Assembly (NCBI GenBank): GCA_903917235.1
Contig: CAIWZS010000413.1
Span: 342-64,341, forward strand
Reading direction: 5' to 3'
DNA from: an uncultured Planctomycetaceae bacterium
Lineage (GTDB): Bacteria; Planctomycetota; Planctomycetia; Pirellulales; UBA1268
DNA length: 64,000 nucleotides
Shown here: piece after piece, positions 1-64,000 of the stretch
How positions within the stretch are numbered: the first letter of the stretch is position 1
How the letters are laid out: each line of letters opens with the position of its first letter
Position numbers and translations under genes: made by a program
Notes under the pieces: generated by a model
Told to the model about the DNA's origin: nothing
Database searches by the model: none
What the model saw: only the letters and a program-made list of their open reading frames with translations

Positions 1-980
1 AAGATCGAGCCCTTGAACTGCTTGATCCGCGTGCGGAGCGCCGTGGAAAAGCCCCCCTGCCCCATCGTCTTCCAGACTTCCGAGACCAGCGGCACGAACT
101 GCTCGGGCGACTCCTTGAGGCTGGCGAGCAGCGCCGTGAAGCCGCCCCGCGGCGTGAGGCAGACGTCTTCCGAGAAAAACGTGAACAGGCAGCGGATCAG
201 AAACCAGGCCACCTGCTCCGGCTCGTAGTCCTTGGCCTCGAGCCGGCGGGCCAGCACGGCGATCCGGGCGGCGATCTCGCGGGTGACCTTGGCCGAATGA
301 CGAGCCGGGTCGAGGGCCAAGGGATCGAGCCAGAGCGTCGTGAGCCGCTCGCGGAGCCCCGCGTCGCGGAGATCGTCGAGGCTGAAGCGGTGGCTGCGGG
401 CGTCGGGAAAGGCCGTGTAGACCTTGCCCAGCCGGGAAAAGTCGGCGTAGAGCTCGAAGGAGTGGCCGATGTCGATCACGAGCAGGAACGGCGGATTGTC
501 GTCGGGCAGCGCCCGCACGTAGCCCTCGGCCTGGCCGCGGGCCGCGATCATGGAATCGTCCCAGCCGGCCGTGCCGCGGACGCTCGTGCCGCTCTTGCGG
601 CGGGCTTTGGGGGCCGCCGGATCGGCCACCGAGAGCGGGTCCTTCGCCTCCCGCGCGACCGACTGCTTCGTCTCGCAGACGAACGCGCCCTTGCGGTAGA
701 GGTCGATGTAGCCGGTAGACGTCTTGCCGTCGGGGTTCAAGAAGGTGACGGCCTTGTCGAACACGTAGCGGTTCGCCGCCTCGTCGGCCACGCTCGGGTC
801 GGGCCGTGGCACGCCGAGCACGTCGCACAGCTCGGCCAGAAAGAGCTGGTAGTTGGCCCGCTCGGCTCCGGCACTGGCACCCCAGCGGGTGATGAACGCC
901 TCGAGGTCGGCCGGCGCGGCGGCGGCCCCCTGCCCTGCCCGCTGCCCGGTTTCGCTGCGCTCACGCATGCGCGGCAGCAT
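1..980 (-). CDS. MmeI-family (type IIL/IIG) restriction endonuclease / N6-adenine DNA methyltransferase, N-terminal part only (3' end lies left of the window)
   Basis: Absent from the ORF track because it runs off the window. My reverse-strand translation from ATG 980 (alternative ATG 968) stays open to nt 1. It reads MLPRMRERSETGQ..LEAFITRWGASAGAERANYQLFLAELCDVLGV..GYIDLYRKGAFVCETKQ..PPFLLVIDIGHSFELYADF..WFLIRCLFTFFSEDVCL. This is colinear with the N-terminus of the 962-aa protein at 55988-58876 (D..ExK nuclease motif plus helical linker). Confidence 0.6.
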   Translation of the reverse strand, partial: MLPRMRERSETGQRAGQGAAAAPADLEAFITRWGASAGAERANYQLFLAELCDVLGVPRPDPSVADEAANRYVFDKAVTFLNPDGKTSTGYIDLYRKGAFVCETKQSVAREAKDPLSVADPAAPKARRKSGTSVRGTAGWDDSMIAARGQAEGYVRALPDDNPPFLLVIDIGHSFELYADFSRLGKVYTAFPDARSHRFSLDDLRDAGLRERLTTLWLDPLALDPARHSAKVTREIAARIAVLARRLEAKDYEPEQVAWFLIRCLFTFFSEDVCLTPRGGFTALLASLKESPEQFVPLVSEVWKTMGQGGFSTALRTRIKQFKGSI

Positions 981-1146
981 ACCCGCTCCCGCGGGGGGCG
1001 TGCTGAGCCGTAAGCGGTTGAATCGCTCGCGCGGAGATAGACTGCCGGGTCTGCCGGCTTCGGCGATGGCTGCAGAAGGAATCTCATGCCGTCGGCCTGA
1101 TGGGATGACGTGTTGCAGCGTCGGCCGTGCCTCGGAGGGGAACGCC

Positions 1147-3159
1147 ATGAAGCAAGCCGCCGGAAGCCGTGCCCGCCGACGCCGCAAGTGGCGACCGATC
1201 ACGATCGAGTGCCTGGAGCCACGGCACCTCCTGTCGGCCGAGCAGCTTCGTGGCGGCTCCCTCGTGGATCAGGCTGATCGTGTCGACGTGATTCATGCCT
1301 CGACGTTCGACACAGGGCCGGTGGTCGGAGTGACCTCGACGCCCTTGCTGCGACCGACGACCAGAGCCGTCGACGGCACGCCGCCGCGCATCGTCGCGGT
1401 CTCCGTTCCCGCCGCACGTTCATTCGCGGCCGGTGCCTCGATCCGCATCGCCGTCCGCTTCAGCGAGCAGGTCGGGCTCGTCACTCCGGGCCCCGGCTCG
1501 AGTCCGGTCCTGCCTGTCACTGTCGACAACGTCACGCTCTCCGCCTTGTTCGGCCGTGCCGTCGGCAGGACGCAACTCGCCTTCACGCTGACGGTGCCGG
1601 ACGGTGTCGACGGGCTGCTCGAGACCGCCGGGCCCGTCACATTACCACCCGGGACGACGCTCTCCGATGCCGCCGGCAATCCGGCCGCGCTCGAACTGCC
1701 CGCCGCTGCCTTGGCGACGCTCGGCCGAATTCGCGTGGACGGCGTGGCTCCGACCGCCGTCGACTTCTCCGCCCCGACGTTGGATGCCTCCGGCCGGGCC
1801 GCCACGATCGTCGTCCGCATGAGCGAGCCGGTCGTCGTGCGCGGCAGCCCGATGATCCGGGCCGTCGTCGGCGGAACGCTCCGATCGCTCAGGTACACGG
1901 CCGGAACCGGAACCGACCGACTCGCCTTCACGTATCGATCGCCGAGCAGCCTGCGATCGACCGGCATCGTCTCGGAGGATGCCATCCGCGTCGGCGGCCG
2001 GGCGGCCATCCGTGACCGGGCGGGGAACGCTTACGGATCCACCGGTTCCGTGGGGGGCGTGACGACCGTCGACGGCGCCCCTGCTGCCCAACGCACGGTC
2101 CACCTCCTCGACGGGCTGACGCTCACGCGCGTGCGATCGACCACGACGACCGACGAAGGTCGATACGCGTTCGACGACGTTCCCTCCGGTCGCTACGTCG
2201 TCATCGGCGAAGGTGGCCTCGGAGGTGTGGCCACGCCCGTGGATGTCGGGAGCGGCAGCCGGGAGGTGGATGTCGCGTCCCTCGGAGACGAGGTCTTCGA
2301 CCCGATCGCGATCGATTCGAGGCCGTGCTGCCAGCCCGGCGTGGGCGTGTACGTCATCGACGACCCCGCTGAAGGACAGGGGCTCATACCCGTCGACATG
2401 GACGCCGCCCGAAACCATTTCTCGGCGCTCGTCGACGGCGTCCGCGATGCGGGGGAGGTACCCTACCGCGTCGTCAATCGTATTTCCCGAGTGGACGAAC
2501 GGCGGCGAGTGGATTTCACGCTGTTCATCATGCCTTGGGCGGACACGTTTCGGCTCGTCGACGTGGACACCGGCCGCATCGTGGATGCCGGTTGGCTCGA
2601 CGAGACGTCGCTGACCGGCTATCTCACCGAGGGAATTCTCGAACACCTGCTCCTGCCCGCGGAGGGCGAGGCACCACGCGAAATCGAAGGAACGGACACG
2701 TTTGCCGATCGTGCCGGCGGACCGCACCACCGGCATGTGACGACGACATCATCGGAGCTCTTCCTGGGAGGCTTGCTCGTCTACGGAGCGTTCGCTGGCC
2801 GACACGGAATCCTGTTCGGACGCGATAGTGATGCGGTGATCGAACGCGTCACGATCGTCGCCGAGGACTACACGGGCGTGGACGTCGACGGACGCCCCGG
2901 CACGACGGTCGTCTTTCTCGGATGCGATGCGTTGGGCGTCTGGCAGAAGGTGGAGGTCGGCGTCGTGCGGCCGAACGGCCAGGCCGAGCCGGGAGTCGTG
3001 ATCGACTCGGCGCAGCATGGGCTCGTGCGGGTCGACGCCGTCGTGCTCATCAGCTACGAAGCCATCTTTCGCAGCCTGACGTTCCACGGGAAGGAACGCT
3101 GCTCTACCGCACCTGACGCTGCAACGAGCGCGAGCGCCGGGTGTGGCTGCACGGCGTAG
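1147..3159 (+). CDS. secreted repeat protein with R-rich/LEPRHLLS N-terminus and a carboxypeptidase-regulatory-like segment
   Basis: In-frame part of track ORF 853-3159. ATG 1147 gives MKQAAGSRARRRRKWRPITIECLEPRHLLSA, and a later stretch reads TTDEGRYAFDDVPSGRYVV. The upstream 98 codons of the track ORF are Arg/Ala-rich and run into the intergenic region shared with the divergent upstream gene. Confidence 0.6.
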   Translation: MKQAAGSRARRRRKWRPITIECLEPRHLLSAEQLRGGSLVDQADRVDVIHASTFDTGPVVGVTSTPLLRPTTRAVDGTPPRIVAVSVPAARSFAAGASIRIAVRFSEQVGLVTPGPGSSPVLPVTVDNVTLSALFGRAVGRTQLAFTLTVPDGVDGLLETAGPVTLPPGTTLSDAAGNPAALELPAAALATLGRIRVDGVAPTAVDFSAPTLDASGRAATIVVRMSEPVVVRGSPMIRAVVGGTLRSLRYTAGTGTDRLAFTYRSPSSLRSTGIVSEDAIRVGGRAAIRDRAGNAYGSTGSVGGVTTVDGAPAAQRTVHLLDGLTLTRVRSTTTTDEGRYAFDDVPSGRYVVIGEGGLGGVATPVDVGSGSREVDVASLGDEVFDPIAIDSRPCCQPGVGVYVIDDPAEGQGLIPVDMDAARNHFSALVDGVRDAGEVPYRVVNRISRVDERRRVDFTLFIMPWADTFRLVDVDTGRIVDAGWLDETSLTGYLTEGILEHLLLPAEGEAPREIEGTDTFADRAGGPHHRHVTTTSSELFLGGLLVYGAFAGRHGILFGRDSDAVIERVTIVAEDYTGVDVDGRPGTTVVFLGCDALGVWQKVEVGVVRPNGQAEPGVVIDSAQHGLVRVDAVVLISYEAIFRSLTFHGKERCSTAPDAATSASAGCGCTA

Positions 3160-3208
3160 AGCGCATCCGGCGGACGCGGCGTTGTGCATCGAATTCCGTG
3201 GATGCGTA

Positions 3209-4783
3209 TCACGCCACGCTCACGGTCTCGAACTCCTCGTGCGGCGGGACGACACCGTCGGCAAGCATCTCCAGCCGCAAGCGGTCCTGGCCGCGGCGGC
3301 CGCCGGAGAGCACGACAGGGCCCGGCGCGGCGGGCATGCGCACGCCGCTGAGCCTGAGCGAGTCATCGCCCGCCGCCAGGAGGACGAAGAGCCGGGAGCG
3401 GGCGATGGTATTGCCCATCTCGACGGTGTCGTCGCCCGCGCCGGTCTCGATGCGCGCGTCTCCCCCGACCTGCACGGTCGTCAGCATCGCCACGTCATCC
3501 CCCCCGCCCGTCTGCACACGAAGATGGCGGCTCACCTCCGTCTCGGTGATCGTGACCTCGTCGTCGGCCATGCCGGTCGTCACCATGAGGTCACGCTCCA
3601 CCTCGAGCCCCCGCACGCGCACGCTGCTCGTCGTGGCGAAGGACCGGATCACGACATCCCGGCCCACACGGCTCCCGGCGATGAGCTCCATCGACGCGAC
3701 GAGGCTGCCAGCCGGCTTGGCGACGACGAGATCACCCCTCACGAGCATCGAGGCCCCGAGCGGTGCATCGCCCCATCCCACGCCCCATCGCACATCGAGA
3801 CGGTCCTCGCCAGTCCCCATGCCGATCACCACGTTGCGCGACGTGCTGACCGACCCGGTGACGACGACGCGGTCGTCTCCGGGTCCGGCAGCGACAGCCA
3901 GTCCGCCGTCCATCGCCACGGAGCCCGCGAGCCCGATGCGATCGGCGTGTGCCCCGCCGACGAGCGTCGTGGCACCGAGCACCTGCACACCGTCGGCCAC
4001 CATGATCTCGTCATCACCCAGCCCGCCCGCAAGGCGCATGGCCCCGCGGACGCTGACGAGCGATGCAATCAAGACCTGGTCCTTGCCTGCGCCCCCGACG
4101 AGTGACAGCCGGCGACCGACCTCGACTCCGTTCGTGGCAACCATCCTGTCGGCCCCGGCACCCCCATCGATGCAGACATCGAGCAGCGCGCCGCTGCCTA
4201 GCAGACCGACGAGGTCGTCCCCGTCACCAGCCGTGACCAGGATGCTGCTGAACGAACGTACGCCTCGCAGGAGGATCTCGTCGTTCCCGCCGCCGGCGCG
4301 AATCGTGACCATGCCTCCGACCTCCACGGAGCCCGCGGTCATCGAGTCGTTCCCGTCGCCGAGGTCGACGTCGAGCCGGCCGAGCGTCGTGGCAGGCGCG
4401 CCCCCCTCGTCGAGGGTGCCGAACTCCACCGCATCGTCGCCACCAGCCATCCGCACGCGGATCTCTCGAATCGGCGTGCGGAGCGTCGTCCCGACCCCCA
4501 CGATCCCATCCGGTCCGCGAATGGCGGTGACCAACGGTTCCTGCTGCAGCGCGACGACGGAAATCAGTCCCCTGTCTCCGCGACGGATCCCGACGGCGTT
4601 GGCGTCGTGATCGCCGGTGACGGTGAGCACATCGCCGCTGACCGCCACGCTGACGAGGCCGGCGAGGGCGAGACGAGATTCGAGCCGTTCCGCGGCGAGC
4701 GTGACTCGGCGGCGTGCCGCGTGCCTGGGGGCGGCGGACTGACGAAACCGTCGCTGCGGCGGGAATGGACGGACGGGGAACAT
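3209..4783 (-). CDS. secreted RTX-like beta-roll repeat protein (about 14 GGxGxD-type repeats)
   Basis: Track ORF of 524 aa. The N-terminus is RRRVTLAAERLESRLALAG. Repeats recur along the protein: AGGDDAVEF, LGDGNDSM, AGGGNDEIL, AGDGDDLVG, GGAGKDQVL, TGGGDDVAM, TGAGDDTVE and others. Confidence 0.65.
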   Translation of the reverse strand: MFPVRPFPPQRRFRQSAAPRHAARRRVTLAAERLESRLALAGLVSVAVSGDVLTVTGDHDANAVGIRRGDRGLISVVALQQEPLVTAIRGPDGIVGVGTTLRTPIREIRVRMAGGDDAVEFGTLDEGGAPATTLGRLDVDLGDGNDSMTAGSVEVGGMVTIRAGGGNDEILLRGVRSFSSILVTAGDGDDLVGLLGSGALLDVCIDGGAGADRMVATNGVEVGRRLSLVGGAGKDQVLIASLVSVRGAMRLAGGLGDDEIMVADGVQVLGATTLVGGAHADRIGLAGSVAMDGGLAVAAGPGDDRVVVTGSVSTSRNVVIGMGTGEDRLDVRWGVGWGDAPLGASMLVRGDLVVAKPAGSLVASMELIAGSRVGRDVVIRSFATTSSVRVRGLEVERDLMVTTGMADDEVTITETEVSRHLRVQTGGGDDVAMLTTVQVGGDARIETGAGDDTVEMGNTIARSRLFVLLAAGDDSLRLSGVRMPAAPGPVVLSGGRRGQDRLRLEMLADGVVPPHEEFETVSVA

Positions 4784-4863
4784 GGGCGGGCTCCTCGGGT
4801 GCCGGGCCGATTCCCCTGACGAATCGTCCCGACACTCTGTGAAGCGCGGCCGCGGAGAAAACG

Positions 4864-7146
4864 TTACCGCCGCGTGGAATCGATTCCGCGTCCCACCCCC
4901 CTGCCCCGGCTGTCGGTGGCGATCGCCTCGGCCGGCCGACCCCCCGCGATCAGGGCCGTCACGTCGGCGGCGATCTCACCATAGGCCCAGAAGCTGAACG
5001 CCAGGCCCACCAGACCGGCGAACGTGAGCAGCACGAGGGCGGGCCGGTCGTCCGAGCCGAGCAGAAACATCAGCGCCATGGTCACCAGCGGTGCGCCGCC
5101 GGCCATCAGGAGGTACCAGCCGCTGCGGCGGCTGACGGCGGCGAGTTCCACCTCGTCGTCATGGTCGCGTCGCGGGTCGATCAGGGCCGGGTAGATCGAC
5201 CGGAGCACCAGCAGGGTCATCAGGAAGAACGTGTACGCGGCGGCCATCAGCCCGCAGACGAACGACGACTGCAGGAACAGCAGCCACATCGGCAGCGGAG
5301 GCACGCCCACCTGCGCGGTGAACAGCAGGGCGCCGCCGACCCCGCAGGTGATCCACAGGCCGACCGCGATCCAGGTCATGCGATCGGCGAAATCCAAGCT
5401 GTGGCGCCGCAGATACTCGAGCGCAGGAGCATCGAGGCCAGTGGTGCGGCCCTGCAGCCGCAGCACGATTCTCGCCATCATTCGCCACCCGATCCATGCG
5501 CCGAACGGGAACGCGATCAGGTTGACGATCCCCACGGCGACGTAGAACGCGGTGACGGCTGCCCCGTGGCCGGCGACGAGATCGCCGCGCGCGTAGAAGG
5601 CGTCGAGAATCCGCCGCTGGTGGAGGTTGTTCGCGATCGCCAGCAGCAGGTTGGGGAGGACCATGCAGACGGTGGCCGCCTCGAAGGGCCGCCGCCGCGC
5701 GAACGGACGCCATCCTCCGCGCGGCGACGCGAGCAGGCCTCTGGCCCGCGGCTGGCCCACGAGCGCGAGCTGACGGGCGAGTTCCGCGCCGTCCACCGGT
5801 CGCGCCGTCCGGTCCGCACGGAGGCACGCGCACAGGACCTCGGCGAGCGCGCCAGCCGTCCGATCGGAGGGGTCGATCTCGACCCTCATGTCTTCCCGCT
5901 GCCGCAGCGCGAGCATCTCACCGATGGCCAGAGACACATCGCCTGCGGTCGGCCGATCGGGGAACGGGCGCCGCCCGGTGAGGAGTTCAACGAGCAGGAC
6001 CGCGAGCGAGAAGAGGTCCGTGCGGCCGTCCAGGTCGTCCGCTGACCGCTGATGACGCGCATCGAACGCCTCGAGGTGCTCGGGCGACATGTAGGCGAGG
6101 CTGCCGCCGAAATAGGCCGCCGGGCCGTGTGACGGGTGACCGGCGAGCGAACTGGTGTTGAAGTCGCCGAGGTGCGCCGTGCCGTCGGCACCGAGCAGCA
6201 CGTTGGCCGGTTTCACGTCGCGGTGCAACACCCCCGCCGCGTGCGCATGGGCGAGCGCGTCGGCGAGCTGGATGCCGATGCGCACGACCACGGCCGACCA
6301 GGGCATGCGGGCGAGACTCGCGAGCGCCGGCGAGTCGGTCGCCAGCCCCAGTCCGGATCCTGCGGTCGCCTCGCGGATCGCCTCGACGAGGATCGCCCCG
6401 GTGCGGTCGCGGGCCGGCGTGCGGCGCACGCGTTCGACCACCTGCGCGAGCGTGCCACCGGGCAGAAACTGCTCGTAGATCAGCCGCACGGCCGGCCGTC
6501 CTGCGACGGGCGGCAGACGCCGCTGGTCATGGACCCGCACGACGTGCGGATGATCGAGCTGGGCTAGCGTGCGCGCCTCCTCGCCGCGGTCGCCGGAGAC
6601 CTTGAGGGCGACGATCCGGCCCATCGACACCTGCCGGGCGAGGTACACGGTCGCGAAGGTGCCGCTGCCGACTTCCGCGAGAACCTGGAAATCATCGACG
6701 ATCTGGCCCGGCTGGAACGTCGCACGCCCGACATCGCTCGCGAAGCTGGTCGTCATCGTGCGCTCACCGGCACCCAGCCACCGCCAGATCTCCGCGGCCC
6801 GGCCCGGGAACCGGCGCCGGAGCTCGTCGAGTTCGACCGACTCGCCGAGCGACCGACGGAGGTGGTACTCCTCGCAGATCAATTCGACGGGAGGCCCGGC
6901 GGCCTCGGCGATCTCCGCATGGTCGACGAGGTAGTCTTCGATCCGCGCGGGCCGACCGCCACGCATCCGAAACTCCAGATCGACCTTCACGAGCTCGACG
7001 AGCACGAGACGCCGCAGTGGGATCGGATCGGCGGGCAGATGGTCGGCGATCGTCGGATCATCGCCCGCCTTCCACGCAGCGACGAAGACCTCGAGCCGCT
7101 CGGCCACGACGTCCCAGATCGCGGTCTGTTCGATCCCGGGGGTCAC
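4864..7146 (-). CDS. Ser/Thr protein kinase with a planctomycete-type N-terminal helical region and a polytopic C-terminal membrane domain
   Basis: Track ORF 4864-7536. Kinase motifs present: VALKVS, HRDVKPANVLL, GDFN (variant DFG) and YMSPEHL. The C-terminal ~300 aa contain several hydrophobic helices. The start was trimmed to GTG 7146 (VTPGIEQTAIWDVV..) because the longer ORF overlaps the divergent sigma-factor gene. The start is uncertain. Confidence 0.72.
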   Translation of the reverse strand: MTPGIEQTAIWDVVAERLEVFVAAWKAGDDPTIADHLPADPIPLRRLVLVELVKVDLEFRMRGGRPARIEDYLVDHAEIAEAAGPPVELICEEYHLRRSLGESVELDELRRRFPGRAAEIWRWLGAGERTMTTSFASDVGRATFQPGQIVDDFQVLAEVGSGTFATVYLARQVSMGRIVALKVSGDRGEEARTLAQLDHPHVVRVHDQRRLPPVAGRPAVRLIYEQFLPGGTLAQVVERVRRTPARDRTGAILVEAIREATAGSGLGLATDSPALASLARMPWSAVVVRIGIQLADALAHAHAAGVLHRDVKPANVLLGADGTAHLGDFNTSSLAGHPSHGPAAYFGGSLAYMSPEHLEAFDARHQRSADDLDGRTDLFSLAVLLVELLTGRRPFPDRPTAGDVSLAIGEMLALRQREDMRVEIDPSDRTAGALAEVLCACLRADRTARPVDGAELARQLALVGQPRARGLLASPRGGWRPFARRRPFEAATVCMVLPNLLLAIANNLHQRRILDAFYARGDLVAGHGAAVTAFYVAVGIVNLIAFPFGAWIGWRMMARIVLRLQGRTTGLDAPALEYLRRHSLDFADRMTWIAVGLWITCGVGGALLFTAQVGVPPLPMWLLFLQSSFVCGLMAAAYTFFLMTLLVLRSIYPALIDPRRDHDDEVELAAVSRRSGWYLLMAGGAPLVTMALMFLLGSDDRPALVLLTFAGLVGLAFSFWAYGEIAADVTALIAGGRPAEAIATDSRGRGVGRGIDSTRR

Positions 7147-7239
7147 GCTACGGGCCTCCCGGCCGGTGGTCGTGCGCCGCCCTCGCGGCCCAACGACGCC
7201 ATGATGATACGCCCCGCGTCCGGAGGTAGCATCCGTCCC

Positions 7240-7839
7240 ATGAACACCGACCCTCACCCAGTGCGGTGGACCGATCCGGAGGCTGTCGCCGCCTGCGTGG
7301 AGGCCCACCGTCCGCGCCTGCTCGCATTCGTCGCGCACCGCATGGGGCCGGCGCTCCGGCAGCGGCTCGATCCGGACGACATCGTCCAGGAGGTGAGCCT
7401 CGCCGCCGTGCGACCGGCGCACGCCCCCGCGCCGGCCGAGGCGCCGCAGCGCGAGCCGTTCGCCTGGCTGTGCCATGTCGCCGAGCAGCGCATCATCGAC
7501 GCGCACCGCCGGTATTTCGCCACGACGAAACGACATGCAGGCCGGGAGGTCTCGATCGACGCTCGCCGCGAGACAGGCGACGGTGAAGGTGGTTTCGAGT
7601 CGCTCCTCGCCGTGAGCATGACCACGCCCAGCCAGGCGATGTCGCGTGACGCGAAAGAGTTTCGCCTGGCCCTGGCGATCGAATCACTCCCGGCCGACCA
7701 GCGGAAGGTCATGCGGATGCGGTACGTGGACGGCCTCGCGACGAAGGAGATCGCCGAGCGCCTCGGCAAGTCGGACGTCGCGGTCCGCGTGATGCTCTCC
7801 CGCACCGTGCAGAAGCTGCAGCAACTGCTCGGGGACTGA
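7240..7839 (+). CDS. ECF-family RNA polymerase sigma factor
   Basis: ATG 7240 within track ORF 6862-7839. Region 2 reads DPDDIVQEVSLAA and region 4 reads RKVMRMRYVDGLATKEIAERLGKSDVAVRVMLSRTVQKL. Confidence 0.8.
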   Translation: MNTDPHPVRWTDPEAVAACVEAHRPRLLAFVAHRMGPALRQRLDPDDIVQEVSLAAVRPAHAPAPAEAPQREPFAWLCHVAEQRIIDAHRRYFATTKRHAGREVSIDARRETGDGEGGFESLLAVSMTTPSQAMSRDAKEFRLALAIESLPADQRKVMRMRYVDGLATKEIAERLGKSDVAVRVMLSRTVQKLQQLLGD

Positions 7840-7857
7840 TCCCGGCCCGAGCCCCGA

Positions 7858-10185
7858 TCAACGCGTGTCGGCCTGCTGTCGGCTGTAGCGCAGGTTGTTC
7901 TCGAGCAGGCTCGACCCCGGCAGGATCACCAGGCCGGCTTCGTAGGCCTTGATCGCCGCCGGCCAGTCCTTTTCGAAGTGTGCTCGAGCCCGCCTGTCGA
8001 GGCAGTACTCGAGATTGCCCTCGATGAGCCGCGACCCGGGCGCCGCCCTGTGACCGCGCACGTATCGTTCGATCGCCACGTCCCAGTCCTCCTTCGCCTG
8101 CTGTGCCCACGGCACGTAGATGCGTTCCCAGAGATCCTCGATCACGCTCGCGTCACCGAGCGACGCCAGGGCCGGCACGTGCCGGCCCACGTACGCCTCG
8201 GCCTCTTCCCAGTGCGCCTGCTCCTGGAGCGCGGAAGCCCGCCGATGCACGTGCCGCACGATCACGTCGGGTACGTCGCTCGTCCGCGGCAGTTGTGCAG
8301 CCAGTTCCACGGCGCGGGCGATGGCCGTCGATTCGGCATCGGCAGCCTTGGCGGCGGCAAGTTCCTCCTGGACGGCATACTCGAGATTGTCGGCGAGCCT
8401 GCCGTCGTCGGGGTTCTGCATGATGCCCGCGAGCAGGATGTCGCGCGCGGCGGAAAACCGCCCCGCGTCGATCTCTTCCTTCGCCCAGCGTGACCGGACC
8501 GAGCCGCACCACTCGGCGAGCCGCGCGCGATCCCGACCTTCGAGCCGCTCGAGGCCGGGAGCCACGATCTCGAGCGCCGCCTGCCAGTCCTCGTGCTCGA
8601 CGTGCTCCGCGGCCTTCCGGGTGAACAGCCCGACCTTCGCCTCTTCGAGGTCATGGTCATGCGGCAGGAGCATCAGGCCGGAGGCGAGCACGGCGAGCGC
8701 CTCGTCGATCCGGCCCGCGTCGCACTCGGCGATCGCGCACGCGATGAACGAGGCTCTGGCGTTGGTGCGGATGCCGTATTCGTCCGGGGCGAGCCGCATC
8801 GCCGCCTTCGAGACGGCCACCGCATCGGCCGCGGCACCGGCGTCGAGCAGTGCCTTGCTCCAGTTGGTGAGCGCGGCAAGCGCGTTCTTGACGAGGGACG
8901 CGCTCGCCGGGTCGAGTTGGAGCCCGCGGAAATACATCGCGAGCGCTCCCGGGTGATCCCCCTGCTCCGCCCGCGCGACGCCGTGGTTGTAGTAGACGAG
9001 CGCGACGAGCCCCGCGTCGTTCACCTCACGCCGTTCCTCGCGGTGGCTCTCGGGCACGTAGACGAAGCCGGTGCGCTCGCGAAACTTCTCCGCCGCCTCC
9101 GCGCTCCGGGCCGGGTTGAAGCCCTCGGGAATCGTCGTCTCCACGTCGACGTGCCGCGGGCCGTCGTAGACGATCGCGAAGGCGTGTTCCGGCACCTCGA
9201 TCCCGCGGACGTCGAGGCCGAGCCGACGGCCCACGATGGTGTAGACCACGGCGCTCGACACGCAGTTGAATCGCCCCGTCTCGAGCACGGTGGAGACGTC
9301 GGTCTGACGAAGCGCGTACCCCCCCTTGAAAGGGCCGGCGTGCAGGAGGCGCAGGATCGCCTCCCCCCTGACCTGCAGGTCGCCCGTGCCGGACACGGCC
9401 CGATCCGCGTCGGCGACCAGCCGATCGACGATGGCGAGGTGGCTCGCGCGGGCGGCCGCATCGGCCTCGCCCGAGGCGATGAGGGCTGCCTCCGCGAAGG
9501 AGATGCCGTCGAACGTGCCATCCGCGCCGTCGGCCAGCATCGCCGCCTCGTCGGCCGGGCAGGCGAGATCGAGCGACATCTTCTGGAGCGTTGCGACGAC
9601 CTCGAGCGCGTCGGCAGGCGATTCCTTGAACGCGCGCCGCGGCTCGACGATCCCCTCGTATCCGAGGAGTGCCAACTCCGTCACCCTCACGCCCGTGCCG
9701 TCCGCGGGCGCGCGCAGGCGAACGAGCACCCGCTTCGCTGCGACGGGACCGAGGTCGTACGTGTACGGACCGGCACCGCGGAAGAGCGCGATCGACTTCA
9801 CCACGCTGAAACGGTCGCCGTCCCCGTCCGGCGAGACGAGGATCTCGAGGTCGGTGGGCTGCGTCGAGGGCCGGCCTGAGTCGAGACCGATCACCACCCG
9901 CCGGAGGCCCATGATCGCCCCACCCCATGAGATCGCCAGGTCGATCTCGTCGCCGCCACGCGCCGCGAGTTCGACCGCCGTCGACGGATCACCGTCGGTG
10001 ACCGCGGCAGCCGACTCGAGGCGCCGCGAACGGTCGGCCGGTTCGATCAGCGCGTCGTCTCGCGTGAGCAGGTCGCCGATGGGCGGCTCCGCGGATCGCC
10101 CGGCGGATGCCGCGAGCAGGGTGGCGACGAGGGTGGCCGCATGGGCCACCCTCGTGTTTCCGACCATTCTTCTCGTTGGTCTCAT
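7858..10185 (-). CDS. secreted discoidin(F5/8-C)-like + transglutaminase-like + TPR repeat protein
   Basis: Track ORF of 775 aa with a signal-like N-terminus. Cys-His-Asp core reads GRFNCVSSAVVYT..EHAFAIVYDG..VDVETT. Multiple TPR-like helices follow in the C-terminal half. Confidence 0.65.
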   Translation of the reverse strand: MRPTRRMVGNTRVAHAATLVATLLAASAGRSAEPPIGDLLTRDDALIEPADRSRRLESAAAVTDGDPSTAVELAARGGDEIDLAISWGGAIMGLRRVVIGLDSGRPSTQPTDLEILVSPDGDGDRFSVVKSIALFRGAGPYTYDLGPVAAKRVLVRLRAPADGTGVRVTELALLGYEGIVEPRRAFKESPADALEVVATLQKMSLDLACPADEAAMLADGADGTFDGISFAEAALIASGEADAAARASHLAIVDRLVADADRAVSGTGDLQVRGEAILRLLHAGPFKGGYALRQTDVSTVLETGRFNCVSSAVVYTIVGRRLGLDVRGIEVPEHAFAIVYDGPRHVDVETTIPEGFNPARSAEAAEKFRERTGFVYVPESHREERREVNDAGLVALVYYNHGVARAEQGDHPGALAMYFRGLQLDPASASLVKNALAALTNWSKALLDAGAAADAVAVSKAAMRLAPDEYGIRTNARASFIACAIAECDAGRIDEALAVLASGLMLLPHDHDLEEAKVGLFTRKAAEHVEHEDWQAALEIVAPGLERLEGRDRARLAEWCGSVRSRWAKEEIDAGRFSAARDILLAGIMQNPDDGRLADNLEYAVQEELAAAKAADAESTAIARAVELAAQLPRTSDVPDVIVRHVHRRASALQEQAHWEEAEAYVGRHVPALASLGDASVIEDLWERIYVPWAQQAKEDWDVAIERYVRGHRAAPGSRLIEGNLEYCLDRRARAHFEKDWPAAIKAYEAGLVILPGSSLLENNLRYSRQQADTR

Positions 10186-10224
10186 CGCTTGGTCCTCCGG
10201 GCTGGAGCGAGTGCATCGAAAATG

Positions 10225-11568
10225 TTACCTCACCGCCGCGGTGCCCCGAGCGCGGCCGGGGAGCAGTTCGACCGGCACCACGGCCGCGACGCTGCCGTCC
10301 GCGAGGGCCACGATCAGGTCCGCCCTCGTCGCCGATGCGATCGTGGTGGGGGGCACGGTGGCCCGGAGCCCCTCGTCCGTCCATGCCGTCACCGGGCACT
10401 CGAGGATCACGACCCCGATCTTCATGGCGACCTTCCCCGGCGTGCCACGTAGCCCCCGGGCAGGCAGTTCGAAGCCCTCGCCCGCCCAGACCTTTGGCAG
10501 AGGGTCGTTCTCGGCGACGGGTTCACCCACGGACACTCCTGTCTGGGTCGTATCGAGACGCGTTTCGGCGACGAGCGCACCCTCGGCCGTGGTGACGATC
10601 TCCTCGATCACGACGGACCGCGCGGGTCCGATGGGTTCCGCGACCACGACGGGCGGTTCGGCCGGCACCGCCTGGACGATCGGACGCTCGACCACGATCC
10701 CACGGCCCCCTCCGGAGCCACCGGTGCGACGGTCCGCGATTCCGTCGGCGAACGCCGCCGCAGCCAGACCGATCGCCACCCAATCCCACGCCGTCGGGCC
10801 CGCATCGACGACGGCAGGCCCGGGTTCGGCGGCAGCGCCGTTGCCGTTCGCGCCGTTGCCGTTCGCGCCGTTGCCGTTCGCGCCGTTGCCGTTCGCGCCG
10901 TTGCCGTTCGCGCCGTTGCCGTTCGCGCCGTTGCCGTTCGCGCCATTGCCGACGATGACCAGATCGTCCAGTTGCTCACGCCAATCGGGCACGCCGTCGC
11001 GATCGGAGTCGGCCACGTCGAATCGACCCGGACTCACGTCCACAGCGCCGTTGGTGACCGTGGCGTCGGGGCGGCCATCCTTCAGCCGATAACGCGGGCC
11101 CTCTGCGGCCGTGCGCGGTCGGGATGGGTTCGAGGGTGGATCAAACCTGGCAACCGGCGGCGCGATCCTCACGCCCTGCGGCTGCAGCGGAGTCAACGGC
11201 TTCTTCAACGTCGCACCGCGCGGGAGGATGGTCGTCACGGTCGGCCCGTATGCGGCCGGCGGCGCGAACGTTCTCTGGGCCGGCATGAGCGCCTGCGGGA
11301 CCGGGGTGAAGGGCCGCACGGCAGGCTTCGATCCGTTGGCCTGAGGCTTGAACGCGGCGGCAGGCGCCGCTTTCGGGCCGCCGAAACCGCCTCGGGGAGT
11401 GGGCATGCGGGGCGCGGCCTGTCCGATGGGCGAGCGGGTGACCCGAGGGGCGCCGACCGGTGTGGATTGTTTCATGCGCGTGCTCGACGGAGCGGGGGGT
11501 CCGGCATGCACGGGAAACGCGATGGCGAGCACGAGTGTCATCATGAGGATCGGATGCGCGAATCGCAT
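10225..11568 (-). CDS. secreted Pro-rich protein with a thrombospondin-type-3-like Ca-binding motif and a (GNGAN)n tract
   Basis: ATG 11568 (MRFAHPILMMTLVLAIAFPVHAG signal peptide) within track ORF 10225-11619. Contains DSDRDGVPDWREQLDD followed by the GNGAN repeats. Confidence 0.6.
   Translation of the reverse strand: MRFAHPILMMTLVLAIAFPVHAGPPAPSSTRMKQSTPVGAPRVTRSPIGQAAPRMPTPRGGFGGPKAAPAAAFKPQANGSKPAVRPFTPVPQALMPAQRTFAPPAAYGPTVTTILPRGATLKKPLTPLQPQGVRIAPPVARFDPPSNPSRPRTAAEGPRYRLKDGRPDATVTNGAVDVSPGRFDVADSDRDGVPDWREQLDDLVIVGNGANGNGANGNGANGNGANGNGANGNGANGNGANGNGAAAEPGPAVVDAGPTAWDWVAIGLAAAAFADGIADRRTGGSGGGRGIVVERPIVQAVPAEPPVVVAEPIGPARSVVIEEIVTTAEGALVAETRLDTTQTGVSVGEPVAENDPLPKVWAGEGFELPARGLRGTPGKVAMKIGVVILECPVTAWTDEGLRATVPPTTIASATRADLIVALADGSVAAVVPVELLPGRARGTAAVR
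10837..10956. repeat. 15-bp perfect tandem repeat gccgttgccgttcgc x7 plus one degenerate unit
   Basis: Counted directly in the sequence: units start at 10837, 10852, ... 10927, with a degenerate unit at 10942. It is in frame and encodes the GNGAN repeats of the 10225-11568 protein. Confidence 0.95.
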
Positions 11569-11714
11569 GACTGGGGTTCCTTTGGAGGCGGGATCCGGAC
11601 CACCGGGGCCAAGAATCATTCCCGCCGGAATCCTCAGCGCGGAACGTCCCGCCGTGTTACATCCGCCCCAGGCGGCGACCGGCTACGGATGCGGTGTCGA
11701 CCGCGGGAGCCCCG

Positions 11715-12686
11715 TCAGACGCCCTGCGGCTCTTCGAGGAAGACGCCCATCCGCCGGAACCGCTCATACCGCTCGGCGACAAGGTCGTCGCGGGGCCGAT
11801 CCACAAGTTCCTTGAGCGTCCGCACGAGGAACATCTTCAGCCGGATCGCCATCTGCCGCGGGTGACGGTGGGCGCCGCCCGCCGGCTCGTCGATCACCGC
11901 ATCGACGACGCCGAACTCCGCGAGGTCGCGGGAGCGGAATCGCAGCGCGCGGGCGGCGTCGGCCTTGAACTCGACGCTCTTCCACAGGATGCCGGCACAC
12001 CCCTCGGGGCTGATGACGCTGTAGTAGGCGTGCTCGAGCATCGCCACGCGGTCGCCCACGCCGATGCCGAGCGCCCCGCCCGACCCACCCTCGCCGATCA
12101 CGACGCACACGATCGGCACCGGGAGCGTCGCCATGAGGAACATGCTCTCGGCAATGACCTGGGCCTGACCACGTTCCTCGGCGCCGACGCCCGGATAGGC
12201 GCCGGGCGTGTCGATGAGGCAGATGACCGGCAGGCCGTACTTCGCCGCCAGTCGCATCTTGCCCATCGCCTTGCGGTATCCCTCAGGATGGGCGCAGCCG
12301 AAGTGGCACGCCTGCCGCTCGGCGAGCGTCTTCCCCTTCTCGTGACCGATCACCATCACCTTGTGCTGGTCGAGCTTGGCGAACCCCGTGAGCATCGCCC
12401 GGTCGTCCCCGAACGATTTGTCGCCATGCAGCTCGACGAACTCGTCGAAGACCAGCCGGAGGTAGTCGCTGGTCTTGGGCCGATCGGGATGGCGCGCGAC
12501 CTCGACGGTCTGCCATGGGTCGAGGCTGCCGAAGATCGTTCGCTGGACCTCGACCAACTCGCGCTTCAGGCGGCGGATTTCGTCGGGCTGCTGGGCGCCG
12601 AGCGGAGCCCGCTCGAGCGCCGCGATGCGGTCCTCGAGTTCGACGATCGGCTTCTCGAGGGGGAGGCGGTGCAGTCCCTGTGCCAT
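11715..12686 (-). CDS. accA: acetyl-CoA carboxylase carboxyltransferase alpha subunit
   Basis: Track ORF of 323 aa. Motifs: HPDRPKTSDYL, FGDDRAMLTGFAKL, GMPHPEGYRKA-like HFGCAHPEGYRKAMGKMRLAAKYGLPVICLIDTPGAYPG, and GEGGSGGALGIG. Confidence 0.93.
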   Translation of the reverse strand: MAQGLHRLPLEKPIVELEDRIAALERAPLGAQQPDEIRRLKRELVEVQRTIFGSLDPWQTVEVARHPDRPKTSDYLRLVFDEFVELHGDKSFGDDRAMLTGFAKLDQHKVMVIGHEKGKTLAERQACHFGCAHPEGYRKAMGKMRLAAKYGLPVICLIDTPGAYPGVGAEERGQAQVIAESMFLMATLPVPIVCVVIGEGGSGGALGIGVGDRVAMLEHAYYSVISPEGCAGILWKSVEFKADAARALRFRSRDLAEFGVVDAVIDEPAGGAHRHPRQMAIRLKMFLVRTLKELVDRPRDDLVAERYERFRRMGVFLEEPQGV

Positions 12687-12752
12687 CGATGCTGCTCGTG
12701 ACGGGTGCCGGACGGACGAAGCCAGCAGTTTCGCCCGGGCGCAGGATCGCCG

Positions 12753-13619
12753 TCAACGCGAAAGCGAGGGCATCTCCCGGTGTGGAACGTGGTCGAAGAG
12801 GCGGATCCCTCGCAATTCGGCGGCCACCGCCTGCATCGTGCGCGGCCGGTCTCCCGGCCGCTTCGCGAGCATCCTGCGGATCAGGTCCGATGCCGCCGAC
12901 GTGGCATGCCGATTGGCCGCCTCCACCGCCGGAATCGCCGCGGCGACATGGCGATTGAGGAGGTCGTTCGTGGTCGACGCGGTGAACGGAGGCCGGCCCG
13001 CGATCAGTTCGAAGAGCACGCAGCCGAGCGAGTAGATGTCGGACCTCGCGTCGAGCGGTCGGCCGCGGATCTGCTCGGGAGACATGTAGCTCGGCGTGCC
13101 CTTCGGCGGCGCGCCACCGAACAAGCGGCCGAGGAATCCTCCCGCCCTGGCGGCGATGGCGAGATCGATGAGCTTCGCCCTGCCGTCGGGGGCGGCGAGC
13201 ACGTTGTCCGGCTTCACGTCGCGGTGCACCCAGCCCCGCGCGTGCACGTGATCGAGCGCGAGCGCGAGCTCTAGCGCGATCGGCTGCGCGACCCACTCGA
13301 GGCCGTCCCTGCCGGCCGTCAGCAGCTTCTTCAGATTCGGGTGCGGGTAATACTCCATCACGACGTACGGGAGCCCTTCATCGACCGCAAAGCGGTCGAT
13401 GCGAATGACGGCTTCGTGATCGAGGGTGCGACCCACGCGCCATTCGTGCTGCAGGAGCGCCCGCTCCCGCGGATCATCGGCCCGCTGGGGTGCCACGACC
13501 TTCACGGCCACCGCACGCTCCTCGACCCCCTCGCGTCCCTCCCACACCTGGCAGTTGCGGCCGCTGCCGATCTGGCGCACGAGCCTCACCGACCCAAGCT
13601 GCTCGGGGAGACGTGCCAT
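12753..13619 (-). CDS. small Ser/Thr protein kinase (kinase domain only)
   Basis: ATG 13619 (MARLPEQLGSVRLVRQIGSGRNCQVW) within track ORF 12753-13721. Motifs: AVKVV, HRDVKPDNVL, DLA in place of DFG, and YMSPEQ. Confidence 0.72.
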   Translation of the reverse strand: MARLPEQLGSVRLVRQIGSGRNCQVWEGREGVEERAVAVKVVAPQRADDPRERALLQHEWRVGRTLDHEAVIRIDRFAVDEGLPYVVMEYYPHPNLKKLLTAGRDGLEWVAQPIALELALALDHVHARGWVHRDVKPDNVLAAPDGRAKLIDLAIAARAGGFLGRLFGGAPPKGTPSYMSPEQIRGRPLDARSDIYSLGCVLFELIAGRPPFTASTTNDLLNRHVAAAIPAVEAANRHATSAASDLIRRMLAKRPGDRPRTMQAVAAELRGIRLFDHVPHREMPSLSR

Positions 13620-14470
13620 GGATCGGGACTCAGGCGGGTGGAGACGAGCACGAGGCCGTGCGGAGGCGCGGTTGGTCCGGCGGCGGGGCGGCTGCGGGCA
13701 GCGAGTGCGTCGGCGATCCATGCGGCGGGACGCCGACCGGCGCCCACCATCACGAGTGACCCCGCGATGATCCGCACCATGTTGTGGAGGAAGCCGTTTC
13801 CCTCCACCTCGATCCAGATCTCGTCCGCGTCGCCGCCCGTCGGGTCGGCCGATCGGTGGACCTCCAGTTCATGGATTGTGCGCACTTTCGACACCCTTGT
13901 GGAGGGGGTCTTCTCGAACGACGTGAAATCGTGCTCGCCCACGAGGTGCCGCGCGGCCTCGACCATGCGGTCGCACTCGAGACGGCCCCGCCACCGCCAC
14001 ACCAGGTGACGCGCGAGCACGGGGCGAAAGGGTGCGTCGTGAATCCGGTAGCGATACCGCTTCGCGACGGCGACCGCGATGGGATCGAAGCCCGGATCCA
14101 CGTCGCGGGCCGAGACGACGGCGACATCGACGGGAAGCCTGGCCTCGAGGGCCCGGGCCCACGTGGCGGCATCGAGGCCGCTGGCGGTCGTGAAGGCCGC
14201 GACCTGGTCGAGCGCGTGCACGCCGGCGTCGGTGCGGCTCGTACCCCGCGGCCGCACCTCCTCCCCCGAGACCGTCCGGATCGCGGCTGCGAGCGCGCCC
14301 TGCACCGTGCGCCGCCCCGGCTGCGTCTGCCAGCCGGAGAAGCCGGTGCCCTCGTACGCCAGCCGCAGGCACACGCCCCGCGTTCGTCCATCGTCCCGCG
14401 GCGTGTCGTCGGGCGCATGCCGCCCGGACGACCCCTCGCCTGGCAACGGGTCCGCGGCCTGCGCGGTCAT
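13586..14470 (-). CDS. truA: tRNA pseudouridine(38-40) synthase
   Basis: ATG 14470 within track ORF 13586-14824. Motifs: LRLAYEGTGFSGWQTQPG, RTDAGVHALDQV, FLHNMVRIIAGSL. The start overlaps the asd stop by 4 nt (ATGA). Confidence 0.88.
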   Translation of the reverse strand: MTAQAADPLPGEGSSGRHAPDDTPRDDGRTRGVCLRLAYEGTGFSGWQTQPGRRTVQGALAAAIRTVSGEEVRPRGTSRTDAGVHALDQVAAFTTASGLDAATWARALEARLPVDVAVVSARDVDPGFDPIAVAVAKRYRYRIHDAPFRPVLARHLVWRWRGRLECDRMVEAARHLVGEHDFTSFEKTPSTRVSKVRTIHELEVHRSADPTGGDADEIWIEVEGNGFLHNMVRIIAGSLVMVGAGRRPAAWIADALAARSRPAAGPTAPPHGLVLVSTRLSPDPWHVSPSSLGR

Positions 14471-15507
14471 CCCCGCGCGGCCCCGACCCGCGCGACGCGA
14501 TCGACCCGGCCCGTGGCAAGGTGCTCCGCGATCTGCACCGCGTTCGTCGCGGCGCCCTTCCGCAGGTTGTCGGAGACGCACCAGAACGCGAGGCTGTTGG
14601 GGGCGGACTCGTCCTCGCGGATGCGGCCCACGAAGACCTCGTCGCGGCCGCTGCACGCCCGGGGCGTCGGGTAGCGCTTCGCGGCGAGATCGTCGTCGAC
14701 CACGATGCCGGGGGCGGCGGCGAGCAGCCGCCGCGCCATTTCGGCCGACAGCGGCCGCTCCGTCTCCACGACGATCGACTCGCTGTGTCCGTGGGCGACC
14801 GGCACGCGCACGCACGTCGCGCACACGCCGATCGCATCATCCCCGAGGATCTTCCGCGTTTCGAGCATCATCTTCTGCTCCTCGCTCGTCACGCCGCCGG
14901 ATCGGGGCGAACCGATCTGCGGGATGAGATTCGCGGCGATCGGATGAGGGAAGATCTGCCGCGGCTCAGGCTCCGCGGCGAGCCAGGCGGCGGTGGCCTG
15001 CTCCAGTTCCCGGGTGGCCGCGAGTCCCGCCCCGCTCACCGCCTGGTAGGTGCTCACGACGACCCGCCGCACCCGGGCGGCGTCGTGCAGGGGCTTGAGG
15101 GCCATGACCATCTGCGTCGTCGAGCAGTTGGGACTGGCGATGATGCCCCGATGGGAGGCGATCGCCTCGGGATTGACCTCGGGGATCACGAGCGGCACGT
15201 CGGGGTGCATGCGGAAGAAGGCGCTCTCGTCGATGACCACCGTGCCGCGCTCGACGGCCCAGGGCACGAACTCCGCGGCGACCTCGTCGGGCGTGCTGCC
15301 GATGGCGACGTCGACGCCGACGAACGAGTCGGGCCGCAGCACCTCCACGTCGAGACGGACGCCGGCCACCTCGAGCGGGCGACCGGCTGACCGCTCGGAA
15401 GCCAGCAGCCGGATGCGGCGCGCGGGAAACTGCCGTGCGAGCAGGAGTTCGACGATGATCCTTCCCACGGCGCCGGTGGCGCCGACGACGGCGAGCGTGT
15501 CGATCAT
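14467..15507 (-). CDS. asd: aspartate-semialdehyde dehydrogenase
   Basis: ATG 15507 (MIDTLAVVGATGAVG) within track ORF 14467-16803. Motifs: IIASPNCSTTQMVMALKPL, STYQAVSGAG, DNLRKGAATNAVQIAE. Confidence 0.93.
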   Translation of the reverse strand: MIDTLAVVGATGAVGRIIVELLLARQFPARRIRLLASERSAGRPLEVAGVRLDVEVLRPDSFVGVDVAIGSTPDEVAAEFVPWAVERGTVVIDESAFFRMHPDVPLVIPEVNPEAIASHRGIIASPNCSTTQMVMALKPLHDAARVRRVVVSTYQAVSGAGLAATRELEQATAAWLAAEPEPRQIFPHPIAANLIPQIGSPRSGGVTSEEQKMMLETRKILGDDAIGVCATCVRVPVAHGHSESIVVETERPLSAEMARRLLAAAPGIVVDDDLAAKRYPTPRACSGRDEVFVGRIREDESAPNSLAFWCVSDNLRKGAATNAVQIAEHLATGRVDRVARVGAARG

Positions 15508-15545
15508 GGATGAGCCTGGATGTCCTGGACGTGGAGGCATGCCCG

Positions 15546-16553
15546 TCAACGCGCGGGCGGACGACCGGACCGACGGTCCGGAACGATGGACGACTCGAAG
15601 GCGCGTCCCGTCACCGTGACGAGGAACGCCTCGAGGACGGGCGCCGATACGAAGGCGAGGTTGGCGGTGATCATGGCCAGACCGAACTCCATCATGCCCA
15701 TCGCGACGCCAATCCCCAAGTGCACCGCGACCGCCATGCCCAACGCGACGCGGCGGGTCAGCCGGGGCCAGACGATCGCCGGGTAGGCGACCTCCCAGAA
15801 CAGCGTGCCGAGCGTCAGGGCGTTGGTCAGCAGCGGATGCCGGGCCAGGCCGGTCAGATCGAGCGTGCGGTACTGGCTGTTGGCCACGGCACCCCAGAGC
15901 GCGGTGCCATCCCACCAGCTCGCCCCGAGCAGCTTGCCGCACCCCGAAAAGAAGTAGACCACGCAGAGGTGCAGCTGGATCAGCCGCAGGGCCACGTTGG
16001 CCCGCACCGACGGAACTCCCTCCGCCCGCGCACCCGGCAGCCCTGCCGCCAGCAGGCCGTCGATCGACAGCCGGGCCCCCGACGGACCGATCACGAGCGG
16101 CAGCAGCAGCAGGCCGAGCGTGTCGTCGAACCCGAAGACGTTGAGCGGAGCGCGATTCGCGGCGCTGATGAATCCGACGGCCGACGTGACCGCCGCGAGT
16201 GGCGTCGCGAGTCCGACAGTGAGCAGGATCGCGGCGACGAGCGTGACACCGGCGACGACCCGCATCGCCGTCGGCGACCACGCGGCGAAGTAGAGACTCC
16301 ACTGCCACGGCTGGTCGTTCATCCGCCACACCTCGTGCGGAGCCAGCCAGCCATCGACGCCGAAGAACGCGTCGATGTCGAGCAGCCAGACGGCGCTCGA
16401 CCACGCGAGTAGGAGGCCGGTGCCGATGCGGATCAGCGCGAGCGGAAGCGGGTCGGCGGGCGTGAAGAAGAAGCGGTCCCAGGCGGCGATCCACTCGCCG
16501 CACCAGCCGCGTTCCGCCCGCCCGGTCTGCCCGTCGTCCATGCCTGGGATCAT
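15546..16553 (-). CDS. HTTM-domain (vitamin-K-dependent gamma-carboxylase-like) polytopic membrane protein
   Basis: Track ORF of 335 aa. The opening reads WDRFFFTPADPLPLALIRIGTGLLL, followed by multiple TM helices. This is the typical bacterial HTTM pattern. Confidence 0.72.
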   Translation of the reverse strand: MIPGMDDGQTGRAERGWCGEWIAAWDRFFFTPADPLPLALIRIGTGLLLAWSSAVWLLDIDAFFGVDGWLAPHEVWRMNDQPWQWSLYFAAWSPTAMRVVAGVTLVAAILLTVGLATPLAAVTSAVGFISAANRAPLNVFGFDDTLGLLLLPLVIGPSGARLSIDGLLAAGLPGARAEGVPSVRANVALRLIQLHLCVVYFFSGCGKLLGASWWDGTALWGAVANSQYRTLDLTGLARHPLLTNALTLGTLFWEVAYPAIVWPRLTRRVALGMAVAVHLGIGVAMGMMEFGLAMITANLAFVSAPVLEAFLVTVTGRAFESSIVPDRRSGRPPAR

Positions 16554-17158
16554 CGGCCCACCTCCCGCCGCCTCTCGTAGACGCCGAGCGGCGTGACGAC
16601 GTCCGGCTCGACGGTCCCGGCGAGCACCTCGTCGGGAGCCGGGAGGTAGTGCTCCACGAGTTCCAGGCTGAGTCGTCCGTCGCCATGCGTCCGCAGCACG
16701 TTCGTCGCCACGCCCCGGACGAGCGGCCCCCAGTCTCGCTTGGCCGCGTCGCGCACGTCCGCGGGCGCATCCGGTGGGGGAACGAGCGTGGCGATTTTCT
16801 CACTCACCATGAACCGCCGGTGATAGAGCAGGCGGGGGCGATCCGTCACCGCGTCGGGAATCGACCCGGTCAGCGTGACACCGTCCGCCCGCACGAGCGT
16901 CCAGCGGATCGAGTGCCCCGGACCGGGGTTGGGCGCGAAGAAGCGGTAGCCGTGGCCGAGGTGCAGGAGGCCCACGAGCGGCCTGAGCGGCTGCATCATC
17001 GCCCCCGCCAGTTCGCTCGCGGGTGGAGGTCCGGCGAGGGGCGGCATGACGACGGCGGCCAGGTAGACCCCGATCGCGAGCGACACCACGAGCCGCCACG
17101 AGCGCGACGGCGCGCGGTGCACGGACGGATCACGCAGTGTGGCGGGCGGGAGCGTCAT
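16550..17158 (-). CDS. hypothetical membrane-anchored protein, translationally coupled partner of the HTTM protein
   Basis: ATG 17158 (MTLPPATLRDPSVHRAPSRSWRLVVSLAIGVYLAAVV) within track ORF 16550-17593. Its stop overlaps the HTTM start by 4 nt (ATGA at 16550-16553). Confidence 0.55.
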   Translation of the reverse strand: MTLPPATLRDPSVHRAPSRSWRLVVSLAIGVYLAAVVMPPLAGPPPASELAGAMMQPLRPLVGLLHLGHGYRFFAPNPGPGHSIRWTLVRADGVTLTGSIPDAVTDRPRLLYHRRFMVSEKIATLVPPPDAPADVRDAAKRDWGPLVRGVATNVLRTHGDGRLSLELVEHYLPAPDEVLAGTVEPDVVTPLGVYERRREVGR

Positions 17159-17371
17159 GCCGAGAGTTCCTCGCGACAAGCGTAGAGCGCATCCGCCATC
17201 CGTGCGGCGGTCAACCACGCCCCGCGGACGACCCGCGAGGGGGGTCGGCGAACGCTTCCCGAGCGAGCGGCCGCCGCGGACGGGAGCGAGGAGACTTTTG
17301 CCGCCCCCCGAGCCCACGGCTTGACGACCGTCAGCAGAAGACCGCGCCCCGCGGACGACCCCCAAATGCAA

Positions 17372-17404
17372 AACTCCCGCACGGCACTGGGCCGTGCGGG
17401 AGTT
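17372..17404 (-). terminator. intrinsic-terminator-like hairpin downstream of the TIGR03000-type gene
   Basis: Perfect 14-bp inverted repeat aactcccgcacggc / gccgtgcgggagtt with a 5-nt loop, 35 nt past the stop at 17440. On the minus strand it is followed by TTGCATTTGGG. Confidence 0.55.
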
Positions 17405-17439
17405 CGCGAAACCTGCGATCCCGCTGGCGGGACGGCCGA

Positions 17440-18615
17440 CTACAGCTTGGCGGTCGAGCCTGCCGACGCGACCTGCGTGGTCGGATCGAGCGCGAGGTCG
17501 ACCGTGTCGCCGGCCTTCAAGTCGATCACCTTCGACACGGTCTGCTCCGTGCCGTCGACGACTGCCACGACGCGGATCTCGTAGTTCTTCCACGTCTGGC
17601 CGGCGCGGAGGCTCGAGGTCTCGAACTGCCGCACCGCACCGCTGGAGGCGGTCGCGTTGCCGGCGAGAAAGACCTTCGCATCCGCCGGCACCCGCAGCGT
17701 GAGGCTCGTGGTCGCCGTGGGCACGACGGCCGGCTTCACCGAGAAGGCGAGGCTCGACTGCTCACCGGCGGTGAGCCGCACGACCTTCGTCTCCTCGGCC
17801 GTGGTGCCGTCCCGATCGACGGCCATCTTGACCACGAACTCGTACCGCCGCCCCGTCTCCAGGCCACGCGACAGGAACCGACGCACTTCGCCGCTGGACG
17901 AGGTGCGATCGCCGTTCACGAACACCTTCGCCTCGGCGGGCACCGACACGATCAGGAGGGCGCCGTCCGCCGGCACCGCATCGTTTCGCGTGGCATCCGT
18001 CGGCGGGGCCGACGGGGTGCCGATGATCTCTCCACCCGGCATGGACGGGGTCTCGTTGATCACGCGATACGACTCGATCGGCATGCCCGACGAGTACTCG
18101 ACGGCCGGCGCGGCGTACCCGCCGTAGCTGCCGCCCGAGCTTCCACCCGAACTGCCACCCGACGAGCCACCGTACGACGAGCCGCCGTAGGAGCCATACG
18201 AGCCGTACGATCCGCCTGACGAGCCGCCTGACGAACCACCGGATGAGCCACCGGACGAACCGTGCCGCGCCGCGCGGAGGGCGCGACGATGGGCGTGGTG
18301 CGAACCCCAGCTCCCGTGAGAACCCGACGAGCCGTACGAGCCACCCGACGAGGCGCCCCCGTACGAACTGTAGGAACTCGACGACGAGCCACCCGAGGAG
18401 CCACCCGAGGAGCCACCGGGCGAACCACCGGACGAGCCCCCGGACGAGCCACCGGACGAACCACCCGATGACCCGCCTGACGAACCGCCCGACGAACCGC
18501 CTGCAGAGCCGTTATTGCGATGACGCCAGCCGGCCTCCACGTCGCTGCTCGCCGCGGCAACGGCGACGAACGTGAGGGCCCCGGCGATCCTGAACCAGCG
18601 ACGAGACACCAGCAT
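17440..18615 (-). CDS. TIGR03000-type planctomycete repeat protein with a Gly/Ser low-complexity N-terminal half
   Basis: Track ORF of 391 aa with a signal peptide (MLVSRRWFRIAGALTFVAVAAA). Two C-terminal modules read ..VPAEAKVFVNGDRTSSSGEVRRFLSRGLETGRRYEF.. and ..VPADAKVFLAGNATASSGAVRQFETSSLRAGQTWKNYEI.. Confidence 0.75.
   Translation of the reverse strand: MLVSRRWFRIAGALTFVAVAAASSDVEAGWRHRNNGSAGGSSGGSSGGSSGGSSGGSSGGSSGGSPGGSSGGSSGGSSSSSYSSYGGASSGGSYGSSGSHGSWGSHHAHRRALRAARHGSSGGSSGGSSGGSSGGSYGSYGSYGGSSYGGSSGGSSGGSSGGSYGGYAAPAVEYSSGMPIESYRVINETPSMPGGEIIGTPSAPPTDATRNDAVPADGALLIVSVPAEAKVFVNGDRTSSSGEVRRFLSRGLETGRRYEFVVKMAVDRDGTTAEETKVVRLTAGEQSSLAFSVKPAVVPTATTSLTLRVPADAKVFLAGNATASSGAVRQFETSSLRAGQTWKNYEIRVVAVVDGTEQTVSKVIDLKAGDTVDLALDPTTQVASAGSTAKL
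18120..18515. repeat. imperfect 12-bp (GGSS-coding) low-complexity repeat blocks (approximate bounds)
   Basis: The protein has runs GGSSGGSSGGSS..(x10) and again SSGGSSGGSSGGSSGGSYGSYGSYGG. The DNA shows reiterated ccaccsga / gagcc units. Confidence 0.8.
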
Positions 18616-18776
18616 GGTGGATCAACTCCCGAGAAAATGAGCCGAGGATGACGGAACTGATCCCGGGCCGAGTCCCGAGGATCCTGCGTCCGAGTGATGC
18701 CAACGATAGTTTGCTGATCAGCCAAATCAAGAAGATTGGAGAAAAAAACCGGCCTGGGCTGTTTGGGGCGATTGCA

Positions 18777-19556
18777 TCAGTTTTGCGGCCTCTCGCGCCG
18801 GACCAATTCAATCTCGAAAACCAGCACCTCGTTCGGCTCGATCGCCGGCGGCGACCCTTCCTCGCCATACGCCAGATTCGGGGGAAGGTGGATCCTCCAC
18901 TTCGCCCCGACGCCCATCAGACCGAGCGCCTCCTGCCAGCCGGGCACGACGCCCCGCAGGGGAAACGCGGCCGGCTCGCCCCCGGGCTCGGTCCCATCGA
19001 ATTGACGGCCGTCGATGTGCGTGCCGCGGTAGTGGGCGACGACGACGTCGTCCGGGCCGGGCGGCTGGCCCGATCCTGCACGCAGCACCTCGTACTGCAG
19101 ACCGCTCGGCAGCGAGACGACGCCGGGCTTTCGCGCGTTGGCGGCCAGATACTCGCGCCCCTTCGCGAGGTTGATCTTCGCCGCCTCCGCCATCCGTTTG
19201 AAAAACGCCTCCTGCCGTTTCTGCATCGCCTCGTCGAAGGCCGTGATCGCCCGCCGCAGACGGGCGTCGTCGAGCCGTGGCGCCGCCTCCTGCACCGCGT
19301 CGGCGAGCCCTCGCGCGAGGGCCGCGTTGTCGATCGGAACGTCGAGCGTGGCATGGTCGGCACGGATGCGGGCGCCGATCCGATACCCGAGCGCGTAGCC
19401 GAGATCCTCGGGGTCGATCGCGGGTGCCGGAGCCGCCAGCTGCTCCACGGGACGCTGTGGACCGGGCTGCGCGAGCGCTCCTCCCGCCATGAGGCAGCAG
19501 GCGGCAGTCTGGATTCCGCACCACGACATTGGGAACACGACCGGACGCTGCATCAT
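18777..19556 (-). CDS. FKBP-type peptidyl-prolyl cis-trans isomerase (FkpA-like, with N-terminal dimerisation helix)
   Basis: Track ORF of 259 aa. Motifs: GLQYEVLRAGSG, VVAHYRGTHIDGRQFD, VVPGWQEALGLMGVGAKWRIHLPPNLAYG. Confidence 0.85.
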   Translation of the reverse strand: MMQRPVVFPMSWCGIQTAACCLMAGGALAQPGPQRPVEQLAAPAPAIDPEDLGYALGYRIGARIRADHATLDVPIDNAALARGLADAVQEAAPRLDDARLRRAITAFDEAMQKRQEAFFKRMAEAAKINLAKGREYLAANARKPGVVSLPSGLQYEVLRAGSGQPPGPDDVVVAHYRGTHIDGRQFDGTEPGGEPAAFPLRGVVPGWQEALGLMGVGAKWRIHLPPNLAYGEEGSPPAIEPNEVLVFEIELVRRERPQN

Positions 19557-19663
19557 GACGTCTCCTGCGGAGGCCCTCGGTCCCGAACCCGCCCGCCGCA
19601 GCCTACGCGATCCGGAGCGCCGTCGCCCATCGGCCGCGACGGCGAGCGATCGCCGACTCCCCG

Positions 19664-20608
19664 TCAGGCACCGTCCGGCGGTGGCGCGAGCGAGCCGCGT
19701 GTCAGCTCGAGGAAAGCCGTTTCGAGATTGGTCTCCTGCTCACGGAGGCCGAGCAGCCCGTGACCTGCCGCGACGAGGCGGGCGGCCAGGGGCGCATGGT
19801 CGGTCACGCCATCGGCCAGCGCGACGACGACCTCCCCGTCCCGAACGGTCACGGCGGCCGCCTCGGGCGCCCGCTCGAGCTCCCGTGCCGCGGCCTCGGG
19901 TGACCCGGACACGCGAATGCGGAGCGTGGGCCTGCCGCGCACGCGCGCGAGCAGATCCTGCACGTCGCCGCAGGCGAGCAGTCGGCCGTACTCGATGATC
20001 CCCACGCGATTGCAGATGTCGGCGAGCTCGGGAAGGATGTGGCTCGACACGAGGATCGTCTTCCCCATTCCCTGGAGGCGTTTGAGGAGGTTGCGCATCT
20101 CGATGCGCGCCCGCGGATCGAGGCCGCTGGCCGGCTCGTCGAGCAGGAGCACCTGAGGGTCGTGCAGGAGGACCCGCGCGAGGCCGAGCCGCTGCGTCAT
20201 GCCGCGCGAGAGGCTCGTGACGAGTTCGTCACGCTTCGCGACGAGATCGACCAGCTCGAGGGACCGCTCCGCGACGCGCCGCCGCTCGGTGCCCCCGATC
20301 CGGTACGCCGCGGCGAAGAACTCCAGGTACTCGATCACCTTCATGTCGTCGTAGACGCCGAAGATGTCGGGCATGTAGCCGATCGCCCGACGGATGTCGC
20401 GCGGGTGCGTGTAGATCGAGTGACCGCAGACGTACGCCTCGCCCCAGGTCGGCGCGAGGAGGGTCGAGAGGATGCGGATCGTCGTGGTCTTGCCGGCGCC
20501 GTTCGGCCCGATGAACCCGAAGAGATCGCCCCGGTCGAGCCTGAGATCGAGCGCGTCGAGCGCGCAGAAGTCGCCGTATTTCTTGGTGAGGTCGATCGTC
20601 TCGATCAT
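19664..20608 (-). CDS. ABC transporter ATP-binding protein (ABC-2/GldA-like, with C-terminal DUF4162-like extension)
   Basis: ATG 20608 (MIETIDLTKKYGDF) within track ORF 19664-21583. Walker A GPNGAGKTT, signature LSRGMTQRL, Walker B LLLDEP. The start overlaps the upstream stop by 4 nt. Confidence 0.88.
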   Translation of the reverse strand: MIETIDLTKKYGDFCALDALDLRLDRGDLFGFIGPNGAGKTTTIRILSTLLAPTWGEAYVCGHSIYTHPRDIRRAIGYMPDIFGVYDDMKVIEYLEFFAAAYRIGGTERRRVAERSLELVDLVAKRDELVTSLSRGMTQRLGLARVLLHDPQVLLLDEPASGLDPRARIEMRNLLKRLQGMGKTILVSSHILPELADICNRVGIIEYGRLLACGDVQDLLARVRGRPTLRIRVSGSPEAAARELERAPEAAAVTVRDGEVVVALADGVTDHAPLAARLVAAGHGLLGLREQETNLETAFLELTRGSLAPPPDGA

Positions 20609-22833
20609 GGTGATCCTCCGACCGGTCCGAGCGGGACCACGAGCCGGCACATCCGTGCGATCGTCTCGACCGGCTCCGCGACGTCGGCGGACCCGCTCGG
20701 GGCGAGCCGCCACGGGATCGACCAGCCGGCCGGCATGTCGCCCGTCGCGCCGACGAGCACGGCTCGATCGACACTCAGAAGCCCCGTGCGATCGAGCCCC
20801 GTCAGCCGCCCTCCCGGCATGAGCGTGTAGGCGGCCCCGCCGGCCGCGGCGTGCAGGCCGGCCACCTCCAGGATGCGGAACACGTCCGGTTCGACACGAT
20901 TCCAGCGGTTCGACAGGTCGCGGTCGTCCACCGCACCGCGCCGCTGCAGGGCGCCGGCGAGCGACCGCGGGCCGCGCGACGTGCGCAGGTCGAACGTGAC
21001 GTCCGGCGGCAGGGTGCCAATGTCGTAAACCCAGCCACCGTGGGCGAGCCGGCAGTCCTCGATCGCGAACGGCAGGTGGTGCGTGAAGGAGCCCCGCAGG
21101 GTGCCCTGCGCGTCGCGCGACAGGTTCGACGTCACGAGGATCGGACCGTCCGCGGTGGACCGCTGCCATGCCGCCTCGAAGAGCCGATTCGACGCGGCCG
21201 CCATGGGCACTCCGTCGAGCGTCGCGAGTGTGCGACCGTAGCGGTAGGGAGCGGCGGCGAGCATCGGATGCGGCACGGCCGCGTCGATGCCCCCGAACCC
21301 GGTGCCGGCATCGGCGAACCACGACACGGTGGCCTCCTCGCCGGCCCCGTCGCCGACCGCGACGTCGTACGCCGTGTTCGCGTCGCTCCACACCGCCGCC
21401 CAGCCATGGCTTCGCACCCGCCGCCCTTCGACGTCGACGTCGATCACCTCCGCGGCCCGGGCGACCGTCGCGACGGCGGGCCGGCGGCGGTCGGCGACTC
21501 CCCAGGCCGCCGCGCTGAAGAGCACGACGAACGCGGGGAGCGTCAGCCACGCCAGCCACGGCCGCCCGCGCGACGCGATCCACCAGTCGAGCGGATAGAG
21601 CGTGAGCACGTAGAGCAGCCCGAGTCCCGTGATCACCTCGAAGGGAACGGTGGCGATGGGCGGCGCGCGGCGGCCTCCGGTCCGCTCGAGAGCCGTGCGC
21701 AGCTGGCCGGCCAGATCGACCGCGCCCGGCTCGCGAGCCGCACCCGACAGGTCGGTGTCATCCGCCCGACCGCCGAGGAGTCGCACGAGCAGGGAGTCGG
21801 TGCCCGTCCAGCCGCGCAGCGGATCGTCGTCGAGATCGAGTCCCACCCAGCAGACGGTCCCGAGGCCCCGCGCCGTCCGAACCACGAGCGGCATGTCGGT
21901 CGGACCGGTGCCCTCGAACACATCGACGGCGCCGGACAGCGACCGCCGATCGCGCAGGAGAGGCACCCGCAGCGCGGACGCCCCGGGCCGGGCCGCGAGC
22001 CCGCCGGCACGGGCGTACGCCTCGATCGCCGCGACCCGTCGCACCGGCACGAGCCGTTCGACCGGGCCGGGTAGCCAGGCGGCGGCAGGGCCGCCTGCAC
22101 CAGCCACATCCACGGCCGACGCACCGGCGCAGAGGACGAGCCGGCCGCCGTCGCGCACCCACGCGTCGATGCCCGTGAGGACCTCCGCGGGCACGTCCGT
22201 CAACGACCGCCCGCAGACGAGCATCACATCGGCGAGGTCATAGTCGCGCGGCGAGATGCCCGCCGCGATCGGCACCCGGCCGAGCGGCGCGACGACGGTG
22301 AGCGGCGGTGCATCCGGGGCGGTCATGAGCCGCGCGGCTCGACCCGCCGCTGGCAGGTCGCCGAGCACCACGAGGACGCGGTGCGTCGACGGGATGGGTT
22401 CGGCGAGGAGCATCTCGATGGCACCCTCGGGCGGGGCGACCGGGACGAGTCCGACGTCGCCTGCGGCCTGTGGCACGCGTTCGATGAAGACGCGCGCCGT
22501 CGGCCGACCGACCCGCACGCAGGTGTGGGCCTCGAGACCGCCGCCCGCGGCCTGCCGCAAAGACGCCGCCGGGGCGCGCACGAACTCCCCGTCTGGATCC
22601 TGCGCCCAGACGAACACCCGGTCGCCGGCCATCGCATCCGCGTCCGCGGGAGGCACCAGCCGCAGCGGGGTCCACGATCCTGCGCGGAACGCACCGGCCA
22701 GCCCGACGTCGATGGCCCAGCCCGACGCCGCGTTCGCCGGCGCCCCACCGCCCGCCACGACCGCGACCACGCCCAGCGCGAGGGCCGCGTGACGGATGCC
22801 CGTCGCGGTGCGGCACACGGGCACGCCGCTCAT
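20605..22833 (-). CDS. hypothetical large secreted/membrane protein (signal peptide, central 2-3 TM helices)
   Basis: ATG 22833 (MSGVPVCRTATGIRHAALALGVVAVVAGGGAPANA) within track ORF 20605-23208. TM stretch reads ITGLGLLYVLTLYPLDWWIA..LAWLTLPAFVVLFSAAAWGV. I recognise no domain with confidence. Confidence 0.55.
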   Translation of the reverse strand: MSGVPVCRTATGIRHAALALGVVAVVAGGGAPANAASGWAIDVGLAGAFRAGSWTPLRLVPPADADAMAGDRVFVWAQDPDGEFVRAPAASLRQAAGGGLEAHTCVRVGRPTARVFIERVPQAAGDVGLVPVAPPEGAIEMLLAEPIPSTHRVLVVLGDLPAAGRAARLMTAPDAPPLTVVAPLGRVPIAAGISPRDYDLADVMLVCGRSLTDVPAEVLTGIDAWVRDGGRLVLCAGASAVDVAGAGGPAAAWLPGPVERLVPVRRVAAIEAYARAGGLAARPGASALRVPLLRDRRSLSGAVDVFEGTGPTDMPLVVRTARGLGTVCWVGLDLDDDPLRGWTGTDSLLVRLLGGRADDTDLSGAAREPGAVDLAGQLRTALERTGGRRAPPIATVPFEVITGLGLLYVLTLYPLDWWIASRGRPWLAWLTLPAFVVLFSAAAWGVADRRRPAVATVARAAEVIDVDVEGRRVRSHGWAAVWSDANTAYDVAVGDGAGEEATVSWFADAGTGFGGIDAAVPHPMLAAAPYRYGRTLATLDGVPMAAASNRLFEAAWQRSTADGPILVTSNLSRDAQGTLRGSFTHHLPFAIEDCRLAHGGWVYDIGTLPPDVTFDLRTSRGPRSLAGALQRRGAVDDRDLSNRWNRVEPDVFRILEVAGLHAAAGGAAYTLMPGGRLTGLDRTGLLSVDRAVLVGATGDMPAGWSIPWRLAPSGSADVAEPVETIARMCRLVVPLGPVGGSP

Positions 22834-23129
22834 GGCTTCTCCGCGTCGGGGCACGCGCAGGCCAGCTGCCCGCATCCGGGGCACCCCGCGCCGTACTTGC
22901 GCGCGACCGCATCCTCGAGGTCGATGTCGGCGACGTTGGCGATCGTCGCGAGCCATGCAAGGACGTCGGCGAACTCGAGCGCCTGTTCGTCGGGTGTGCC
23001 GCCGCGGAGCGCGGAGGCCAGTTCCCCGACTTCCTCCACGAGCCACATGAACGTGCCCTCGACGCCGCGGGCGGCGTCCTTGTCGTGGTACATCTCGCGG
23101 ATCAGAGCCTGGAACTCGCGAAGCGTCAT
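22830..23129 (-). CDS. small MazG-family nucleotide pyrophosphohydrolase
   Basis: Track ORF of 99 aa. Motifs: FMWLVEEVGELASAL..EFADVLAWLATIANVADIDLEDAVARKY. The stop overlaps the next start by 4 nt. Confidence 0.75.
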   Translation of the reverse strand: MTLREFQALIREMYHDKDAARGVEGTFMWLVEEVGELASALRGGTPDEQALEFADVLAWLATIANVADIDLEDAVARKYGAGCPGCGQLACACPDAEKP

Positions 23130-23316
23130 GCCGCGGCCGCCGTGCCCGTGGAGAGACCGATCGAGGCGTACGGCGGCCCGTCGCTCCCCACGTCTCCGGA
23201 GTGTACAAAGCAGCCTGGCCTCCGGGCGAACGGGAGGCGGGCGATCATCCGCTCGCCCCCCTGCTCGCCCCCCTGACGGAGGCGCGCTCGCTCAGCCCGC
23301 ACCTGCGACCACCACC

Positions 23317-24867
23317 ATGCCCCACGCTCGCCCCATCCGCGTCTTCGACACCACGCTCCGCGACGGCGAGCAGTCTCCCGGAGCGAGCATGAACCTCACG
23401 GAGAAGCTCGAGATCGCGCAGGCGCTCGTCCAGCTCGGCGTGGACGTGATCGAGGCGGGCTTCCCGATCGCCTCACCCGGCGACTTCGAGAGCGTGCGCG
23501 CCATCGCGGGGGCGGTCTCCGGCCCCGTGGTCTGCGGACTGGCGCGCTGCAACGATGCCGACATCGATCGCGCGTGGGAGGCGCTCCGGCACGCCGGTCG
23601 GCCGCGGATCCACGTCTTTCTCGCGACGAGCGCCATCCACCGGGAGTTCAAGCTCCGCATGGGCGAGGACGAGGTCGTCGCGCGGGCCGTCGCCGGCGTG
23701 ACCCGCGCGCGGAAGCTCTGCGACGACGTCGAGTTCTCGCCGGAGGATGCGGCCCGCACGGAGCCCGACTTCCTCTGTCGCGTCGTCGAGGCGGTGATCG
23801 CCGCCGGCGCGACGACCGTGAATATCCCCGACACCGTCGGCTACGCCACGCCCGCCCAGATGCACCGCGTGATCACCACCCTGCGAAGCCGCGTCCCCTC
23901 CATCGACCGTGCGGTGATCAGCGTCCACTGCCACGACGACCTCGGGCTGGCCGTCGCCAACAGCCTCGCGGCGGTCGAGGCGGGCGCCGGCCAGGTCGAG
24001 TGCACGATCAACGGCATCGGCGAGCGTGCGGGCAACTGCTCGCTCGAGGAGGTGGTGATGGCGCTGCGGACGCGCTCTGACCACTACGGCTGCGAGACGG
24101 GCATCGTGACGCAGCGGCTCGTCCCGACGAGCCGGCTCGTCGCCAACGTGACCGGCATCCGCGTGCCGCGGAACAAGGCGATCGTCGGCCGCAACGCCTT
24201 CGCCCACGAGGCGGGCATCCACCAGGACGGCATGCTGAAGGAACGGAGCACGTACGAGATCATGCGGCCCGAGGACGTGGGTCTCGAACGCACCGACCTC
24301 GTGCTCGGCAAGCACAGCGGCCGTGCCGCCCTGGCCGATCGCGCCACGGCCCTCGGCTACCAGCTCTCCAGCGAGCAGCTGCAGACGGTCTTCGAGCAGT
24401 TCAAGCTGCTGGCGGACCGCAAGAAGGAGATCTACGACGGCGACATCGCGGCCCTCTGCGAGCAGCAGTTCGCGGCGCTCCCCGAGGAATACACGTACGA
24501 GGGCTACGAGATCGCCTGCACCTCCGGCAGCCCCCCCACCGTGACGCTGCGGGTGCGACACGACGGCGCGAGCAAATCGGTGGTCGTCACGGCCGGCGAC
24601 GGCCCGGTCGATGCGATCTTCCTCGCGATCGAGAAGCTGACGGGGATCACGACCATCTGCCGTGACTTTCGCGTGCAGGCGGTGACGGTGGGGAAGGACG
24701 CGCAGGGCGAGGTCACGGTCGAGCTCGAGCATGCCGGGCAGATGCAGCGGGGACGTGGCGTCTCGACCGACTCGCTCGAGGCGGCGGCACGCGCGTTCCT
24801 GGCGGCGATCAACCGCCTCGCCCTCGGCCCCCAGCCACGCCTTCACCCGCAGCGGACCCATTCGTAG
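23317..24867 (+). CDS. leuA: 2-isopropylmalate synthase
   Basis: ATG 23317 within track ORF 22381-24867. Motifs: IRVFDTTLRDGEQSPGASM, VHCHDDLGLAVANSLAAVEAGA, INGIGERAGNCSLEE, plus a C-terminal LeuA dimerisation/regulatory region. Confidence 0.93.
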   Translation: MPHARPIRVFDTTLRDGEQSPGASMNLTEKLEIAQALVQLGVDVIEAGFPIASPGDFESVRAIAGAVSGPVVCGLARCNDADIDRAWEALRHAGRPRIHVFLATSAIHREFKLRMGEDEVVARAVAGVTRARKLCDDVEFSPEDAARTEPDFLCRVVEAVIAAGATTVNIPDTVGYATPAQMHRVITTLRSRVPSIDRAVISVHCHDDLGLAVANSLAAVEAGAGQVECTINGIGERAGNCSLEEVVMALRTRSDHYGCETGIVTQRLVPTSRLVANVTGIRVPRNKAIVGRNAFAHEAGIHQDGMLKERSTYEIMRPEDVGLERTDLVLGKHSGRAALADRATALGYQLSSEQLQTVFEQFKLLADRKKEIYDGDIAALCEQQFAALPEEYTYEGYEIACTSGSPPTVTLRVRHDGASKSVVVTAGDGPVDAIFLAIEKLTGITTICRDFRVQAVTVGKDAQGEVTVELEHAGQMQRGRGVSTDSLEAAARAFLAAINRLALGPQPRLHPQRTHS

Positions 24868-25003
24868 CAGACTGTGGAATACGTCTGCCCGAGCAGGATG
24901 CGAGGCGTGCCGACGGCGGAAACCCTCGGCGTCTCCACCGGTCGGCCGAGTGGACCAAGGCCATGGAAGCCATGGAAGGCTTTGTCCGAGGACCGTGAGG
25001 CGG

Positions 25004-25351
25004 TCAAATCGCCTCGCCGCCACGTTCGCCCGTGCGGATTCGCACGCACTCGTCCATCGGCAGGACGAAGATCTTGCCGTCGCCGATCTCGCCGGTCTCG
25101 CCCGACCGGCCCCCCTTGAGGATCGCGGCGATCGTCGGCTCGACGAACTCGTCGTTGACGGCGATCTGGAGCTGGACCTTGCGCAGCAGATTCACGGCGA
25201 TCTCGTGCCCACGGTAGGTCTCGGCATGGCCGCGTTGCCTGCCGAAACCCTGCACGTCGAGGACCGTCAGCCGGAAGACATCCACCTCGGAGAGCGCCTG
25301 CTTCACGCTCTCGAGGCGGTTCGGCTGGATGATCGCGATGATGAACTTCAC
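25004..25351 (-). CDS. glnB: nitrogen regulatory protein P-II
   Basis: GTG 25351 (VKFIIAIIQPNRLESVKQAL) within track ORF 25004-25600. Motifs: T-loop GFGRQRGHAETYRG and GDGKIFVLPMDECVRIRTGE. GGAGG lies 8 nt upstream. Confidence 0.9.
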   Translation of the reverse strand: MKFIIAIIQPNRLESVKQALSEVDVFRLTVLDVQGFGRQRGHAETYRGHEIAVNLLRKVQLQIAVNDEFVEPTIAAILKGGRSGETGEIGDGKIFVLPMDECVRIRTGERGGEAI

Positions 25352-25676
25352 ACCGCGCCTCCAGCACCACGGAGAGATGATGGCCCGCACGGGACCGATC
25401 CCCCATACCGTAGCAGACTCCGCCGAGGCGACACCCCATCGGCCGCAGGCCCGCGCGACACGAGACTCCCACTGCCAACGTCCGCCACGATCCGCCCGAA
25501 GAATGCCCCGGCCTGGGCGAGCCAGGCGGAGTGCCCACCCAAGCCGTTGGGGCATCCTTCTGGACGGTCGTGGGTGCGGCGGTGGCGCACGGCTCAGCAC
25601 GCGTTGCGAGCGCGATCACCGCTCTGGGCTCGGCCGCACGATCACGCGCGGGTGACCGAGCGGTGGGATCTGGGGG

Positions 25677-25692
25677 AGCAAAAACCGTGCCG
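25677..25692 (-). promoter_or_regulatory. candidate sigma-54 (-24/-12) promoter upstream of glnB
   Basis: The minus strand reads CGGCACGGTTTTTGCT. It matches TGGCAC-N5-TTGC at every fixed position except the first T, with exact GG-N10-GC spacing. It sits about 325 nt upstream of the glnB start. Confidence 0.3.
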
Positions 25693-25998
25693 CTGCTCCG
25701 AAGGCGAGCCCCCTCCAACCACCTCAGTGCAGCTGATGCCGTCGGGTCGACGAGCGGGAACCGCAGCTTTCCGCCATGCCGGCGACGTTTTGAGAACCAC
25801 GGCCTTCTTCCGCGTCGCATCGTGGGGGAAGAGCACGAGGAGATGCCGCCCACTTTTCCGGCATGGCACTGCCGCACGACAGTGCAAGGGCCCCGCCGAT
25901 ACGGCCATGCGATGTGCCCGACCGGGAAGTGGAGTAGGCTCGCGACCGGCAGCGATCGGCAGCGCTCGACACGCCCGCCTCGACAGCGAGACACGACG

Positions 25999-27348
25999 AT
26001 GGACATCGCCGCGGCGCGAGCCTTGGGCGCGGTGACGGCGCTGCCACGTGGCCCGCTCGTCGAGGCGCTGGCCGCCCGCTTTCCCGCCCATGCCGCCGAC
26101 GCCGACGCGGCCCGACGGCTGGCCGTGCAGGGCGGTCGAGCCGCCGCCCTGGCGAGGCTCGATGCGATCGATCCCGGTGGGTACGCACGGTCACGCAACC
26201 ACGTCGGCGGCGCCGTGACGCGACTGTCCCCGTGGATTCGTCATGGCGTGGTCGGGCTCGCCGAGGTCCGAGATCTGGCGCTGGCCCGGGTGCGCCGGGC
26301 GGAGGATGCCGAGAAGCTCGTGTCGGAGCTCGCGTGGCGCGACTACTGGCGTCAGGTCCATGCCGCGCTCGGCGAGCGCATCGACGACGATGTCGAGGGG
26401 CCGACGATGCAGCCGCGGGCCCCGGTCGCCAGGACCGAGGTCCCGGACGACGTGCTCGGCGCGCGCACCGGCATGGCGTGCATGGACGCCTTCGCGGGTC
26501 GCCTGCACGACAGCGGGTGGCTCCACAACCACGAGCGGATGTGGCTCGCGTCGTGGCTCGTGCACGCGCGAGGTGTCCGCTGGCAGGCGGGGGCCCGCTG
26601 GTTCCTGCGCCATCTGCTCGATGGGGATCCGGCGAGCAATCACCTCTCGTGGCAGTGGGTCGCCGGCACGTTCTCGGCGCGCCCCTACCTCTTCAACCGA
26701 GAGAACCTCGAGGCCTACACCGGCAACGCCCATTGCGGCACGTGCGAGCTCCTGAGTCGCTGCGACGTGGAGGGAAGCTACGAAAGCCTGACGGATCGAT
26801 TCTTCGTCGGCCCCGCCGGCCGAGAGTCTTCGCCTCCCGCGTCGCTCCGCGGCCGGCTGGTTCGGACCTTCGTGCCGCCGCCCCGGGGCGGCCCCGCGCG
26901 ACCGCTCGTCTGGGTCACGCTCGGTGCCGCCTCGTCGCGGGGCGCGGCGGCGCTCGCGTTTCCCACTTCACCGCGCATCCACGTCATCGACCCGGCGTGG
27001 CTGGCGGCGGAACAGCCCGGGCTCAAGCGGCTCGTGTTCCTCTGGGAGTGCCTCGCTGACATTCAGGACCTGCATGTCGTCGAGGGACCTCCGGTCGATG
27101 TCTTGCCCGCCGCCGCCGCCGCCCTGGGGTGTGACGGCATCGCGCTCGAATGGACGCCCTGCCCGAGGGAACGCGCCGCAGCCGCCGCGATCGCGCGGGT
27201 GCTCCCGGTATCCGTCGTCGACGAGGCCCCGTTCTGCGATCGCTCGAGGGTCGACGATCTCCGCCGTTTCTCTCGGTACTGGCAGCGGGTGCGGGCATCC
27301 GCGCTGCGACCGACGAGCGACCCGGTCGCGCCCCACCCGTCGGCGTGA
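25999..27348 (+). CDS. cryptochrome/photolyase-family protein with apparently permuted domain order (FAD-binding helical domain first, alpha/beta domain last)
   Basis: ATG 25999 within track ORF 25531-27348. N-terminal two thirds: GGRAAALARL..YARSRNHVGGAVTRLSPWIRHG..ELAWRDYW..TGMACMDAFAGRLHDSGWLHNHERMWLASWLV..DGDPASNHLSWQWVAG. C-terminal third: LVWVTLGAAS..IHVIDPAW..KRLVFLWECLADIQ..VVEGPPVDVLPAAAAALGCDGIA. Confidence 0.7.
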   Translation: MDIAAARALGAVTALPRGPLVEALAARFPAHAADADAARRLAVQGGRAAALARLDAIDPGGYARSRNHVGGAVTRLSPWIRHGVVGLAEVRDLALARVRRAEDAEKLVSELAWRDYWRQVHAALGERIDDDVEGPTMQPRAPVARTEVPDDVLGARTGMACMDAFAGRLHDSGWLHNHERMWLASWLVHARGVRWQAGARWFLRHLLDGDPASNHLSWQWVAGTFSARPYLFNRENLEAYTGNAHCGTCELLSRCDVEGSYESLTDRFFVGPAGRESSPPASLRGRLVRTFVPPPRGGPARPLVWVTLGAASSRGAAALAFPTSPRIHVIDPAWLAAEQPGLKRLVFLWECLADIQDLHVVEGPPVDVLPAAAAALGCDGIALEWTPCPRERAAAAAIARVLPVSVVDEAPFCDRSRVDDLRRFSRYWQRVRASALRPTSDPVAPHPSA

Positions 27349-27383
27349 CGTGTCCGCCCCGACCGGCGCCAGCGTCCTGCCGG

Positions 27384-29468
27384 TCACAGGAGCCCCAGGA
27401 GGTTCACCCAGCTGCACAGATCCTCGGCCGGCAGCGCATCGCCGTTGACGGGGAGCGTGCCGACCGTGATGCCGGCCGCCTCGAGCCGTCGCCGGTCACC
27501 CTCGATCTGCCGGGCCAGATCACCCCGGCCCTGCCCGAGAAGCACCCACGGCGAGGCCCCGGGTTCCGCGGGACGGACGCTCGCCTGCCGGGGCAGGCCC
27601 GAGTCCCACGCGGCCACGCCGCGCACCGGCGTCTGGATGCGTTCGGCGGCCAGCCATGCAAAGGCCCCCCCTGCCCCCCTTCCGGCGAACGCGATGCGCG
27701 ATCGGTCGATCGCGGTGCGGGACTGGAGCGCGGCGATGGCCCGTTCCACGGCCACCATGTCCCCCCTGCTCCAACGATCGGGTTCGCCGGAACCCGCGAT
27801 CACGACGGCGACGCCATGACGACCCGCCGCCACCCGCCAGGGCTCGGCCTCGGCCTCGACCGCGCGACCGTGCGGCGGACCGAAGTAGACGAGCACGCCA
27901 CGGCTCCGTTCTCCGGCCGGGATCACGGCGATCGCCGGTTGATCCACCTCGGCGCCCCCCAGCGGCACGACGGTCGTCGTGCCGGTGAACCCGCCGGCTG
28001 GATCGATGTCGCCCGCCGTCGGCACGTCCGCGGGAAGATCGCCTGGCCCGGGAGTCACTTCCAACGTCACCGCCTCGACCGATTCACCACGCCGGCGCGA
28101 CAGGGTGACGCGCATGCCCGGCTCCACACCCCCGAGCAGTCCTGCGAGCGTCCTGACGTCCTCCAGATCGACCCGCTTCGATCCGTCTGCATCGTCCGCC
28201 ACCGCCGCCGTCTCGAACACGTCGCCGGCCGCGAGTCCCGCACCGGCGGCCGCACTTCCCGGGACCACCCAGCCGACCGTCACGCCCCGCGCGTCGTTCT
28301 CGCGCGGCAGGATGCCGAGGACCGCACGGCGCCACGGGGGCAACGAGGCGGCCAGGGTCACCTGCACGGTGCGCCGCTCGCCGCCGCGATCGACGGTGAC
28401 CGCCACCACGTCTCCGGCGAACCTCCGCCCGAGACCGTGACGCACGTCCGCGATGCGTTCCACCGCGCGGTCGTCGATCGCCACGATGCGATCTCCGCCC
28501 CGCAGCCCGGCCTCCGCCGCGGGGGCGCCACGGCGGCACGAGCCGATCACCGGCTCCCCGTTGAGCCGATCCCGCGACCGATAGGCGATGCCCAGGATTC
28601 CCGGCTCGAGCGTCTCACCCGCCTCCAGCCGCGAACGCACCGCGAGGATGTCCTCGAGAGGCACGGCGAACCCGATGCCCGCATCGTAGAGCTCCGTGCC
28701 CGCGGGCATGCCGGCGGTGTCGGCCGGAAGCGGTGCGATCAAGCCGATGACCCGTCCATGGATGTCGACGAGGGCGCCGCCGTAATTGGCGGGTGATGTG
28801 GCCGCATCCGTCTGGACCCCCCTGCCCCAGGCCCGGTCGATGGCGGAAACGATGCCGACGGTCACGTTGGGCGCGGCATGCGTCCAGCCACGGCCGATGC
28901 CGAGGGCCCACTGGCCCGGAGCCATGCCGTCGCGGGCCACCGCCTCCAGCGACGGCGTGTCCGACAGCGGCTCCGTCCGGAGCAGCACGAGGCCGCGGGC
29001 CGCATCGCGGCCGACCGCGCGGGCCGCGAGCCGTGCGCCGTCGGGACGCACCACCACCACGCGCTGCATGTCGACGGGGACGCCGAACGCGGTGGTCACG
29101 ATCCATCCGGCAGGATCGATGACGAGCCCCGAGGTGGGGCCGGCGCCGGGAACGGCCTCCGCACCGGCGCCGAGTTCGGCAGCCGATCCACCGATGGGTT
29201 CGAGCCGCACGACCGCCGCGGCGACGCGACCCACCGCCGCGCGAAAGGCGGTTTCCTCAGCGCGGGTCGGCTCGCCGTCACCTGCCGCCGCGAGGGCCGC
29301 CGCGCAGGTCGCCGCGAGGGCACCCAGCAGCGATGCGGCGATCGACCATGTCGCGACACGCCGCGCGCCGCGTGGACAGGCGGCCGATCCCCCGCGGTGC
29401 CGGTGGAGCGTGGTCGCCTCGTCCCGTGTGGGCGGACGCAATCGGCCGATCGCTCGTGCGCGGGTCAA
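27384..29468 (-). CDS. HtrA/DegP-like protein with 2 PDZ domains and a C-terminal alpha/beta-fold-like domain; catalytic triad not conserved
   Basis: In-frame part of track ORF 27384-31388. The proposed TTG start at 29468 overlaps the upstream TGA (TTGA). Trypsin-fold segments read IVTTAFGV, ARGLVLL and SPANYGGALVDIHGRVIGL. PDZ segments include GAPAAEAGLRGGDRIVAID and GSAAAGAGLAAGDVF. Confidence 0.68.
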   Translation of the reverse strand: MTRARAIGRLRPPTRDEATTLHRHRGGSAACPRGARRVATWSIAASLLGALAATCAAALAAAGDGEPTRAEETAFRAAVGRVAAAVVRLEPIGGSAAELGAGAEAVPGAGPTSGLVIDPAGWIVTTAFGVPVDMQRVVVVRPDGARLAARAVGRDAARGLVLLRTEPLSDTPSLEAVARDGMAPGQWALGIGRGWTHAAPNVTVGIVSAIDRAWGRGVQTDAATSPANYGGALVDIHGRVIGLIAPLPADTAGMPAGTELYDAGIGFAVPLEDILAVRSRLEAGETLEPGILGIAYRSRDRLNGEPVIGSCRRGAPAAEAGLRGGDRIVAIDDRAVERIADVRHGLGRRFAGDVVAVTVDRGGERRTVQVTLAASLPPWRRAVLGILPRENDARGVTVGWVVPGSAAAGAGLAAGDVFETAAVADDADGSKRVDLEDVRTLAGLLGGVEPGMRVTLSRRRGESVEAVTLEVTPGPGDLPADVPTAGDIDPAGGFTGTTTVVPLGGAEVDQPAIAVIPAGERSRGVLVYFGPPHGRAVEAEAEPWRVAAGRHGVAVVIAGSGEPDRWSRGDMVAVERAIAALQSRTAIDRSRIAFAGRGAGGAFAWLAAERIQTPVRGVAAWDSGLPRQASVRPAEPGASPWVLLGQGRGDLARQIEGDRRRLEAAGITVGTLPVNGDALPAEDLCSWVNLLGLL

Positions 29469-30529
29469 CGCTCGTCCTCCCTGTGCGGCCGTTCCTCGAC
29501 ACGGGGCTTCGGGCCGAGATCGATTTCGACGATGGCACCTTCCCGGATGACCGAGAGCCGCATCGGCTCCGCCGCCGGCAACCGGCCGAGCTCGCGCTGG
29601 AGTGCACCGCGGGTGCCGACCGATCGCCCGGCGACGGCGATCACGAGATCGTCGGGACGGAGCCCGGCCCGCTCGGCCGACGACCCGCGCACGACCGCCT
29701 CCACGAACGGGGGCGTGCGGTCGAGCAGGTCGGGCACGAGGATCGCTCCGACACGCCCGGGATCGAACGGCCGAGCGTCCTCGACCGTCTCCGCATCGCT
29801 CGTCCCGGACTCGATCGCGGCGACACCGCGCACGAGTTCGGCGGCGGGCAACGCGTAGCTCAGCCAGATGCCGCTCGTCGTGGACCGCAATTCCTTGCCG
29901 AGCATGCCGACGAGTCGGCCGCGCGAATCGACCAGCGCGCCGCCCGCGGAGCCGGGGTTGTTCGTCGTGCAGTCGAGCACGTAGACGTCGCCGGCATACG
30001 GCGCCTCGGCGGCACCGCGCCGCGCCTGCAGCGGCACGATGGCCGAGACGACGCCCCGCTGCGCACTGACGCGCTCGTCCCCGACGGCGACGGCGAAGAG
30101 GTTCGACAGGGCGATCACGCGGGTGCCCACCGGCACGGCGTCCGCCGGCTCGAGCGCGAGCGCGGGCAGACCGGTCGCGTCGATCGCGAGGAGGGCGAGC
30201 TCGCGCCGCGGATCCGCGCCGAGCAGCGTGGCGCGGTGCCGAGTGCCGTCGTCGAGCACGCATTCGACATCGGCCGAGTCGAGGACCGTGCTCATCGCCG
30301 TGAGGATGCGTCCCTCGGGCGAGACGAGAATCCCCGACTGGTACCCCTCCAGTCCACGCACGCCGCCGCTGCCGTAGACCTTGACGACCGCCCGTGCGGC
30401 TCGGGCGATCGCCGCCTGCGGCTGCGGAACACCTTCCGCGTCGTCCGCCCGGCACACGGCGAGGGCGAGGGTCGCGAACACCGCCGTCGAACCCACGGGC
30501 ATCCGGAGGGCACGGTGCACGACCATCAT
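29465..30529 (-). CDS. HtrA/DegP-like protein with one PDZ domain; catalytic triad degenerate
   Basis: Track ORF of 354 aa with a signal peptide. Trypsin-fold segments: ILTAMSTV, RELALLAI, NNPGSAGGALVDSRGRLVGM. PDZ segment: GSSAERAGLRPDDLVIAV. Confidence 0.75.
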   Translation of the reverse strand: MMVVHRALRMPVGSTAVFATLALAVCRADDAEGVPQPQAAIARAARAVVKVYGSGGVRGLEGYQSGILVSPEGRILTAMSTVLDSADVECVLDDGTRHRATLLGADPRRELALLAIDATGLPALALEPADAVPVGTRVIALSNLFAVAVGDERVSAQRGVVSAIVPLQARRGAAEAPYAGDVYVLDCTTNNPGSAGGALVDSRGRLVGMLGKELRSTTSGIWLSYALPAAELVRGVAAIESGTSDAETVEDARPFDPGRVGAILVPDLLDRTPPFVEAVVRGSSAERAGLRPDDLVIAVAGRSVGTRGALQRELGRLPAAEPMRLSVIREGAIVEIDLGPKPRVEERPHREDER

Positions 30530-32295
30530 CGCCCCTCCCCGTCCGGCGTGACGAGAAACGTGGCGAAGGGGGTGGTGCCGCGCCGCACGACGATCGCGCG
30601 CGGCAGCCCGTCGTCGGCCGGCGGAGCGAGACGCACCTCGCAGGGGTCCGCATCCGCGTCGAGCCAGAGATCGATGCCGACGACGCTGCCTCCATCGTCG
30701 ACGAAAAACCGCGCCACCACACCCGCCACGGCCGACTCGAGGACATCGAGGAGCGGAGGCGACGCCGTCGCCGTCTCGTCCGCCCGCGCGAGCGGGCTGC
30801 CGTACAGCGGCGCCGTGCCCCAGTAGGTGGTGGAGCCGAGGTCGGCGGGGCCGCCGGTCGAGAGCCTCCGCCAGAGCGAGAGCGCCGCGAGCAGCCCGCC
30901 GCTCCCGGGAGGATCGGCGGCGGCGTCGAGCTCCCCGCGTGGATCGAGCGTCGACCGCCCGGTCGGCAGATCGATCGAGACCACCGTGTCATCCACCTCG
31001 ATGCGGAAGTCGCCCGACTCGGCAAGCGTGCCACCGAACCGCCACGGCCCCGCCGGCGGGCGGCGTGCGGCCGCGATGGCCGCGGCCACGCGGTCCCGCT
31101 CGACGACGTTGAAGTGATGATTCGTGAATCCCGGCCGCGGATCATGGACGGCCCGCACCACGGCCGGCATGTCCTCGGGAGGGGGCCGCATCGTCTCCGG
31201 CCGGCCGGGCACGTCGTCGGGCGCGGGCCGGCCCGGACCTCGATCGGGCCGACGATCGCCGGCGACGATCGCCGCGAGTTCGGCCGGTGCATGGAGCGGC
31301 GCCAGACGGACGAGAACCTCGGCACGCTCCGTTCCACGACGGTAGACGAGCGGCACCTGCCAGCCGGCCGGAAGCGTGCCGAGCACATTCTTGAAGGCGT
31401 TCACGGTGCGCACCGGCCGTCCCGCGAGGGAGACCACCTCGTCGTCGTACCGCAGCCCACGTCGCCACGCGTCGGACGACTCGAGGATGTCCGACACGAC
31501 GACCCGTCCGTCGGCGCTCGACGCCACCGTCGCCCCGAGCGTGGCATGGTCCACGAGCCGACCGCCCCGCAGGCTGCCGAAAAACTGCAGCAGCTGTCTC
31601 GCGGAAATCGCGTAGCCCACGCCGACGTTCACGCGGCCGCGCTTCTCGAACGACGCCCGCCCGTTCACACCGATCAGCCGGCCATCGGCGTCGAAGAGCC
31701 CGCCCCCCGAGTTCCCGGGATTGATGGCCGCGTCGACCTGCAGGCAGTCGGTGTACTCGAGGATGGTGCCCGCGGGAAACTGGTAGCGGTGAACGCCCGA
31801 TACGATCCCCGCGCTGATGGAGGGACGCAGATCGGTGGCCAGGAGGAAGGGATTGCCCGCGGCGAAGCAGAAGTCACCCGGCTGCACGAGATCACTGTCG
31901 CCGAACTCCGCCGTGGGGAAGTCGTCGCGGCCGAGCAGCTTGATGAGCGCGACGTCCCCTGTCGGGTCGAGGCCGACGAGGACCGCGTCGTACAGCCGCC
32001 CGTCGTCGAGTCCGCAGCGCATCGCCGGCCCGGCCGGCTGCACGACGTGGAAATTCGTGAGCGCATAGCCATCCGGCCGCACGAGCACGCCCGAGCCGCC
32101 GCCGGCCTCGCCGGCGAAAATCGCGACCGCAGTGGCCGAGGCACGTCGGATGCTCGCGACCCGCCGCGCCTCGGCCGCGAGCACGTCACGATCGACGGCA
32201 TCCACCCCGTACAGGGCTCCACCGTCGAGGGCCGTGACGAGCAGGCACACCGACGTGAGCACGACCGCCGCCCGCAGCATCCATGCGTTCGTCAT
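30526..32295 (-). CDS. HtrA/DegP-family serine protease (intact His-Asp-Ser), one PDZ domain, long C-terminal extension
   Basis: ATG 32295 (MTNAWMLRAAVVLTSVCLLV) within track ORF 30526-33000. Catalytic segments: ALTNFHVV, GDVALIKL, INPGNSGGGLFDADGRLIGV. There are 4-nt overlaps at both ends. Confidence 0.8.
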   Translation of the reverse strand: MTNAWMLRAAVVLTSVCLLVTALDGGALYGVDAVDRDVLAAEARRVASIRRASATAVAIFAGEAGGGSGVLVRPDGYALTNFHVVQPAGPAMRCGLDDGRLYDAVLVGLDPTGDVALIKLLGRDDFPTAEFGDSDLVQPGDFCFAAGNPFLLATDLRPSISAGIVSGVHRYQFPAGTILEYTDCLQVDAAINPGNSGGGLFDADGRLIGVNGRASFEKRGRVNVGVGYAISARQLLQFFGSLRGGRLVDHATLGATVASSADGRVVVSDILESSDAWRRGLRYDDEVVSLAGRPVRTVNAFKNVLGTLPAGWQVPLVYRRGTERAEVLVRLAPLHAPAELAAIVAGDRRPDRGPGRPAPDDVPGRPETMRPPPEDMPAVVRAVHDPRPGFTNHHFNVVERDRVAAAIAAARRPPAGPWRFGGTLAESGDFRIEVDDTVVSIDLPTGRSTLDPRGELDAAADPPGSGGLLAALSLWRRLSTGGPADLGSTTYWGTAPLYGSPLARADETATASPPLLDVLESAVAGVVARFFVDDGGSVVGIDLWLDADADPCEVRLAPPADDGLPRAIVVRRGTTPFATFLVTPDGEGR

Positions 32296-33530
32296 TTCTC
32301 GAACGCCGGACTGCGGAGCAGCACCGGCCCTCCCATGCCCCCCGCGTCGGGAAAGTCGACGAGAATCTCGAGACGCCGGGCCGTCGAGACGTCGATGTCG
32401 ATCGATCCCGCCGGCACCGCACCCGCATCGCGTCCGGTCCGAACAAGCACCGGCTCGTGCAGCACCGCGCGACCGTCGAGCGCGATCGTCATCACACCGA
32501 CATCGCGGAGCGCGTCCCCCGACACCGGAGCGGCCGGCACCGCGGTGGCGCGAAACCGCCGTGCATCCTCCGGCACACGCCAGACCGCCCGAGTCCGGGG
32601 ACGAACCACGAGTCCGCCCGCCGCCGCGTCCCCGGGCACGACGCGCGGCGCGAAGAAGGAGGCGAGGCCGGCCACGTCGGCGAGACCGCCGAAGAACGGC
32701 TCCACATCCACGCGTTCGGGCTCGAGGCCGACCAGCGACACGGTGCGACCGGAGGCATAATCGAGTCCGCGGAGCCATGCCGCCGGCATCCGGATCGAGT
32801 CGTCGATGACGAGCCCCTCGGGTGACCAGGTGATCGTGGCCGCCTGCATCGTGCCTCCGGCGACGGCGACCCGAATCCCTCGCGGCGGCGTCGCGTCCCG
32901 CAGCCAGCGGAGGCCGACCACCTTGTCGCGCCGCACCGGGATCGTCTCCCCGTCGAGCACGACGGTGACCGCGTCGGCCGTCACGCCCGTGAGGGCACAT
33001 GCCACGCAGTCGTAGGTGTCACCGGCGCCCACGACGACCACGTCACTGTCGGCGGGTTCGGGCAGCAGGGCCAGCCACGGCGCGGCGGTGCCGGCCGCGG
33101 GAGCCGGCCAGGCGACCATGTGCAAGCGCTCGGCGGGCAGCACCGCATCCTCGCCGCCCCGCGTGATCGCGGCGGTCTCTCCGGTCCAGACGAACCGGTC
33201 TCCCGTGAGCCGTGACCCGTCGAGCAGCGTGACGGCGACGGCCGCGTCGCGCGTGTCGCCGACGGCGGGGTCCGGAAAGACGACCGTGCGGACGGTGTCC
33301 AGCGGCAGCGTGTCCAGCCGTCCGTCGACCTCGATCTGCACCGACGCGTCATCGATCCGGAGCAGTACCCCGGTGACCGGCCCGCCCGAGGCCCGCTCGA
33401 TCGTCACGGTGCGCCGGGGTTCGTCGGCCAGCGTGCACGGGGACGCGACGACGAGCATCGCGATGCTGCGCACGGCGAGGACGACGCGACGCCGGAACGC
33501 GGTCCGACACGATGCACCCGCGTCTGCCAT
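32292..33530 (-). CDS. secreted protein with a C-terminal NPCBM/NEW2-like module
   Basis: Track ORF of 412 aa with a signal-like N-terminus. The C-terminus reads YASGRTVSLVGLEP..RRFRATAV..MTIALDGRAVLHEP..STARRLEILVDFPDAGGMGGPVLLRSPAF. Confidence 0.55.
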   Translation of the reverse strand: MADAGASCRTAFRRRVVLAVRSIAMLVVASPCTLADEPRRTVTIERASGGPVTGVLLRIDDASVQIEVDGRLDTLPLDTVRTVVFPDPAVGDTRDAAVAVTLLDGSRLTGDRFVWTGETAAITRGGEDAVLPAERLHMVAWPAPAAGTAAPWLALLPEPADSDVVVVGAGDTYDCVACALTGVTADAVTVVLDGETIPVRRDKVVGLRWLRDATPPRGIRVAVAGGTMQAATITWSPEGLVIDDSIRMPAAWLRGLDYASGRTVSLVGLEPERVDVEPFFGGLADVAGLASFFAPRVVPGDAAAGGLVVRPRTRAVWRVPEDARRFRATAVPAAPVSGDALRDVGVMTIALDGRAVLHEPVLVRTGRDAGAVPAGSIDIDVSTARRLEILVDFPDAGGMGGPVLLRSPAFEK

Positions 33531-33533
33531 CGA

Positions 33534-34721
33534 TCAGCGGTCCTCTGCACCCGCGGCAAGCCGCTTGAAGTAGCGTTCGATGACATCGCGGTAGTGCGGC
33601 GGAAACTCCCGCCCGATCTGCTGAAGGGCCGCCTCGCGGGCGTGGGGTGGCAGCGCGCCCCACGCATCGTCATCGCCCAGATCGCGGCGCTGCACCTCCC
33701 CCGCACCGCGGCCGCCGGCGATCCGGCTGTCGTCCATCGGTCGTGCCGCACCGCCACCGCTGCCGCCACCACCGCCACCGCCCCCCTGCCCCTCCTGGTT
33801 CTGTTGGTTTTGCTCCTCGATCCGCTCGATGAGGCGATCCAGCGACGCGACGACTCCGTCCTGCACGCGGCGGGTGGCGGGACCGGCCCGGCCGAGGTCG
33901 AGCCGCCGGGTGACGTCCCGCATCCGGCGGGCGACGTGCGCGAGCGACTCCTCCTCGAGGCCCGTGATGTCCTGGCGCATCAGCCGCGCGAGCCGCTCGT
34001 AGCGCACGGGAATGGAGTCGGCCCTCTCGAGCAACCGGTCGAGCGACTCGATCGCCGTGTCGCTTTCCAAGAGCCAGTGCGCACACGCGGCACGATGAAA
34101 GAGGAGCGCCGCCGGATCGACCGCCGACTTGACGTCGAGCCCGGCCAGCAGTGGCGCCGCCTCGTCGAACCGCCGCCGCCGTACGAGATCCCGCCCCAGC
34201 CAGAGCTTGACGGCGTCACGATGGAACGCCGTGACGACGGGCTCGTCGAGCCAAGCGAGCGCTCCCTCCGCCTGCCCGGGCGGATCGTTCCGGACCGCGG
34301 CGGTGCGAGCGTCGACCAGCGCGATCGTCTCCACGACCGCGTCGAGTGGATCCTCCAGTGGACCACCGGCGTTCCAGACGGCGATCGCCTTCCGCAGGAC
34401 GGTCTCATCGACACCCGCCGATGACTCGTCCAACCACGAGAGCGTCCGCGAGCGGATCTCATCCGGTGACGGGATCGCCCAGGTCGCCTCTCGGAGGAAC
34501 TCCCCATCCTCCGCCACCGCCACGCATGCCGACCAGGGATGCCACGCCGCGAGCACAAGACCCACGGCGACGATCGCGGGACACGCTCGCACGAGACTCA
34601 TCGCGCGAGGGCGGGATGGCGACGCGTCGACCCATGCGCCCGACGCCCCGACCGGGGAGGCGGACCACAGCGTGCTTTGTTCGCGATTCCAGCCACCGCG
34701 GGACATCGACCGCTTTTTCAT
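33534..34721 (-). CDS. hypothetical secreted/membrane-anchored helical protein with a poly-Gly tract
   Basis: ATG 34721 (MKKRSMSRGG..) preceded by GGAGGG at a spacing of 6 nt, within track ORF 33534-34817. Contains QNQQNQEGQGGGGGGGGSGGG. The C-terminus reads ALPPHAREAALQQIGREFPPHYRDVIERYFKRLA. Confidence 0.55.
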   Translation of the reverse strand: MKKRSMSRGGWNREQSTLWSASPVGASGAWVDASPSRPRAMSLVRACPAIVAVGLVLAAWHPWSACVAVAEDGEFLREATWAIPSPDEIRSRTLSWLDESSAGVDETVLRKAIAVWNAGGPLEDPLDAVVETIALVDARTAAVRNDPPGQAEGALAWLDEPVVTAFHRDAVKLWLGRDLVRRRRFDEAAPLLAGLDVKSAVDPAALLFHRAACAHWLLESDTAIESLDRLLERADSIPVRYERLARLMRQDITGLEEESLAHVARRMRDVTRRLDLGRAGPATRRVQDGVVASLDRLIERIEEQNQQNQEGQGGGGGGGGSGGGAARPMDDSRIAGGRGAGEVQRRDLGDDDAWGALPPHAREAALQQIGREFPPHYRDVIERYFKRLAAGAEDR

Positions 34722-34845
34722 GCCGGACCCTCCGACGCCGCGGACGGCGACACGAACGCCACCTCCGCCATGATACTCCCGGCCGGCACGACGCGGCGAC
34801 CGTCGGGCGCGGTACACGGGATGACACGGCGGCAGGCCGCGGATT

Positions 34846-36456
34846 TCACTCCGTCCGACCCGTGACGATGTCGTGGGCCGCCTGCTCGATGGACCGCTGC
34901 CGGTCGGCGAGCCGACCGAGCGCCGCGCGCAGTTCCGGTTCTTCCGCCTCCTCGATCCCGTCGCCCAGCAGGCGGGCGAACCGACCGGTGCGAGTGTTCA
35001 CGCGCACCTGGAGCGAACGGAGCATCTTGAGTTCGGCGAGGGCGTCCACGAGCGGCTGATCCCCCGGCTCCGGCGCCCGCCCCCCTGCTCCGCCCTGCTG
35101 CGCGGACTGCGGATCACTGCGAGCCCGCTCGAGGGCGCCCAGCAGTTCCTCGAGTCCGGCGACGATGTCCTCCTGGATGCCGGTCGTGGCGGCACCCGTG
35201 TCGCCACGGGCGAGGCGCGAGGCAGCCTGCTCCGCGTCGTCGCGCACCTGTTCGAGTGCCTGAGGGACGGCGACGGCGGTGCCGTCGTCCCGCACCACGG
35301 CCAGTGCCCGAGTCGCGGCCGTGCCGACCTCGGCCTGCTCCCGGCCGAGACGGCCGGCCTCCAGCTGCCGCGACCGATCGGTCGGTGGCCGCGGGTCCAC
35401 GGCGAGCCTGCGGGTTTCCGTGACCAGGCCCTTCTCGATGCGCAGCATGTCCCGCACCCGCGCCTCGAGCCTGACGAGAAGCCTCTCGACCTCCTGCTCC
35501 CGCAGCTGCCGGAGGATTTCCTGGAGTTCCGCCCGCGCGTTCTCGAGCTCCTCGATCGCCCGCTCCTGCTCCTCACGCGCATCGGCCCGACGGGCGTCGG
35601 CGAGCCGCGCCTGTGCCTGACGCATCCGCTGCTCGGCCGCCGCCAGCCGACGTGCCGTGCGTCGTGCACGAGAGGCCTCGTCATCGCCCTCCGACTCCCC
35701 CTCGCCATCCGAGGGTGCCCCATCCGACTGCTTGCCATCCGACTGCTTGCCATCACTTTCCTCGTTGCCGTCAGGGCGACCTTCATCGGGCTTCCCGGCA
35801 TCGCTCGGACTCGCTGACTGCTCCGCGGGGCCGGCCGATCGCTTGGCAAAATCGCCGATGTCGCCAGCCAGTCTCGCGGTTTCCTCCGCCAGCTGCCGCT
35901 GCCGCGCTGCGAGGTCATCCTCGCCCGCTTTGCCTTCCGTGCCCGCCTCGATGTCGCGCTGGCGGCCGATCGTCTTGGCAAGCCTCGCCAAAAACTGTCT
36001 CACCTCCTGGTTCGACGTGGCGAGCCGCCGGTCGTCGTCACCAGCCGCGAGCATGCCGTGGAGGGAGCGCAGCTGCTCGATGAGCCCCTGCTGGCTCGCC
36101 CCGGCCTGCAGGAACTGCCCCTGCTCGAGCTGGCGGACGACCGCGTCGAGCCGGTCCGACACCTGGCCCTCGCGCGATTCGGCACACACGCGCCGCAGCA
36201 GCGCCGCGCGCCGCGGATCGGTCGCATCCAAGAGATCGGCAAGACGGAGGAACGCGCGCTCCAGTTCGCGGTACTGCGAGACGAGCTCCTCCTCGCGTGT
36301 CGCCAGCGGCTGTGCCGGCGCATCGGCGGCTGGCTGGGCGAGGGCCGCTCCGCAGGCCCATCCCCACGCCACGAAGGCCGCCGCGGCGGGACCGAGGCGG
36401 CCTCGCGAGCCGCAGCGGATCGACGTGCGGTGCATCGACCGATCGACGCGACTCAT
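34846..36456 (-). CDS. secreted coiled-coil protein (DUF4175-C-terminal-like), acidic SDGKQ repeat
   Basis: Track ORF of 536 aa with a signal peptide (AAAFVAWGWACGAALAQP). Long heptad-like stretches, e.g. EEQERAIEELENARAELQEILRQLREQEVERLLVRLE. The ATG overlaps the upstream stop by 4 nt. Confidence 0.6.
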   Translation of the reverse strand: MSRVDRSMHRTSIRCGSRGRLGPAAAAFVAWGWACGAALAQPAADAPAQPLATREEELVSQYRELERAFLRLADLLDATDPRRAALLRRVCAESREGQVSDRLDAVVRQLEQGQFLQAGASQQGLIEQLRSLHGMLAAGDDDRRLATSNQEVRQFLARLAKTIGRQRDIEAGTEGKAGEDDLAARQRQLAEETARLAGDIGDFAKRSAGPAEQSASPSDAGKPDEGRPDGNEESDGKQSDGKQSDGAPSDGEGESEGDDEASRARRTARRLAAAEQRMRQAQARLADARRADAREEQERAIEELENARAELQEILRQLREQEVERLLVRLEARVRDMLRIEKGLVTETRRLAVDPRPPTDRSRQLEAGRLGREQAEVGTAATRALAVVRDDGTAVAVPQALEQVRDDAEQAASRLARGDTGAATTGIQEDIVAGLEELLGALERARSDPQSAQQGGAGGRAPEPGDQPLVDALAELKMLRSLQVRVNTRTGRFARLLGDGIEEAEEPELRAALGRLADRQRSIEQAAHDIVTGRTE

Positions 36457-38765
36457 GGACGCTGCAGAAGCGCGCGGCCGCGACGCTTCTGCTCCTCGAG
36501 GGTTTCCGCCCGAATCTGTTCCTGCAGACGGATCACGTCCCGCAGGCGCTCGACCAGCTGGTTGTACGACTCCAGCTCGATCATCCTAGCCAGGATCGCC
36601 CGCAGCCGCTCGAGCGCCGCGTCGGCCCGTTGCACCACGGCCGACGGCGTCGCGTCACGACACGCCCGCTCGAGATCGGGCAGATCACGGGACGCGACCG
36701 CCGTCAGTGGAGCCGCGATCTGTCGAATGAGACGCTCCTCGACCTCGGGCGTCAGCAGGTCGTTCGTCGCGAGTTCCAGGTGGATCGTGCGAAAGGCCTC
36801 GGCGACGTCGGCGGCCTCGCCGGCGGTGCGGGCTGCCGTCTCGGCACACGCGACCACCGGATCGACGACGAAGGCTTCGTCGTCGGCCGCCGCCGAAGTC
36901 GGGGATGCGAGCCGCTCGCGGGCCTGGGAGAGGTCGTCGATCGCCGACTCGAAGCGCCGTCGCAGGAGGATCTCCCGTGCCTCGAGGAGGGCACGAAGCG
37001 CCTCGGGAGTGACGACCTCGAGCGACCAGGTCTCGCCGCGCCCTTCCTGGGCCGCGCCGTCGAGCGTGCACCGATCCCGTGCGGTGACGGTGCACGCGAG
37101 ACGTTCTCCCGGCGTGAGCGCCAGCGGCGCGAGGACCACCTCGTGAGGCGAGTCCGCCGTGAACTCGGCGACGAGCGCGCCCTCACGAACGCCTGGAATC
37201 GGCAGCCGCACCGTGTCGTCCGCGCTGGCATCACCGTCGCCCGGCGGCCCATCCGACTCGATGCCATCGGTCCCCTTCGCGGCCTCCCGCCGCAGCTGCA
37301 CGGCCGCTTCGGCGAGCGCGTGGTCGTCCCCGATCGTGCCGACCAGGAGCAGCCGACCGGCGCCGGTGATCGCCGCGGGCATGCCGCGTGGCGTCATGGC
37401 GACCTGGGGGGGCTCGTCGAGGACGGGCATGACGAGAAACTGGATCGGCTGCCGATTCGAAAGACCGTCGGTGTCGCGAAGGTCGAGCGACACCGCGACA
37501 TCGCCGTCGAGCACCGGGATCTCGCCCTCGAGCGTCAGACGGTCGCCGTCGCCGCCGTGGGAGGCGGTCTCCGCCGCACCGAGCGATGCGAGCACGCGAG
37601 GCGGGGCGGATGACTCCGGCGCCGCGTCGCCCGCGAGGGCCTCGGGGGCCGCGACCACCGCACCGGCGGTGCCCGCGACCGCGGCGTCGCGCGCCGTCAG
37701 CACGGCCTCGGCGAGCGGCTTGGTCGACGTGCACGTGATCCGCACGCGCGACCCGCGCGGCACGCGCACGACGCGCGAGGCGGCCGTCGGCCGGAAGCCC
37801 GTGCCCAGATAGGCGGGGGGCTCGTACTCGATGGTCAAGCCGGCGAGCGCGGGTGCCTCGGCGACGACCAGCCGCAGGCCCGTCAGCCGCCCGTCGCCTC
37901 CCCGCACCTCGAACTCGAGGTCGCCACCGACTCCCGTGAGGGTGTGCACGAACGTCTGGCCATCCGGCCCGACACCGCCGAGCGTCCCCATCCGACGGGA
38001 CTGCCAGCCATCCGGACCGCGCGTTCGCAGTTCGACGAGATCGGGCAGCGGACCATCCGCCCGGGCCCGCACGACGATCTCCACGTCGCTGCCGCGCGCG
38101 ACGAGGCGGCGGCCGTCCTCGAAGCCCTCGATGGCGAGCCGCACACGACGCGGCCACGGCTCGTCCGAGAGCCGCGTCATCCGCCGGAGCCAGAGCCCGG
38201 CCACGTCACCCCGTGTCGCCGCCAGCGCGCCGATCGTCGCGAGGGAAGCGACCGCGGCGATGGCCAGCGCGGCGAGCCGCCGACCGCGAAACAGCCCCCC
38301 CAGCCGGACGCCGCCGGCGAGCGTGGCGGCGGCCGCCGTCGTGCGGGCGGCGAGATCCGGGTCGCAGGGCGTGCCCGCGTCACCGGCGTCGGGCGGGCGG
38401 TCCGCCAGCGAGATCGCGGTGGAGATGCTGTCGCCGAATCGCGCGTCATGTCGCTCCACGACGAGCGCCAGCGAGGCATCCGAGAGCGGCGCACGCAACC
38501 GCGCGACGAGCTTCGACGCGACGATCCAGGCGATCGCACCGGCCGTCACCGCGAGCGCCGTCAGGCGGACCGCGGCGGGAGGCTCGACCCACCAGTCGAA
38601 GAGCAGCGTGAGCCAGAAGGCGGCGGCGGCGACCAGGGCGAGCCACGCCAGCGACTCCACCCAGATCCAGAGCCGTGCCCGGCGACGCACGGCCGCCAGC
38701 ATCCGGCGCACGGGCTCGATCGAGCCGGCGGTCGGGCGTGACGGTGTGGATGCGAAGACGCTCAT
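36453..38765 (-). CDS. membrane protein (two N-terminal TM helices, DUF4175-N-terminal-like) of the Bat-like cluster
   Basis: Track ORF of 770 aa. N-terminal region reads RRARLWIWVESLAWLALVAAAAFWLTLLFDWW..LTALAVTAGAIAWIVASKLV. Confidence 0.6.
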   Translation of the reverse strand: MSVFASTPSRPTAGSIEPVRRMLAAVRRRARLWIWVESLAWLALVAAAAFWLTLLFDWWVEPPAAVRLTALAVTAGAIAWIVASKLVARLRAPLSDASLALVVERHDARFGDSISTAISLADRPPDAGDAGTPCDPDLAARTTAAAATLAGGVRLGGLFRGRRLAALAIAAVASLATIGALAATRGDVAGLWLRRMTRLSDEPWPRRVRLAIEGFEDGRRLVARGSDVEIVVRARADGPLPDLVELRTRGPDGWQSRRMGTLGGVGPDGQTFVHTLTGVGGDLEFEVRGGDGRLTGLRLVVAEAPALAGLTIEYEPPAYLGTGFRPTAASRVVRVPRGSRVRITCTSTKPLAEAVLTARDAAVAGTAGAVVAAPEALAGDAAPESSAPPRVLASLGAAETASHGGDGDRLTLEGEIPVLDGDVAVSLDLRDTDGLSNRQPIQFLVMPVLDEPPQVAMTPRGMPAAITGAGRLLLVGTIGDDHALAEAAVQLRREAAKGTDGIESDGPPGDGDASADDTVRLPIPGVREGALVAEFTADSPHEVVLAPLALTPGERLACTVTARDRCTLDGAAQEGRGETWSLEVVTPEALRALLEAREILLRRRFESAIDDLSQARERLASPTSAAADDEAFVVDPVVACAETAARTAGEAADVAEAFRTIHLELATNDLLTPEVEERLIRQIAAPLTAVASRDLPDLERACRDATPSAVVQRADAALERLRAILARMIELESYNQLVERLRDVIRLQEQIRAETLEEQKRRGRALLQRP

Positions 38766-38771
38766 GGATCT

Positions 38772-41465
38772 TCAGGCGAGCTTGAGAAACCGACGGGCGA
38801 GCCACTCGGCGCACAGGAGCCCGACGCCGATCGCGAGGAGCGCGGCATTGAGCCTCCGCTTGAACGACGCGTCCGCGCCGCCGGGCTCGAAGACCCGCCG
38901 GGACCTGTCCGGGAGCGTCGCCGCCAGCGCCTCGGCATCATCAGGCGTCCACCGGTCCGCGGCGAGGAAACGCGCCGTGCCGCCGGTCGCCCGCGCGACG
39001 TCCTCGAGGAGGGCGCGATCGAGTCGCGGGCGCGTCAGCTCGCGATCGGGCAGATGGGCCTGGATGCGCCGGGACAGCCGCTCGGGAACCGGCGCCGCGA
39101 GGTCGACATCGACCTGCCAGGTCCCCTCGCGCGCGACGATGAAGCCGCCGCGCAGGACGTCCGCGCGGCCCGGCTCCGGCTCGAGCGTCAGCGTCGTCGT
39201 GCCCCCGTCCGGCCGCCGCACCCGGCAGACGACGGCACCGGCCCTGCCCGCCGTGCCCTCGGAGAGCACGAGCCGCACCTGCGCCGTCGACCCGACCGGC
39301 ACGCGGTCCCGGTCCACGAGCAGGCGGCTCGTGCGTGAACCGCGCAGCAGGCGGCCCTGTGCGACATGCCGCACGACCTGCGTGGTGAGCCGCTCGTGCA
39401 GGCGGGGGTCGACCGCGCGCAGCCGCCACAACTCGCCGCTGCCGACCGAGACCACCGTGCCCGATCCGTAGTAATGGCCCGCGATGTAGATCGGCTGGAG
39501 GTCGCCCACGGGCCCCTCATCCTGCGCGAGCCGGGCGTAGACCGTCGCACCCGGCTTGGCGGGTCCCGATTCGAAGCACGAATAGACCCCGGGGAACGCC
39601 CCCCACAAGGTGTCGCTCGTCGTCGCGTCACCGGCCAATCGCAGGAACTCGGCCCCCTCCCCGTCCCGGGTCAGCCGCACCGCGCGGGCCACCTCGGCGG
39701 ACGGCGCGACCCCGCCGAGCGTCGGCATCAACCCCCGCACCTCGACCGGATAGAGGCTGCGGATGACGCGCATCCCGGGATCGGCGAGCCACCGCTCCAT
39801 CGACACGCTGCCAGCGACGAGCACCATGCCGCCGGACTCGCGGCCGACCCACCGCTCGAGACGCTCGCGGGCGGGGCCGTCGAGCCTCCGCCAATCGACG
39901 TCGAAGGCGACGATGGCGTCGTACTCGGCGAGGGCGGCGTCTGATTCGGGAAAGCCGGTGAGCATTCCTTCGACGTCGCGCGGTGCCGTGTCGAGCGCGA
40001 CGTCGACGGCGAAGCTCCGGTCGCGATCGAGCACGTTGCGCATGAACTGAAACTCGCGACCCGGCCCGGACGCCATGAGCAGGACGCGGGTCACGCGATC
40101 CACCACCTCCACCTCGGTGTCCTGCACGTCGTCACGGGGCGTCCGATCCGCGGCCGGCGGGATCACCCGCACCACCAGCGTGCGCCTGCCCGGAGTCGGC
40201 AGTCCGGCGACGTCGAACCGTGCCGGCACGAGATCCCCGTCGGGCCCCAGGACGGCATCGCGGGCGTCGAGCACCACGGACCCGGCCATGGAGTCGTCGG
40301 TCGCGCCTCCCTCGCGCAGTTCCACGCGCACGCGCTGCCCCTCGAGGCCCTGCGACTGGAGGAATGCGGTGACCGGAAACCGATCCTCCGGAAAGACGCG
40401 GGCCGGCGCCGAGACGTCGGCGATCCGCACGTTCGCCGGCAGCGTCTCGGCACCGATGCCCAGCGGGTGCACCATCACGTCGGCGGCTCCGAGCCGTCCG
40501 GCCGCCGCCCGTCCGTCGAGCCCGGCGTTGCTCGCGCCGTCGGTGAGCACGACGATCCCCGCGAGCAGGCCGGCGGGCTCCTCGTCGAGCACGCGGGCCA
40601 GCGCCGTGCCGAGGCGCGTCTCGTTTCCCTGCGGCACGAGGCGTGCCTGCCACGCGTCGCTCGCCGCAGCGTCGTCCCCATCGACGCCGCCACCGTCCAC
40701 CGACGTCGCCCGGCCGGCGGCCGGCACGGTCCGGTCACGCGGCACCGTTCCGTCACCCGCGGCCGAGTCCTCCTCGACAGCCGGGCGATCGGGCTCGGCC
40801 GGGTCGTCGTCGCGACCCGCGCGCTCGAGCGTGACGATCCTTTCGGCACCGACATCGAACGTCCAGAGCGACACGTCATGCACGCGACGAACGGCGGCCA
40901 GGAGGCCACCCGCCTCCAGCACGTCGCGGGCGACGTCCGCGCGGGCGGTTTCGTCCGCCCCCTCGGCGGGGATCGCGGGCTCCGTCGCCGCCATCGCCGG
41001 CAGCGTCATGCTGGCACTCGTGTCGACGAGCACGGCCACGCGGGATGGAGAGACGAACTCGTACTCGGTGGTGCGCTCGAGATCGAGCCACGCGGCGGCG
41101 AGGCAGCCGAACGCGCCGAGCCGCAGCATGGCGAGGAGGATTCGCCTCGACGGAGGCAGCTCGATCGCATCGCGGCGATAGGTCCACAGCACGAACGCGG
41201 CCACGGCCGCGCACAGGAGCAGCGCTCCCGGAGCCTGCCACCACTCCGAGAACCCCTCGAGCAGCCGGCTCGAAATCCGTTCGCGCACCGCCGGGCTCGC
41301 TGCCACCAGCCAGGATGCGGCGAGACTCGACGGCATCGGTGGTCCCGCGTGCATCATGGCTGGGAAAAGGAGGGGCCGGCGTCGCGGCGCCCCACGTCGG
41401 TTGTATCGCGCGGCGCCGCGGCGGGCGCGGGGTTTTGAGCGTTTCGCAGGACGTCCCGGGATCAC
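38772..41465 (-). CDS. VWA-domain membrane protein (BatB-like) with a GATase1-like C-terminal half and a C-terminal TM anchor
   Basis: Track ORF of 897 aa. GTG 41465 overlaps the upstream TGA. MIDAS motif VAVLVDTSASM, also IVVLTDGASNAG. The C-terminus reads LLAIGVGLLCAEWLARRF. An alternative internal ATG start is possible. Confidence 0.68.
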   Translation of the reverse strand: MIPGRPAKRSKPRARRGAARYNRRGAPRRRPLLFPAMMHAGPPMPSSLAASWLVAASPAVRERISSRLLEGFSEWWQAPGALLLCAAVAAFVLWTYRRDAIELPPSRRILLAMLRLGAFGCLAAAWLDLERTTEYEFVSPSRVAVLVDTSASMTLPAMAATEPAIPAEGADETARADVARDVLEAGGLLAAVRRVHDVSLWTFDVGAERIVTLERAGRDDDPAEPDRPAVEEDSAAGDGTVPRDRTVPAAGRATSVDGGGVDGDDAAASDAWQARLVPQGNETRLGTALARVLDEEPAGLLAGIVVLTDGASNAGLDGRAAAGRLGAADVMVHPLGIGAETLPANVRIADVSAPARVFPEDRFPVTAFLQSQGLEGQRVRVELREGGATDDSMAGSVVLDARDAVLGPDGDLVPARFDVAGLPTPGRRTLVVRVIPPAADRTPRDDVQDTEVEVVDRVTRVLLMASGPGREFQFMRNVLDRDRSFAVDVALDTAPRDVEGMLTGFPESDAALAEYDAIVAFDVDWRRLDGPARERLERWVGRESGGMVLVAGSVSMERWLADPGMRVIRSLYPVEVRGLMPTLGGVAPSAEVARAVRLTRDGEGAEFLRLAGDATTSDTLWGAFPGVYSCFESGPAKPGATVYARLAQDEGPVGDLQPIYIAGHYYGSGTVVSVGSGELWRLRAVDPRLHERLTTQVVRHVAQGRLLRGSRTSRLLVDRDRVPVGSTAQVRLVLSEGTAGRAGAVVCRVRRPDGGTTTLTLEPEPGRADVLRGGFIVAREGTWQVDVDLAAPVPERLSRRIQAHLPDRELTRPRLDRALLEDVARATGGTARFLAADRWTPDDAEALAATLPDRSRRVFEPGGADASFKRRLNAALLAIGVGLLCAEWLARRFLKLA

Positions 41466-43885
41466 GCGGGCCGGGCTGCCCGCCGTGCCGATCGGGGCGC
41501 GACGGGGTGGTAGCCGGCGACGAGCGCGAGCAGCTGCTCGGCCACGAGCACCGCGGCCAGCAGGGCCAGCAGCGGTCGCATCAGCGGCAGGCCGCCGGCA
41601 CGGTCCGATTCACCCCCGAGCGCCGCCGCCGATTCGAGCGTGAAGGCGACCCCCGGCAGTGCCGCCGCGAGCCCCTCTCGACCGACGCGTTCCAGCCGCC
41701 CTTCCCGCGGGTCCACGTTGACGGCGATCGTGCGCTCGTGGTCGTCGCCGTCGAGCCCGATCCAGCGGGCCGCGTAGGCGCCGGGCGATTCGGTCGGCGG
41801 CAGGAGGATCTCGGTGCGGCCCGCCGCCGCAGCGATCGCCGTCAGGCGGATGACCTGTCCGTCCGGAGGCGTCGTCACGTCCACCTCCGTGCCGTCGGTC
41901 GCATCGTCGATCCGGATGGCCGCCGGTTCGCCGACGATCCACTCCGCCCCGCGGCGTCGGCCACGCGCGAGGTGGCCCTCCAGTTCCAGGAGGACCACGA
42001 CCCAGCTGGGATTCCCGCGCGACCAGTTGTTCCAGGTGGGTGCCGCCGTGCTGAGCACCGCCACGACCGTGCCGCGCCCGTACTCCCGCTCGACGACGAG
42101 GGGCGCGCCGGTGCGCAGCGACAGGAGACGCCGGATGCCTCCGTCGGCCTCCGCCTTCGCGGCCAGCGGGGCGGCCGCCATCACGCGGTCCACCCGCACG
42201 GCATCGAGCAGCGGATTGCGTCGCCCGGCGAGCACCGCGACGACCGGATGGTCCTCGACCACGATGTCGGGCACGGGATCGCTCGCCGCCTTGCCCGGGA
42301 GATCCACCGGACCGGCGAGGGCGAGCGGAAAGACGCCCTCGCCGCCGCGATGGAGAAGGCGGTTCACCGCGTCGGCCTGCGTGCGCGGCCCCGTGAAGAA
42401 GACCACACCGCCCCCGTCGCGGGCGTAGGCCTCGAGTGCGGCGATCTCCGGCGGGTCGAGCCGCGGCACGTCGAGCAGCCAGATGCTGTCGAAGCCGTCG
42501 AGGTCGAGGGTCGCGAGCGCACGCGGCGACTCCACGCGCGGCAGCACGCCGGTCGCCGCCCCGGCGCCCGGCGCGAGCGCCGTGGCCACGTGGAAGGCGT
42601 CGCCCGTGCGGCCGTCCCCGCGCGGATCGCCATCGATCACGAGCACGGCCGCGCGCTCCGCGACATCGACGACGGCGACGCGCGCGTTGTCGGCATCGAG
42701 GACATCGGAAGGGAGTTCCGCCTCGACGAGATGACTGCCGGCTGCGGCGAACCGGACATCGAACCGCGCGCTGGCCGCCCCACCCGGCGGGATCGCGGCG
42801 AGACGGGCGCCGGGACGGCTGCTGCCGTCCTCCCGCAGCACGATCGTGACGTCCTGCACCTCGCGAACGCCGTCGTTCCGGACGCTGACCTCGAGGGGCA
42901 CGAGCACCCCGGCGGCCGGAACGCCCCCCACCACCTCGAGTCGTTCGACGGTGAGGTTGCCGGCGACCGCCTCGGTGGTGGCACCACAGTCGATGAAGCG
43001 CACCGTCACACCGGCCTCCGCGAGCCGGCGGGTCGCCGCGGCCACGTCGCTCGCGACACCCCAGTCGCGCGTGCGGAAGTCGCTCACCAGCCAGAGGACC
43101 CGCTCGGTGCCGCTCCCGGCCGTGAGGATCGGCAGGGCCGCGTCGATCGCGACGGCGGGGTTCGTGGCGCGGAACGACGCAGGGCGACGGTCGAGCTCGT
43201 CCGCCACGCGCCCCGCCGTGGCGGGCGTCGCGGCCTGGAGGGGGAGGTCGAACGAACCTCCCGGATCGTCCGCACCGCGGCGGTCACGCTCGGGGGGAAC
43301 GGCTGCATCGGAGCCGGCTCCCGCGGGCGCGGTCTCCTCGGGCACGCGGGTCGCGGCGGGCAGCACGTCACGCCCCCCGTCGTCGCGCCCCGCGGACTGC
43401 GGATCCTGGGACGGGGCGGGGGTGCGTGCCGCGAGCGCCGACGAGCGCGCGACCGCCACCTGCGCGGGCCGCGCCGCTGCCGCCAGATCGGCGACGATGC
43501 GGGCCGCCGCCGCGCGACCGCGGTCGTACGCGGTCGTGTCCCCCAGCCCGCCTCCCGAGGAGCGGTCCCGCATCGACGCGCTGTCGTCCAGCACGACGAC
43601 GTGCACCGCCCGACCGCCTCCGAAGAACGAGCCGAGGGCCGTGCGCCACCGAGGCTGGGCGAGCATGAGCACGAGGCCCACCACCGCCGCCGTCCTCAGG
43701 GCGAGCAGGATGAGCTGCCGCAGCAGCACGCGGGTGCGGTATTTCCGCTGGCTCGCGAGCAGGAACTCGATCGCGGCGAACGGCACCCGCCGGTGCCTGA
43801 GGAGATTGATCAGGTGGATGAAAAGCGGCACGGCCGCCAGCGGCAGCCCCCACCACACGAGGCTCGGAAAGTCGAAGGCCGTCAT
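41462..43885 (-). CDS. BatA-type protein: N-terminal double-TM domain (TIGR02226-like), VWA-like and GATase1-like regions
   Basis: ATG 43885 (MTAFDFPSLVWWGLPLAAVPLFIHLINLLRHRRVPFAAIEFL) within track ORF 41462-43969. Motifs: VVVLDDSASM and DSIWLLDVPRLDPPEIAALEAYARDGGGVVFF. There are 4-nt overlaps at both ends. Confidence 0.75.
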   Translation of the reverse strand: MTAFDFPSLVWWGLPLAAVPLFIHLINLLRHRRVPFAAIEFLLASQRKYRTRVLLRQLILLALRTAAVVGLVLMLAQPRWRTALGSFFGGGRAVHVVVLDDSASMRDRSSGGGLGDTTAYDRGRAAAARIVADLAAAARPAQVAVARSSALAARTPAPSQDPQSAGRDDGGRDVLPAATRVPEETAPAGAGSDAAVPPERDRRGADDPGGSFDLPLQAATPATAGRVADELDRRPASFRATNPAVAIDAALPILTAGSGTERVLWLVSDFRTRDWGVASDVAAATRRLAEAGVTVRFIDCGATTEAVAGNLTVERLEVVGGVPAAGVLVPLEVSVRNDGVREVQDVTIVLREDGSSRPGARLAAIPPGGAASARFDVRFAAAGSHLVEAELPSDVLDADNARVAVVDVAERAAVLVIDGDPRGDGRTGDAFHVATALAPGAGAATGVLPRVESPRALATLDLDGFDSIWLLDVPRLDPPEIAALEAYARDGGGVVFFTGPRTQADAVNRLLHRGGEGVFPLALAGPVDLPGKAASDPVPDIVVEDHPVVAVLAGRRNPLLDAVRVDRVMAAAPLAAKAEADGGIRRLLSLRTGAPLVVEREYGRGTVVAVLSTAAPTWNNWSRGNPSWVVVLLELEGHLARGRRRGAEWIVGEPAAIRIDDATDGTEVDVTTPPDGQVIRLTAIAAAAGRTEILLPPTESPGAYAARWIGLDGDDHERTIAVNVDPREGRLERVGREGLAAALPGVAFTLESAAALGGESDRAGGLPLMRPLLALLAAVLVAEQLLALVAGYHPVAPRSARRAARPA

Positions 43886-44767
43886 GCCACGAGGCTCGCA
43901 CGGCGTGCGAGAAACCGCACGAGCGCGGCCCCGACGGGCTCGCGCGTCCGGATCAGCTCGTAGTCGCAATCGAGCGCGGCCGCCTGCTGCCTCGTGCGCG
44001 ACAGGTACTCGCCCAGCGCCTCGAGGTACCCGTCGCGGAATGCCCGGGGGTTGCAGGCGATCTCGTCGAGGCCCTCGAGGCCCTCGAACCGGGTCGGGCC
44101 GTCGAACGGGAAATCGAGCTCGTCGTCGTCGAGCACGTGCAGGATTGCGACATCGTGATCGCGCGCACGCAGCCGCCGCAGACCAGGCACGAGCCCGTCG
44201 CGATCACCGAGCAGGTCCGAGACGATGATCACGAGGCCGCGTCGGGGGAGCGACTCCGCGAGCGACCGGAGCACCGGCAGGAGCGAGGTGGCCTCGGCCG
44301 GATGGTCCCCGCGCCCGCGCGGAGCGGCGAGCACGCCGACGACGCTCGCGAGGTGCGACCGGCTGGTCCGCGCCGGGACCGCCGCCCGCACCCGGTCGTC
44401 GAACGCGGCGCATCCGACGGCGTCGCCGTGCGACAGCGCCAGCCACGCGAGGCTGGCCGCCACGGTCGACGCACACTCGTATTTGCTCAGCGCCGCACCG
44501 AGACCCCGGTAGTCCATGCTGGCGGAGCAATCGACGACGAGCGTGAGGCGGAGATTGGTCTCCTCCTCGAACTCCTTCACATAGAGGCGGTCCTGCCGCG
44601 CCCAGACCTTCCAGTCGACCCGGCGGAGGTCGTCTCCGCGCACGTACTCCCGGTGCTGGAGGAACTCCACCGACTGGCCGCGGTACGGGCTCTTGTGCAG
44701 GCCCGCGAGCACGCCCTCGACGACCGCCCGCGCACGCAGCTCGAGATGGCCGATGCGGGCGAGCGCC

Positions 44768-45811
<1,044 letters not shown>

Positions 45812-45879
45812 GGAACTCTCCGGTGGTCGGTGCGACGCGGTCGGCGCTCCGGCGCCGTCCGCGACCCCACAGTGTCGCC

Positions 45880-46908
45880 TCAACGCTGGTAGATCGGAAG
45901 CGCGGCCCGGTCCAGCTGCAGGATCGTGAGGTTGGTGGCCGTCGTGTAGACGGGGCCGATGTATCCCTGCGGCCAGAACGCGCCGCCGCGGTCTTCCTGC
46001 ACTTCGGCCAGCAGCCGTTTCTCCACCTGCCCACGGTACTGCTCCCAGCGCTCGCCCCCCTCGCGATACATCACCTGCGCGTAATAGAAGTGGGCGTAGT
46101 GCCAGTGGCCGAAGCTGTTGTTGGAGATGTTGCCGAGGTGCTTTTCCGCGTAGGCGAGCATCCGCGGGACGTGCGTGTCGTCCTCCTCGCCCGCATTGAA
46201 GAGGCAGGCGATGGCGGCGGCGGATATGGCCGGTCGCCCCCCTCCCCCCTTCGAGCTGTACTGCACGCCACCGTCCGGCAGCGTGCACCGATGGATGTAG
46301 GCGATCGCCCGATCGATGATCTCACGAGGCACCGGGATCCCCGCATTGCGGCAGCCGCGCAGGCCCTGCACCTGCGTGATCGTGGTCGATCCCTCGTCGA
46401 AGTCGTTGCCGTCCTTCGCACTGACGTAGCCCCAGCCGCCGTCCTTGGTCTGGGCCCGGCCGGAAAACTCCACCGCCCGCGTCAGCACCTCCACGAGCTC
46501 CTCGCGGCGGCGCTCGTCCTCCTCCTCGCCGAGCAGTTGCGAGAGGAAGAGCATCGCGAAGCCGTGGCCGTAGGTGTAGCGGTCATCGTTCTTGGGATCA
46601 CCGATGAGGCCGTTGGGGCGCGACCGACCCACCAGGTAATCGACGGCGCGGCGGATCGGCTCGGCATACCGGCCCTGCGTGGGCGTCGAGCCCTCCATGA
46701 GCATCGCGGTGCCCGCCAGGGCCGTCATGGCCGTCGGATAGCGGCTCTCGTTGGCCGTCCAGCTTCCGCGGCGGGACTGCTTCGCCACCAGCCAGTCGAG
46801 ACCACGCACCACGGCCGAATCGACGCGTGGGTCGCCGGCACGAGCCGTCCCCACCGCGAAAAGGAGAGGCAGCAGGACGACGACGGTGGAGAAGCGCTCT
46901 CTCGGCAT
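45880..46908 (-). CDS. secreted prenyltransferase/squalene-oxidase-repeat (alpha/alpha toroid) protein
   Basis: Track ORF of 342 aa with a signal peptide. Motifs: [47 protein letters not shown]. Confidence 0.8.
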
Positions 46909-46943
46909 GACACGACGCGGCGAGGCGTTTCCGGGATGGTGGG

Positions 46944-49900
46944 TCAGCGGGGCGGACCGAGGACAGGAGGCGGACCAAGGACCGGGGCGAGACGCTCGAG
47001 CAGTCGTGCCCGCATGCCGGGGGTGTCGGCCGGCCGTCGCGCCGACACGCGAAACGGCGACTGGGGCGGAATCGCGGCGCCGGTGAAGGCCAGTTCGATG
47101 CGTCGGCCGGTCGCGCTCTCGACGAGCGCGATCGTGCCGTCATCGGGGTTTCCCGCCAGCTCGAATCCGCCACCCCCGTGCTGCGGACCGTGCTCGACGT
47201 CCTGTTGAAAGATGGCATGGCCGGTCCGCGCGTCCAGGCAGACCACCTCGGACCGGGCGATCTCACGGTCGGGGTGACGCCGCACGAGCAGCAGGATCGG
47301 CAGTTCCGCCGGCTGATGGAGCGGGATCGCGTGGCGTTCGATCGTCGCGGGAGCGGGCCAGAGCGGTTCGCCCGTGGAGCGTTCCACCGACCAGATGGCC
47401 CCGGAGAGGGGCGGTGTCAGATCCTCGCCGGCCGACGCGATCTGCGCCGCAGCGGCCTGCTCCAGGTCGCCCGGCTCGTGCGCTCCGGCGACCACGAGGT
47501 GACGGCCGGGCACCGAGACGACGTGCAGGTGTTCGAAACGCGTCGGCATCTCCGGCAGTCGCGTGGCGAAGACACGGCCACGACCGCATTCGAGTGCCGT
47601 CAGCGTGCCGTCGGGCGCGAGCACGAGCAGCCGCTCGGCACCGTCCATCACCGCGCGGGACCGACCGGGAAACTCGCCGAACACCTCGCGCTCGAGGCTC
47701 ACCGGATCGATCGCCTCGATCCGCACCGTCTCGCTGGGCTCGCCCGAGAAGCTTCCCTCGGGCTGCACGACCGAGACGATGCGGCGACCGCTCGTCGCGA
47801 TCCGCTGCCGCCGGTTCGGCACGGTGCAGGTTCGCACGAGGCGGCCATCGATCATCGAGACCACCGTCGAACCGTCGCCGTCCGGCGTGCACGCGCACGC
47901 GAAGTCGTCGTCGCACACCAGCTCCGAGACCGGGTGTCCGAGATGCCGCTCCCAGAGCACGCCACCGTCGACGTGGTCGAGGAGCATGAGTGAGGCACCG
48001 TCGTGATGCAGCACGCCGCGGGCGGTGACGCGCCCTCCTCGCGGCGACTCTCCGCGCGGCATGCCACCCGGTTCCGTGACCCGCATGCCGAGCGGCACGG
48101 CGCCATTCCGTGCGACTCGTCCCCCCCCCATCCGCCCCCACGCGAGCGCGGGCACCGCGCGGGGCGTGCCGGGCGCCGCCGGACGCGTCCACGCAGGACG
48201 ACCGCCGGAGCCGGGGGCGAGCAGGTCGAAACCGGAAACGGCCGACCCCGAATGGACGTACAGCATGCGGCCGAACGCGGACGCCTCGACACGGCCGCCC
48301 GGCATCCAGAGCCCTCCGACCGGATGGCCTTGCGTGTCGATCGCGAGGTCGACGAGGTGACGCCCCACGTCGTCGAACACCGCGAGCCGGCCGTCGTGCA
48401 TGTCCACCGCCAGACGCAGGGACCGCGGTCCGTCGCCGAGGTCGGCCGACACGACCGACGGCAGCCACCTGCGGCGGGCCTGTTCGGCCGAGGAGCGGGC
48501 GGCCGGCAGCCGACGCGGCACGACCGTGCCGAGCGGCCAGATGCCGTCGGGCGACGGCGTCGCAGGCGCGGGGTTCGCGGAGACGGGCATGCCGTCGAGC
48601 GCCGCAAGGATGGCCCGCTGCACATCCCGTCGCAGCGACGCCTCGTCGGCAGCGGAGCCCTCCAGCGCCTCGGCGAGCGCCTGTCGCGCGCGTCGCCCGG
48701 CCGGCTGGCCGGCGAACCTCGCGGCGAGCGTCTCCAGCCGGCGCACGCGATCCGCAGGATCGTCACCGGCCGTCCCCGCAGCCAGGACCGGCTCGACGAG
48801 ACGATCGGTGAAGGCGATGACTTCCTGCCGCACGGGATCACCGCCGGCGGCGACCAGCTTCACGAGCCGGCCGGCGATCCAGCGATTCTCCTCGACCGTC
48901 AGCCCGGGGTCGCCGGGGTCGCGTACGAGTGTCGGATCGGTCGACTCGGCCGAGCGAAAGGCGAGCAGCTCGCGCATCGCCGCCCACGCGGTCGCCATGT
49001 CACCGGCCTTCATGAAGCCCTCGATCGCCGCGCGGATCGCGGTGCGGGCTGCGGGCGGTGGATCGCCCTCGGTCGTCACGTCGGGTCGCAGGGCATCCCG
49101 CCAGGACGCGGCGGCCGCCCCGAAATCGCGACGCAGGCCGAACACCACGGCGTCGGCCAACGTGCTCGGCGGCAGGCGGACGGTGGCGTCGCGCGCGGCA
49201 GCCCGAATCTTCTCAAGTCCCGCCGCGACGTCACCCCGCTCCAAATCGACCTGCCCCTGCCATTCGAGCGCCCATCTCGAGCCGGGGTCCGCGGTCCGCG
49301 CCGCCTCGATGCGGGACTCGAGCGCGGCGGACTGGTGGAACACGTCGAGCGAATCGATGCCGCGTGAGATGATCTCGCCGCGATACGCGACGAGATTGCC
49401 CGGTACGGCACCCGCGCGCGCCGGGCAGCGGGCGACGATCGCACCGTCGCCGAGGGCGATCTCGACCACCTCGGGCGTGTCGCACGGGAGCAGCAGGCGG
49501 TCCGCCGTGAGGATGCCCCGGCCGCTGGGACGGCCGCCGATCGCGTCGGAGGCGATCCGCCAGAGCACCCGACCCGCCTCCAATGACCGCGCCTCGACAC
49601 CGCCCGGCGTGAGCACGACGACCCGATCGCCCGTCGCGCCGAGGACCAACGCCCGCCCCTTCATCGCCTCCTGCCAGACCGGCGTGCCTTCGCGCAGGTC
49701 CAGACAGATGACACCCGCGCCGTCGTAGGGTGCGACGAGGACGCGTCCGCGCGAGATCACGGGGAGCGAGTCGACGATGTGGATGTCCGCATCGGCACCA
49801 CCGCCGGCCCGCTCGCGGCGCGTCGCCTCGTCCGCCCCGTCGCCCGCCCGGTCATACCGATGCGCCCAGAGGAGCGTGCGGGTCGCGATGTCGATGGCGA

Positions 49901-51644
49901 CCACGGCCCCCGCCCCCAACGGGCACACGAGCACTCCGTCCGCGAGCGCCGGCGACAGTCCCGCGAGCCGGCGTCCGCGGGAGCCCGGGCTCGTGATCAT
50001 CTGCTCCACGTCGAGCTCGGCCAGCGGCTGGGACCACCGCACGCTGCCGGTCGCCGCCTCGAGCACGTCGAGGCGGATTTCTCCCTTCTCCTCGACGAGC
50101 ACGTAGAGCTCGTGCCCCACGACGAGCGGTGCGCCGAGGTACCAACTGGTCGACGGAGACGGCCGCACGACATCGGCGTCGTCACCGCGGGGCAGCCTCC
50201 AGCGGAGCCGACCTCGCGTCGCGGCGTCGTAGGCGGTCAAACGGTTTCCACCCTGCCATGCCTGCCCGCGCCGCCCGCCCAGACCGAAGCCGCCGCCGCC
50301 GAGGCCGAATTCGGGCTGGCCGCCACGGACGGCGAAAGCCTCCGGCGGGCTTTCGACGGCGATGATCAGTCCGTCCGCCGCGACCAGCCCGCCACTCGTC
50401 GCATCGTCGAACACACGGGAGAGCGTCGCCTGCACGCCGCCCGTGGCATCCGCCGCGTCGGGGTCGGCATCCAGCGGGACCGGTCCGCGATCGGAGCCCG
50501 AGGCCTGCAGCCAGAGTCGTTTGCCGCTCTCGAAGTCGATCGCCAGGATGCCCAGCCCGGTGCGGAGCACGACGAGCCCGTCCACGGCGAGCGGCGAGCC
50601 TGCCGGCATCGGTGGAAGGCCGCCGTCGGCGAAGGCCCGCCGCTGCCGCTCGAGCATGCGCGCCTCCTCGGGGTGACGCGTCAGCGGGACGCGATACCGC
50701 GGCACGAGGAGCGGACGGCTCGCCACCGCGACCGCGTTGCGTCCAGCCGTCCCGCGTGGCTGGCACCAGTCGGCCCGGATCGCCACGTCGCCTCGTCCCC
50801 GCCCCATCTGCTCGAGCCAGGCGAGCGCCTGGGGCCGGGTCATGGACGAGGCCACATCCCGTGCCCCGACCCGTGCCGGTCGCGCGAAGCGCGTGCGACC
50901 CAGCAGGTCGACGGCGGCCTCGGCGTCGCCGGCGCGGTACAGGGCGACGGCGCGCATGAGCGACACGGTGGGCTCGAGATCCGCAGCCGACGGCGCGGAG
51001 GCGATGCGCTCGAGCCACGACGCGGCGAGTGCCGGTTCGTCGGACTCGAGCGCGCCGAGCGCGGCGATGAGCGCGGCGCGGCGCCCCGCGGGAGTGTGAA
51101 ACCAGCGCCGTGCCACGGCCACCACGCCCGCCGCGTCATCGGAGCCGAGCGCCTGCCCGAGATCGCGCTCCGCTCGAGCGCCGAACAAGAGCTCGTAGGC
51201 TTCGCGTCCCGGCGGCGGCTGCGACTGCATCGCGCGCCACGTCTCGGCCTTGAGGCTCCGACGCGTCGCGTCGTCCGCGGAGCCCTGCAGGAAGGCGTCG
51301 CGCTCCGCCTCGAGGATCTCGTCGAAGAGCGCCGCGGCGTCGCTCCAACGCCCGTTGGCGAGCAGCTCACCGGCCCGCTCGAACTGCCGCTCGCGGATCC
51401 GGTCACCCGGGAGGAACACTCCCGAGTCGTCCGCCGGGGCCGCGTCTCCCTCGACGGCATTCTGCCCCGGCGACCGTGCGGCCCATGCGAGCACCGCCGC
51501 GGCGAGACACGCGACGACGGTGCCGCGGAGCGACACCCGAAATGGGGCCGGAACGGCCGGCCGGGCGTCCCGCCCTCGACCACGCCGAGGCGTGTCGGCC
51601 ACACACCCGAGTCGAGCACGATCGAGCAGGGGTGTGCGTGTCAT
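46944..51644 (-). CDS. giant secreted PQQ-like beta-propeller repeat protein (BamB-like repeats) with a helical/TPR-like N-terminal part
   Basis: ATG 51644 (MTRTPLLDR..GTVVACLAAAVLAWAARSPG) within track ORF 46944-51977. Propeller repeats include DGLVVLRTGLGILAIDFESGKRLW, HELYVLVEEKGEIRLDVLEAATGSVRW and VLVCPLGAGAVVAIDIATRTLLW. Confidence 0.75.
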   Translation of the reverse strand: MTRTPLLDRARLGCVADTPRRGRGRDARPAVPAPFRVSLRGTVVACLAAAVLAWAARSPGQNAVEGDAAPADDSGVFLPGDRIRERQFERAGELLANGRWSDAAALFDEILEAERDAFLQGSADDATRRSLKAETWRAMQSQPPPGREAYELLFGARAERDLGQALGSDDAAGVVAVARRWFHTPAGRRAALIAALGALESDEPALAASWLERIASAPSAADLEPTVSLMRAVALYRAGDAEAAVDLLGRTRFARPARVGARDVASSMTRPQALAWLEQMGRGRGDVAIRADWCQPRGTAGRNAVAVASRPLLVPRYRVPLTRHPEEARMLERQRRAFADGGLPPMPAGSPLAVDGLVVLRTGLGILAIDFESGKRLWLQASGSDRGPVPLDADPDAADATGGVQATLSRVFDDATSGGLVAADGLIIAVESPPEAFAVRGGQPEFGLGGGGFGLGGRRGQAWQGGNRLTAYDAATRGRLRWRLPRGDDADVVRPSPSTSWYLGAPLVVGHELYVLVEEKGEIRLDVLEAATGSVRWSQPLAELDVEQMITSPGSRGRRLAGLSPALADGVLVCPLGAGAVVAIDIATRTLLWAHRYDRAGDGADEATRRERAGGGADADIHIVDSLPVISRGRVLVAPYDGAGVICLDLREGTPVWQEAMKGRALVLGATGDRVVVLTPGGVEARSLEAGRVLWRIASDAIGGRPSGRGILTADRLLLPCDTPEVVEIALGDGAIVARCPARAGAVPGNLVAYRGEIISRGIDSLDVFHQSAALESRIEAARTADPGSRWALEWQGQVDLERGDVAAGLEKIRAAARDATVRLPPSTLADAVVFGLRRDFGAAAASWRDALRPDVTTEGDPPPAARTAIRAAIEGFMKAGDMATAWAAMRELLAFRSAESTDPTLVRDPGDPGLTVEENRWIAGRLVKLVAAGGDPVRQEVIAFTDRLVEPVLAAGTAGDDPADRVRRLETLAARFAGQPAGRRARQALAEALEGSAADEASLRRDVQRAILAALDGMPVSANPAPATPSPDGIWPLGTVVPRRLPAARSSAEQARRRWLPSVVSADLGDGPRSLRLAVDMHDGRLAVFDDVGRHLVDLAIDTQGHPVGGLWMPGGRVEASAFGRMLYVHSGSAVSGFDLLAPGSGGRPAWTRPAAPGTPRAVPALAWGRMGGGRVARNGAVPLGMRVTEPGGMPRGESPRGGRVTARGVLHHDGASLMLLDHVDGGVLWERHLGHPVSELVCDDDFACACTPDGDGSTVVSMIDGRLVRTCTVPNRRQRIATSGRRIVSVVQPEGSFSGEPSETVRIEAIDPVSLEREVFGEFPGRSRAVMDGAERLLVLAPDGTLTALECGRGRVFATRLPEMPTRFEHLHVVSVPGRHLVVAGAHEPGDLEQAAAAQIASAGEDLTPPLSGAIWSVERSTGEPLWPAPATIERHAIPLHQPAELPILLLVRRHPDREIARSEVVCLDARTGHAIFQQDVEHGPQHGGGGFELAGNPDDGTIALVESATGRRIELAFTGAAIPPQSPFRVSARRPADTPGMRARLLERLAPVLGPPPVLGPPR

Positions 51645-51805
51645 GGGTTCCCGGGGACGGACCGCCACCGCCTCCAAACATGGTACGAAGCGGCGGTCGT
51701 GACGAGCAAACGGATCGTGTCGGAACCACCACCCGGCATGCCATGGGCCCGTTCCCGGCCCGTCGCAAAAGCCTGATTTGCCCACGATTTCTGCGACTTT
51801 TTGGC

Positions 51806-51835
51806 TTGCAATTTCGTTTCGAGACCGTCTAATCA
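51806..51835 (+). promoter_or_regulatory. possible sigma-70-type promoter for the HU gene
   Basis: TTGCAA (51806-51811), then 18 nt, then TAATCA (51830-51835), in a locally A/T-richer stretch about 90 nt upstream of the ATG. This is a pattern match only. Confidence 0.25.
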
Positions 51836-51921
51836 GCGGCCGAGTCGGTGAGTCAAGCCGAGTCTGTCGATCGCGGCACCTGTTCGCCGCACACAATTTT
51901 TTCCGTTTGGAGGAACTGGCG

Positions 51922-52242
51922 ATGGCGAAAAAGTCGGGAAGCAAGCCCATGACCAAGACGGAGATCATGCGCAGCATCTCCGAGACGACGAACCTCGCGA
52001 AGAAGGATGTCGTGGCGGTGATGGAGGCGCTGGCCGATGAGATTCAAAACGCGCTGAAGGGCAGCGGCGTCGGCGTCTTCACGATTCCGGGCCTGATCAA
52101 GATCGAGCGCAAGAAGATTCCGGCCCGTCCGGCGAAGAAGGGCGTCATGGTCCTCGGCCAGCTGCGGGACCTGCCCGCCAAGCCGGCGAGCGTGAAGGTT
52201 CGGGTTCGTGCACTCAAGAACCTGAAGGCGATGGTCGGCTGA
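51922..52242 (+). CDS. HU/IHF-family nucleoid-associated DNA-binding protein
   Basis: ATG 51922 preceded by GGAGG, within track ORF 51778-52242. Motifs: MTKTEIMRSISETTNLAKKDVVAVMEALADEI..GVFTIPGLIKIERKKIPARPAKKG. Confidence 0.88.
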   Translation: MAKKSGSKPMTKTEIMRSISETTNLAKKDVVAVMEALADEIQNALKGSGVGVFTIPGLIKIERKKIPARPAKKGVMVLGQLRDLPAKPASVKVRVRALKNLKAMVG

Positions 52243-52319
52243 GCCCGATGCTCCGGAGGCTGGGGCCGAATTCAACGGACGGCATGGTTCGGCATCGACA
52301 CACCTGGGCTCATCACCAT

Positions 52320-52350
52320 GCGGGCGGCACCGGTCAACGGTGCCGCCCGC
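52320..52350 (+). terminator. intrinsic-terminator-like hairpin between convergent HU and rfbB genes
   Basis: Perfect 12-13-bp inverted repeat gcgggcggcacc(g) / (c)ggtgccgcccgc, followed on the plus strand by tctcgttgtg. Confidence 0.5.
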
Positions 52351-52460
52351 TCTCGTTGTGAGCCCGGGTTGTGGGCAGCGGTTGTGGGCAGCGGCACGGC
52401 GAGCGGGCGGCCACATGGACGGCGGCCATGGCCGCTGTCGACGGCGTTTCTCGCTGTCTG

Positions 52461-53555
52461 TCAGCCGCGGGACGTCGTCGCGGCGGAGTAGTGCTTCGCG
52501 ATCCACTCCCGGTAGCCGCCGCTCGTCACGTCGGCCACCCACTCCGCGTGGTCGAGGTACCAGCGCACGGTGCGGCGGATCCCCGATTCGAACGTCTCCC
52601 GCGGCCGCCAGCCGAGGGACCGCTCGACCTTGCGCGCGTCGATGGCGTAGCGCCGATCGTGCCCCGGCCGATCGGTGACGAAGGTGATCTGGTCCGCATA
52701 CGACCTTCCATCCCGGCGCGGTGCCAGCTCGTCCAGGATGGAGCAGAGCGTCCGCACGACCTCGAGGTTCGGCTTTTCATTCCAGCCGCCGACGTTGTAC
52801 GTCTCTCCCGGCATGCCCCGGTCGAGTACCGTCCGAATCGCGGCCGTGTGGTCCTCCACATAAAGCCAATCTCGCACCTGCTGCCCATCGCCGTAGATCG
52901 GCAGCGGCCTGCCGGCGAGCGCATTGTGGATGCAGAGCGGGATCAGCTTCTCCGGAAACTGGAAGGGACCGTAGTTGTTGGAACAGTTCGTGGTGACGAC
53001 GGGGATGCCGAACGTGTGATGGAAGCTCCGCACGAGATGGTCCGAGGCCGCCTTGCTCGCAGCATACGGGCTGTTCGGCTGGTAGGGTGTCGTCTCCGTG
53101 AAGGGCGGATCCTCCGGGGCGAGCGTGCCGTACACCTCGTCGGTCGACACGTGCACGAAGCGAAACCGCGCGCGACTCGGTTCGTCCTGGGCGGCATCCG
53201 GCGGCAGGTCGGACCAGTGCGCCCGTACCGCCTCGAGGAGCCGGAACGTTCCCACGACGTTGGTCTGGATGAAGTCCTCCGGGGCGTGAATCGACCGATC
53301 GACGTGGCTCTCGGCCGCGAAGTGCACGACGGCCCTGATGCGCTCACGACGCAGGAGCGACAGGACGAGGTCGCGGTCGCCGATGTCGCCGCGTACGAAT
53401 TGGTGGCGGCGGTCGTCGGCCAGCGCGTCGAGGTTCCGGAGATTGCCGGCGTAGGTGAGCTTGTCGAGGTTGACCACGGGCTCATTCCCGTGCCGCAGCC
53501 AGTCCAGGACGAAATTGCTCCCGATGAAGCCCGCCCCGCCCGTCACCAGAATCAT
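52461..53555 (-). CDS. rfbB: dTDP-glucose 4,6-dehydratase
   Basis: ATG 53555 ([16 protein letters not shown]) within track ORF 52461-53609. Motifs: [41 protein letters not shown]. Confidence 0.92.
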
Positions 53556-53932
53556 GTCGTTCTCCTCGCACCCCTGCCATGACCGCTTCGCTCCGGGCGC
53601 ACCCTCCACGGATGTCCCGGGCCACTGCCCCGCGCCCGTCCGCGCTCATGCCTCGTGTGGCGTGCACGAGGTTGTAGGGATGCCCACACCGCTTGCCAAG
53701 CATCATGGGCGGGATTCACCTTCGCTGGATGATGCGAGCGGTCGCTCCGCATCGTGTGCATCGGCATGCCCGCGGCGCCGCGATCAAGCGGGTTCACCGC
53801 CACGTGATCCGCCTCGCGGACACGTTGCCGCCACCCCCTTGGCAGAGGTATGCTCCATGTGGGGAACGGCGTCGAACGCGGTCATGATCGCGAGCGACCG
53901 CCGCCAGATCACTCCCACGAGAGAGGTCGCCC

Positions 53933-54856
53933 GTGCGCATCGCGACACGTCGTGCAGGTTTCACCCTCGTCGAACTGCTGGTGGTGATCGCGATCATCGC
54001 GGTGCTGATCGGCCTGCTCCTGCCCGCGGTGCAGTCGGCTCGTGAGTCTGCCCGCCGCCTGTCGTGCACGACGAGGCTCAAGCAGTGGGGCCTGGCCATG
54101 CACAGCCACCATCAGGCCTTTCGCAAGCTGCCGTACACGGCCAAGGTCGGCATCCGCCAGACATTCCTGCCGATGCTGCTGCCGTACATCGAGCAGTCCG
54201 GACTCGTGGAGGGATTCGACCGGAACGTCAGCCAGTTCTGGCTTCCCCCCTTCATCGTGCAGAACTCGACGACCGGTCTCTTCTGCAACCCCATCCCGCT
54301 GCTGTACTGCCCGAGTGACCGTGTCGGCGCCCTGTGGCAGGACGACACCTACTGGCGCGCCCGCAGCAACTACCTCGTGTGCTGGGGCTCCGTCACCGTC
54401 GGCGCGACGACCCCGGCCGCCAGCCTCGGCGTCTTCGCCAATGCCGGCGCGAATCCGAGACAGATGCGGTTCGACGACATCACCGATGGACTGTCAAAGA
54501 CGCTCCTGATGGCCGAGATCATCGTCGCCAGGATGGATCGCAATGCGTCATGGGACGGACGGGGTGATGCCTACAACGACGACATGGCGAATCCCGGGTC
54601 GATGTTCATGACGATCAACACGCCCAACTCGACCGTCCCCGACGCCGTCTGGTGCGTGTCGAACGGAGACCGTGCCATGCCGTGCGTACCCGCCTCGGGA
54701 GCCAACGGCCAACAGGCGGCACGCAGCCGGCACCCGGGTGGGGTCGACGCGCTGCTGGCGGACGGATCCGTGAGGTTCTTCACCGACGGTGTCCCCATCG
54801 CCGTCTGGCGTTCCTTCGGTTCACCGGCTGACGGCGAGATCACAGCAATCGAATGA
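53933..54856 (+). CDS. DUF1559-family protein with a prepilin-type N-terminal cleavage/methylation domain
   Basis: Track ORF of 307 aa starting at GTG 53933 with GAGAGG upstream. N-terminus: [37 protein letters not shown]-terminus: [18 protein letters not shown]. Confidence 0.88.
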
Positions 54857-55269
54857 ACCGCTCGACCCGCCGGATCGCCGCACGACTGCTCGCCGTGGCA
54901 GCGGCTGTCGCCCTCGTGGGCTGCGGCCGACGCGGCCCACCCACGTATCCGGTCGCGGGCACGGTGCGTCTCGACGGCGTGCCGGTGGAGCGCGGGCTGA
55001 TTCGGCTCGTGCCCACCGGCGCCGCGGCGCCGGTGGGCGCCGAAATCTCGGGCGGTGCCTATACCCTCCTCGCGCCGCCGGGTGAGGCACGTGTCGAGAT
55101 CACGGCCGCGAAAGTCGTCGGCCGACGCCAGGCCTACGATGCCCCCGACAGTCCACTCGTGGACATCACCGCGGAGGCCGTGCCCGAGAAGTACAACACC
55201 TCGAGCACGCTGACGCTCGACGTCCAGGCCGGCGACAACCGGAAGGACTTCGACCTGGTCACTCGCTGA
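54853..55269 (+). CDS. lipoprotein with a carboxypeptidase-regulatory-like fold (usual DUF1559 partner)
   Basis: Track ORF of 138 aa with lipobox LVGC. The ATG overlaps the upstream stop (ATGA). Contains [19 protein letters not shown]. Confidence 0.7.
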
Positions 55270-55411
55270 ACAGGTCGACAGGGGTTCGATGCGGGCGGGA
55301 GAGGCACCCGAGGTTCGTCACCGGGGGCGAGTCGCCCACCATACCGTCGGCGCTTCGCGTGATCGCGGAAGCAACACGCGCGACGCACCTGCCGGCAGGC
55401 GTTTCGCAATG

Positions 55412-55455
55412 AGTGGACAGGGCCGGAATCGAACCGGCGACACACGGATTTTCAG
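55412..55455. repeat. att half-site: 44-bp exact copy of the 3' portion of tRNA-Phe (distal end of the island)
   Basis: Identical to 63953-63996 (agtggacagggccggaatcgaaccggcgacacacggattttcag). The flanks diverge immediately on both sides, and no anticodon-stem partner is present here. Confidence 0.9.
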
Positions 55456-55585
55456 AGCCTTCCGACAGACAGTGTTTTCGGCTTGTTTTGCCGAGCGAAA
55501 CCAACTTTTACCGGCTTTGCGAGAGATTGCAAAGCATCGCGACGAAGTGCCGAAAATCACGTTATTCGCGCGGGTCGTGAAAACG

Positions 55586-55603
55586 GAATCCGGTAGTTAC
55601 CGG
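55586..55603. repeat. 18-bp repeat gaatccggtagttaccgg (copy 1), containing the palindrome ccggta-gt-taccgg
   Basis: Exact second copy at 63856-63873. This copy lies 131 nt inside the left att copy. Confidence 0.85.
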
Positions 55604-55723
55604 CGCGGCACGAGCACGAGCTCAAGGGCGGCGGCGACCTCCGAACCGGACCAATTCCGCTTTCGCGACCCCATGCCCACGGCCTATCTTTGATCGAGGC
55701 TCATCAACCCAACGGAGGAACAC

Positions 55724-55918
55724 ATGACACTCGATGAAGCGACCGACCTCGCCCGGCAACAGGCCCAGGAGGCCGGGATCGAAATGGTGATCGTCCGCGA
55801 CGAGCTCTCGGAGGATGCCGGAGGGTATGAGTGCTGCGCCGCTATGTACGTGAGCACCCTCTACTCCGAGCACCATCGCGACTTCTGGGAAATTGTGGGG
55901 CGCGTGCCCGCCCCGTGA
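55724..55918 (+). CDS. small acidic hypothetical protein (64 aa) upstream of the RM gene
   Basis: Track ORF. The ATG is preceded by ACGGAGGAACAC (strong Shine-Dalgarno). Codon usage is less GC-biased than the host. No recognisable motif. Confidence 0.45.
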   Translation: MTLDEATDLARQQAQEAGIEMVIVRDELSEDAGGYECCAAMYVSTLYSEHHRDFWEIVGRVPAP

Positions 55919-55987
55919 TCGCCGCGATCCGCGGGCGGCGGCGGCCCGGATAGCCCCTCCCGAACGGGGGAGCGTAAACTCGCGGCC

Positions 55988-58876
55988 ATGTCGCACCCCG
56001 TCACCCCCCAGCTCTTGATCGCGAAGTGGAAGCGGGCCGACCTCGCGGAGCGGGCGGCCTGCCAGGAGCACTTCATCGACCTCTGCCGGATGCTCGGCCA
56101 CCCGACCCCCGCGGAGGCCGACCCGAACGGCGAGTGGTTCACATTCGAGCGGGGCGTCGAGAAAGCCGAAGGGGGCAACGGCTGGGCCGACGTGTGGAAA
56201 CGGAACTTTTTCGGCTGGGAATACAAGGGCAAACACAAGGATTTGCGGGCGGCGTATCGTCAGCTCCAGCTCTACCGCGAAAGCCTCGACAACCCGCCGC
56301 TCCTGGTCGTGTGCGACCTCGACCGGATCGAGATTCACACGAACTTCACCGGCTGCGCGAAGCGGGTTTTTGCCTTCGACCTCGAAACCCTGCCGCAGCC
56401 GGAGAACCTCGACGTTCTCCGCAAGCTCTTCACGAATCCGGAGGCGCTCAAGCCGGCCCAGACCACCGAACAAATCACGGTCGAGGCGGCGCGGACGTTC
56501 GCCGAGATTGTCGATGGATGGCGGGCCCGGGGCGTCGATGCCCACGTCGCGGCACACTTCGCGATGAAGCTCATGTTTTGCATGTTCGCGGAGGACATCG
56601 AACTCCTCCCCGAACGAATCTTCCGGACCACGATCGAGGGGGCGAAGAAAGACCCGACGCGGCTCGGCAAGCGGCTCCAGGGCCTCTTCGACGCGATGGC
56701 GGTCGGCGGCGACTTCGGGCCCGTCACGATCCCCTGGTTCAACGGCGGGCTGTTCAAGGAAAACGAAGCCGTGATCGACCTCACGGCGGAGGACATCGAC
56801 CAGCTCGCCCGCCTCAACTCGTTCGATTGGGCCGACGTGGAGCCGAGCATCTTCGGCACCCTATTCGAGCGGACCCTCGATCCGGCGAAGCGGTCGCAGA
56901 TTGGAGCCCACTACACGAGCCGGGAGGACATCCTCACGCTCCTGGAGCCCGTGCTCATGGCCCCGCTGCGCCGCGAGTGGCAGGCGGTCCAGGAGCGGTG
57001 CGATGTGCTCACCCCGCAGCTCACCGACAAGCGGAAGGCGGCGAAGGCCCGAAAGGAACTCGACAAGATTCTCCGCGACGTCGTGGAGCGGCTCGCGGCC
57101 ATCCGGATTCTCGATCCGGCCTGCGGCTCGGGGAACTTCCTCTATGTCGCGATCAACCTCTTGCTCGATCTCGAAAAGGAAGTGATCGCGTATGCCGCCC
57201 GCCACGGCACGAGCCTCATACCGCAAGTGAAGCCGTCGCAGCTCTACGGGCTCGAAATCAACCCGTATGCCGCCGAACTGGCCCAGGTCGTGATCTGGAT
57301 TGGATACCTCCAGTGGATTCACCACAACGGCTTCGCCGCGCCGCGGGATCCGATCCTAGAGCCCATCGACACGATCCGGAACATGGACGCGATCATCGAC
57401 CTATCCGATCCCGACAACCCCAAGGAACCGGAGTGGCCGGAGGCCGACGTGATCGTGGGGAATCCGCCGTTTTTGGGAGGGAACAAGATTCGTGCCGCCC
57501 TTGGCGAAGCGTATGTCGATCCGCTTTTTGCGGTCTACGGCCGGCACGTTCCGTCTACTGCGGACCTCTGTTGTTACTGGTTCCACAAATCGCGCATCGC
57601 GATCACCGCTGACAGAGCCTCGCGAGTGGGGTTACTCGCGACGCAAGGAATAAGAGGCGGAGCAAACAGGACCGTGCTCGACGCCATCAAAACCGATGGC
57701 GACATCTTTTTTGCGGTGAGCGATCAAACCTGGGTGCTTGATGGTGCGGCCGTTCATGTATCGCTCGTCGGCTTTGATAAAGGCGACGAAAGCGCACGGC
57801 GGCTCGATGGCCGAAGCGTTCTTTCAATCAACTCCAACCTCACCGCAGGGGCCGACACAACTCTCGCACGGCCTCTTTCTGCCAACCGCGACTTTTGCTT
57901 CTACGGTAGTCAGCAAAAAGCAAGCTTCGACATCACCCCTGCGGTTGCGATCGAAATGATGCTGTCGCCGAACCCCAGCGGTCGGCCGAATAGTGATGTA
58001 ATCAAACCCTCGATGAATGGTGCGCAGCTAACAAGGCGCACTCATGAGTCATTTGTCATTGATTTCGGGCAAGAGGAATCGCTCTCTGCCGTTGCGATGT
58101 ACGAGCAGCCCTTCGCGTACGTCAAGCAACACATTTTTCCATCGCGTGAGCATCATGCCGAAAGTCGCCAGCGCAACTTTTGGTGGCTTCACGCTCGACC
58201 TTCGCCACGGTATCGCGAATGGCTCGCCGCCGGGCGGACCTCAGTTGTCACCCCTTGCACGGCTAAGCATCGGCTTTTCGTGATGGTGGCACCGCCCCTT
58301 TTGGTTGACCATGCGACCGCAGTATTTCCTACCGACGATTACTGGCATTTCGGGCTGCTCCATTCACGAGTTTTTGAGACGTGGGCTCGATCGCAGGGAA
58401 CACAAGTGCGAGAACGGGAGAGTGGTTTCCGTTTCACGCCCAGCTCATGCTTCGAAACCTTCCCGTTTCCCGAGCCGACCGCGGCCCAGCGCGACGCGAT
58501 CTCGGCGGCAGCGAAGGAACTCGACACGCTCCGCTCGAACTGGTTGAACCCGCCGGAGTGGACGCGGGAGGAAGTGCTCACGTTTCCCGGCTCCGTCGAT
58601 GGCCCCTGGGCCCGGTACGTGACGGAGCCGAACGCGAAGGGTATCGGCACCGTGCGGTATCCGCGGGTCGTGCCAGCCGACGATGCCGCGGCGAAGAAAC
58701 TCGCGAAGCGGACCCTCACGAACCTCTACAACGAACGGCCGACGTGGCTCGATCTCGCACACAAGCGACTCGATGAAGCCGTGTTCGCCGCGTATGGGTG
58801 GCCGGCGGACCTCTCGGATGATGATCTCCTCGCGCGGCTGCTCGCGCTCAACCTGGAGCGGGCCGCGGCGGAGTGA
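55988..58876 (+). CDS. MmeI-family (type IIL/IIG) single-polypeptide restriction endonuclease / N6-adenine methyltransferase
   Basis: Track ORF of 962 aa. N-terminal D..ExK motif reads GWADVWKRNFFGWEYKGKHKDL..PPLLVVCDLDRIEIH. Methylase motif I is RILDPACGSGNFLY and motif IV is IVGNPPFLGG. A C-terminal target-recognition region follows. Confidence 0.8.
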   Translation: MSHPVTPQLLIAKWKRADLAERAACQEHFIDLCRMLGHPTPAEADPNGEWFTFERGVEKAEGGNGWADVWKRNFFGWEYKGKHKDLRAAYRQLQLYRESLDNPPLLVVCDLDRIEIHTNFTGCAKRVFAFDLETLPQPENLDVLRKLFTNPEALKPAQTTEQITVEAARTFAEIVDGWRARGVDAHVAAHFAMKLMFCMFAEDIELLPERIFRTTIEGAKKDPTRLGKRLQGLFDAMAVGGDFGPVTIPWFNGGLFKENEAVIDLTAEDIDQLARLNSFDWADVEPSIFGTLFERTLDPAKRSQIGAHYTSREDILTLLEPVLMAPLRREWQAVQERCDVLTPQLTDKRKAAKARKELDKILRDVVERLAAIRILDPACGSGNFLYVAINLLLDLEKEVIAYAARHGTSLIPQVKPSQLYGLEINPYAAELAQVVIWIGYLQWIHHNGFAAPRDPILEPIDTIRNMDAIIDLSDPDNPKEPEWPEADVIVGNPPFLGGNKIRAALGEAYVDPLFAVYGRHVPSTADLCCYWFHKSRIAITADRASRVGLLATQGIRGGANRTVLDAIKTDGDIFFAVSDQTWVLDGAAVHVSLVGFDKGDESARRLDGRSVLSINSNLTAGADTTLARPLSANRDFCFYGSQQKASFDITPAVAIEMMLSPNPSGRPNSDVIKPSMNGAQLTRRTHESFVIDFGQEESLSAVAMYEQPFAYVKQHIFPSREHHAESRQRNFWWLHARPSPRYREWLAAGRTSVVTPCTAKHRLFVMVAPPLLVDHATAVFPTDDYWHFGLLHSRVFETWARSQGTQVRERESGFRFTPSSCFETFPFPEPTAAQRDAISAAAKELDTLRSNWLNPPEWTREEVLTFPGSVDGPWARYVTEPNAKGIGTVRYPRVVPADDAAAKKLAKRTLTNLYNERPTWLDLAHKRLDEAVFAAYGWPADLSDDDLLARLLALNLERAAAE

Positions 58877-59245
58877 TCGCCGCACGAGACACGATGCGGA
58901 GGCCCGGCATCCTGCCGGTCCGGAGGTTTTCTTTCGCAGCGGCTCGCCCTCGATGCTGTTCTCTGCGGGGGCCTCATCAGGGAGAAGGGGGCTCGCCTCC
59001 GCATCCGGCATCGGCTCGTCCCCCTCTCCCTCGCCGGCCCCCGCGGTGCGGCTGCGCCGCGCCCCCGGCTTCCCTCTCCCCTGGATGCGGAATCGAGGGC
59101 ATCCCCGCCGCTGCGAAGGCCAGCCCCGCCGCATACGCGGCGGAGCCGGCCCGGCGGCATCGTGCCGCTAGCGGAGCCGGCGGCAGCCGCCGGCCCAGGG
59201 CATCGTGCCCGTTTCAAGGCGGCGGCATCGTGCCGCCGCGGAGAG

Positions 59246-59752
59246 TCAGCTCGCCGACCGGCCCCGCACGTAATCGAGCACCGTCGCACCCGGCTTGAAC
59301 GTCGCCGGCGGCTCGCCGGTCGGCCTGCCCCGCTTCGCAGCGAACTCGGCCAGCTCATCACGCTCCTCTCCCGGCGACGGCGGCATCGCGTCGAGGCGGG
59401 CCGCCGATGCCGGGTCGAGGCAGAGCGACTTGCCCAGCGCGAGCATCGTCGCCCGCAGCCGGCAGGCGGCGACGTGCGCCGCGCTCGGGGTCGTGCCGTG
59501 GGGGCCGCGCGAGGTTGAACCTTCGGCGGCGATCACGTTCGCCAGCTCACGAGCCTCCGCAGCGCACGAGCACCACTGCCCGAACGTGTCCGCGTGCTCG
59601 GGGCGGAGGCGGCCGGCGGCCCGGAGCCGGGGCTCGTGCTCACGCCACACTGCCGCGGCCTCTACGGGCAGCCAGCTCGGGGGCGGCAGAGGATCGGCCG
59701 GCGTCGCGATCGGGTTTCCTGCGCGACGTGGGAGGGGTCCTCGAAGGCCCAT
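59246..59752 (-). CDS. phage terminase small subunit, P27 family (Terminase_4-like)
   Basis: ATG 59752 within track ORF 59246-60274. Sequence: MGLRGPLPRRAGNP..PSWLPVEAAAVWREHEPRLRAAGRLRPEHADTFGQWCSCAAE..LALGKSLCLDPASAARL. Confidence 0.6.
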   Translation of the reverse strand: MGLRGPLPRRAGNPIATPADPLPPPSWLPVEAAAVWREHEPRLRAAGRLRPEHADTFGQWCSCAAEARELANVIAAEGSTSRGPHGTTPSAAHVAACRLRATMLALGKSLCLDPASAARLDAMPPSPGEERDELAEFAAKRGRPTGEPPATFKPGATVLDYVRGRSAS

Positions 59753-59832
59753 GCGTGTGCGCTCCTGTTTGTGAGGGAAGTCAGGACGGGAAACTCGGGG
59801 TTTCGCGAGCGAGAGAAACGTGATGGTTTTCC

Positions 59833-60171
59833 TCAGACGTGCTCGGCAGGATCGCACCCGCCCCCGGGGGCAGGGGTGGTGCCGTAGTACGCATCGACGG
59901 ATTCCTCCACCTGTTGCGCCGCGATCCATAGCCTCCAGGCGGCGAGTCGCAGCCGCTCGCACGCGCCCGCCTGTACGCGAGCGGCATCGAGCCCCCGGGC
60001 CTCTGTCACGATGTCCTGGGCAATCTCCGCGACGTGCTCTACCTCGTCTGGGAATGACTCGTGAAAGAAACTCACGAACCGCTCCGCGGCCGTGCCGCCC
60101 CTGCCACCCCCGTCCCACCTCACGCGGACATGGGGGGGTGGCACCGGAAAACCATCTTTTTCTCGGCTCAT
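59833..60171 (-). CDS. hypothetical protein (112 aa), 4-nt overlap with the primase gene stop
   Basis: ATG 60171 (MSREKDGFPV..) within track ORF 59833-60246. The call rests only on the coupling to the upstream gene and plausible composition. Confidence 0.4.
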   Translation of the reverse strand: MSREKDGFPVPPPHVRVRWDGGGRGGTAAERFVSFFHESFPDEVEHVAEIAQDIVTEARGLDAARVQAGACERLRLAAWRLWIAAQQVEESVDAYYGTTPAPGGGCDPAEHV

Positions 60172-61913
60172 ATCGCAGTTTCCTCCCCTCGTGCCACCCC
60201 TGCCACCCCTTTTTCGCCTCCCGGGGACACATCGTCCCCACCCCATACGTGACCACTGGCAGCCGTGGCACCACCGGCGGCGAACGTCCGCAACAGCTCC
60301 ATCTCGTGCGCGCTCAGACTCCGCAGCGTCGCCCGCGTGCCGTGCCGCTGAAACCTCTCCGGCTTCAACGTCCTACCGATGATCTCAGGCAATGCCCGGG
60401 CAACCTTCGTTGGCGCGTCCCGCTCGATGCCGTATGCCGACGCGATGTCTTGCCACAAACGATCCCAGGAAAACCACAGTTTGCCAGCAACCCAGCCGCC
60501 CGACCGCAGCGACACCAACTCTGCAAGTATTTCATCGTCGCTTGGATTCTCTTTTTTTGCCTGACATGGCGCGCAGCCCTCGCCTAAGCGATCGAGTTTT
60601 GCCACCATCAAACCGGCAAGCCGCCGCGTGCTGTTCTCTGCCGGGTCTGTCACCTCGACGCGGCGACCGGCGGCGATCGCCTCTTGTTCAAGCAAGACAC
60701 GAAGCCCCGTCACCGCCTCGCGAGCGGGATGATTTCTCGTGGCAGCCTGCGGTGCCGTGCCCTCCCATATCCTCGCGAAGTCTCCCGGATGCCGGTCGAA
60801 CGGCACCCCAGGAAACGCGCCGAGCAATGCCGTTTTCATCTTCCTCGCGTCGCCCCACACGTCGGCGGGAACACGAACGGAGCCCGACGGGTTGAAAGGC
60901 CGCAGTTCATCACACCGCAGCTCGAACATCGTCGGATCGCCCTGGAGGATCGTCAGCTCCAGGCCCGCCGGTCGATGCACGGTCCGCGATCCCTCGACGA
61001 TCGCCTCGACGCCCGGGAACAGGGCTTCCGCTGCCGTGTCCTCACGTCGGTATTTCAGAGCGCTACGGAAGACGCCCTTCACCTCATCATCGGCAAGCGG
61101 GGGGCGGCAGCGTGTCGTGTTCACCGCTCTCAGCACATCGAGCAAGGCTTGCTCCATCTCGTCATCTCCTGGATGGATGCTCCGCGATAGCAGGCAGGCC
61201 GCATGAAACACGGCATCATTCCGACCGCCCTCACCAACCGGGCCGCGGAGGATCGCCGTCGATCGCCGCCCGGGGGCGAGGTTGCCAGCGCTCTCCGCTG
61301 TCCCGCGTCGAACGAACTCCTGGATCAACTCCATGATGTTGTCTGGCACCGCGGCGATCTCGACTTCATCGAGGCCAAAACCGGGCTCCCACTGGTACGC
61401 TCGGCCGGAGTGGTGCATGGAAGGCGGCATCACGCTCTGGGTCTGTCTGCCGCCGCCGCCGATGCGGACCTCGATGCCGTGCGGCTTCACAACCTGGAGC
61501 GCGGGCAGCTCAGGCGACCAGAGAAACAGGCGATGAAGGCCCCGACCGGAACTCCATGTCGGAGTCTCGAAACGATCGAGGCCGAGCCGCCGCAGCTCTG
61601 CCGCGGCTTCGTCGGAATCCGCCTCGATGTCGATCACCGCCGGCCCGGTGCCGCGGCCCGCGTCCCCGAGCACGACGCCGACGTTGAACCGTGTCGGCCC
61701 GCCCCACCACTCGAACACCTCATCCTCGTCAGTGGTAATTTCCCAGGCCGAGCCGGTCGGATGCTTGCCTGGGCTACCGCAGTCTGCGCCCTTCCAGCAC
61801 GTACATTCACCCGGCCGAACCAGCCCGTTCAACCTCACCACGCGAAGCCCTCGATGCACGTAGCCTGCGATCACCTTCGCGATGCCGTCGGCATCGACCG
61901 TCGAAACAGACAT
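60168..61913 (-). CDS. bifunctional DNA primase/polymerase (Prim-Pol N-terminal domain + PriCT-1-like domain)
   Basis: ATG 61913 preceded by AGGAG, within track ORF 60168-62336. Motifs: GKHPTGSAWE, NVGVVLG..AVIDIEADSDE, SGRGLHRLFLW, SVMPPSMHHSGRAYQW, and GGRNDAVFHAACLLSR. No Walker A motif is seen. Confidence 0.75.
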   Translation of the reverse strand: MSVSTVDADGIAKVIAGYVHRGLRVVRLNGLVRPGECTCWKGADCGSPGKHPTGSAWEITTDEDEVFEWWGGPTRFNVGVVLGDAGRGTGPAVIDIEADSDEAAAELRRLGLDRFETPTWSSGRGLHRLFLWSPELPALQVVKPHGIEVRIGGGGRQTQSVMPPSMHHSGRAYQWEPGFGLDEVEIAAVPDNIMELIQEFVRRGTAESAGNLAPGRRSTAILRGPVGEGGRNDAVFHAACLLSRSIHPGDDEMEQALLDVLRAVNTTRCRPPLADDEVKGVFRSALKYRREDTAAEALFPGVEAIVEGSRTVHRPAGLELTILQGDPTMFELRCDELRPFNPSGSVRVPADVWGDARKMKTALLGAFPGVPFDRHPGDFARIWEGTAPQAATRNHPAREAVTGLRVLLEQEAIAAGRRVEVTDPAENSTRRLAGLMVAKLDRLGEGCAPCQAKKENPSDDEILAELVSLRSGGWVAGKLWFSWDRLWQDIASAYGIERDAPTKVARALPEIIGRTLKPERFQRHGTRATLRSLSAHEMELLRTFAAGGATAASGHVWGGDDVSPGGEKGVAGVARGEETAI

Positions 61914-61989
61914 GACGAATCTCCTCTGGCCGTGTCGTGTTGACACGCGGCGAGGAGGCGGCCATCCTTGACCCCGCAGCGCGACTTTG

Positions 61990-62034
61990 CCCGGGTCTGG
62001 GTCAACGGCAATCGACCCCAGGCCCGGGTTTTTT
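61990..62034 (+). terminator. textbook intrinsic terminator on the plus strand, antisense to the primase leader
   Basis: Stem cccgggtctgggtc / gaccccaggcccggg (one mismatch plus one bulge), 10-nt loop, then TTTTTT at 62029-62034. The flanking genes are all on the minus strand. Confidence 0.5.
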
Positions 62035-62040
62035 GTTGGT

Positions 62041-62343
62041 CTACATGCCCATTCGCTCAAGCTCTTGCATCGCCCGCTTCGACCTCGTGCTCGGGGCTGG
62101 AGTCTGGGCCCAGGCCGCACCGGCCGCAGTGGTGCGGGCCTCGATGAAGCGGCGGAGTGCCGCGCGGGTCGTGTAGACCGACGAACCGACGCGGACGGTT
62201 TCAAGGCGGACACCCTTCGCGCCGCGAGTGCTCCAGCGCCAGAGCGATGTGAGCGAAACTTTCGCGCCGCCTCGCCGCTTCGGCAGCAGCGCCGCCGCCT
62301 GCGGCATGGTGAGCAGCTCTTCGGACAACGGATCAATCGACAT
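62041..62343 (-). CDS. DUF1580-type helix-turn-helix protein (excisionase/regulator-like)
   Basis: Track ORF of 100 aa with GAAGGGAG upstream. Sequence: LLTMPQAAALLPKRRGGAKVSLTSLWRWSTRGAKGVRLETVRVGSSVYTTRAALRRFIEA. Confidence 0.65.
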   Translation of the reverse strand: MSIDPLSEELLTMPQAAALLPKRRGGAKVSLTSLWRWSTRGAKGVRLETVRVGSSVYTTRAALRRFIEARTTAAGAAWAQTPAPSTRSKRAMQELERMGM

Positions 62344-62637
62344 GACGGGGCTCCCTTCGGATGGAGCCGCGCGCAGCGATCACCGACGAAACGAACAGAT
62401 CACGGGCGCGGCAGGGCGGAGAGACAACCGGGCTATCGGTTGCAAGTCACAAGGCCCTGCCGGGCAGGAATGCGGTGCGAAAAACTGCGTGTCTGCGTCC
62501 CGGGTTTTCGAACCCTTCGATGAAACGCTCGGCTCTAACGGGTTGGGACTAAGCCGCCACGGGGCCGAGATTCACTGGCCGACTTGCTTGCCAGATACCG
62601 CCGAATGTAGCGACCGATGCAAACCCGTCCAGTTTTT

Positions 62638-63834
62638 TTAGCCGAGCCGCGCCATATGGGCGGCGGCGGCTTCACGATCCGCCTCCGCGTACAACTCCGC
62701 CATGCCGGGCGACCGATGGCCGAGCACGACGCGAGCCGCCTCGATGCCGATCTCGCGTCGAAGGTCCGTCGCGGCAGCGTGTCGCAGTTGATGCGGGTGC
62801 CAGTGCTCGATCTCGGCCCGCTTGCAGGCTCGGCCGACCGCATGGCCCAGGCGGCCGGGCGTGTACCGCTCGCCCGGAAGACGGCGATTCTGGGCCCTCC
62901 CGCCGCGTTTTCGGGTATCGGCCGCGCGCTTGTTCCTCGCGGCCCTGGCTCTGTCGGCATCGGTACGTCCGGCGACATGGGCCGCCTCGCGAACCGCCGC
63001 CGCCGCCTCCCGCGGCTGAAACAGAAACGCCTCCGGGTCCGCCCGCAGCCAATCGGCGAGGACGGCCTGGGCACGCGGGCCGATGTAGACCACTCGCTCG
63101 TGGCCGCGGTGGGCCGTCTTGTGGGTCTCCGGGCGGTACTCCCACGGGCTCACGGTGCGGTCGATGTCGCCCGTGCGCATGATGCAGACCTCGCCCGGCC
63201 GGGCCCCCGTGAACCGCATCAACCGGAGGATGGCTCGAACCTGGGGCGAGCCGATCTCGGCGAGCGTCGCCTCGAACACGGCATCCGACACCGGCTTCAC
63301 CGCCGGGGTTTCCTTGGCGACCGACCGCCCGGCCCGAAGTCCTTTCACCGCCTTCAGGGCTTGCCAGCACTCGGCGGGCAGCAACTCATTCTCGACGCCC
63401 CATGCCCAGGCTCTGACGATGCGCCCGACCCGCTGGTTGATGTACCGACGGGCGAGCCCGGCCTCGATCCAGACTTCGCGGACGGCCTTCAAGGCCAGCG
63501 GGCCAAAGTCCCGCGCGAGTGTATGGCCGTACCTCTCAATCACGGGACGCATCGCGAGGCGGATTTGGGCCTGCTCCTTGCTCGGGGGCGCGTAGTAGCC
63601 CTTGGCGAAGCGGCGATATGCGAGCACCAACTCGGCGACCGTGATCGCCTCGCATGCGGTCGCGGTCGGGGCTCCGCCGCTCGCCAGCCACTCGCCCACG
63701 AGCCGCTGGTATTCGGCCTGGGCAGTGCGGGAGCCCCAAGGGCCGCAGTAGTGATCCCGGCCGGAAATCGTCACCACAGCCTGCCGCGAGGGCCTGTGGA
63801 GCCGGAGAGAGGGAACTCGCGTCTTCGTCTTCAT
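62638..63834 (-). CDS. tyrosine-type site-specific integrase
   Basis: ATG 63834 within track ORF 62638-63984. Motifs: RLMRFTGARPGEV, HPHQLRHAAATDL, LGHRSPGMAELYA (R..HxxR..Y). Confidence 0.9.
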   Translation of the reverse strand: MKTKTRVPSLRLHRPSRQAVVTISGRDHYCGPWGSRTAQAEYQRLVGEWLASGGAPTATACEAITVAELVLAYRRFAKGYYAPPSKEQAQIRLAMRPVIERYGHTLARDFGPLALKAVREVWIEAGLARRYINQRVGRIVRAWAWGVENELLPAECWQALKAVKGLRAGRSVAKETPAVKPVSDAVFEATLAEIGSPQVRAILRLMRFTGARPGEVCIMRTGDIDRTVSPWEYRPETHKTAHRGHERVVYIGPRAQAVLADWLRADPEAFLFQPREAAAAVREAAHVAGRTDADRARAARNKRAADTRKRGGRAQNRRLPGERYTPGRLGHAVGRACKRAEIEHWHPHQLRHAAATDLRREIGIEAARVVLGHRSPGMAELYAEADREAAAAHMARLG

Positions 63835-63855
63835 CGAACGGTCCTCCTTTGGGTC

Positions 63856-63873
63856 GAATCCGGTAGTTACCGG
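63856..63873. repeat. 18-bp repeat gaatccggtagttaccgg (copy 2), here extended to the palindrome aatccggta-gt-taccggatt
   Basis: Lies between the integrase ATG (63834) and the att/tRNA end (63953). Confidence 0.85.
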
Positions 63874-63952
63874 ATTTCTGCCAATCGGAAGCCGCACGAT
63901 TCGACGCCGAATCGGTGAACGGAAAGCCGTTCTCAGCTTGCTCTTACGAACC

Positions 63953-63996
63953 AGTGGACAGGGCCGGAATCGAACCGGCGACACACGGATTTTCAG
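63953..63996. repeat. att half-site within the functional tRNA-Phe (integrase-proximal end of the island)
   Basis: Exact 44-bp match to 55412-55455. Confidence 0.9.
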
Positions 63997-64000
63997 TCCG
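63955..64000 (-). tRNA. tRNA-Phe (anticodon GAA), 3' two-thirds only; the 5' part lies beyond the window
   Basis: The reverse complement reads cgga-CTGAAAA-tccg (anticodon stem-loop, GAA), tgtgt, gccgg-TTCGATT-ccggc (T arm), cctgtcc-a (acceptor strand plus discriminator). It closely parallels E. coli tRNA-Phe. CCA is not encoded. Confidence 0.8.

Follow-up and report, generated by a model that had tools for sequence, protein, structure and literature searches.

Organization of the gene array

A long run of co-directional genes around a MoxR-DUF58-VWA core raises the question of whether its products form one system of the cell envelope or belong to separate modules. The window analyzed is a stretch of 64,000 nt, and the host is a freshwater planctomycete of a Pirellulales MAG lineage. 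An unbroken minus-strand gene array extends from 51644 to 27384, in which the ORF listing and direct reading of the junctions gave 13 genes, one fewer than the 14 of the initial annotation. From the upstream end, the gene order is M-L-K-J-I-H-G-F-E-D-C-B-A. The close packing reported in that annotation (4-nt overlaps at six junctions, a 35-nt overlap and small gaps) was re-read on the coding strand and was found at every junction listed below.

43882-43885, J/I junction, 4-nt overlap ATGA
41462-41465, I/H junction, 4-nt overlap GTGA
36453-36456, G/F junction, 4-nt overlap ATGA
32292-32295, D/C junction, 4-nt overlap ATGA
30526-30529, C/B junction, 4-nt overlap ATGA
29465-29468, B/A junction, 4-nt overlap TTGA
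44768-44802, K/J junction, 35-nt overlap, with a GTG start for J
38766-38771, H/G junction, 6-nt gap
33531-33533, E/D junction, 3-nt gap
51645-52460, minus strand, non-coding stretch of 816 nt upstream of M in the ORF map

The intergenic gaps L-K and M-L are 68 nt and 35 nt, respectively. Gene A would start at TTG 29468, the sole alternative in-frame start being TTG 29441, and K starts at ATG 45811 with GGAG just ahead of it. For E, the orthologue alignments, which begin near residue 73 of the ORF, suggest ATG 34601 as the start; read from there, E has a good signal peptide and lies about 244 nt behind F. The start of H may be ATG 41357 in place of the overlapping GTG 41465. Selenocysteine was considered along with flags for one internal TGA: no in-frame stop was found in I in tblastn alignments against G015, G021, G011 and G032, F and E lie in different reading frames by their coordinates, and neither I nor the F/E junction gave evidence of this residue.

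The 816-nt stretch upstream of M likely contains the promoter region of the array. A consensus scan detected no promoter-like sites within 26500-46400 and terminator-like matches at background level only, the scan being uninformative at the 72% GC of this genome. For A, B, E and I, and across the G/F and K/J junctions, there are metatranscriptome contigs of near-identical sequence; all are 470 nt or shorter, so that they show expression and not transcription units, and DNA carry-over is possible.

The MoxR-DUF58 pair and the Bat-like membrane proteins

The central part of the array comprises the following genes.

44768-45811, minus strand, K, MoxR (MRP-type) AAA+ ATPase (Pfam AAA_3, 1e-62, 210 bits; AAA_lid_2)
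43882-44802, minus strand, J, DUF58 (VWA-like) protein (Pfam DUF58, 4.3e-48, 164 bits)
41462-43885, minus strand, I, BatA_N/two-anchor membrane protein of 807 aa (Pfam BatA, 4e-12; TIGR02226, two_anch, 5.6e-14)
38772-41465, minus strand, H, BatB-like membrane protein of about 860-897 aa (VWA, MIDAS, PDB profile matches)
36453-38765, minus strand, G, membrane protein of 770 aa (3 TMs; no known family)
34846-36456, minus strand, F, exported coiled-coil protein of 536 aa (sequence reading; syntenic orthologues)
33534-34601 (ORF open to 34817), minus strand, E, exported protein of about 355 aa (orthologue alignments)

The AAA_3 and DUF58 scores bear out the MoxR ATPase and DUF58 protein that had been placed in the core. 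K retains intact Walker A and Walker B motifs (GVPGLAKT and LADEINR). The DUF58 gene J adjoins it, reaching 35 nt over the K stop, and its product carries a DxSxS motif (DCSAS) at residue 91 and no TM segment. K and J are predicted to be cytoplasmic because neither has a TM or signal segment.

The BatA-N double-TM/VWA protein and second VWA protein of the initial annotation were likewise recovered, as I and H. I consists of an N-terminal TM hairpin, a large MIDAS domain (DDSAS, residue 100) and a C-terminal TM, and the positive-inside rule places the large domain, by prediction, in the periplasm. Experiments on Borrelia BB0173 (PMC5700661) have demonstrated this topology. No match of I to a Pfam VWA family passed the threshold, and its VWA assignment comes from the motif and the position of that motif. 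H has a TM hairpin, a VWA domain with MIDAS, Ig/MG2-like and GATase1/ThuA-like regions and a C-terminal TM. The Pfam VWA match is weak in the window copy and was found in 21 of the 26 orthologues, across all of which the DxSxS residues (D112/S114/S116) are invariant; DUF4350, MG2 and GATase1_like were matched by orthologues as well. By profile, H also matches PDB 3ibs 'BatB' (4.6e-8) and 4jdu 'aerotolerance-related membrane protein'. I and H are Bat-type inner-membrane proteins, and their MIDAS-bearing VWA domains are predicted to point toward the periplasm.

G was earlier called DUF4175-like, a label that had to be withdrawn. None of 27 G orthologues has a Pfam match, NCBIfam gave none either, and the PDB matches were to coiled coils only; DUF4175 was touched by one E orthologue alone (E = 0.014). 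The protein spans the membrane with 3 TMs. Its cytoplasmic loop, about 80 aa long, is conserved, the periplasmic region is rich in beta structure, and a coiled coil makes up the C-terminal part. Its database relatives are all named 'hypothetical protein', and the candidates of a profile search were saturated by same-genus proteins of that name without a Pfam domain, none lying beyond the lineage. F contains an acidic low-complexity insert and matched no Pfam or NCBIfam family. E combines a region that weakly resembles TPRs with a linker rich in Gly, and the motif FPxHYR..IEQYFK.LA is conserved in its C-terminal part. TPR families matched at most 7 of 27 E orthologues, with weak E-values, and the PDB TPR matches (Fis1, MamA) were also weak, at E of about 0.03.

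The homology of K, J, I and H to components of the Bat operon, and a literature that ties Bat and MoxR to aerotolerance and stress, would agree with an oxidative-stress ('aerotolerance') system that keeps the periplasmic redox state, as proposed for Bacteroides Bat. We regard this as very improbable here. Thioredoxin, heme and conserved CxxC motifs are absent from all 13 products by Pfam, NCBIfam and the alignments, and the host lineage is widespread in lake-water metagenomes. Leptospira bat mutants are said to have no oxidative phenotype. The Bat proteins are described in PMC3557215 as having no demonstrated specific function.

The propeller protein M and the toroid L

Two genes lie upstream of the MoxR gene.

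46944-51644, minus strand, M, exported or anchored giant protein of 1566 aa (Pfam PQQ_2, 3e-22; NCBIfam BamB-like)
45880-46908, minus strand, L, exported single-domain (alpha/alpha)6 toroid of 342 aa (Pfam SQHop_cyclase_C, 5.8e-9)

A 1566-aa PQQ-propeller protein and a secreted prenyltransferase-like toroid had been recognized in these positions, and both descriptions held: the first by the PQQ_2 match, the second by the SQHop_cyclase_C match, the signal segment and the (alpha/alpha)6 model. M consists of an N-terminal hydrophobic segment (residues 35-53), a helical TPR-like region and PQQ/BamB-like beta-propellers, and its syntenic orthologues occur throughout the order and in other classes.

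The AlphaFold model of L (pLDDT 91.6) was matched best in the PDB by small class II terpene cyclases (8paj, 8pak, 1sqc), followed by GH76, prenyltransferase beta subunits and A2M/C4 TED domains. Its QW-type repeats, Q44..G48.W50 and Q153..GGW159, are conserved. A putative counterpart of the catalytic DxDD general-acid motif is D-F-D-E (residues 169-172), of which D171 and E172 are near-invariant and the first Asp is not conserved. L is predicted to be exported because of a signal-like segment at residues 6-24, and so not to be a cytoplasmic or monotopic protein with access to isoprenoid substrates. Among the proteins of the cluster other than the ATPase, L is conserved best: identities are 66-72% over the families of the order and fall to 57-61% in the sister family and to 35-49% in other classes. 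A thioester role of the A2M type was set aside on inspection by eye, the L sequence having no CGEQ motif.

The lectin-like protein D and the three HtrA paralogues

The downstream end of the array encodes four further products.

32292-33530, minus strand, D, exported lectin-like protein of 412 aa (AlphaFold pLDDT 87.1; Foldseek)
30526-32295, minus strand, C, HtrA-1 of 589 aa (Trypsin_2, 2.8e-31; one PDZ domain)
29465-30529, minus strand, B, HtrA-2 of 354 aa, predicted conserved pseudoprotease (Trypsin_2, 3.6e-23; one PDZ domain)
27384-29468, minus strand, A, HtrA-3 of 694 aa, predicted conserved pseudoprotease (Trypsin_2, PDZ_2)

D is modeled as four small beta repeats followed by a C-terminal CBM51/NPCBM-like jelly roll. 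The top Foldseek matches in the PDB were CBM51 modules (probability 1.0, TMt 0.55-0.64, about 170 columns). The NPCBM-like label given to this protein therefore agrees with the predicted fold but has no support from Pfam; no Pfam or NCBIfam model matched D, the CBM51/NPCBM sequence model included. Most genomes of the order have one strong copy of D.

Three PDZ proteases had been annotated next to it. The trypsin fold and PDZ domains are present in A, B and C by Pfam, all three falling below the NCBIfam equivalog cut-offs, but the His-Asp-Ser triad is found in C only. The C motifs TNFHV, DVALIK and GNSGG are kept in every orthologue and paralogue checked, and C, which also has a C-terminal extension of about 250 aa, is predicted to be the only catalytically competent HtrA paralogue. 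B lacks the catalytic His and Ser (His replaced by Ser or other residues; Ser by Ala, Pro, Tyr or others). A lacks all three residues, with His replaced by Phe or Trp and Ser by Tyr in an invariant 'NYGG'. Pfam calls one PDZ domain in A, and inspection by eye adds a second, PDZ-like stretch. The C-terminal region of A is hydrolase-like but has no nucleophile Ser, its elbow column containing no Ser in any orthologue. Judged from these residues, B and A would have kept the protease fold throughout the phylum without being proteases. Throughout the phylum and in paralogous arrays, one live HtrA is always accompanied by two dead ones.

Conservation and duplication of the array in Planctomycetota

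The initial annotation named unlinking of the flanking modules from the MoxR core in related genomes as the result that would speak against it; this was examined and not borne out. All 13 genes are collinear in four same-genus MAGs, and the full order is kept in 7 of the 10 other Pirellulales families examined, the remaining three each missing one piece (contig end, split, or degenerate L). Collinear arrays were also found in other classes of Planctomycetota (G139, G105, G086, G122 and G117); G144 has an extra M-like gene in addition, and in G150 collinearity extends from M to D, where the contig ends. The flanking photolyase-like gene is conserved within the genus only, and the upstream rfbB-like gene was matched in none of the regions fetched from relatives. 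Since the order is conserved while the flanking genes change, the arrangement is beyond chance; comparative evidence for co-function can hardly be stronger than this.

The breakpoints of the array vary from genus to genus in the sister family f18: K to A are intact in G095, with L and M-like genes elsewhere; K-J-I-H is inverted in G043; I stands alone and H to A together in G075; and I-H-G stand together and C alone in G160. These variable breaks imply that linkage is dispensable, that no module boundary is fixed and that co-transcription is not obligatory. In G130, no MoxR or DUF58 gene lies between L and I, so the periplasmic part may work without a neighboring ATPase.

Such observations would suit a supra-operon of separate envelope modules (Bat-like, HtrA quality control, and propeller/toroid binding) held together by shared regulation or genomic inertia. 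All genes are retained where the f18 array is fragmented, the array variant of G130 has neither MoxR nor DUF58, the arrays of G019, G023 and G105 tolerate unmatched insertions of 2-6 kb, and the sizeable F-E (about 244 nt) and L-K (68 nt) gaps would leave room for internal promoters. We consider this explanation rather unlikely, as the 13-gene order outlasts the turnover of its flanks across classes, the whole set has undergone duplication in one piece, other MoxR-BatA clusters repeatedly have toroid and D-like paralogues at their side, and D and L co-occur. Specifically, G033 and G026 have a second, paralogous array, (L-)K-J-I-M'-H-G-F-(E)-D-C-B-A; contigs C237 and C169 of the same genome as the window encode toroid paralogues beside other MoxR-DUF58-BatA clusters; and all 18 genomes of the phylum sample with strong matches to D (E <= 1e-76) also have L (E <= 1e-69).

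G095 also contains a partial paralogue, M'-L-K-J-I-H-G-F-E-D, without HtrAs, and an isolated adjacent L-D pair with which no scaffold or HtrA genes were detected. Coordinates suggest a similar lone pair in G112 and G075. These arrangements raise another alternative, which we judge unlikely: that the array encodes a machine to assemble or anchor an envelope structure that contains glycan or lipid, with D and L as the functional heart of the machine and HtrA-1 as a mere maturation protease. The structure could be, for example, the cell wall, a holdfast, a layer of surface glycoprotein or a component linked to polyprenol or hopanoid, candidates that taken jointly share this low probability. Besides the lone L-D pairs and the HtrA-free paralogue, the predicted CBM51-like sugar-binding fold of D, the rank of L as the most conserved exported protein and the resemblance of L to class II terpene cyclases, GH76 mannanases and sugar epimerases favor such a machine. 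On the other hand, Pfam and NCBIfam detected no glycosyltransferase, flippase or polysaccharide-export genes in the array, sugar binding by D and catalysis by L are putative, and the HtrA triplet is conserved equally to L and D in the main array.

A proposed envelope-spanning system

We hold with moderate confidence that the 13 genes encode one envelope-spanning system, ancient in Planctomycetota, in which a scaffold is combined with binding modules and an HtrA hetero-oligomer. Signal or anchor segments are present in M, L, F, E and D and in each of the HtrA proteins. I, H, G, F and E would form a membrane-anchored periplasmic scaffold, the Bat-like part. This scaffold would hold the HtrA hetero-oligomer, probably a C:B:A heterotrimer with one active site, since HtrAs are built from trimers. 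It would also carry the ligand-binding modules, namely the CBM51-like D, the toroid L and the TPR/propeller giant M, which may pick out the envelope proteins or glycoconjugates that enter processing, quality control or assembly. The cytoplasmic MoxR-DUF58 pair would use ATP to remodel or gate the complex via the short cytoplasmic loops of G, I and H.

Several lines of evidence point to a single system: the tight packing with start/stop overlaps, the collinearity, the paralogy of whole arrays, the recurrence of the toroid near MoxR-BatA clusters and the co-occurrence of D and L. The invariant one-live/two-dead HtrA pattern, the intact MIDAS (J, I, H) and Walker (K) motifs, the match of H to BatB/aerotolerance VWA structures, the BB0173-like topology, the metatranscriptome contigs and the precedent of a MoxR-vWA pair coupled to a membrane-proximal peptidase (PMC3495828) are also consistent with it. 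Besides the f18 breaks, the G130 variant and the F-E and L-K gaps described above, it speaks against this system that G, H and I expose no more than short loops to the cytoplasm. Both the 'one machine' and its 'quality control' role are what we infer from the sequences.

A more specific form of this system is a trans-envelope, ATP-coupled protease machine, in which the MoxR-DUF58 motor, acting via loops of G and the Bat-type VWA proteins, would gate the periplasmic HtrA heterotrimer. One active and two regulatory dead subunits would then make up the protease, with substrates chosen by the lectin, the toroid and the propeller giant. This form is speculative, and we rate it as quite unlikely. 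If true, it would provide ATP control over proteolysis in an ATP-free compartment and the first concrete function for the widespread MoxR/Bat operons.

Comparison with known systems

MoxR-vWA-beta-propeller ternary systems, also reported in planctomycetes, were described by Kaur, Burroughs, Iyer and Aravind (2020, PMC7159879) as conflict or defence systems. They have MoxR, vWA proteins and a TM/TPR/propeller protein in common with the array; K has a weak Pfam match to bpMoxR (44 bits), and M, with a TM segment, a TPR-like region and propellers, resembles their third component (PMC7159879). It is nevertheless hardly credible that the array is a member. The ternary systems have another MoxR clade and a propeller fused to the vWA protein, whereas K scores 210 bits on AAA_3, as a classical MRP-type protein, and J, I and H have no propeller matches or fusion. 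Moreover, the array components are exported and housekeeping-like, and vertical conservation and synteny set the array apart from variable systems. Membership was thus rejected on MoxR clade and architecture.

The MoxR-vWA(DUF58)-YebA operon, which encodes a transglutaminase-like peptidase, has been proposed as an ATP-dependent degradation system (Zhang and Aravind 2012, PMC3495828). The array is similar in that a MoxR/vWA pair is genetically coupled to a membrane-proximal peptidase (PMC3495828). However, the YebA operon has its peptidase as a TGL domain that faces the cytoplasm within a protein of 8 TMs, and the peptidase of the array is an exported HtrA accompanied by two predicted pseudoproteases, so any coupling to the ATPase would have to cross the membrane.

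HtrA/DegP hetero-oligomers with degenerate partners include the magnetosome MamE with its pseudoprotease MamO and the cyanobacterial HhoA/HhoB/HtrA. In the array, as in such sets, HtrA paralogues with PDZ domains are encoded together, pairing active with dead trypsin-fold partners, and weak NCBIfam matches to MamE and MamO were obtained among them. The array differs in that the C-B-A order, one live and two dead, is fixed phylum-wide inside a MoxR/Bat cluster, and in that HtrA-3 has an invariant Tyr at the Ser position and, in Pirellulales and f18, an extra dead hydrolase-like domain. The hetero-oligomer of the array is putative; with its conserved pseudoprotease partners, the array adds a clear case of this kind.

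The closest counterparts are the Bat-type MoxR(MRP)-DUF58-VWA operons: B. fragilis batA-E, Leptospira bat, Borrelia bb0170-bb0176 and the Rhizobium and Francisella MoxR operons. Like these, the array has a DUF58 gene after the MoxR AAA_3 gene and two membrane VWA proteins, one of the BatA_N double-TM type and a second one with MIDAS. The topology of 3 TMs and a periplasmic VWA domain, known from BB0173, is shared as well. The TPR-like partner (BatC/BatE) may have its counterpart in E, where TPR is weakly detectable; BatD (PF13584) was matched neither in the 13 products nor in 27 G orthologues. Beyond the Bat operons, the array has at least eight further conserved genes (the propeller giant, the toroid, G, the coiled-coil F, the lectin, and one live and two dead HtrAs), and this extended set is conserved phylum-wide and duplicated as a unit. 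No published description of it was found in the literature, in agreement with the initial annotation. The array is of the Bat-like MoxR/VWA kind, already known but functionally unexplained, and its extended set appears to be new.

Since 1999, when Tang et al. described the Bat operon, MoxR(MRP)-DUF58-BatA/VWA operons have lacked a functional explanation; they are found in many bacterial phyla. The gene order kept in distant relatives suggests that the MoxR-"Bat" module works with a fixed set of exported partners, and these (the active HtrA-1, the ancient pseudoproteases HtrA-2 and HtrA-3, the lectin, the toroid and the propeller giant) are concrete candidates for the partners or targets of the module. 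They also point to an envelope system in a phylum with an unusual and little-understood envelope biology.

Organization of the gene array

Since the GC content of the window was approximately 72%, the raw ORF lists were noisy. The ORF listing showed a continuous series of long minus-strand ORFs from 51644 to 27384, which were labeled in transcription order as M (propeller giant), L (toroid), K (MoxR), J (DUF58), I (BatA_N-type), H (BatB-like VWA protein), G (protein with three transmembrane segments, TMs), F (coiled coil), E (weak TPR), D (CBM51-like lectin), C (HtrA-1), B (HtrA-2), and A (HtrA-3). The initial annotation had described 14 consecutive genes; the continuous array was confirmed, but the gene number was corrected to 13. 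The tight packing that it had reported was borne out when all junctions were checked on the coding strand, with overlaps and small gaps present and minor corrections of start sites.

Junctions of the array
M/L junction, minus strand, 35-nt gap
L/K junction, minus strand, 68-nt gap
44768-44802, minus strand, K/J junction, 35-nt overlap
43882-43885, minus strand, J/I junction, ATGA
41462-41465, minus strand, I/H junction, GTGA
H/G junction, minus strand, 6-nt gap
36453-36456, minus strand, G/F junction, ATGA
E/D junction, minus strand, 3-nt gap
32292-32295, minus strand, D/C junction, ATGA
30526-30529, minus strand, C/B junction, ATGA
29465-29468, minus strand, B/A junction, TTGA (start codon of A, TTG)

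The sole other in-frame start of gene A was a TTG at 29441. Gene K starts with the ATG at 45811, ahead of which GGAG is found, and orthologue alignments placed the start of gene E at the ATG at 34601, approximately 244 nt behind F, with a clean signal peptide. Gene H may start at 41357 in place of the overlapping GTG. An rfbB-like dTDP-glucose 4,6-dehydratase gene (52461-53609) precedes M by 816 nt in the same orientation; no match to it was detected by tblastn in any fetched relative region, and it was therefore placed outside the array.

Near-identical short contigs of the metatranscriptome X27 covered parts of A, B, E, and I, and others ran across the G/F junction (36420-36830) and the K/J junction (44652-44886). 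These contigs indicate at most expression and local co-transcription, and DNA carry-over is possible.

Conservation of the array

Seven of the proteins (I, M, L, C, D, G, and A) were used to find homologues in 40 relatives, comprising 24 MAGs of the same genus and 16 other families of the order, and the surrounding DNA was mapped with all 13 proteins by tblastn; the taxon ranks of the comparison genomes were taken from kinship labels. All 13 genes were found on one strand and in the same order in the same-genus MAGs G006, G015, G021, and G019, whose contigs were long enough, and were likewise collinear in seven other families (genomes G037, G026, G025, G034, G031, G032, and G035). In three more families one piece was missing: L was degenerate in G040, the contig of G028 ended just past L with M on another contig, and D, C, and A were on another contig in G029. 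The toroid remnant of G040 lies between K and M (contig C23, approximately 23377-23568 of the joined region; residues 161-229, 41% identity), and no close copy of L was found elsewhere in that genome, which may reflect a natural loss. The conservation of the flanking photolyase-like gene was limited to the genus. Stretches of 2-6 kb matching none of the 13 families were observed inside the collinear array of G019, G023, and G105, between H and G, F and E, or F and G. Sequence of this lineage was found in many lake-water metagenomes.

Next, a sample spanning the phylum was examined by scanning the regions that surround the best L homologue with HMMs of the 13 families. The whole collinear array was present in other classes, namely in G139, G105, G086 and G122 (family f58), in G117 (f69), and in G144 (f70), where I and H are separated by an additional M-like gene. 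In G150 (f69), M to D were collinear up to the contig end at D. Variant forms comprised the absence of K-J between L and I (G130), duplication of the M-L pair (G062), and the gene order F-E-C-B-A-L (G102). In the sister family f18, which belongs to the same class, every gene was kept with high scores, but the array was broken at sites that differed by genus. G095 and G112 retained the array spacing of I and C with L elsewhere in both, and K to A was intact in the fetched region of G095, a complete genome; K-J-I-H was inverted and adjoined G to A in G043; I stood alone in G075 with H to A together 2 Mb away; and I-H-G were together with C alone in G160. The M-like giants of f18 were multi-copy and unlinked, and wherever such giants occur in several copies their orthology is ambiguous.

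Paralogous arrays were also detected. G033 (contig C234, 8000-38000) and G026 (contig C9, 80000-110000) carry a second array of the form (L-)K-J-I-M'-H-G-F-(E)-D-C-B-A, in which M' is a shorter M-like propeller gene, and G095 carries a partial paralogue, M'-L-K-J-I-H-G-F-E-D. In the genome of the window itself, three smaller K-J-I-H clusters (MoxR-DUF58-BatA-VWA) were found outside the window on contigs C237, C169, and C102, with a toroid paralogue near those on C237 and C169 and no D, E, F, HtrA, or M gene at any of the three.

The initial annotation had claimed that the propeller and toroid genes upstream and the NPCBM and HtrA genes downstream are chained to a Bat-like core. The neighborhood analysis upheld this linkage across the order and in other classes, and the extended gene set, which has even been duplicated, is an ancient and conserved unit; however, the linkage is not obligatory, being broken and thus dispensable in at least one family, f18. 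The array could be read as a supra-operon of separate envelope functions, which we regard as unlikely. We favor, with modest confidence, a single envelope system whose parts function together and whose output is proteolytic processing or quality control.

The Bat-like core

Pfam and NCBIfam searches assigned K to MoxR AAA_3 (210 bits) with a lid domain, J to DUF58, and I to BatA_N/TIGR02226. The Walker A and Walker B motifs of K were intact. The window copy of H gave a weak VWA match; among its orthologues, VWA was matched in 21 of 26, with DUF4350, MG2, and GATase1-like regions besides. The DxSxS MIDAS motif was invariant in the orthologue set of H and was also found in J and I, and the profile of H matched solved VWA structures named 'BatB' and 'aerotolerance-related membrane protein'. 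None of the 27 orthologues of G matched any family, so the label 'DUF4175-like' given to it initially is unsupported; every database relative of G carries the name 'hypothetical protein'.

Topology was derived from a hydropathy scan and the positive-inside rule applied to the sequences. K and J are predicted to be cytoplasmic. I and H each showed a TM hairpin at the N terminus and a TM at the C terminus, with the large VWA-containing part predicted to be periplasmic, and G is predicted to have three TMs and a conserved cytoplasmic loop of approximately 80 residues (approximately residues 83-163). The topology predicted for I and H has been experimentally demonstrated for the Bat-like protein BB0173 of Borrelia (PMC5700661).

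Predicted exported proteins

Signal- or anchor-like N-termini were predicted by the hydropathy scan in M, L, F, E, D, C, B, and A. M matched PQQ_2/BamB-like propellers and L gave a SQHop_cyclase_C-like match in Pfam/NCBIfam; the window copies of D, E, F, and G had no match in either. F contains an acidic insert. The model of L is a single (alpha/alpha)6 toroid (pLDDT 91.6), whose nearest structures were small class II terpene cyclases, followed by GH76 enzymes, sugar epimerases, prenyltransferase beta subunits, and A2M/C4 TED domains. E was weakly TPR-like in its orthologue set and in PDB comparison. The AlphaFold model of D (pLDDT 87) combines four small beta repeats with a jelly roll at the C terminus, for which CBM51 (NPCBM) modules were the best PDB matches, in agreement at the fold level with its earlier description as NPCBM-like. 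Of 121 Planctomycetota genomes sampled, 100 contained matches of the D family, which no Pfam model covers, and its C-terminal CBM51-like part also matched within ORFs of 1000-1700 aa.

In G095 (contig C1, 2816000-2835999, approximately 9454-11603 therein), a toroid paralogue and a D-like lectin paralogue were found next to each other as an isolated pair, and neither scaffold nor ATPase nor HtrA genes were detected over approximately 9 kb to each side; coordinates suggest the same pair in G112 and G075. Such pairs hint that L and D work together. A strong D match was accompanied by a strong L match in 18 of 18 sampled genomes, which are related and not independent observations. With L and D at its center, the array might instead encode a machine assembling a glycan- or lipid-containing envelope structure, which we consider rather improbable.

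The HtrA triplet

C, B, and A each matched Trypsin_2 with PDZ. Only C retained His-Asp-Ser (motifs TNFHV, DVALIK, and GNSGG); His and Ser were gone from B, and all three residues from A. This combination of one live HtrA with two dead ones was constant in the order, the sister family, other classes, and the paralogous arrays, and because of this B and A are, judged by their residues, ancient conserved pseudoproteases. A carries Tyr in place of the catalytic Ser in the motif ANYGGA (residues 227-232; window 28780-28800 region), and 'NYGG' was invariant from this genus through other classes and also in the paralogous arrays, which suggests a selected, non-catalytic function. A C-terminal hydrolase-like region of A (window 27384-27950), for which a weak PHA-depolymerase match is the sole family support, has G-R-G-A-G at the would-be nucleophile elbow, and Ser was absent from this column in every orthologue examined. 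The region was present in the order and in f18; in other classes and the paralogous arrays, A matched in the protease part only.

Proposed working and comparison with known systems

In the co-functioning system that we favor, I, H, G, F, and E would form a Bat-like periplasmic scaffold anchored in the membrane. C, B, and A would form an HtrA hetero-oligomer, and since HtrAs assemble from trimers, a 1:1:1 heterotrimer suggests itself. Targets might be bound by D (lectin), L (toroid), and M (TPR and propeller). The cytoplasmic MoxR-DUF58 pair could remodel or gate the complex via short cytoplasmic loops, although this specific ATP-gating model is doubtful and much less certain than the co-functioning system as a whole.

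For another MoxR-vWA operon, one that encodes a transglutaminase-like peptidase, Zhang and Aravind proposed a role as a membrane-proximal degradation system (PMC3495828), a precedent for a peptidase being paired with MoxR and vWA. A conflict system of the type of Kaur et al. appears extremely improbable for this array. In full-text literature searches, no paper on the extended planctomycete cluster was found, consistent with the initial view that the composition is undescribed, and Bat genes in Planctomycetota received only generic mentions, e.g., in anammox MAGs (PMC8862662).

Among the closest known systems are the Bat-type MoxR(MRP)-DUF58-VWA operons, with which the K-J-I-H core shares the defining features apart from BatD, which is absent, and the TPR partners, for which E gives a weak signal. 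A Bat-style oxidative-stress role would follow this likeness of the core, and we consider it very unlikely. The Bat-type core is known, although functionally unexplained; the other eight or nine genes occur in no described Bat operon.

Follow-up and report, generated by a model that had tools for sequence, protein, structure and literature searches.

An integrative island at tRNA-Phe in a planctomycete genome, a probable PICI-like phage satellite with a family of relatives

The right end of the 64-kb window (the whole stretch of DNA that was analysed) contains a discrete 8.5-kb insertion, which sequence comparison attributes to a tyrosine integrase acting at the 3′ end of a tRNA-Phe(GAA) gene via a 44-bp core. 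The insertion belongs to a previously undescribed family of islands in planctomycetes, a new family of PICI-like kind (PICI, phage-inducible chromosomal island). The island has integration and replication genes of its own and a small terminase subunit (TerS), but no genes for a virus shell, so it most likely hijacks a phage; with a probability of about 0.6, it behaves as a PICI-like phage satellite that spreads via a helper phage. An earlier note on this DNA had recognized in the set of integrase, excisionase, primase and terS without structural genes the layout of PICIs and other satellites. This reading is supported, and the gene order is kept in relatives; satellite status has the probability just given.

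The island is bounded by an exact 44-nt direct repeat, AGTGGACAGGGCCGGAATCGAACCGGCGACACACGGATTTTCAG, at 55412-55455 and 63953-63996. No further copies of this repeat, whether full-length, half-length or degenerate, occur in the 64-kb window, and with no older att copies there is no sign of tandem islands. In reverse complement, the repeat extends from the tRNA anticodon loop (CTGAAAA) to the 3′ strand of the acceptor stem, the discriminator A and 2 nt more. Rfam reports a 5′-truncated tRNA on the minus strand at 63955-64000, covering model positions 27-71 and scoring 34.1 bits (gathering score, 29). ARAGORN predicts zero tRNAs over the window for the sole reason that the window end, at base 64000, truncates the gene; loci of identical sequence lead to a full tRNA-Phe(GAA). 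Both repeat copies, the Rfam match and the full-tRNA loci agree with the proposal of the earlier note that the repeat equals the 3′ portion of a tRNA-Phe(GAA) on the minus strand. Its assignment of the two ends is borne out as well: TCCG, the sequence after the right copy, fits the 5′ half of the anticodon stem, unlike AGCC after the left copy. The left copy is the displaced half-site, attL (55412-55455), and the right copy is attR (63953-64000), the 3′ part of a functional tRNA-Phe(GAA) whose gene runs beyond the window end. All features described here lie on the minus strand except the cargo gene.

An empty attB site is found in the metagenome contig L047, in which the left flank is 99.5% identical and runs straight into an intact tRNA-Phe. 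Two further empty sites, in L041 and L039, are about 91-96% identical. The comparison with empty sites that had been suggested earlier therefore gives the expected arrangement, in which the flank is joined directly to tRNA-Phe. An exact 60-nt empty-site pattern gave 0 matches in metagenome contigs owing to 2 SNPs within the last 13 nt of the flank; it took a broader tRNA pattern to detect the empty sites. Direct repeats derived from a tRNA 3′ end, together with an empty site in a relative, identify a site-specific integrative element in a tRNA gene. The GC content of the island is 57-74% per 1 kb, mostly 60-68%, compared to ~75% in chromosomal genes further left.

The end of the island distal to the tRNA (55456-55621) is conserved and is a candidate attP arm. 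Over about 160 nt, this end shares 79-87% identity with its counterparts in islands whose cargo is unrelated, and it holds the 18-mer CCGGTAACTACCGGATTC at 55586-55603. A second copy of the 18-mer, at 63856-63873 just upstream of the integrase gene, is a candidate arm-type or operator site. This 18-mer occurs exactly twice in the window (0 expected) and is also present in relatives, where it is conserved at both island ends despite unrelated cargo.

The gene set described in the earlier note (integrase, DUF1580 protein, Prim-Pol plus PriCT primase, ORF112 and P27 TerS) is upheld by profiles for five families that exceed their curated cut-offs. The tyrosine integrase, int (62638-63834; 398 aa; PF00589 at 4.5e-15, phrog_1 at 6e-31), adjoins the att repeat on the tRNA side, at the island end. 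It is followed by a DUF1580 helix-turn-helix (HTH) protein (62041-62343; PF07618 at 8.4e-11), which occupies the position of AlpA or an excisionase. Sister islands have an HTH_17 protein at this place, and DUF1580 resembles HTH_17/AlpA only weakly (hhalign probability 5%). The DUF1580 sequence has zero matches in the PDB, and its single-sequence structure model is of low confidence (pLDDT 52). No Stl-type repressor gene or other divergent repressor is present in the island.

The replication module consists of a 581-aa primase/replicase with Prim-Pol (2.6e-19) and PriCT_1 (6.3e-8) domains, encoded at 60168-61913, and a block of GGGGTGGCA repeats at 60091-60229 that straddles the primase stop and the start of ORF112. 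This block comprises four exact copies of GGGGTGGCA, one of them inverted, and one copy with 1 mismatch, arranged around a relatively AT-rich spacer; a 16-mer of the block occurs 2 times against 0.02 expected. The block is almost invariant in all Prim-Pol islands, with conservation reaching well beyond the coding flanks, and is absent from islands with another replicase, which have different repeats in its place. Because the block switches with the type of replicase, this block at the primase 3′ end is probably the replication origin. An 18-mer from it has 13 matches in IMG/VR, 0 of them with island genes.

ORF112 (59833-60171) encodes a conserved small helical protein that always lies between replicase and terS. 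As had been noticed before, it is coupled to the primase by an overlap, ATGA at the primase stop. A search retrieved only 7 close homologues and 3 representative clusters, and homologues are present in the islands L025, L029 and L011. The AlphaFold2 model of ORF112 is a helical hairpin without a fold match in the PDB or BFVD. The next gene encodes a 168-aa small terminase subunit of the P27 family (59246-59752; PF05119, Terminase_4, at 8.7e-10; phrog_83 "terminase small subunit" at 7e-18). As judged from dN/dS against relatives, the core genes are under purifying selection, with values of 0.17-0.44 for terS, 0.11-0.19 for int, and 0.07-0.37 across the integrase, primase and DUF1580 genes.

Between terS and the cargo lies a GC-rich, strongly structured spacer (58890-59250; folding z-score -6.2), which is a candidate terminator, insulator or packaging site. 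It is 77-86% identical in L019 and L031, partially conserved in L021 and weakly so (67%) in L025, and is undetected in L001 and L028. A pair of conserved sequences located downstream of terS has 0 matches in IMG/VR, and no pac or cos site was identified.

The remaining cargo, as the earlier note had it, is a restriction-modification enzyme. This MmeI-type (type IIG/IIL) single polypeptide of 962 aa is encoded on the plus strand at 55988-58876. Its MmeI_N, MmeI_hel and MmeI_Mtase domains exceed the Pfam cut-offs, MmeI_TRD falls just under (23.4 vs 27 bits), and PADLOC assigns the protein to REase_MTase_IIG at 1e-263. Pfam and PHROG detect no large terminase (TerL), portal, capsid, tail or lysis gene in the island, again in line with the earlier reading, and the complete relatives L021, L025 and L028 have no structural or lysis genes either. 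Likewise, the island has no recognizable capsid-size or interference gene.

Dozens of relatives were found, mostly in metagenome assemblies and also in a few planctomycete metagenome-assembled genomes (MAGs). The earlier assignment of the window to a planctomycete-type genome fits these MAGs and the DUF1559/N-methyl and DUF1580 proteins. Across many diverged relatives, the order of integrase, HTH protein, replicase, small ORF and TerS is kept. The small ORF and terS are retained even where the integrase and its tRNA target change (Phe to Lys), where the HTH protein changes (DUF1580 to HTH_17), and where Prim-Pol gives way to RepB_primase/D5_N or to an unknown 502-aa protein as the replicase; in a relative whose primase is merely 43% identical, the Terminase_4 gene is still there. 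The slot after TerS is variable among islands and mostly filled with restriction-type genes. Relatives without the repeat would have spoken against the earlier note, and the complete copies L028 (6.7 kb), L025 (9.8 kb) and L021 (11.2 kb) are all bounded by the same tRNA-derived repeats. A terminal overlap in the L021 contig was rejected as a sign of a circle, since a repeat-induced k-mer break leaves a contig ending inside a repeat.

Among known satellites, the closest comparison is given by PICIs, which in the SatelliteFinder definition have a set of core components and lack genes for tail, holin and other structural or lytic functions (PMC10085698). Their functional definition is that a helper phage triggers induction, excision and replication and that the island DNA is packaged into particles derived from the helper. 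The island layout would fit four of five PICI core components (PMC10085698): the integrase at the island end, the primase-replicase and the small terminase are present, and the DUF1580 protein is, by its position, a candidate for the regulatory component (alpA, merR or stl homologues), the profile link between DUF1580 and HTH_17 being weak. For the fifth component, capsid morphogenesis, no island protein has a capsid-related match. Such a gene is frequent in proteobacterial PICIs and absent in those of SaPI type (PMC10085698), and an island that misses only this component corresponds to the "Type B" PICI of SatelliteFinder. As in SaPI-type PICIs with their own TerS, the integrase lies at one end beside a specific att site, followed by a small HTH protein in the place of the regulator or excisionase, a primase-replicase with an adjacent candidate repeat origin, and then the small terminase. 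Accessory or defence genes after terS, the lack of structural and lysis genes and the similar small size are also shared (PMC10085698). The island differs from PICIs in its host phylum, Planctomycetota, and in its regulator, which is DUF1580 (HTH_17 in sisters) with no recognized AlpA, Stl or MerR profile. Moreover, it has no divergent repressor and no recognizable Ppi, Cpm or Rpp-type genes, and its TerS is of a P27/Terminase_4 lineage for which no close phage relative was found.

Other satellite classes share parts of this layout. The VEIMEs (virion-encapsidated integrative mobile elements) of marine viromes, above all those of module 6 with small terminases, are likewise small environmental elements. 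They combine a tyrosine integrase with an AlpA/excisionase and a primase/helicase, and they carry defence genes and in some cases a small terminase (PMC9618062). However, VEIMEs are defined by physical recovery from virus particles, whereas the island is known from sequence, and VEIME TerS were closest to those of co-occurring phages (PMC9618062), whereas no close phage match was found for the island TerS. Habitat and host lineage differ as well: VEIMEs are marine, while most relatives of the island are from metagenome assemblies and planctomycete MAGs. The PICMIs (phage-inducible chromosomal minimalist islands) of Vibrionaceae are similarly very small, with a core of integrase, HTH regulator and primase and a gene with an ATGA overlap, and they lack capsid-remodelling genes, as the island does, which suggests packaging of concatemers; they protect their host from other phages (PMC10803314). 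Unlike the island, PICMIs are without a terS, sid or ppi homologue, integrate next to fis and use virulent phages as helpers (PMC10803314). The presence of terS and the integration at tRNA-Phe place the island outside the PICMI definition. P4-like satellites also have a tRNA-linked integrase and a primase, and their defence hot spots form a variable slot for anti-phage systems, comparable to the mostly restriction-type slot of the island family (PMC9122126). In contrast to P4, the island has no psu, delta, sid or epsilon homologues; when the P4 core genes, including alpha, are considered, Pfam and PHROG matches are confined to integrase and primase. P4 uses the cos site of its helper and encodes no TerS. 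None of the genes of cf-PICIs (own capsid, portal, protease, head-tail connectors and TerL) occur in the island.

No helper prophage is present in the window, where the larger ORFs scanned with Pfam belong to ordinary chromosomal families or have no match. The island TerS has no match by tblastn against 50,697 phage genomes, and a pattern scan of IMG/VR with the TerS alignment found no relatives. The primase has 225 relatives in IMG/VR; the best 80 loci, which were read, lie on 40-70-kb contigs, with 26-47% identity to the island primase and 27-35% where the whole protein aligns. Some of these phage contigs share samples with islands; IMG/VR phage contigs of 40-70 kb come, among others, from samples 3300031951, 3300032093, 3300042691 and 3300031787. 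Within 10 kb of the best 80 of the 225 loci, there is no island-type TerS, ORF112, integrase or origin repeat, and a specific helper link via these primase relatives was rejected. An exception among the 80 is the IMG/VR phage contig L120, which encodes Prim-Pol, ligase, Terminase_4, TerL, portal, protease and capsid proteins. Its TerS is a generic P27 protein, 24% identical to that of the island; the searches turned up no other phage TerS from this Pfam family.

In the proposed life cycle of the satellite, the integrase evidently inserts the island into the tRNA-Phe(GAA) 3′ end, rebuilding the tRNA and leaving the displaced half-site. When a helper is active, the DUF1580 HTH protein would promote excision, turn on the downstream operon, or both. 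The Prim-Pol/PriCT replicase would then fire at the adjacent GGGGTGGCA origin (60091-60229), and the island P27 TerS would recruit the large terminase of the helper to bring island DNA into helper capsids, in which ORF112 may assist. Finally, the cargo, whose identity and swapping between islands are observed, could protect the host and the island against other phages.

The same genes could instead make up a defence island of the tycheposon or mobilisable-island type that integrates and replicates without a helper. Its TerS would then interfere with phages, for instance through titration or misdirection of the TerL of an invader, and the island would spread by vesicles, transformation or generalised transduction. 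This explanation is considered unlikely, although it would account for a cargo that is nearly always restriction or defence genes, for a TerS lineage without a close counterpart among the 50,697 phage genomes or in IMG/VR, and for a search that found no helper, pac/cos site or capsid-remodelling gene; small terminases are also listed among the phage-interference genes of marine satellites (PMC9618062). However, TerS stays fixed beside the replication module though every other module swaps, which is the pattern of a core life-cycle gene and not of cargo, and the defence genes have a separate variable slot of their own. In known systems, moreover, TerS-based interference accompanies self-packaging. 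Transfer by conjugative mobilisation, or in a gene-transfer-agent-like particle encoded elsewhere in the genome, is a still less probable alternative. No relaxase, coupling protein or other conjugation domain was found in the island proteins or in the gene lists of relatives, and we know of no role of a small terminase subunit in conjugation.

Least credible is a decayed prophage remnant, in which the left end of a temperate phage (int, xis, primase, terS) has survived the loss of the structural genes. All core gene families are also found in temperate phages, and L120 carries Prim-Pol and Terminase_4 along with TerL, portal, protease and capsid genes. Unlike this true phage contig, the island contains no TerL, portal, capsid, tail or lysis genes and no fragments of structural genes. 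Many diverged copies of the same compact set exist, their reading frames intact and their dN/dS well under 1, both ends are conserved and precisely att-bounded at sizes of 6.7-11.2 kb, and the island is wholly absent from a 99.5%-identical strain. In addition, the island terS is followed by unrelated cargo, whereas in phages terS lies directly before terL.

The claim of the earlier note that such elements are uncharacterized in Planctomycetota agrees with the literature searched, in which no report on them was found. To our knowledge, the phages of this phylum are barely known, with few isolates. At about even odds, the islands are the first recognized phage-satellite family of Planctomycetota. 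Such a family would be abundant in metagenome assemblies (some samples of which also contain 40-70-kb phage contigs), would parasitize unsampled planctomycete phages by means of a P27 TerS lineage specific to satellites, with ORF112 in its types A and B as a new, small and helical partner protein, and would also carry exchangeable restriction/defence cassettes at tRNA-Phe and tRNA-Lys.

The existence of a conserved family of satellite-like islands implies that a corresponding group of helper phages exists and is probably common. The conserved TerS, the att sites and the candidate origin can serve as markers to be followed through samples alongside phage contigs, which offers a way to these helpers. 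Enterobacteria and staphylococci are known for satellite-type elements that swap restriction and defence cassettes, and the islands show this exchange in a distant environmental phylum as well. The family also offers an unannotated TerS-linked small protein, ORF112 in its types A and B, and, in DUF1580, a candidate excisionase/AlpA analogue.

Apart from the cargo, which alone lies on the plus strand, all genes of the island are on the minus strand and directed away from the tRNA. With start codons picked by ribosome-binding-site context, these genes are a tyrosine integrase (62638–63834; PF00589, 4.5e-15; phrog_1, 6e-31), a DUF1580 HTH protein (62041–62343; DUF1580, 8.4e-11), a primase with Prim-Pol (2.6e-19) and PriCT_1 (6.3e-8) domains (60168–61913), ORF112 (59833–60171), and a P27-family small terminase subunit, TerS (59246–59752; PF05119, 8.7e-10; phrog_83, 7e-18). 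The ATG of ORF112 overlaps the primase stop codon in the motif ATGA. This ORF has no family match, and its model, a helical hairpin (pLDDT 70), has no fold match. The cargo is an MmeI-type enzyme of 962 residues (55988–58876), in which MmeI_N, MmeI_hel and MmeI_Mtase score above the cut-off and MmeI_TRD slightly below it; PADLOC assigns it to type IIG (1e-263). The profile matches bear out the integrase, DUF1580, Prim-Pol, PriCT_1 and Terminase_4 assignments of the earlier note, and its statement that large terminase, portal, capsid and tail genes are absent also holds; lysis genes are likewise absent from the island. The likeness of the DUF1580 protein to AlpA and excisionases consists in its position in the island and a weak profile alignment, with no further link found, and the literature searched contained no mention of DUF1580.

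The island is bounded by an exact direct repeat of 44 nt (55412–55455 and 63953–63996), and no further copies, full or half-length and degenerate ones included, occur in the 64-kb window. On the minus strand, the repeat spans the anticodon loop CTGAAAA (anticodon GAA), the variable loop, the T arm and the 3′ strand of the acceptor, and ends with the discriminator A plus two extra bases. The window ends inside the tRNA gene, and for that reason alone ARAGORN detected no tRNA. Rfam reports a 5′-truncated tRNA at 63955–64000 (minus strand; model positions 27–71; 34.1 bits), and 14 metagenome loci with exactly this sequence form a complete tRNA-Phe(GAA), in agreement with the earlier identification of the repeat as the 3′ part of this tRNA. 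The right copy is followed by TCCG, the start of the 5′ half of the anticodon stem, and the left copy by AGCC; therefore, the left copy is the displaced half-site, as had been proposed.

The 14 loci come from a scan of metagenome contigs for an intact tRNA, recognised by the repeat with TCCG after it, and none of them carries island DNA or island-type proteins. In one (L047), the left flank of the island (53618–55410) aligns at 99.5% identity and is directly joined to the intact tRNA-Phe. L047 represents the unoccupied attB of a near-identical strain, an empty site of the kind that the earlier note had proposed to look for; L041 (96%) and L039 (about 91–95% identity) are likewise empty. On its tRNA-proximal side, L047 is homologous to the Maf/pseudouridine synthase/protein kinase flank of a related island, L001, which means that related islands occupy the orthologous locus.

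In 1-kb windows, the GC content of the island is 57–74%, mostly 60–68%, and that of chromosomal genes further left is about 75%. The remainder of the window encodes ordinary chromosomal families, or proteins without a Pfam match; these genes include Ser/Thr kinases, AccA, LeuA, a photolyase, MoxR, BatA and a DUF1559/N-methyl protein, the last being typical of Planctomycetes. A Pfam scan of larger ORFs across the rest of the 64-kb window found no prophage, helper candidates included. A lineage-specific segment of about 3.1 kb (52300–55411), in which GC drops from 0.75 to about 0.66, separates the tRNA from the conserved chromosomal flank. It encodes a GDP-mannose 4,6-dehydratase (52461–53609, minus strand), the DUF1559/N-methyl protein (53933–54856) and a lipoprotein-like ORF (54853–55269). 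At more distant tRNA-Phe loci, just 150–600 nt separate the tRNA from the homologue of window positions 51.8–52.25 kb, and L039 lacks the stretches 53901–54658 and 54992–55182. Possibly, this segment entered at the same tRNA in an earlier event; remnants of a repeat were looked for and not found. At two other intact tRNA-Phe loci, L046 (1–447) and L036 (1–414), what lies downstream of the tRNA has no match in either the left flank of the window or the island family, and L046 shares its tRNA-proximal flank with L047. These sites, where there is little sequence, may hold other inserts.

Relatives of the primase (about 40, at 41–92% identity) and of TerS (about 100 clusters at at least 50% identity) are found nearly all on short environmental contigs, and the matches in genomes are planctomycete MAGs. 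In every context examined, the core order is integrase, HTH protein, replicase, a small ORF of 92–118 residues and Terminase_4, followed by cargo. The cargo varies between islands and is of restriction type in most: the type IIG enzyme in the window, Mrr-nuclease/helicase fusions in L019, L025 and L012, a ScoMcrA/EVE/HNH protein in L019, a C5-methylase fused to a type III-like endonuclease in L021, a GIY-YIG/NUMOD protein in L001, and HNH and HSDR_N proteins on the P0003 contig. Non-restriction cargo comprises GYF_2 proteins in L025 and L028 and an unannotated protein of 1010 residues in L031.

Three complete relatives, L025 (9.8 kb), L028 (6.7 kb) and L021 (11.2 kb), have the same tRNA-derived repeat at their borders, so that the association of these genes with the repeat, on which the earlier proposal depended, extends beyond the window. 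In L028, a MAG contig, positions 1–76 are an inverted copy of 160–235 (tRNA 3′ half plus island edge), which in all likelihood arose during assembly of the contig end and is not a second att site. At the distal end of the island, 160 nt are kept across islands with unrelated cargo. In addition, the 18-mer CCGGTAACTACCGGATTC (minus strand) has one copy within each end of the island, both oriented alike (55586–55603 and 63856–63873), with an expected count of 0 in the window; it is present in related islands and includes a near-palindrome (CCGGTAAC/TACCGG). The distal 160 nt and the 18-mers look like attP arms, and the probable role of the 18-mers is as arm-type sites for the integrase or an excisionase, or as an operator of the integrase gene.

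The modules of these islands are exchanged (L011 2–364; L029 7444–7731; L031 4943–5212). In tRNA-Lys(CTT) islands (L029, L031, L032), the integrase is a different one and DUF1580 gives way to an HTH_17 protein; in the Prim-Pol islands among them, these are joined to the same Prim-Pol, candidate origin block and TerS. The primase of L011 is 92% identical to that of the window, yet an HTH_17 protein replaces DUF1580. The replicase of L028 is a RepB_primase/D5_N protein, and an unrelated protein of 502 residues takes the replicase position in L029. TerS is kept in all of these swapped islands (L029, L031, L032, L011, L028), each time preceded by a small ORF, which is of type A (that of ORF112) or type B except in L028, where a 113-residue ORF is of neither type; the two types do not track the TerS subgroups. 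In L012, primase identity is just 43%, and the Terminase_4 gene is still present.

A block of about 130 nt (60091–60229) lies across the primase stop and the ORF112 start. In it, a relatively AT-rich spacer is flanked by four exact copies of GGGGTGGCA (one inverted) and one single-mismatch copy; for the 16-mer GGTGGCAGGGGTGGCA, the window has two occurrences versus 0.02 expected. The block is nearly invariant in all Prim-Pol islands, the tRNA-Lys ones included, amid diverged flanking coding DNA. It is missing from L028 and L029, which have their own inverted or direct repeats after their different replicases. That the block varies when the replicase does, and does not follow TerS, favours a role in replication, as an origin, over one in packaging. 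Its layout, repeats on either side of an AT-rich region directly behind the replicase gene, fits this probable role by analogy with SaPI origins. A GC-rich spacer of 360 nt between the convergent terS and MmeI genes (58890–59250) has several hairpins (folding z = −6.2). It is 77–86% identical in L019 and L031, partly kept in L021, weakly (67%) in L025, and undetected in L001 or L028; two conserved stretches of it had no matches in IMG/VR. Terminator, insulator and packaging site are possible roles for this spacer.

The search for a helper phage gave no tblastn match to the island TerS among 50,697 phage genomes, no TerS relatives in IMG/VR by pattern scan, and no link to the islands by motif scans of IMG/VR. 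Prim-Pol primase relatives occur on 225 IMG/VR viral contigs, of which the best 80 were read. Where they align over the whole protein, these are Prim-Pol/PriCT primases 27–35% identical to that of the island; among the same 80, no island-type TerS, ORF112 or origin repeats lie near the primase. Many of the contigs are 40–70 kb long with 58–67% GC, several share samples that also yielded islands (3300031951, 3300032093, 3300042691, 3300031787), and they are candidate planctomycete phages. One 65%-GC contig, L120 (IMGVR_UViG_3300034073_003457, 225–9055), is typically HK97-like, with Prim-Pol, DNA ligase, Terminase_4, TerL, portal, S78 protease, HK97-type capsid and head-tail connector genes. Its TerS is only 24% identical to that of the island, and it simply illustrates the type of phage that a P27-TerS satellite could use as helper. 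The planctomycete-type MAG contigs L013 (3485–13833) and L015 carry distant Prim-Pol relatives (31% identity) and, after them on a single strand, genes for a UvrD-type helicase, a beta-helix protein and a matrixin-like peptidase; the element is not clearly a phage or an island.

Pairwise dN/dS values of 0.17–0.44 for terS, 0.11–0.19 for the integrase, 0.17–0.36 for the primase and 0.07–0.37 for DUF1580 indicate that the core genes are maintained by selection. These values, together with the retention of TerS across module swaps, make the end of a decaying prophage very unlikely. The main rival, less likely yet plausible, is a helper-independent defence island in which TerS would serve interference only. 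The small terminase subunit is not known to have any role beyond DNA recognition for packaging by the large terminase. With terS under purifying selection and fixed beside integration and replication modules without any other virion gene, the island is best explained, on its sequence, as a phage satellite of the kind of phage-inducible chromosomal islands (PICIs), and the earlier PICI-like interpretation thus stands as a well-founded candidate. We put the probability that the island is helper-dependent at about 0.6. An element of 8.5 kb that lacks a remodelling gene would need to be packaged either in multimeric form or, through an unrecognised factor, into small capsids.

Compared with the PICIs of SatelliteFinder (PMC10085698), the island has four of five core components and likewise no structural or lysis genes; the absent component, capsid morphogenesis, is also absent in SaPI-type PICIs (PMC10085698). 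It resembles TerS-bearing virion-encapsidated integrative mobile elements (PMC9618062) and differs by its terS from phage-inducible chromosomal minimalist islands, which have none (PMC10803314). The satellites found in a large survey came chiefly from Proteobacteria and Firmicutes, and some from Actinobacteria (PMC10085698). The literature searched gave no paper linking phage satellites or PICIs with Planctomycetota, in line with the earlier claim that none has been characterised there. Relative to that literature, therefore, the island is a new family in a new phylum, among satellite-type elements of a known kind.
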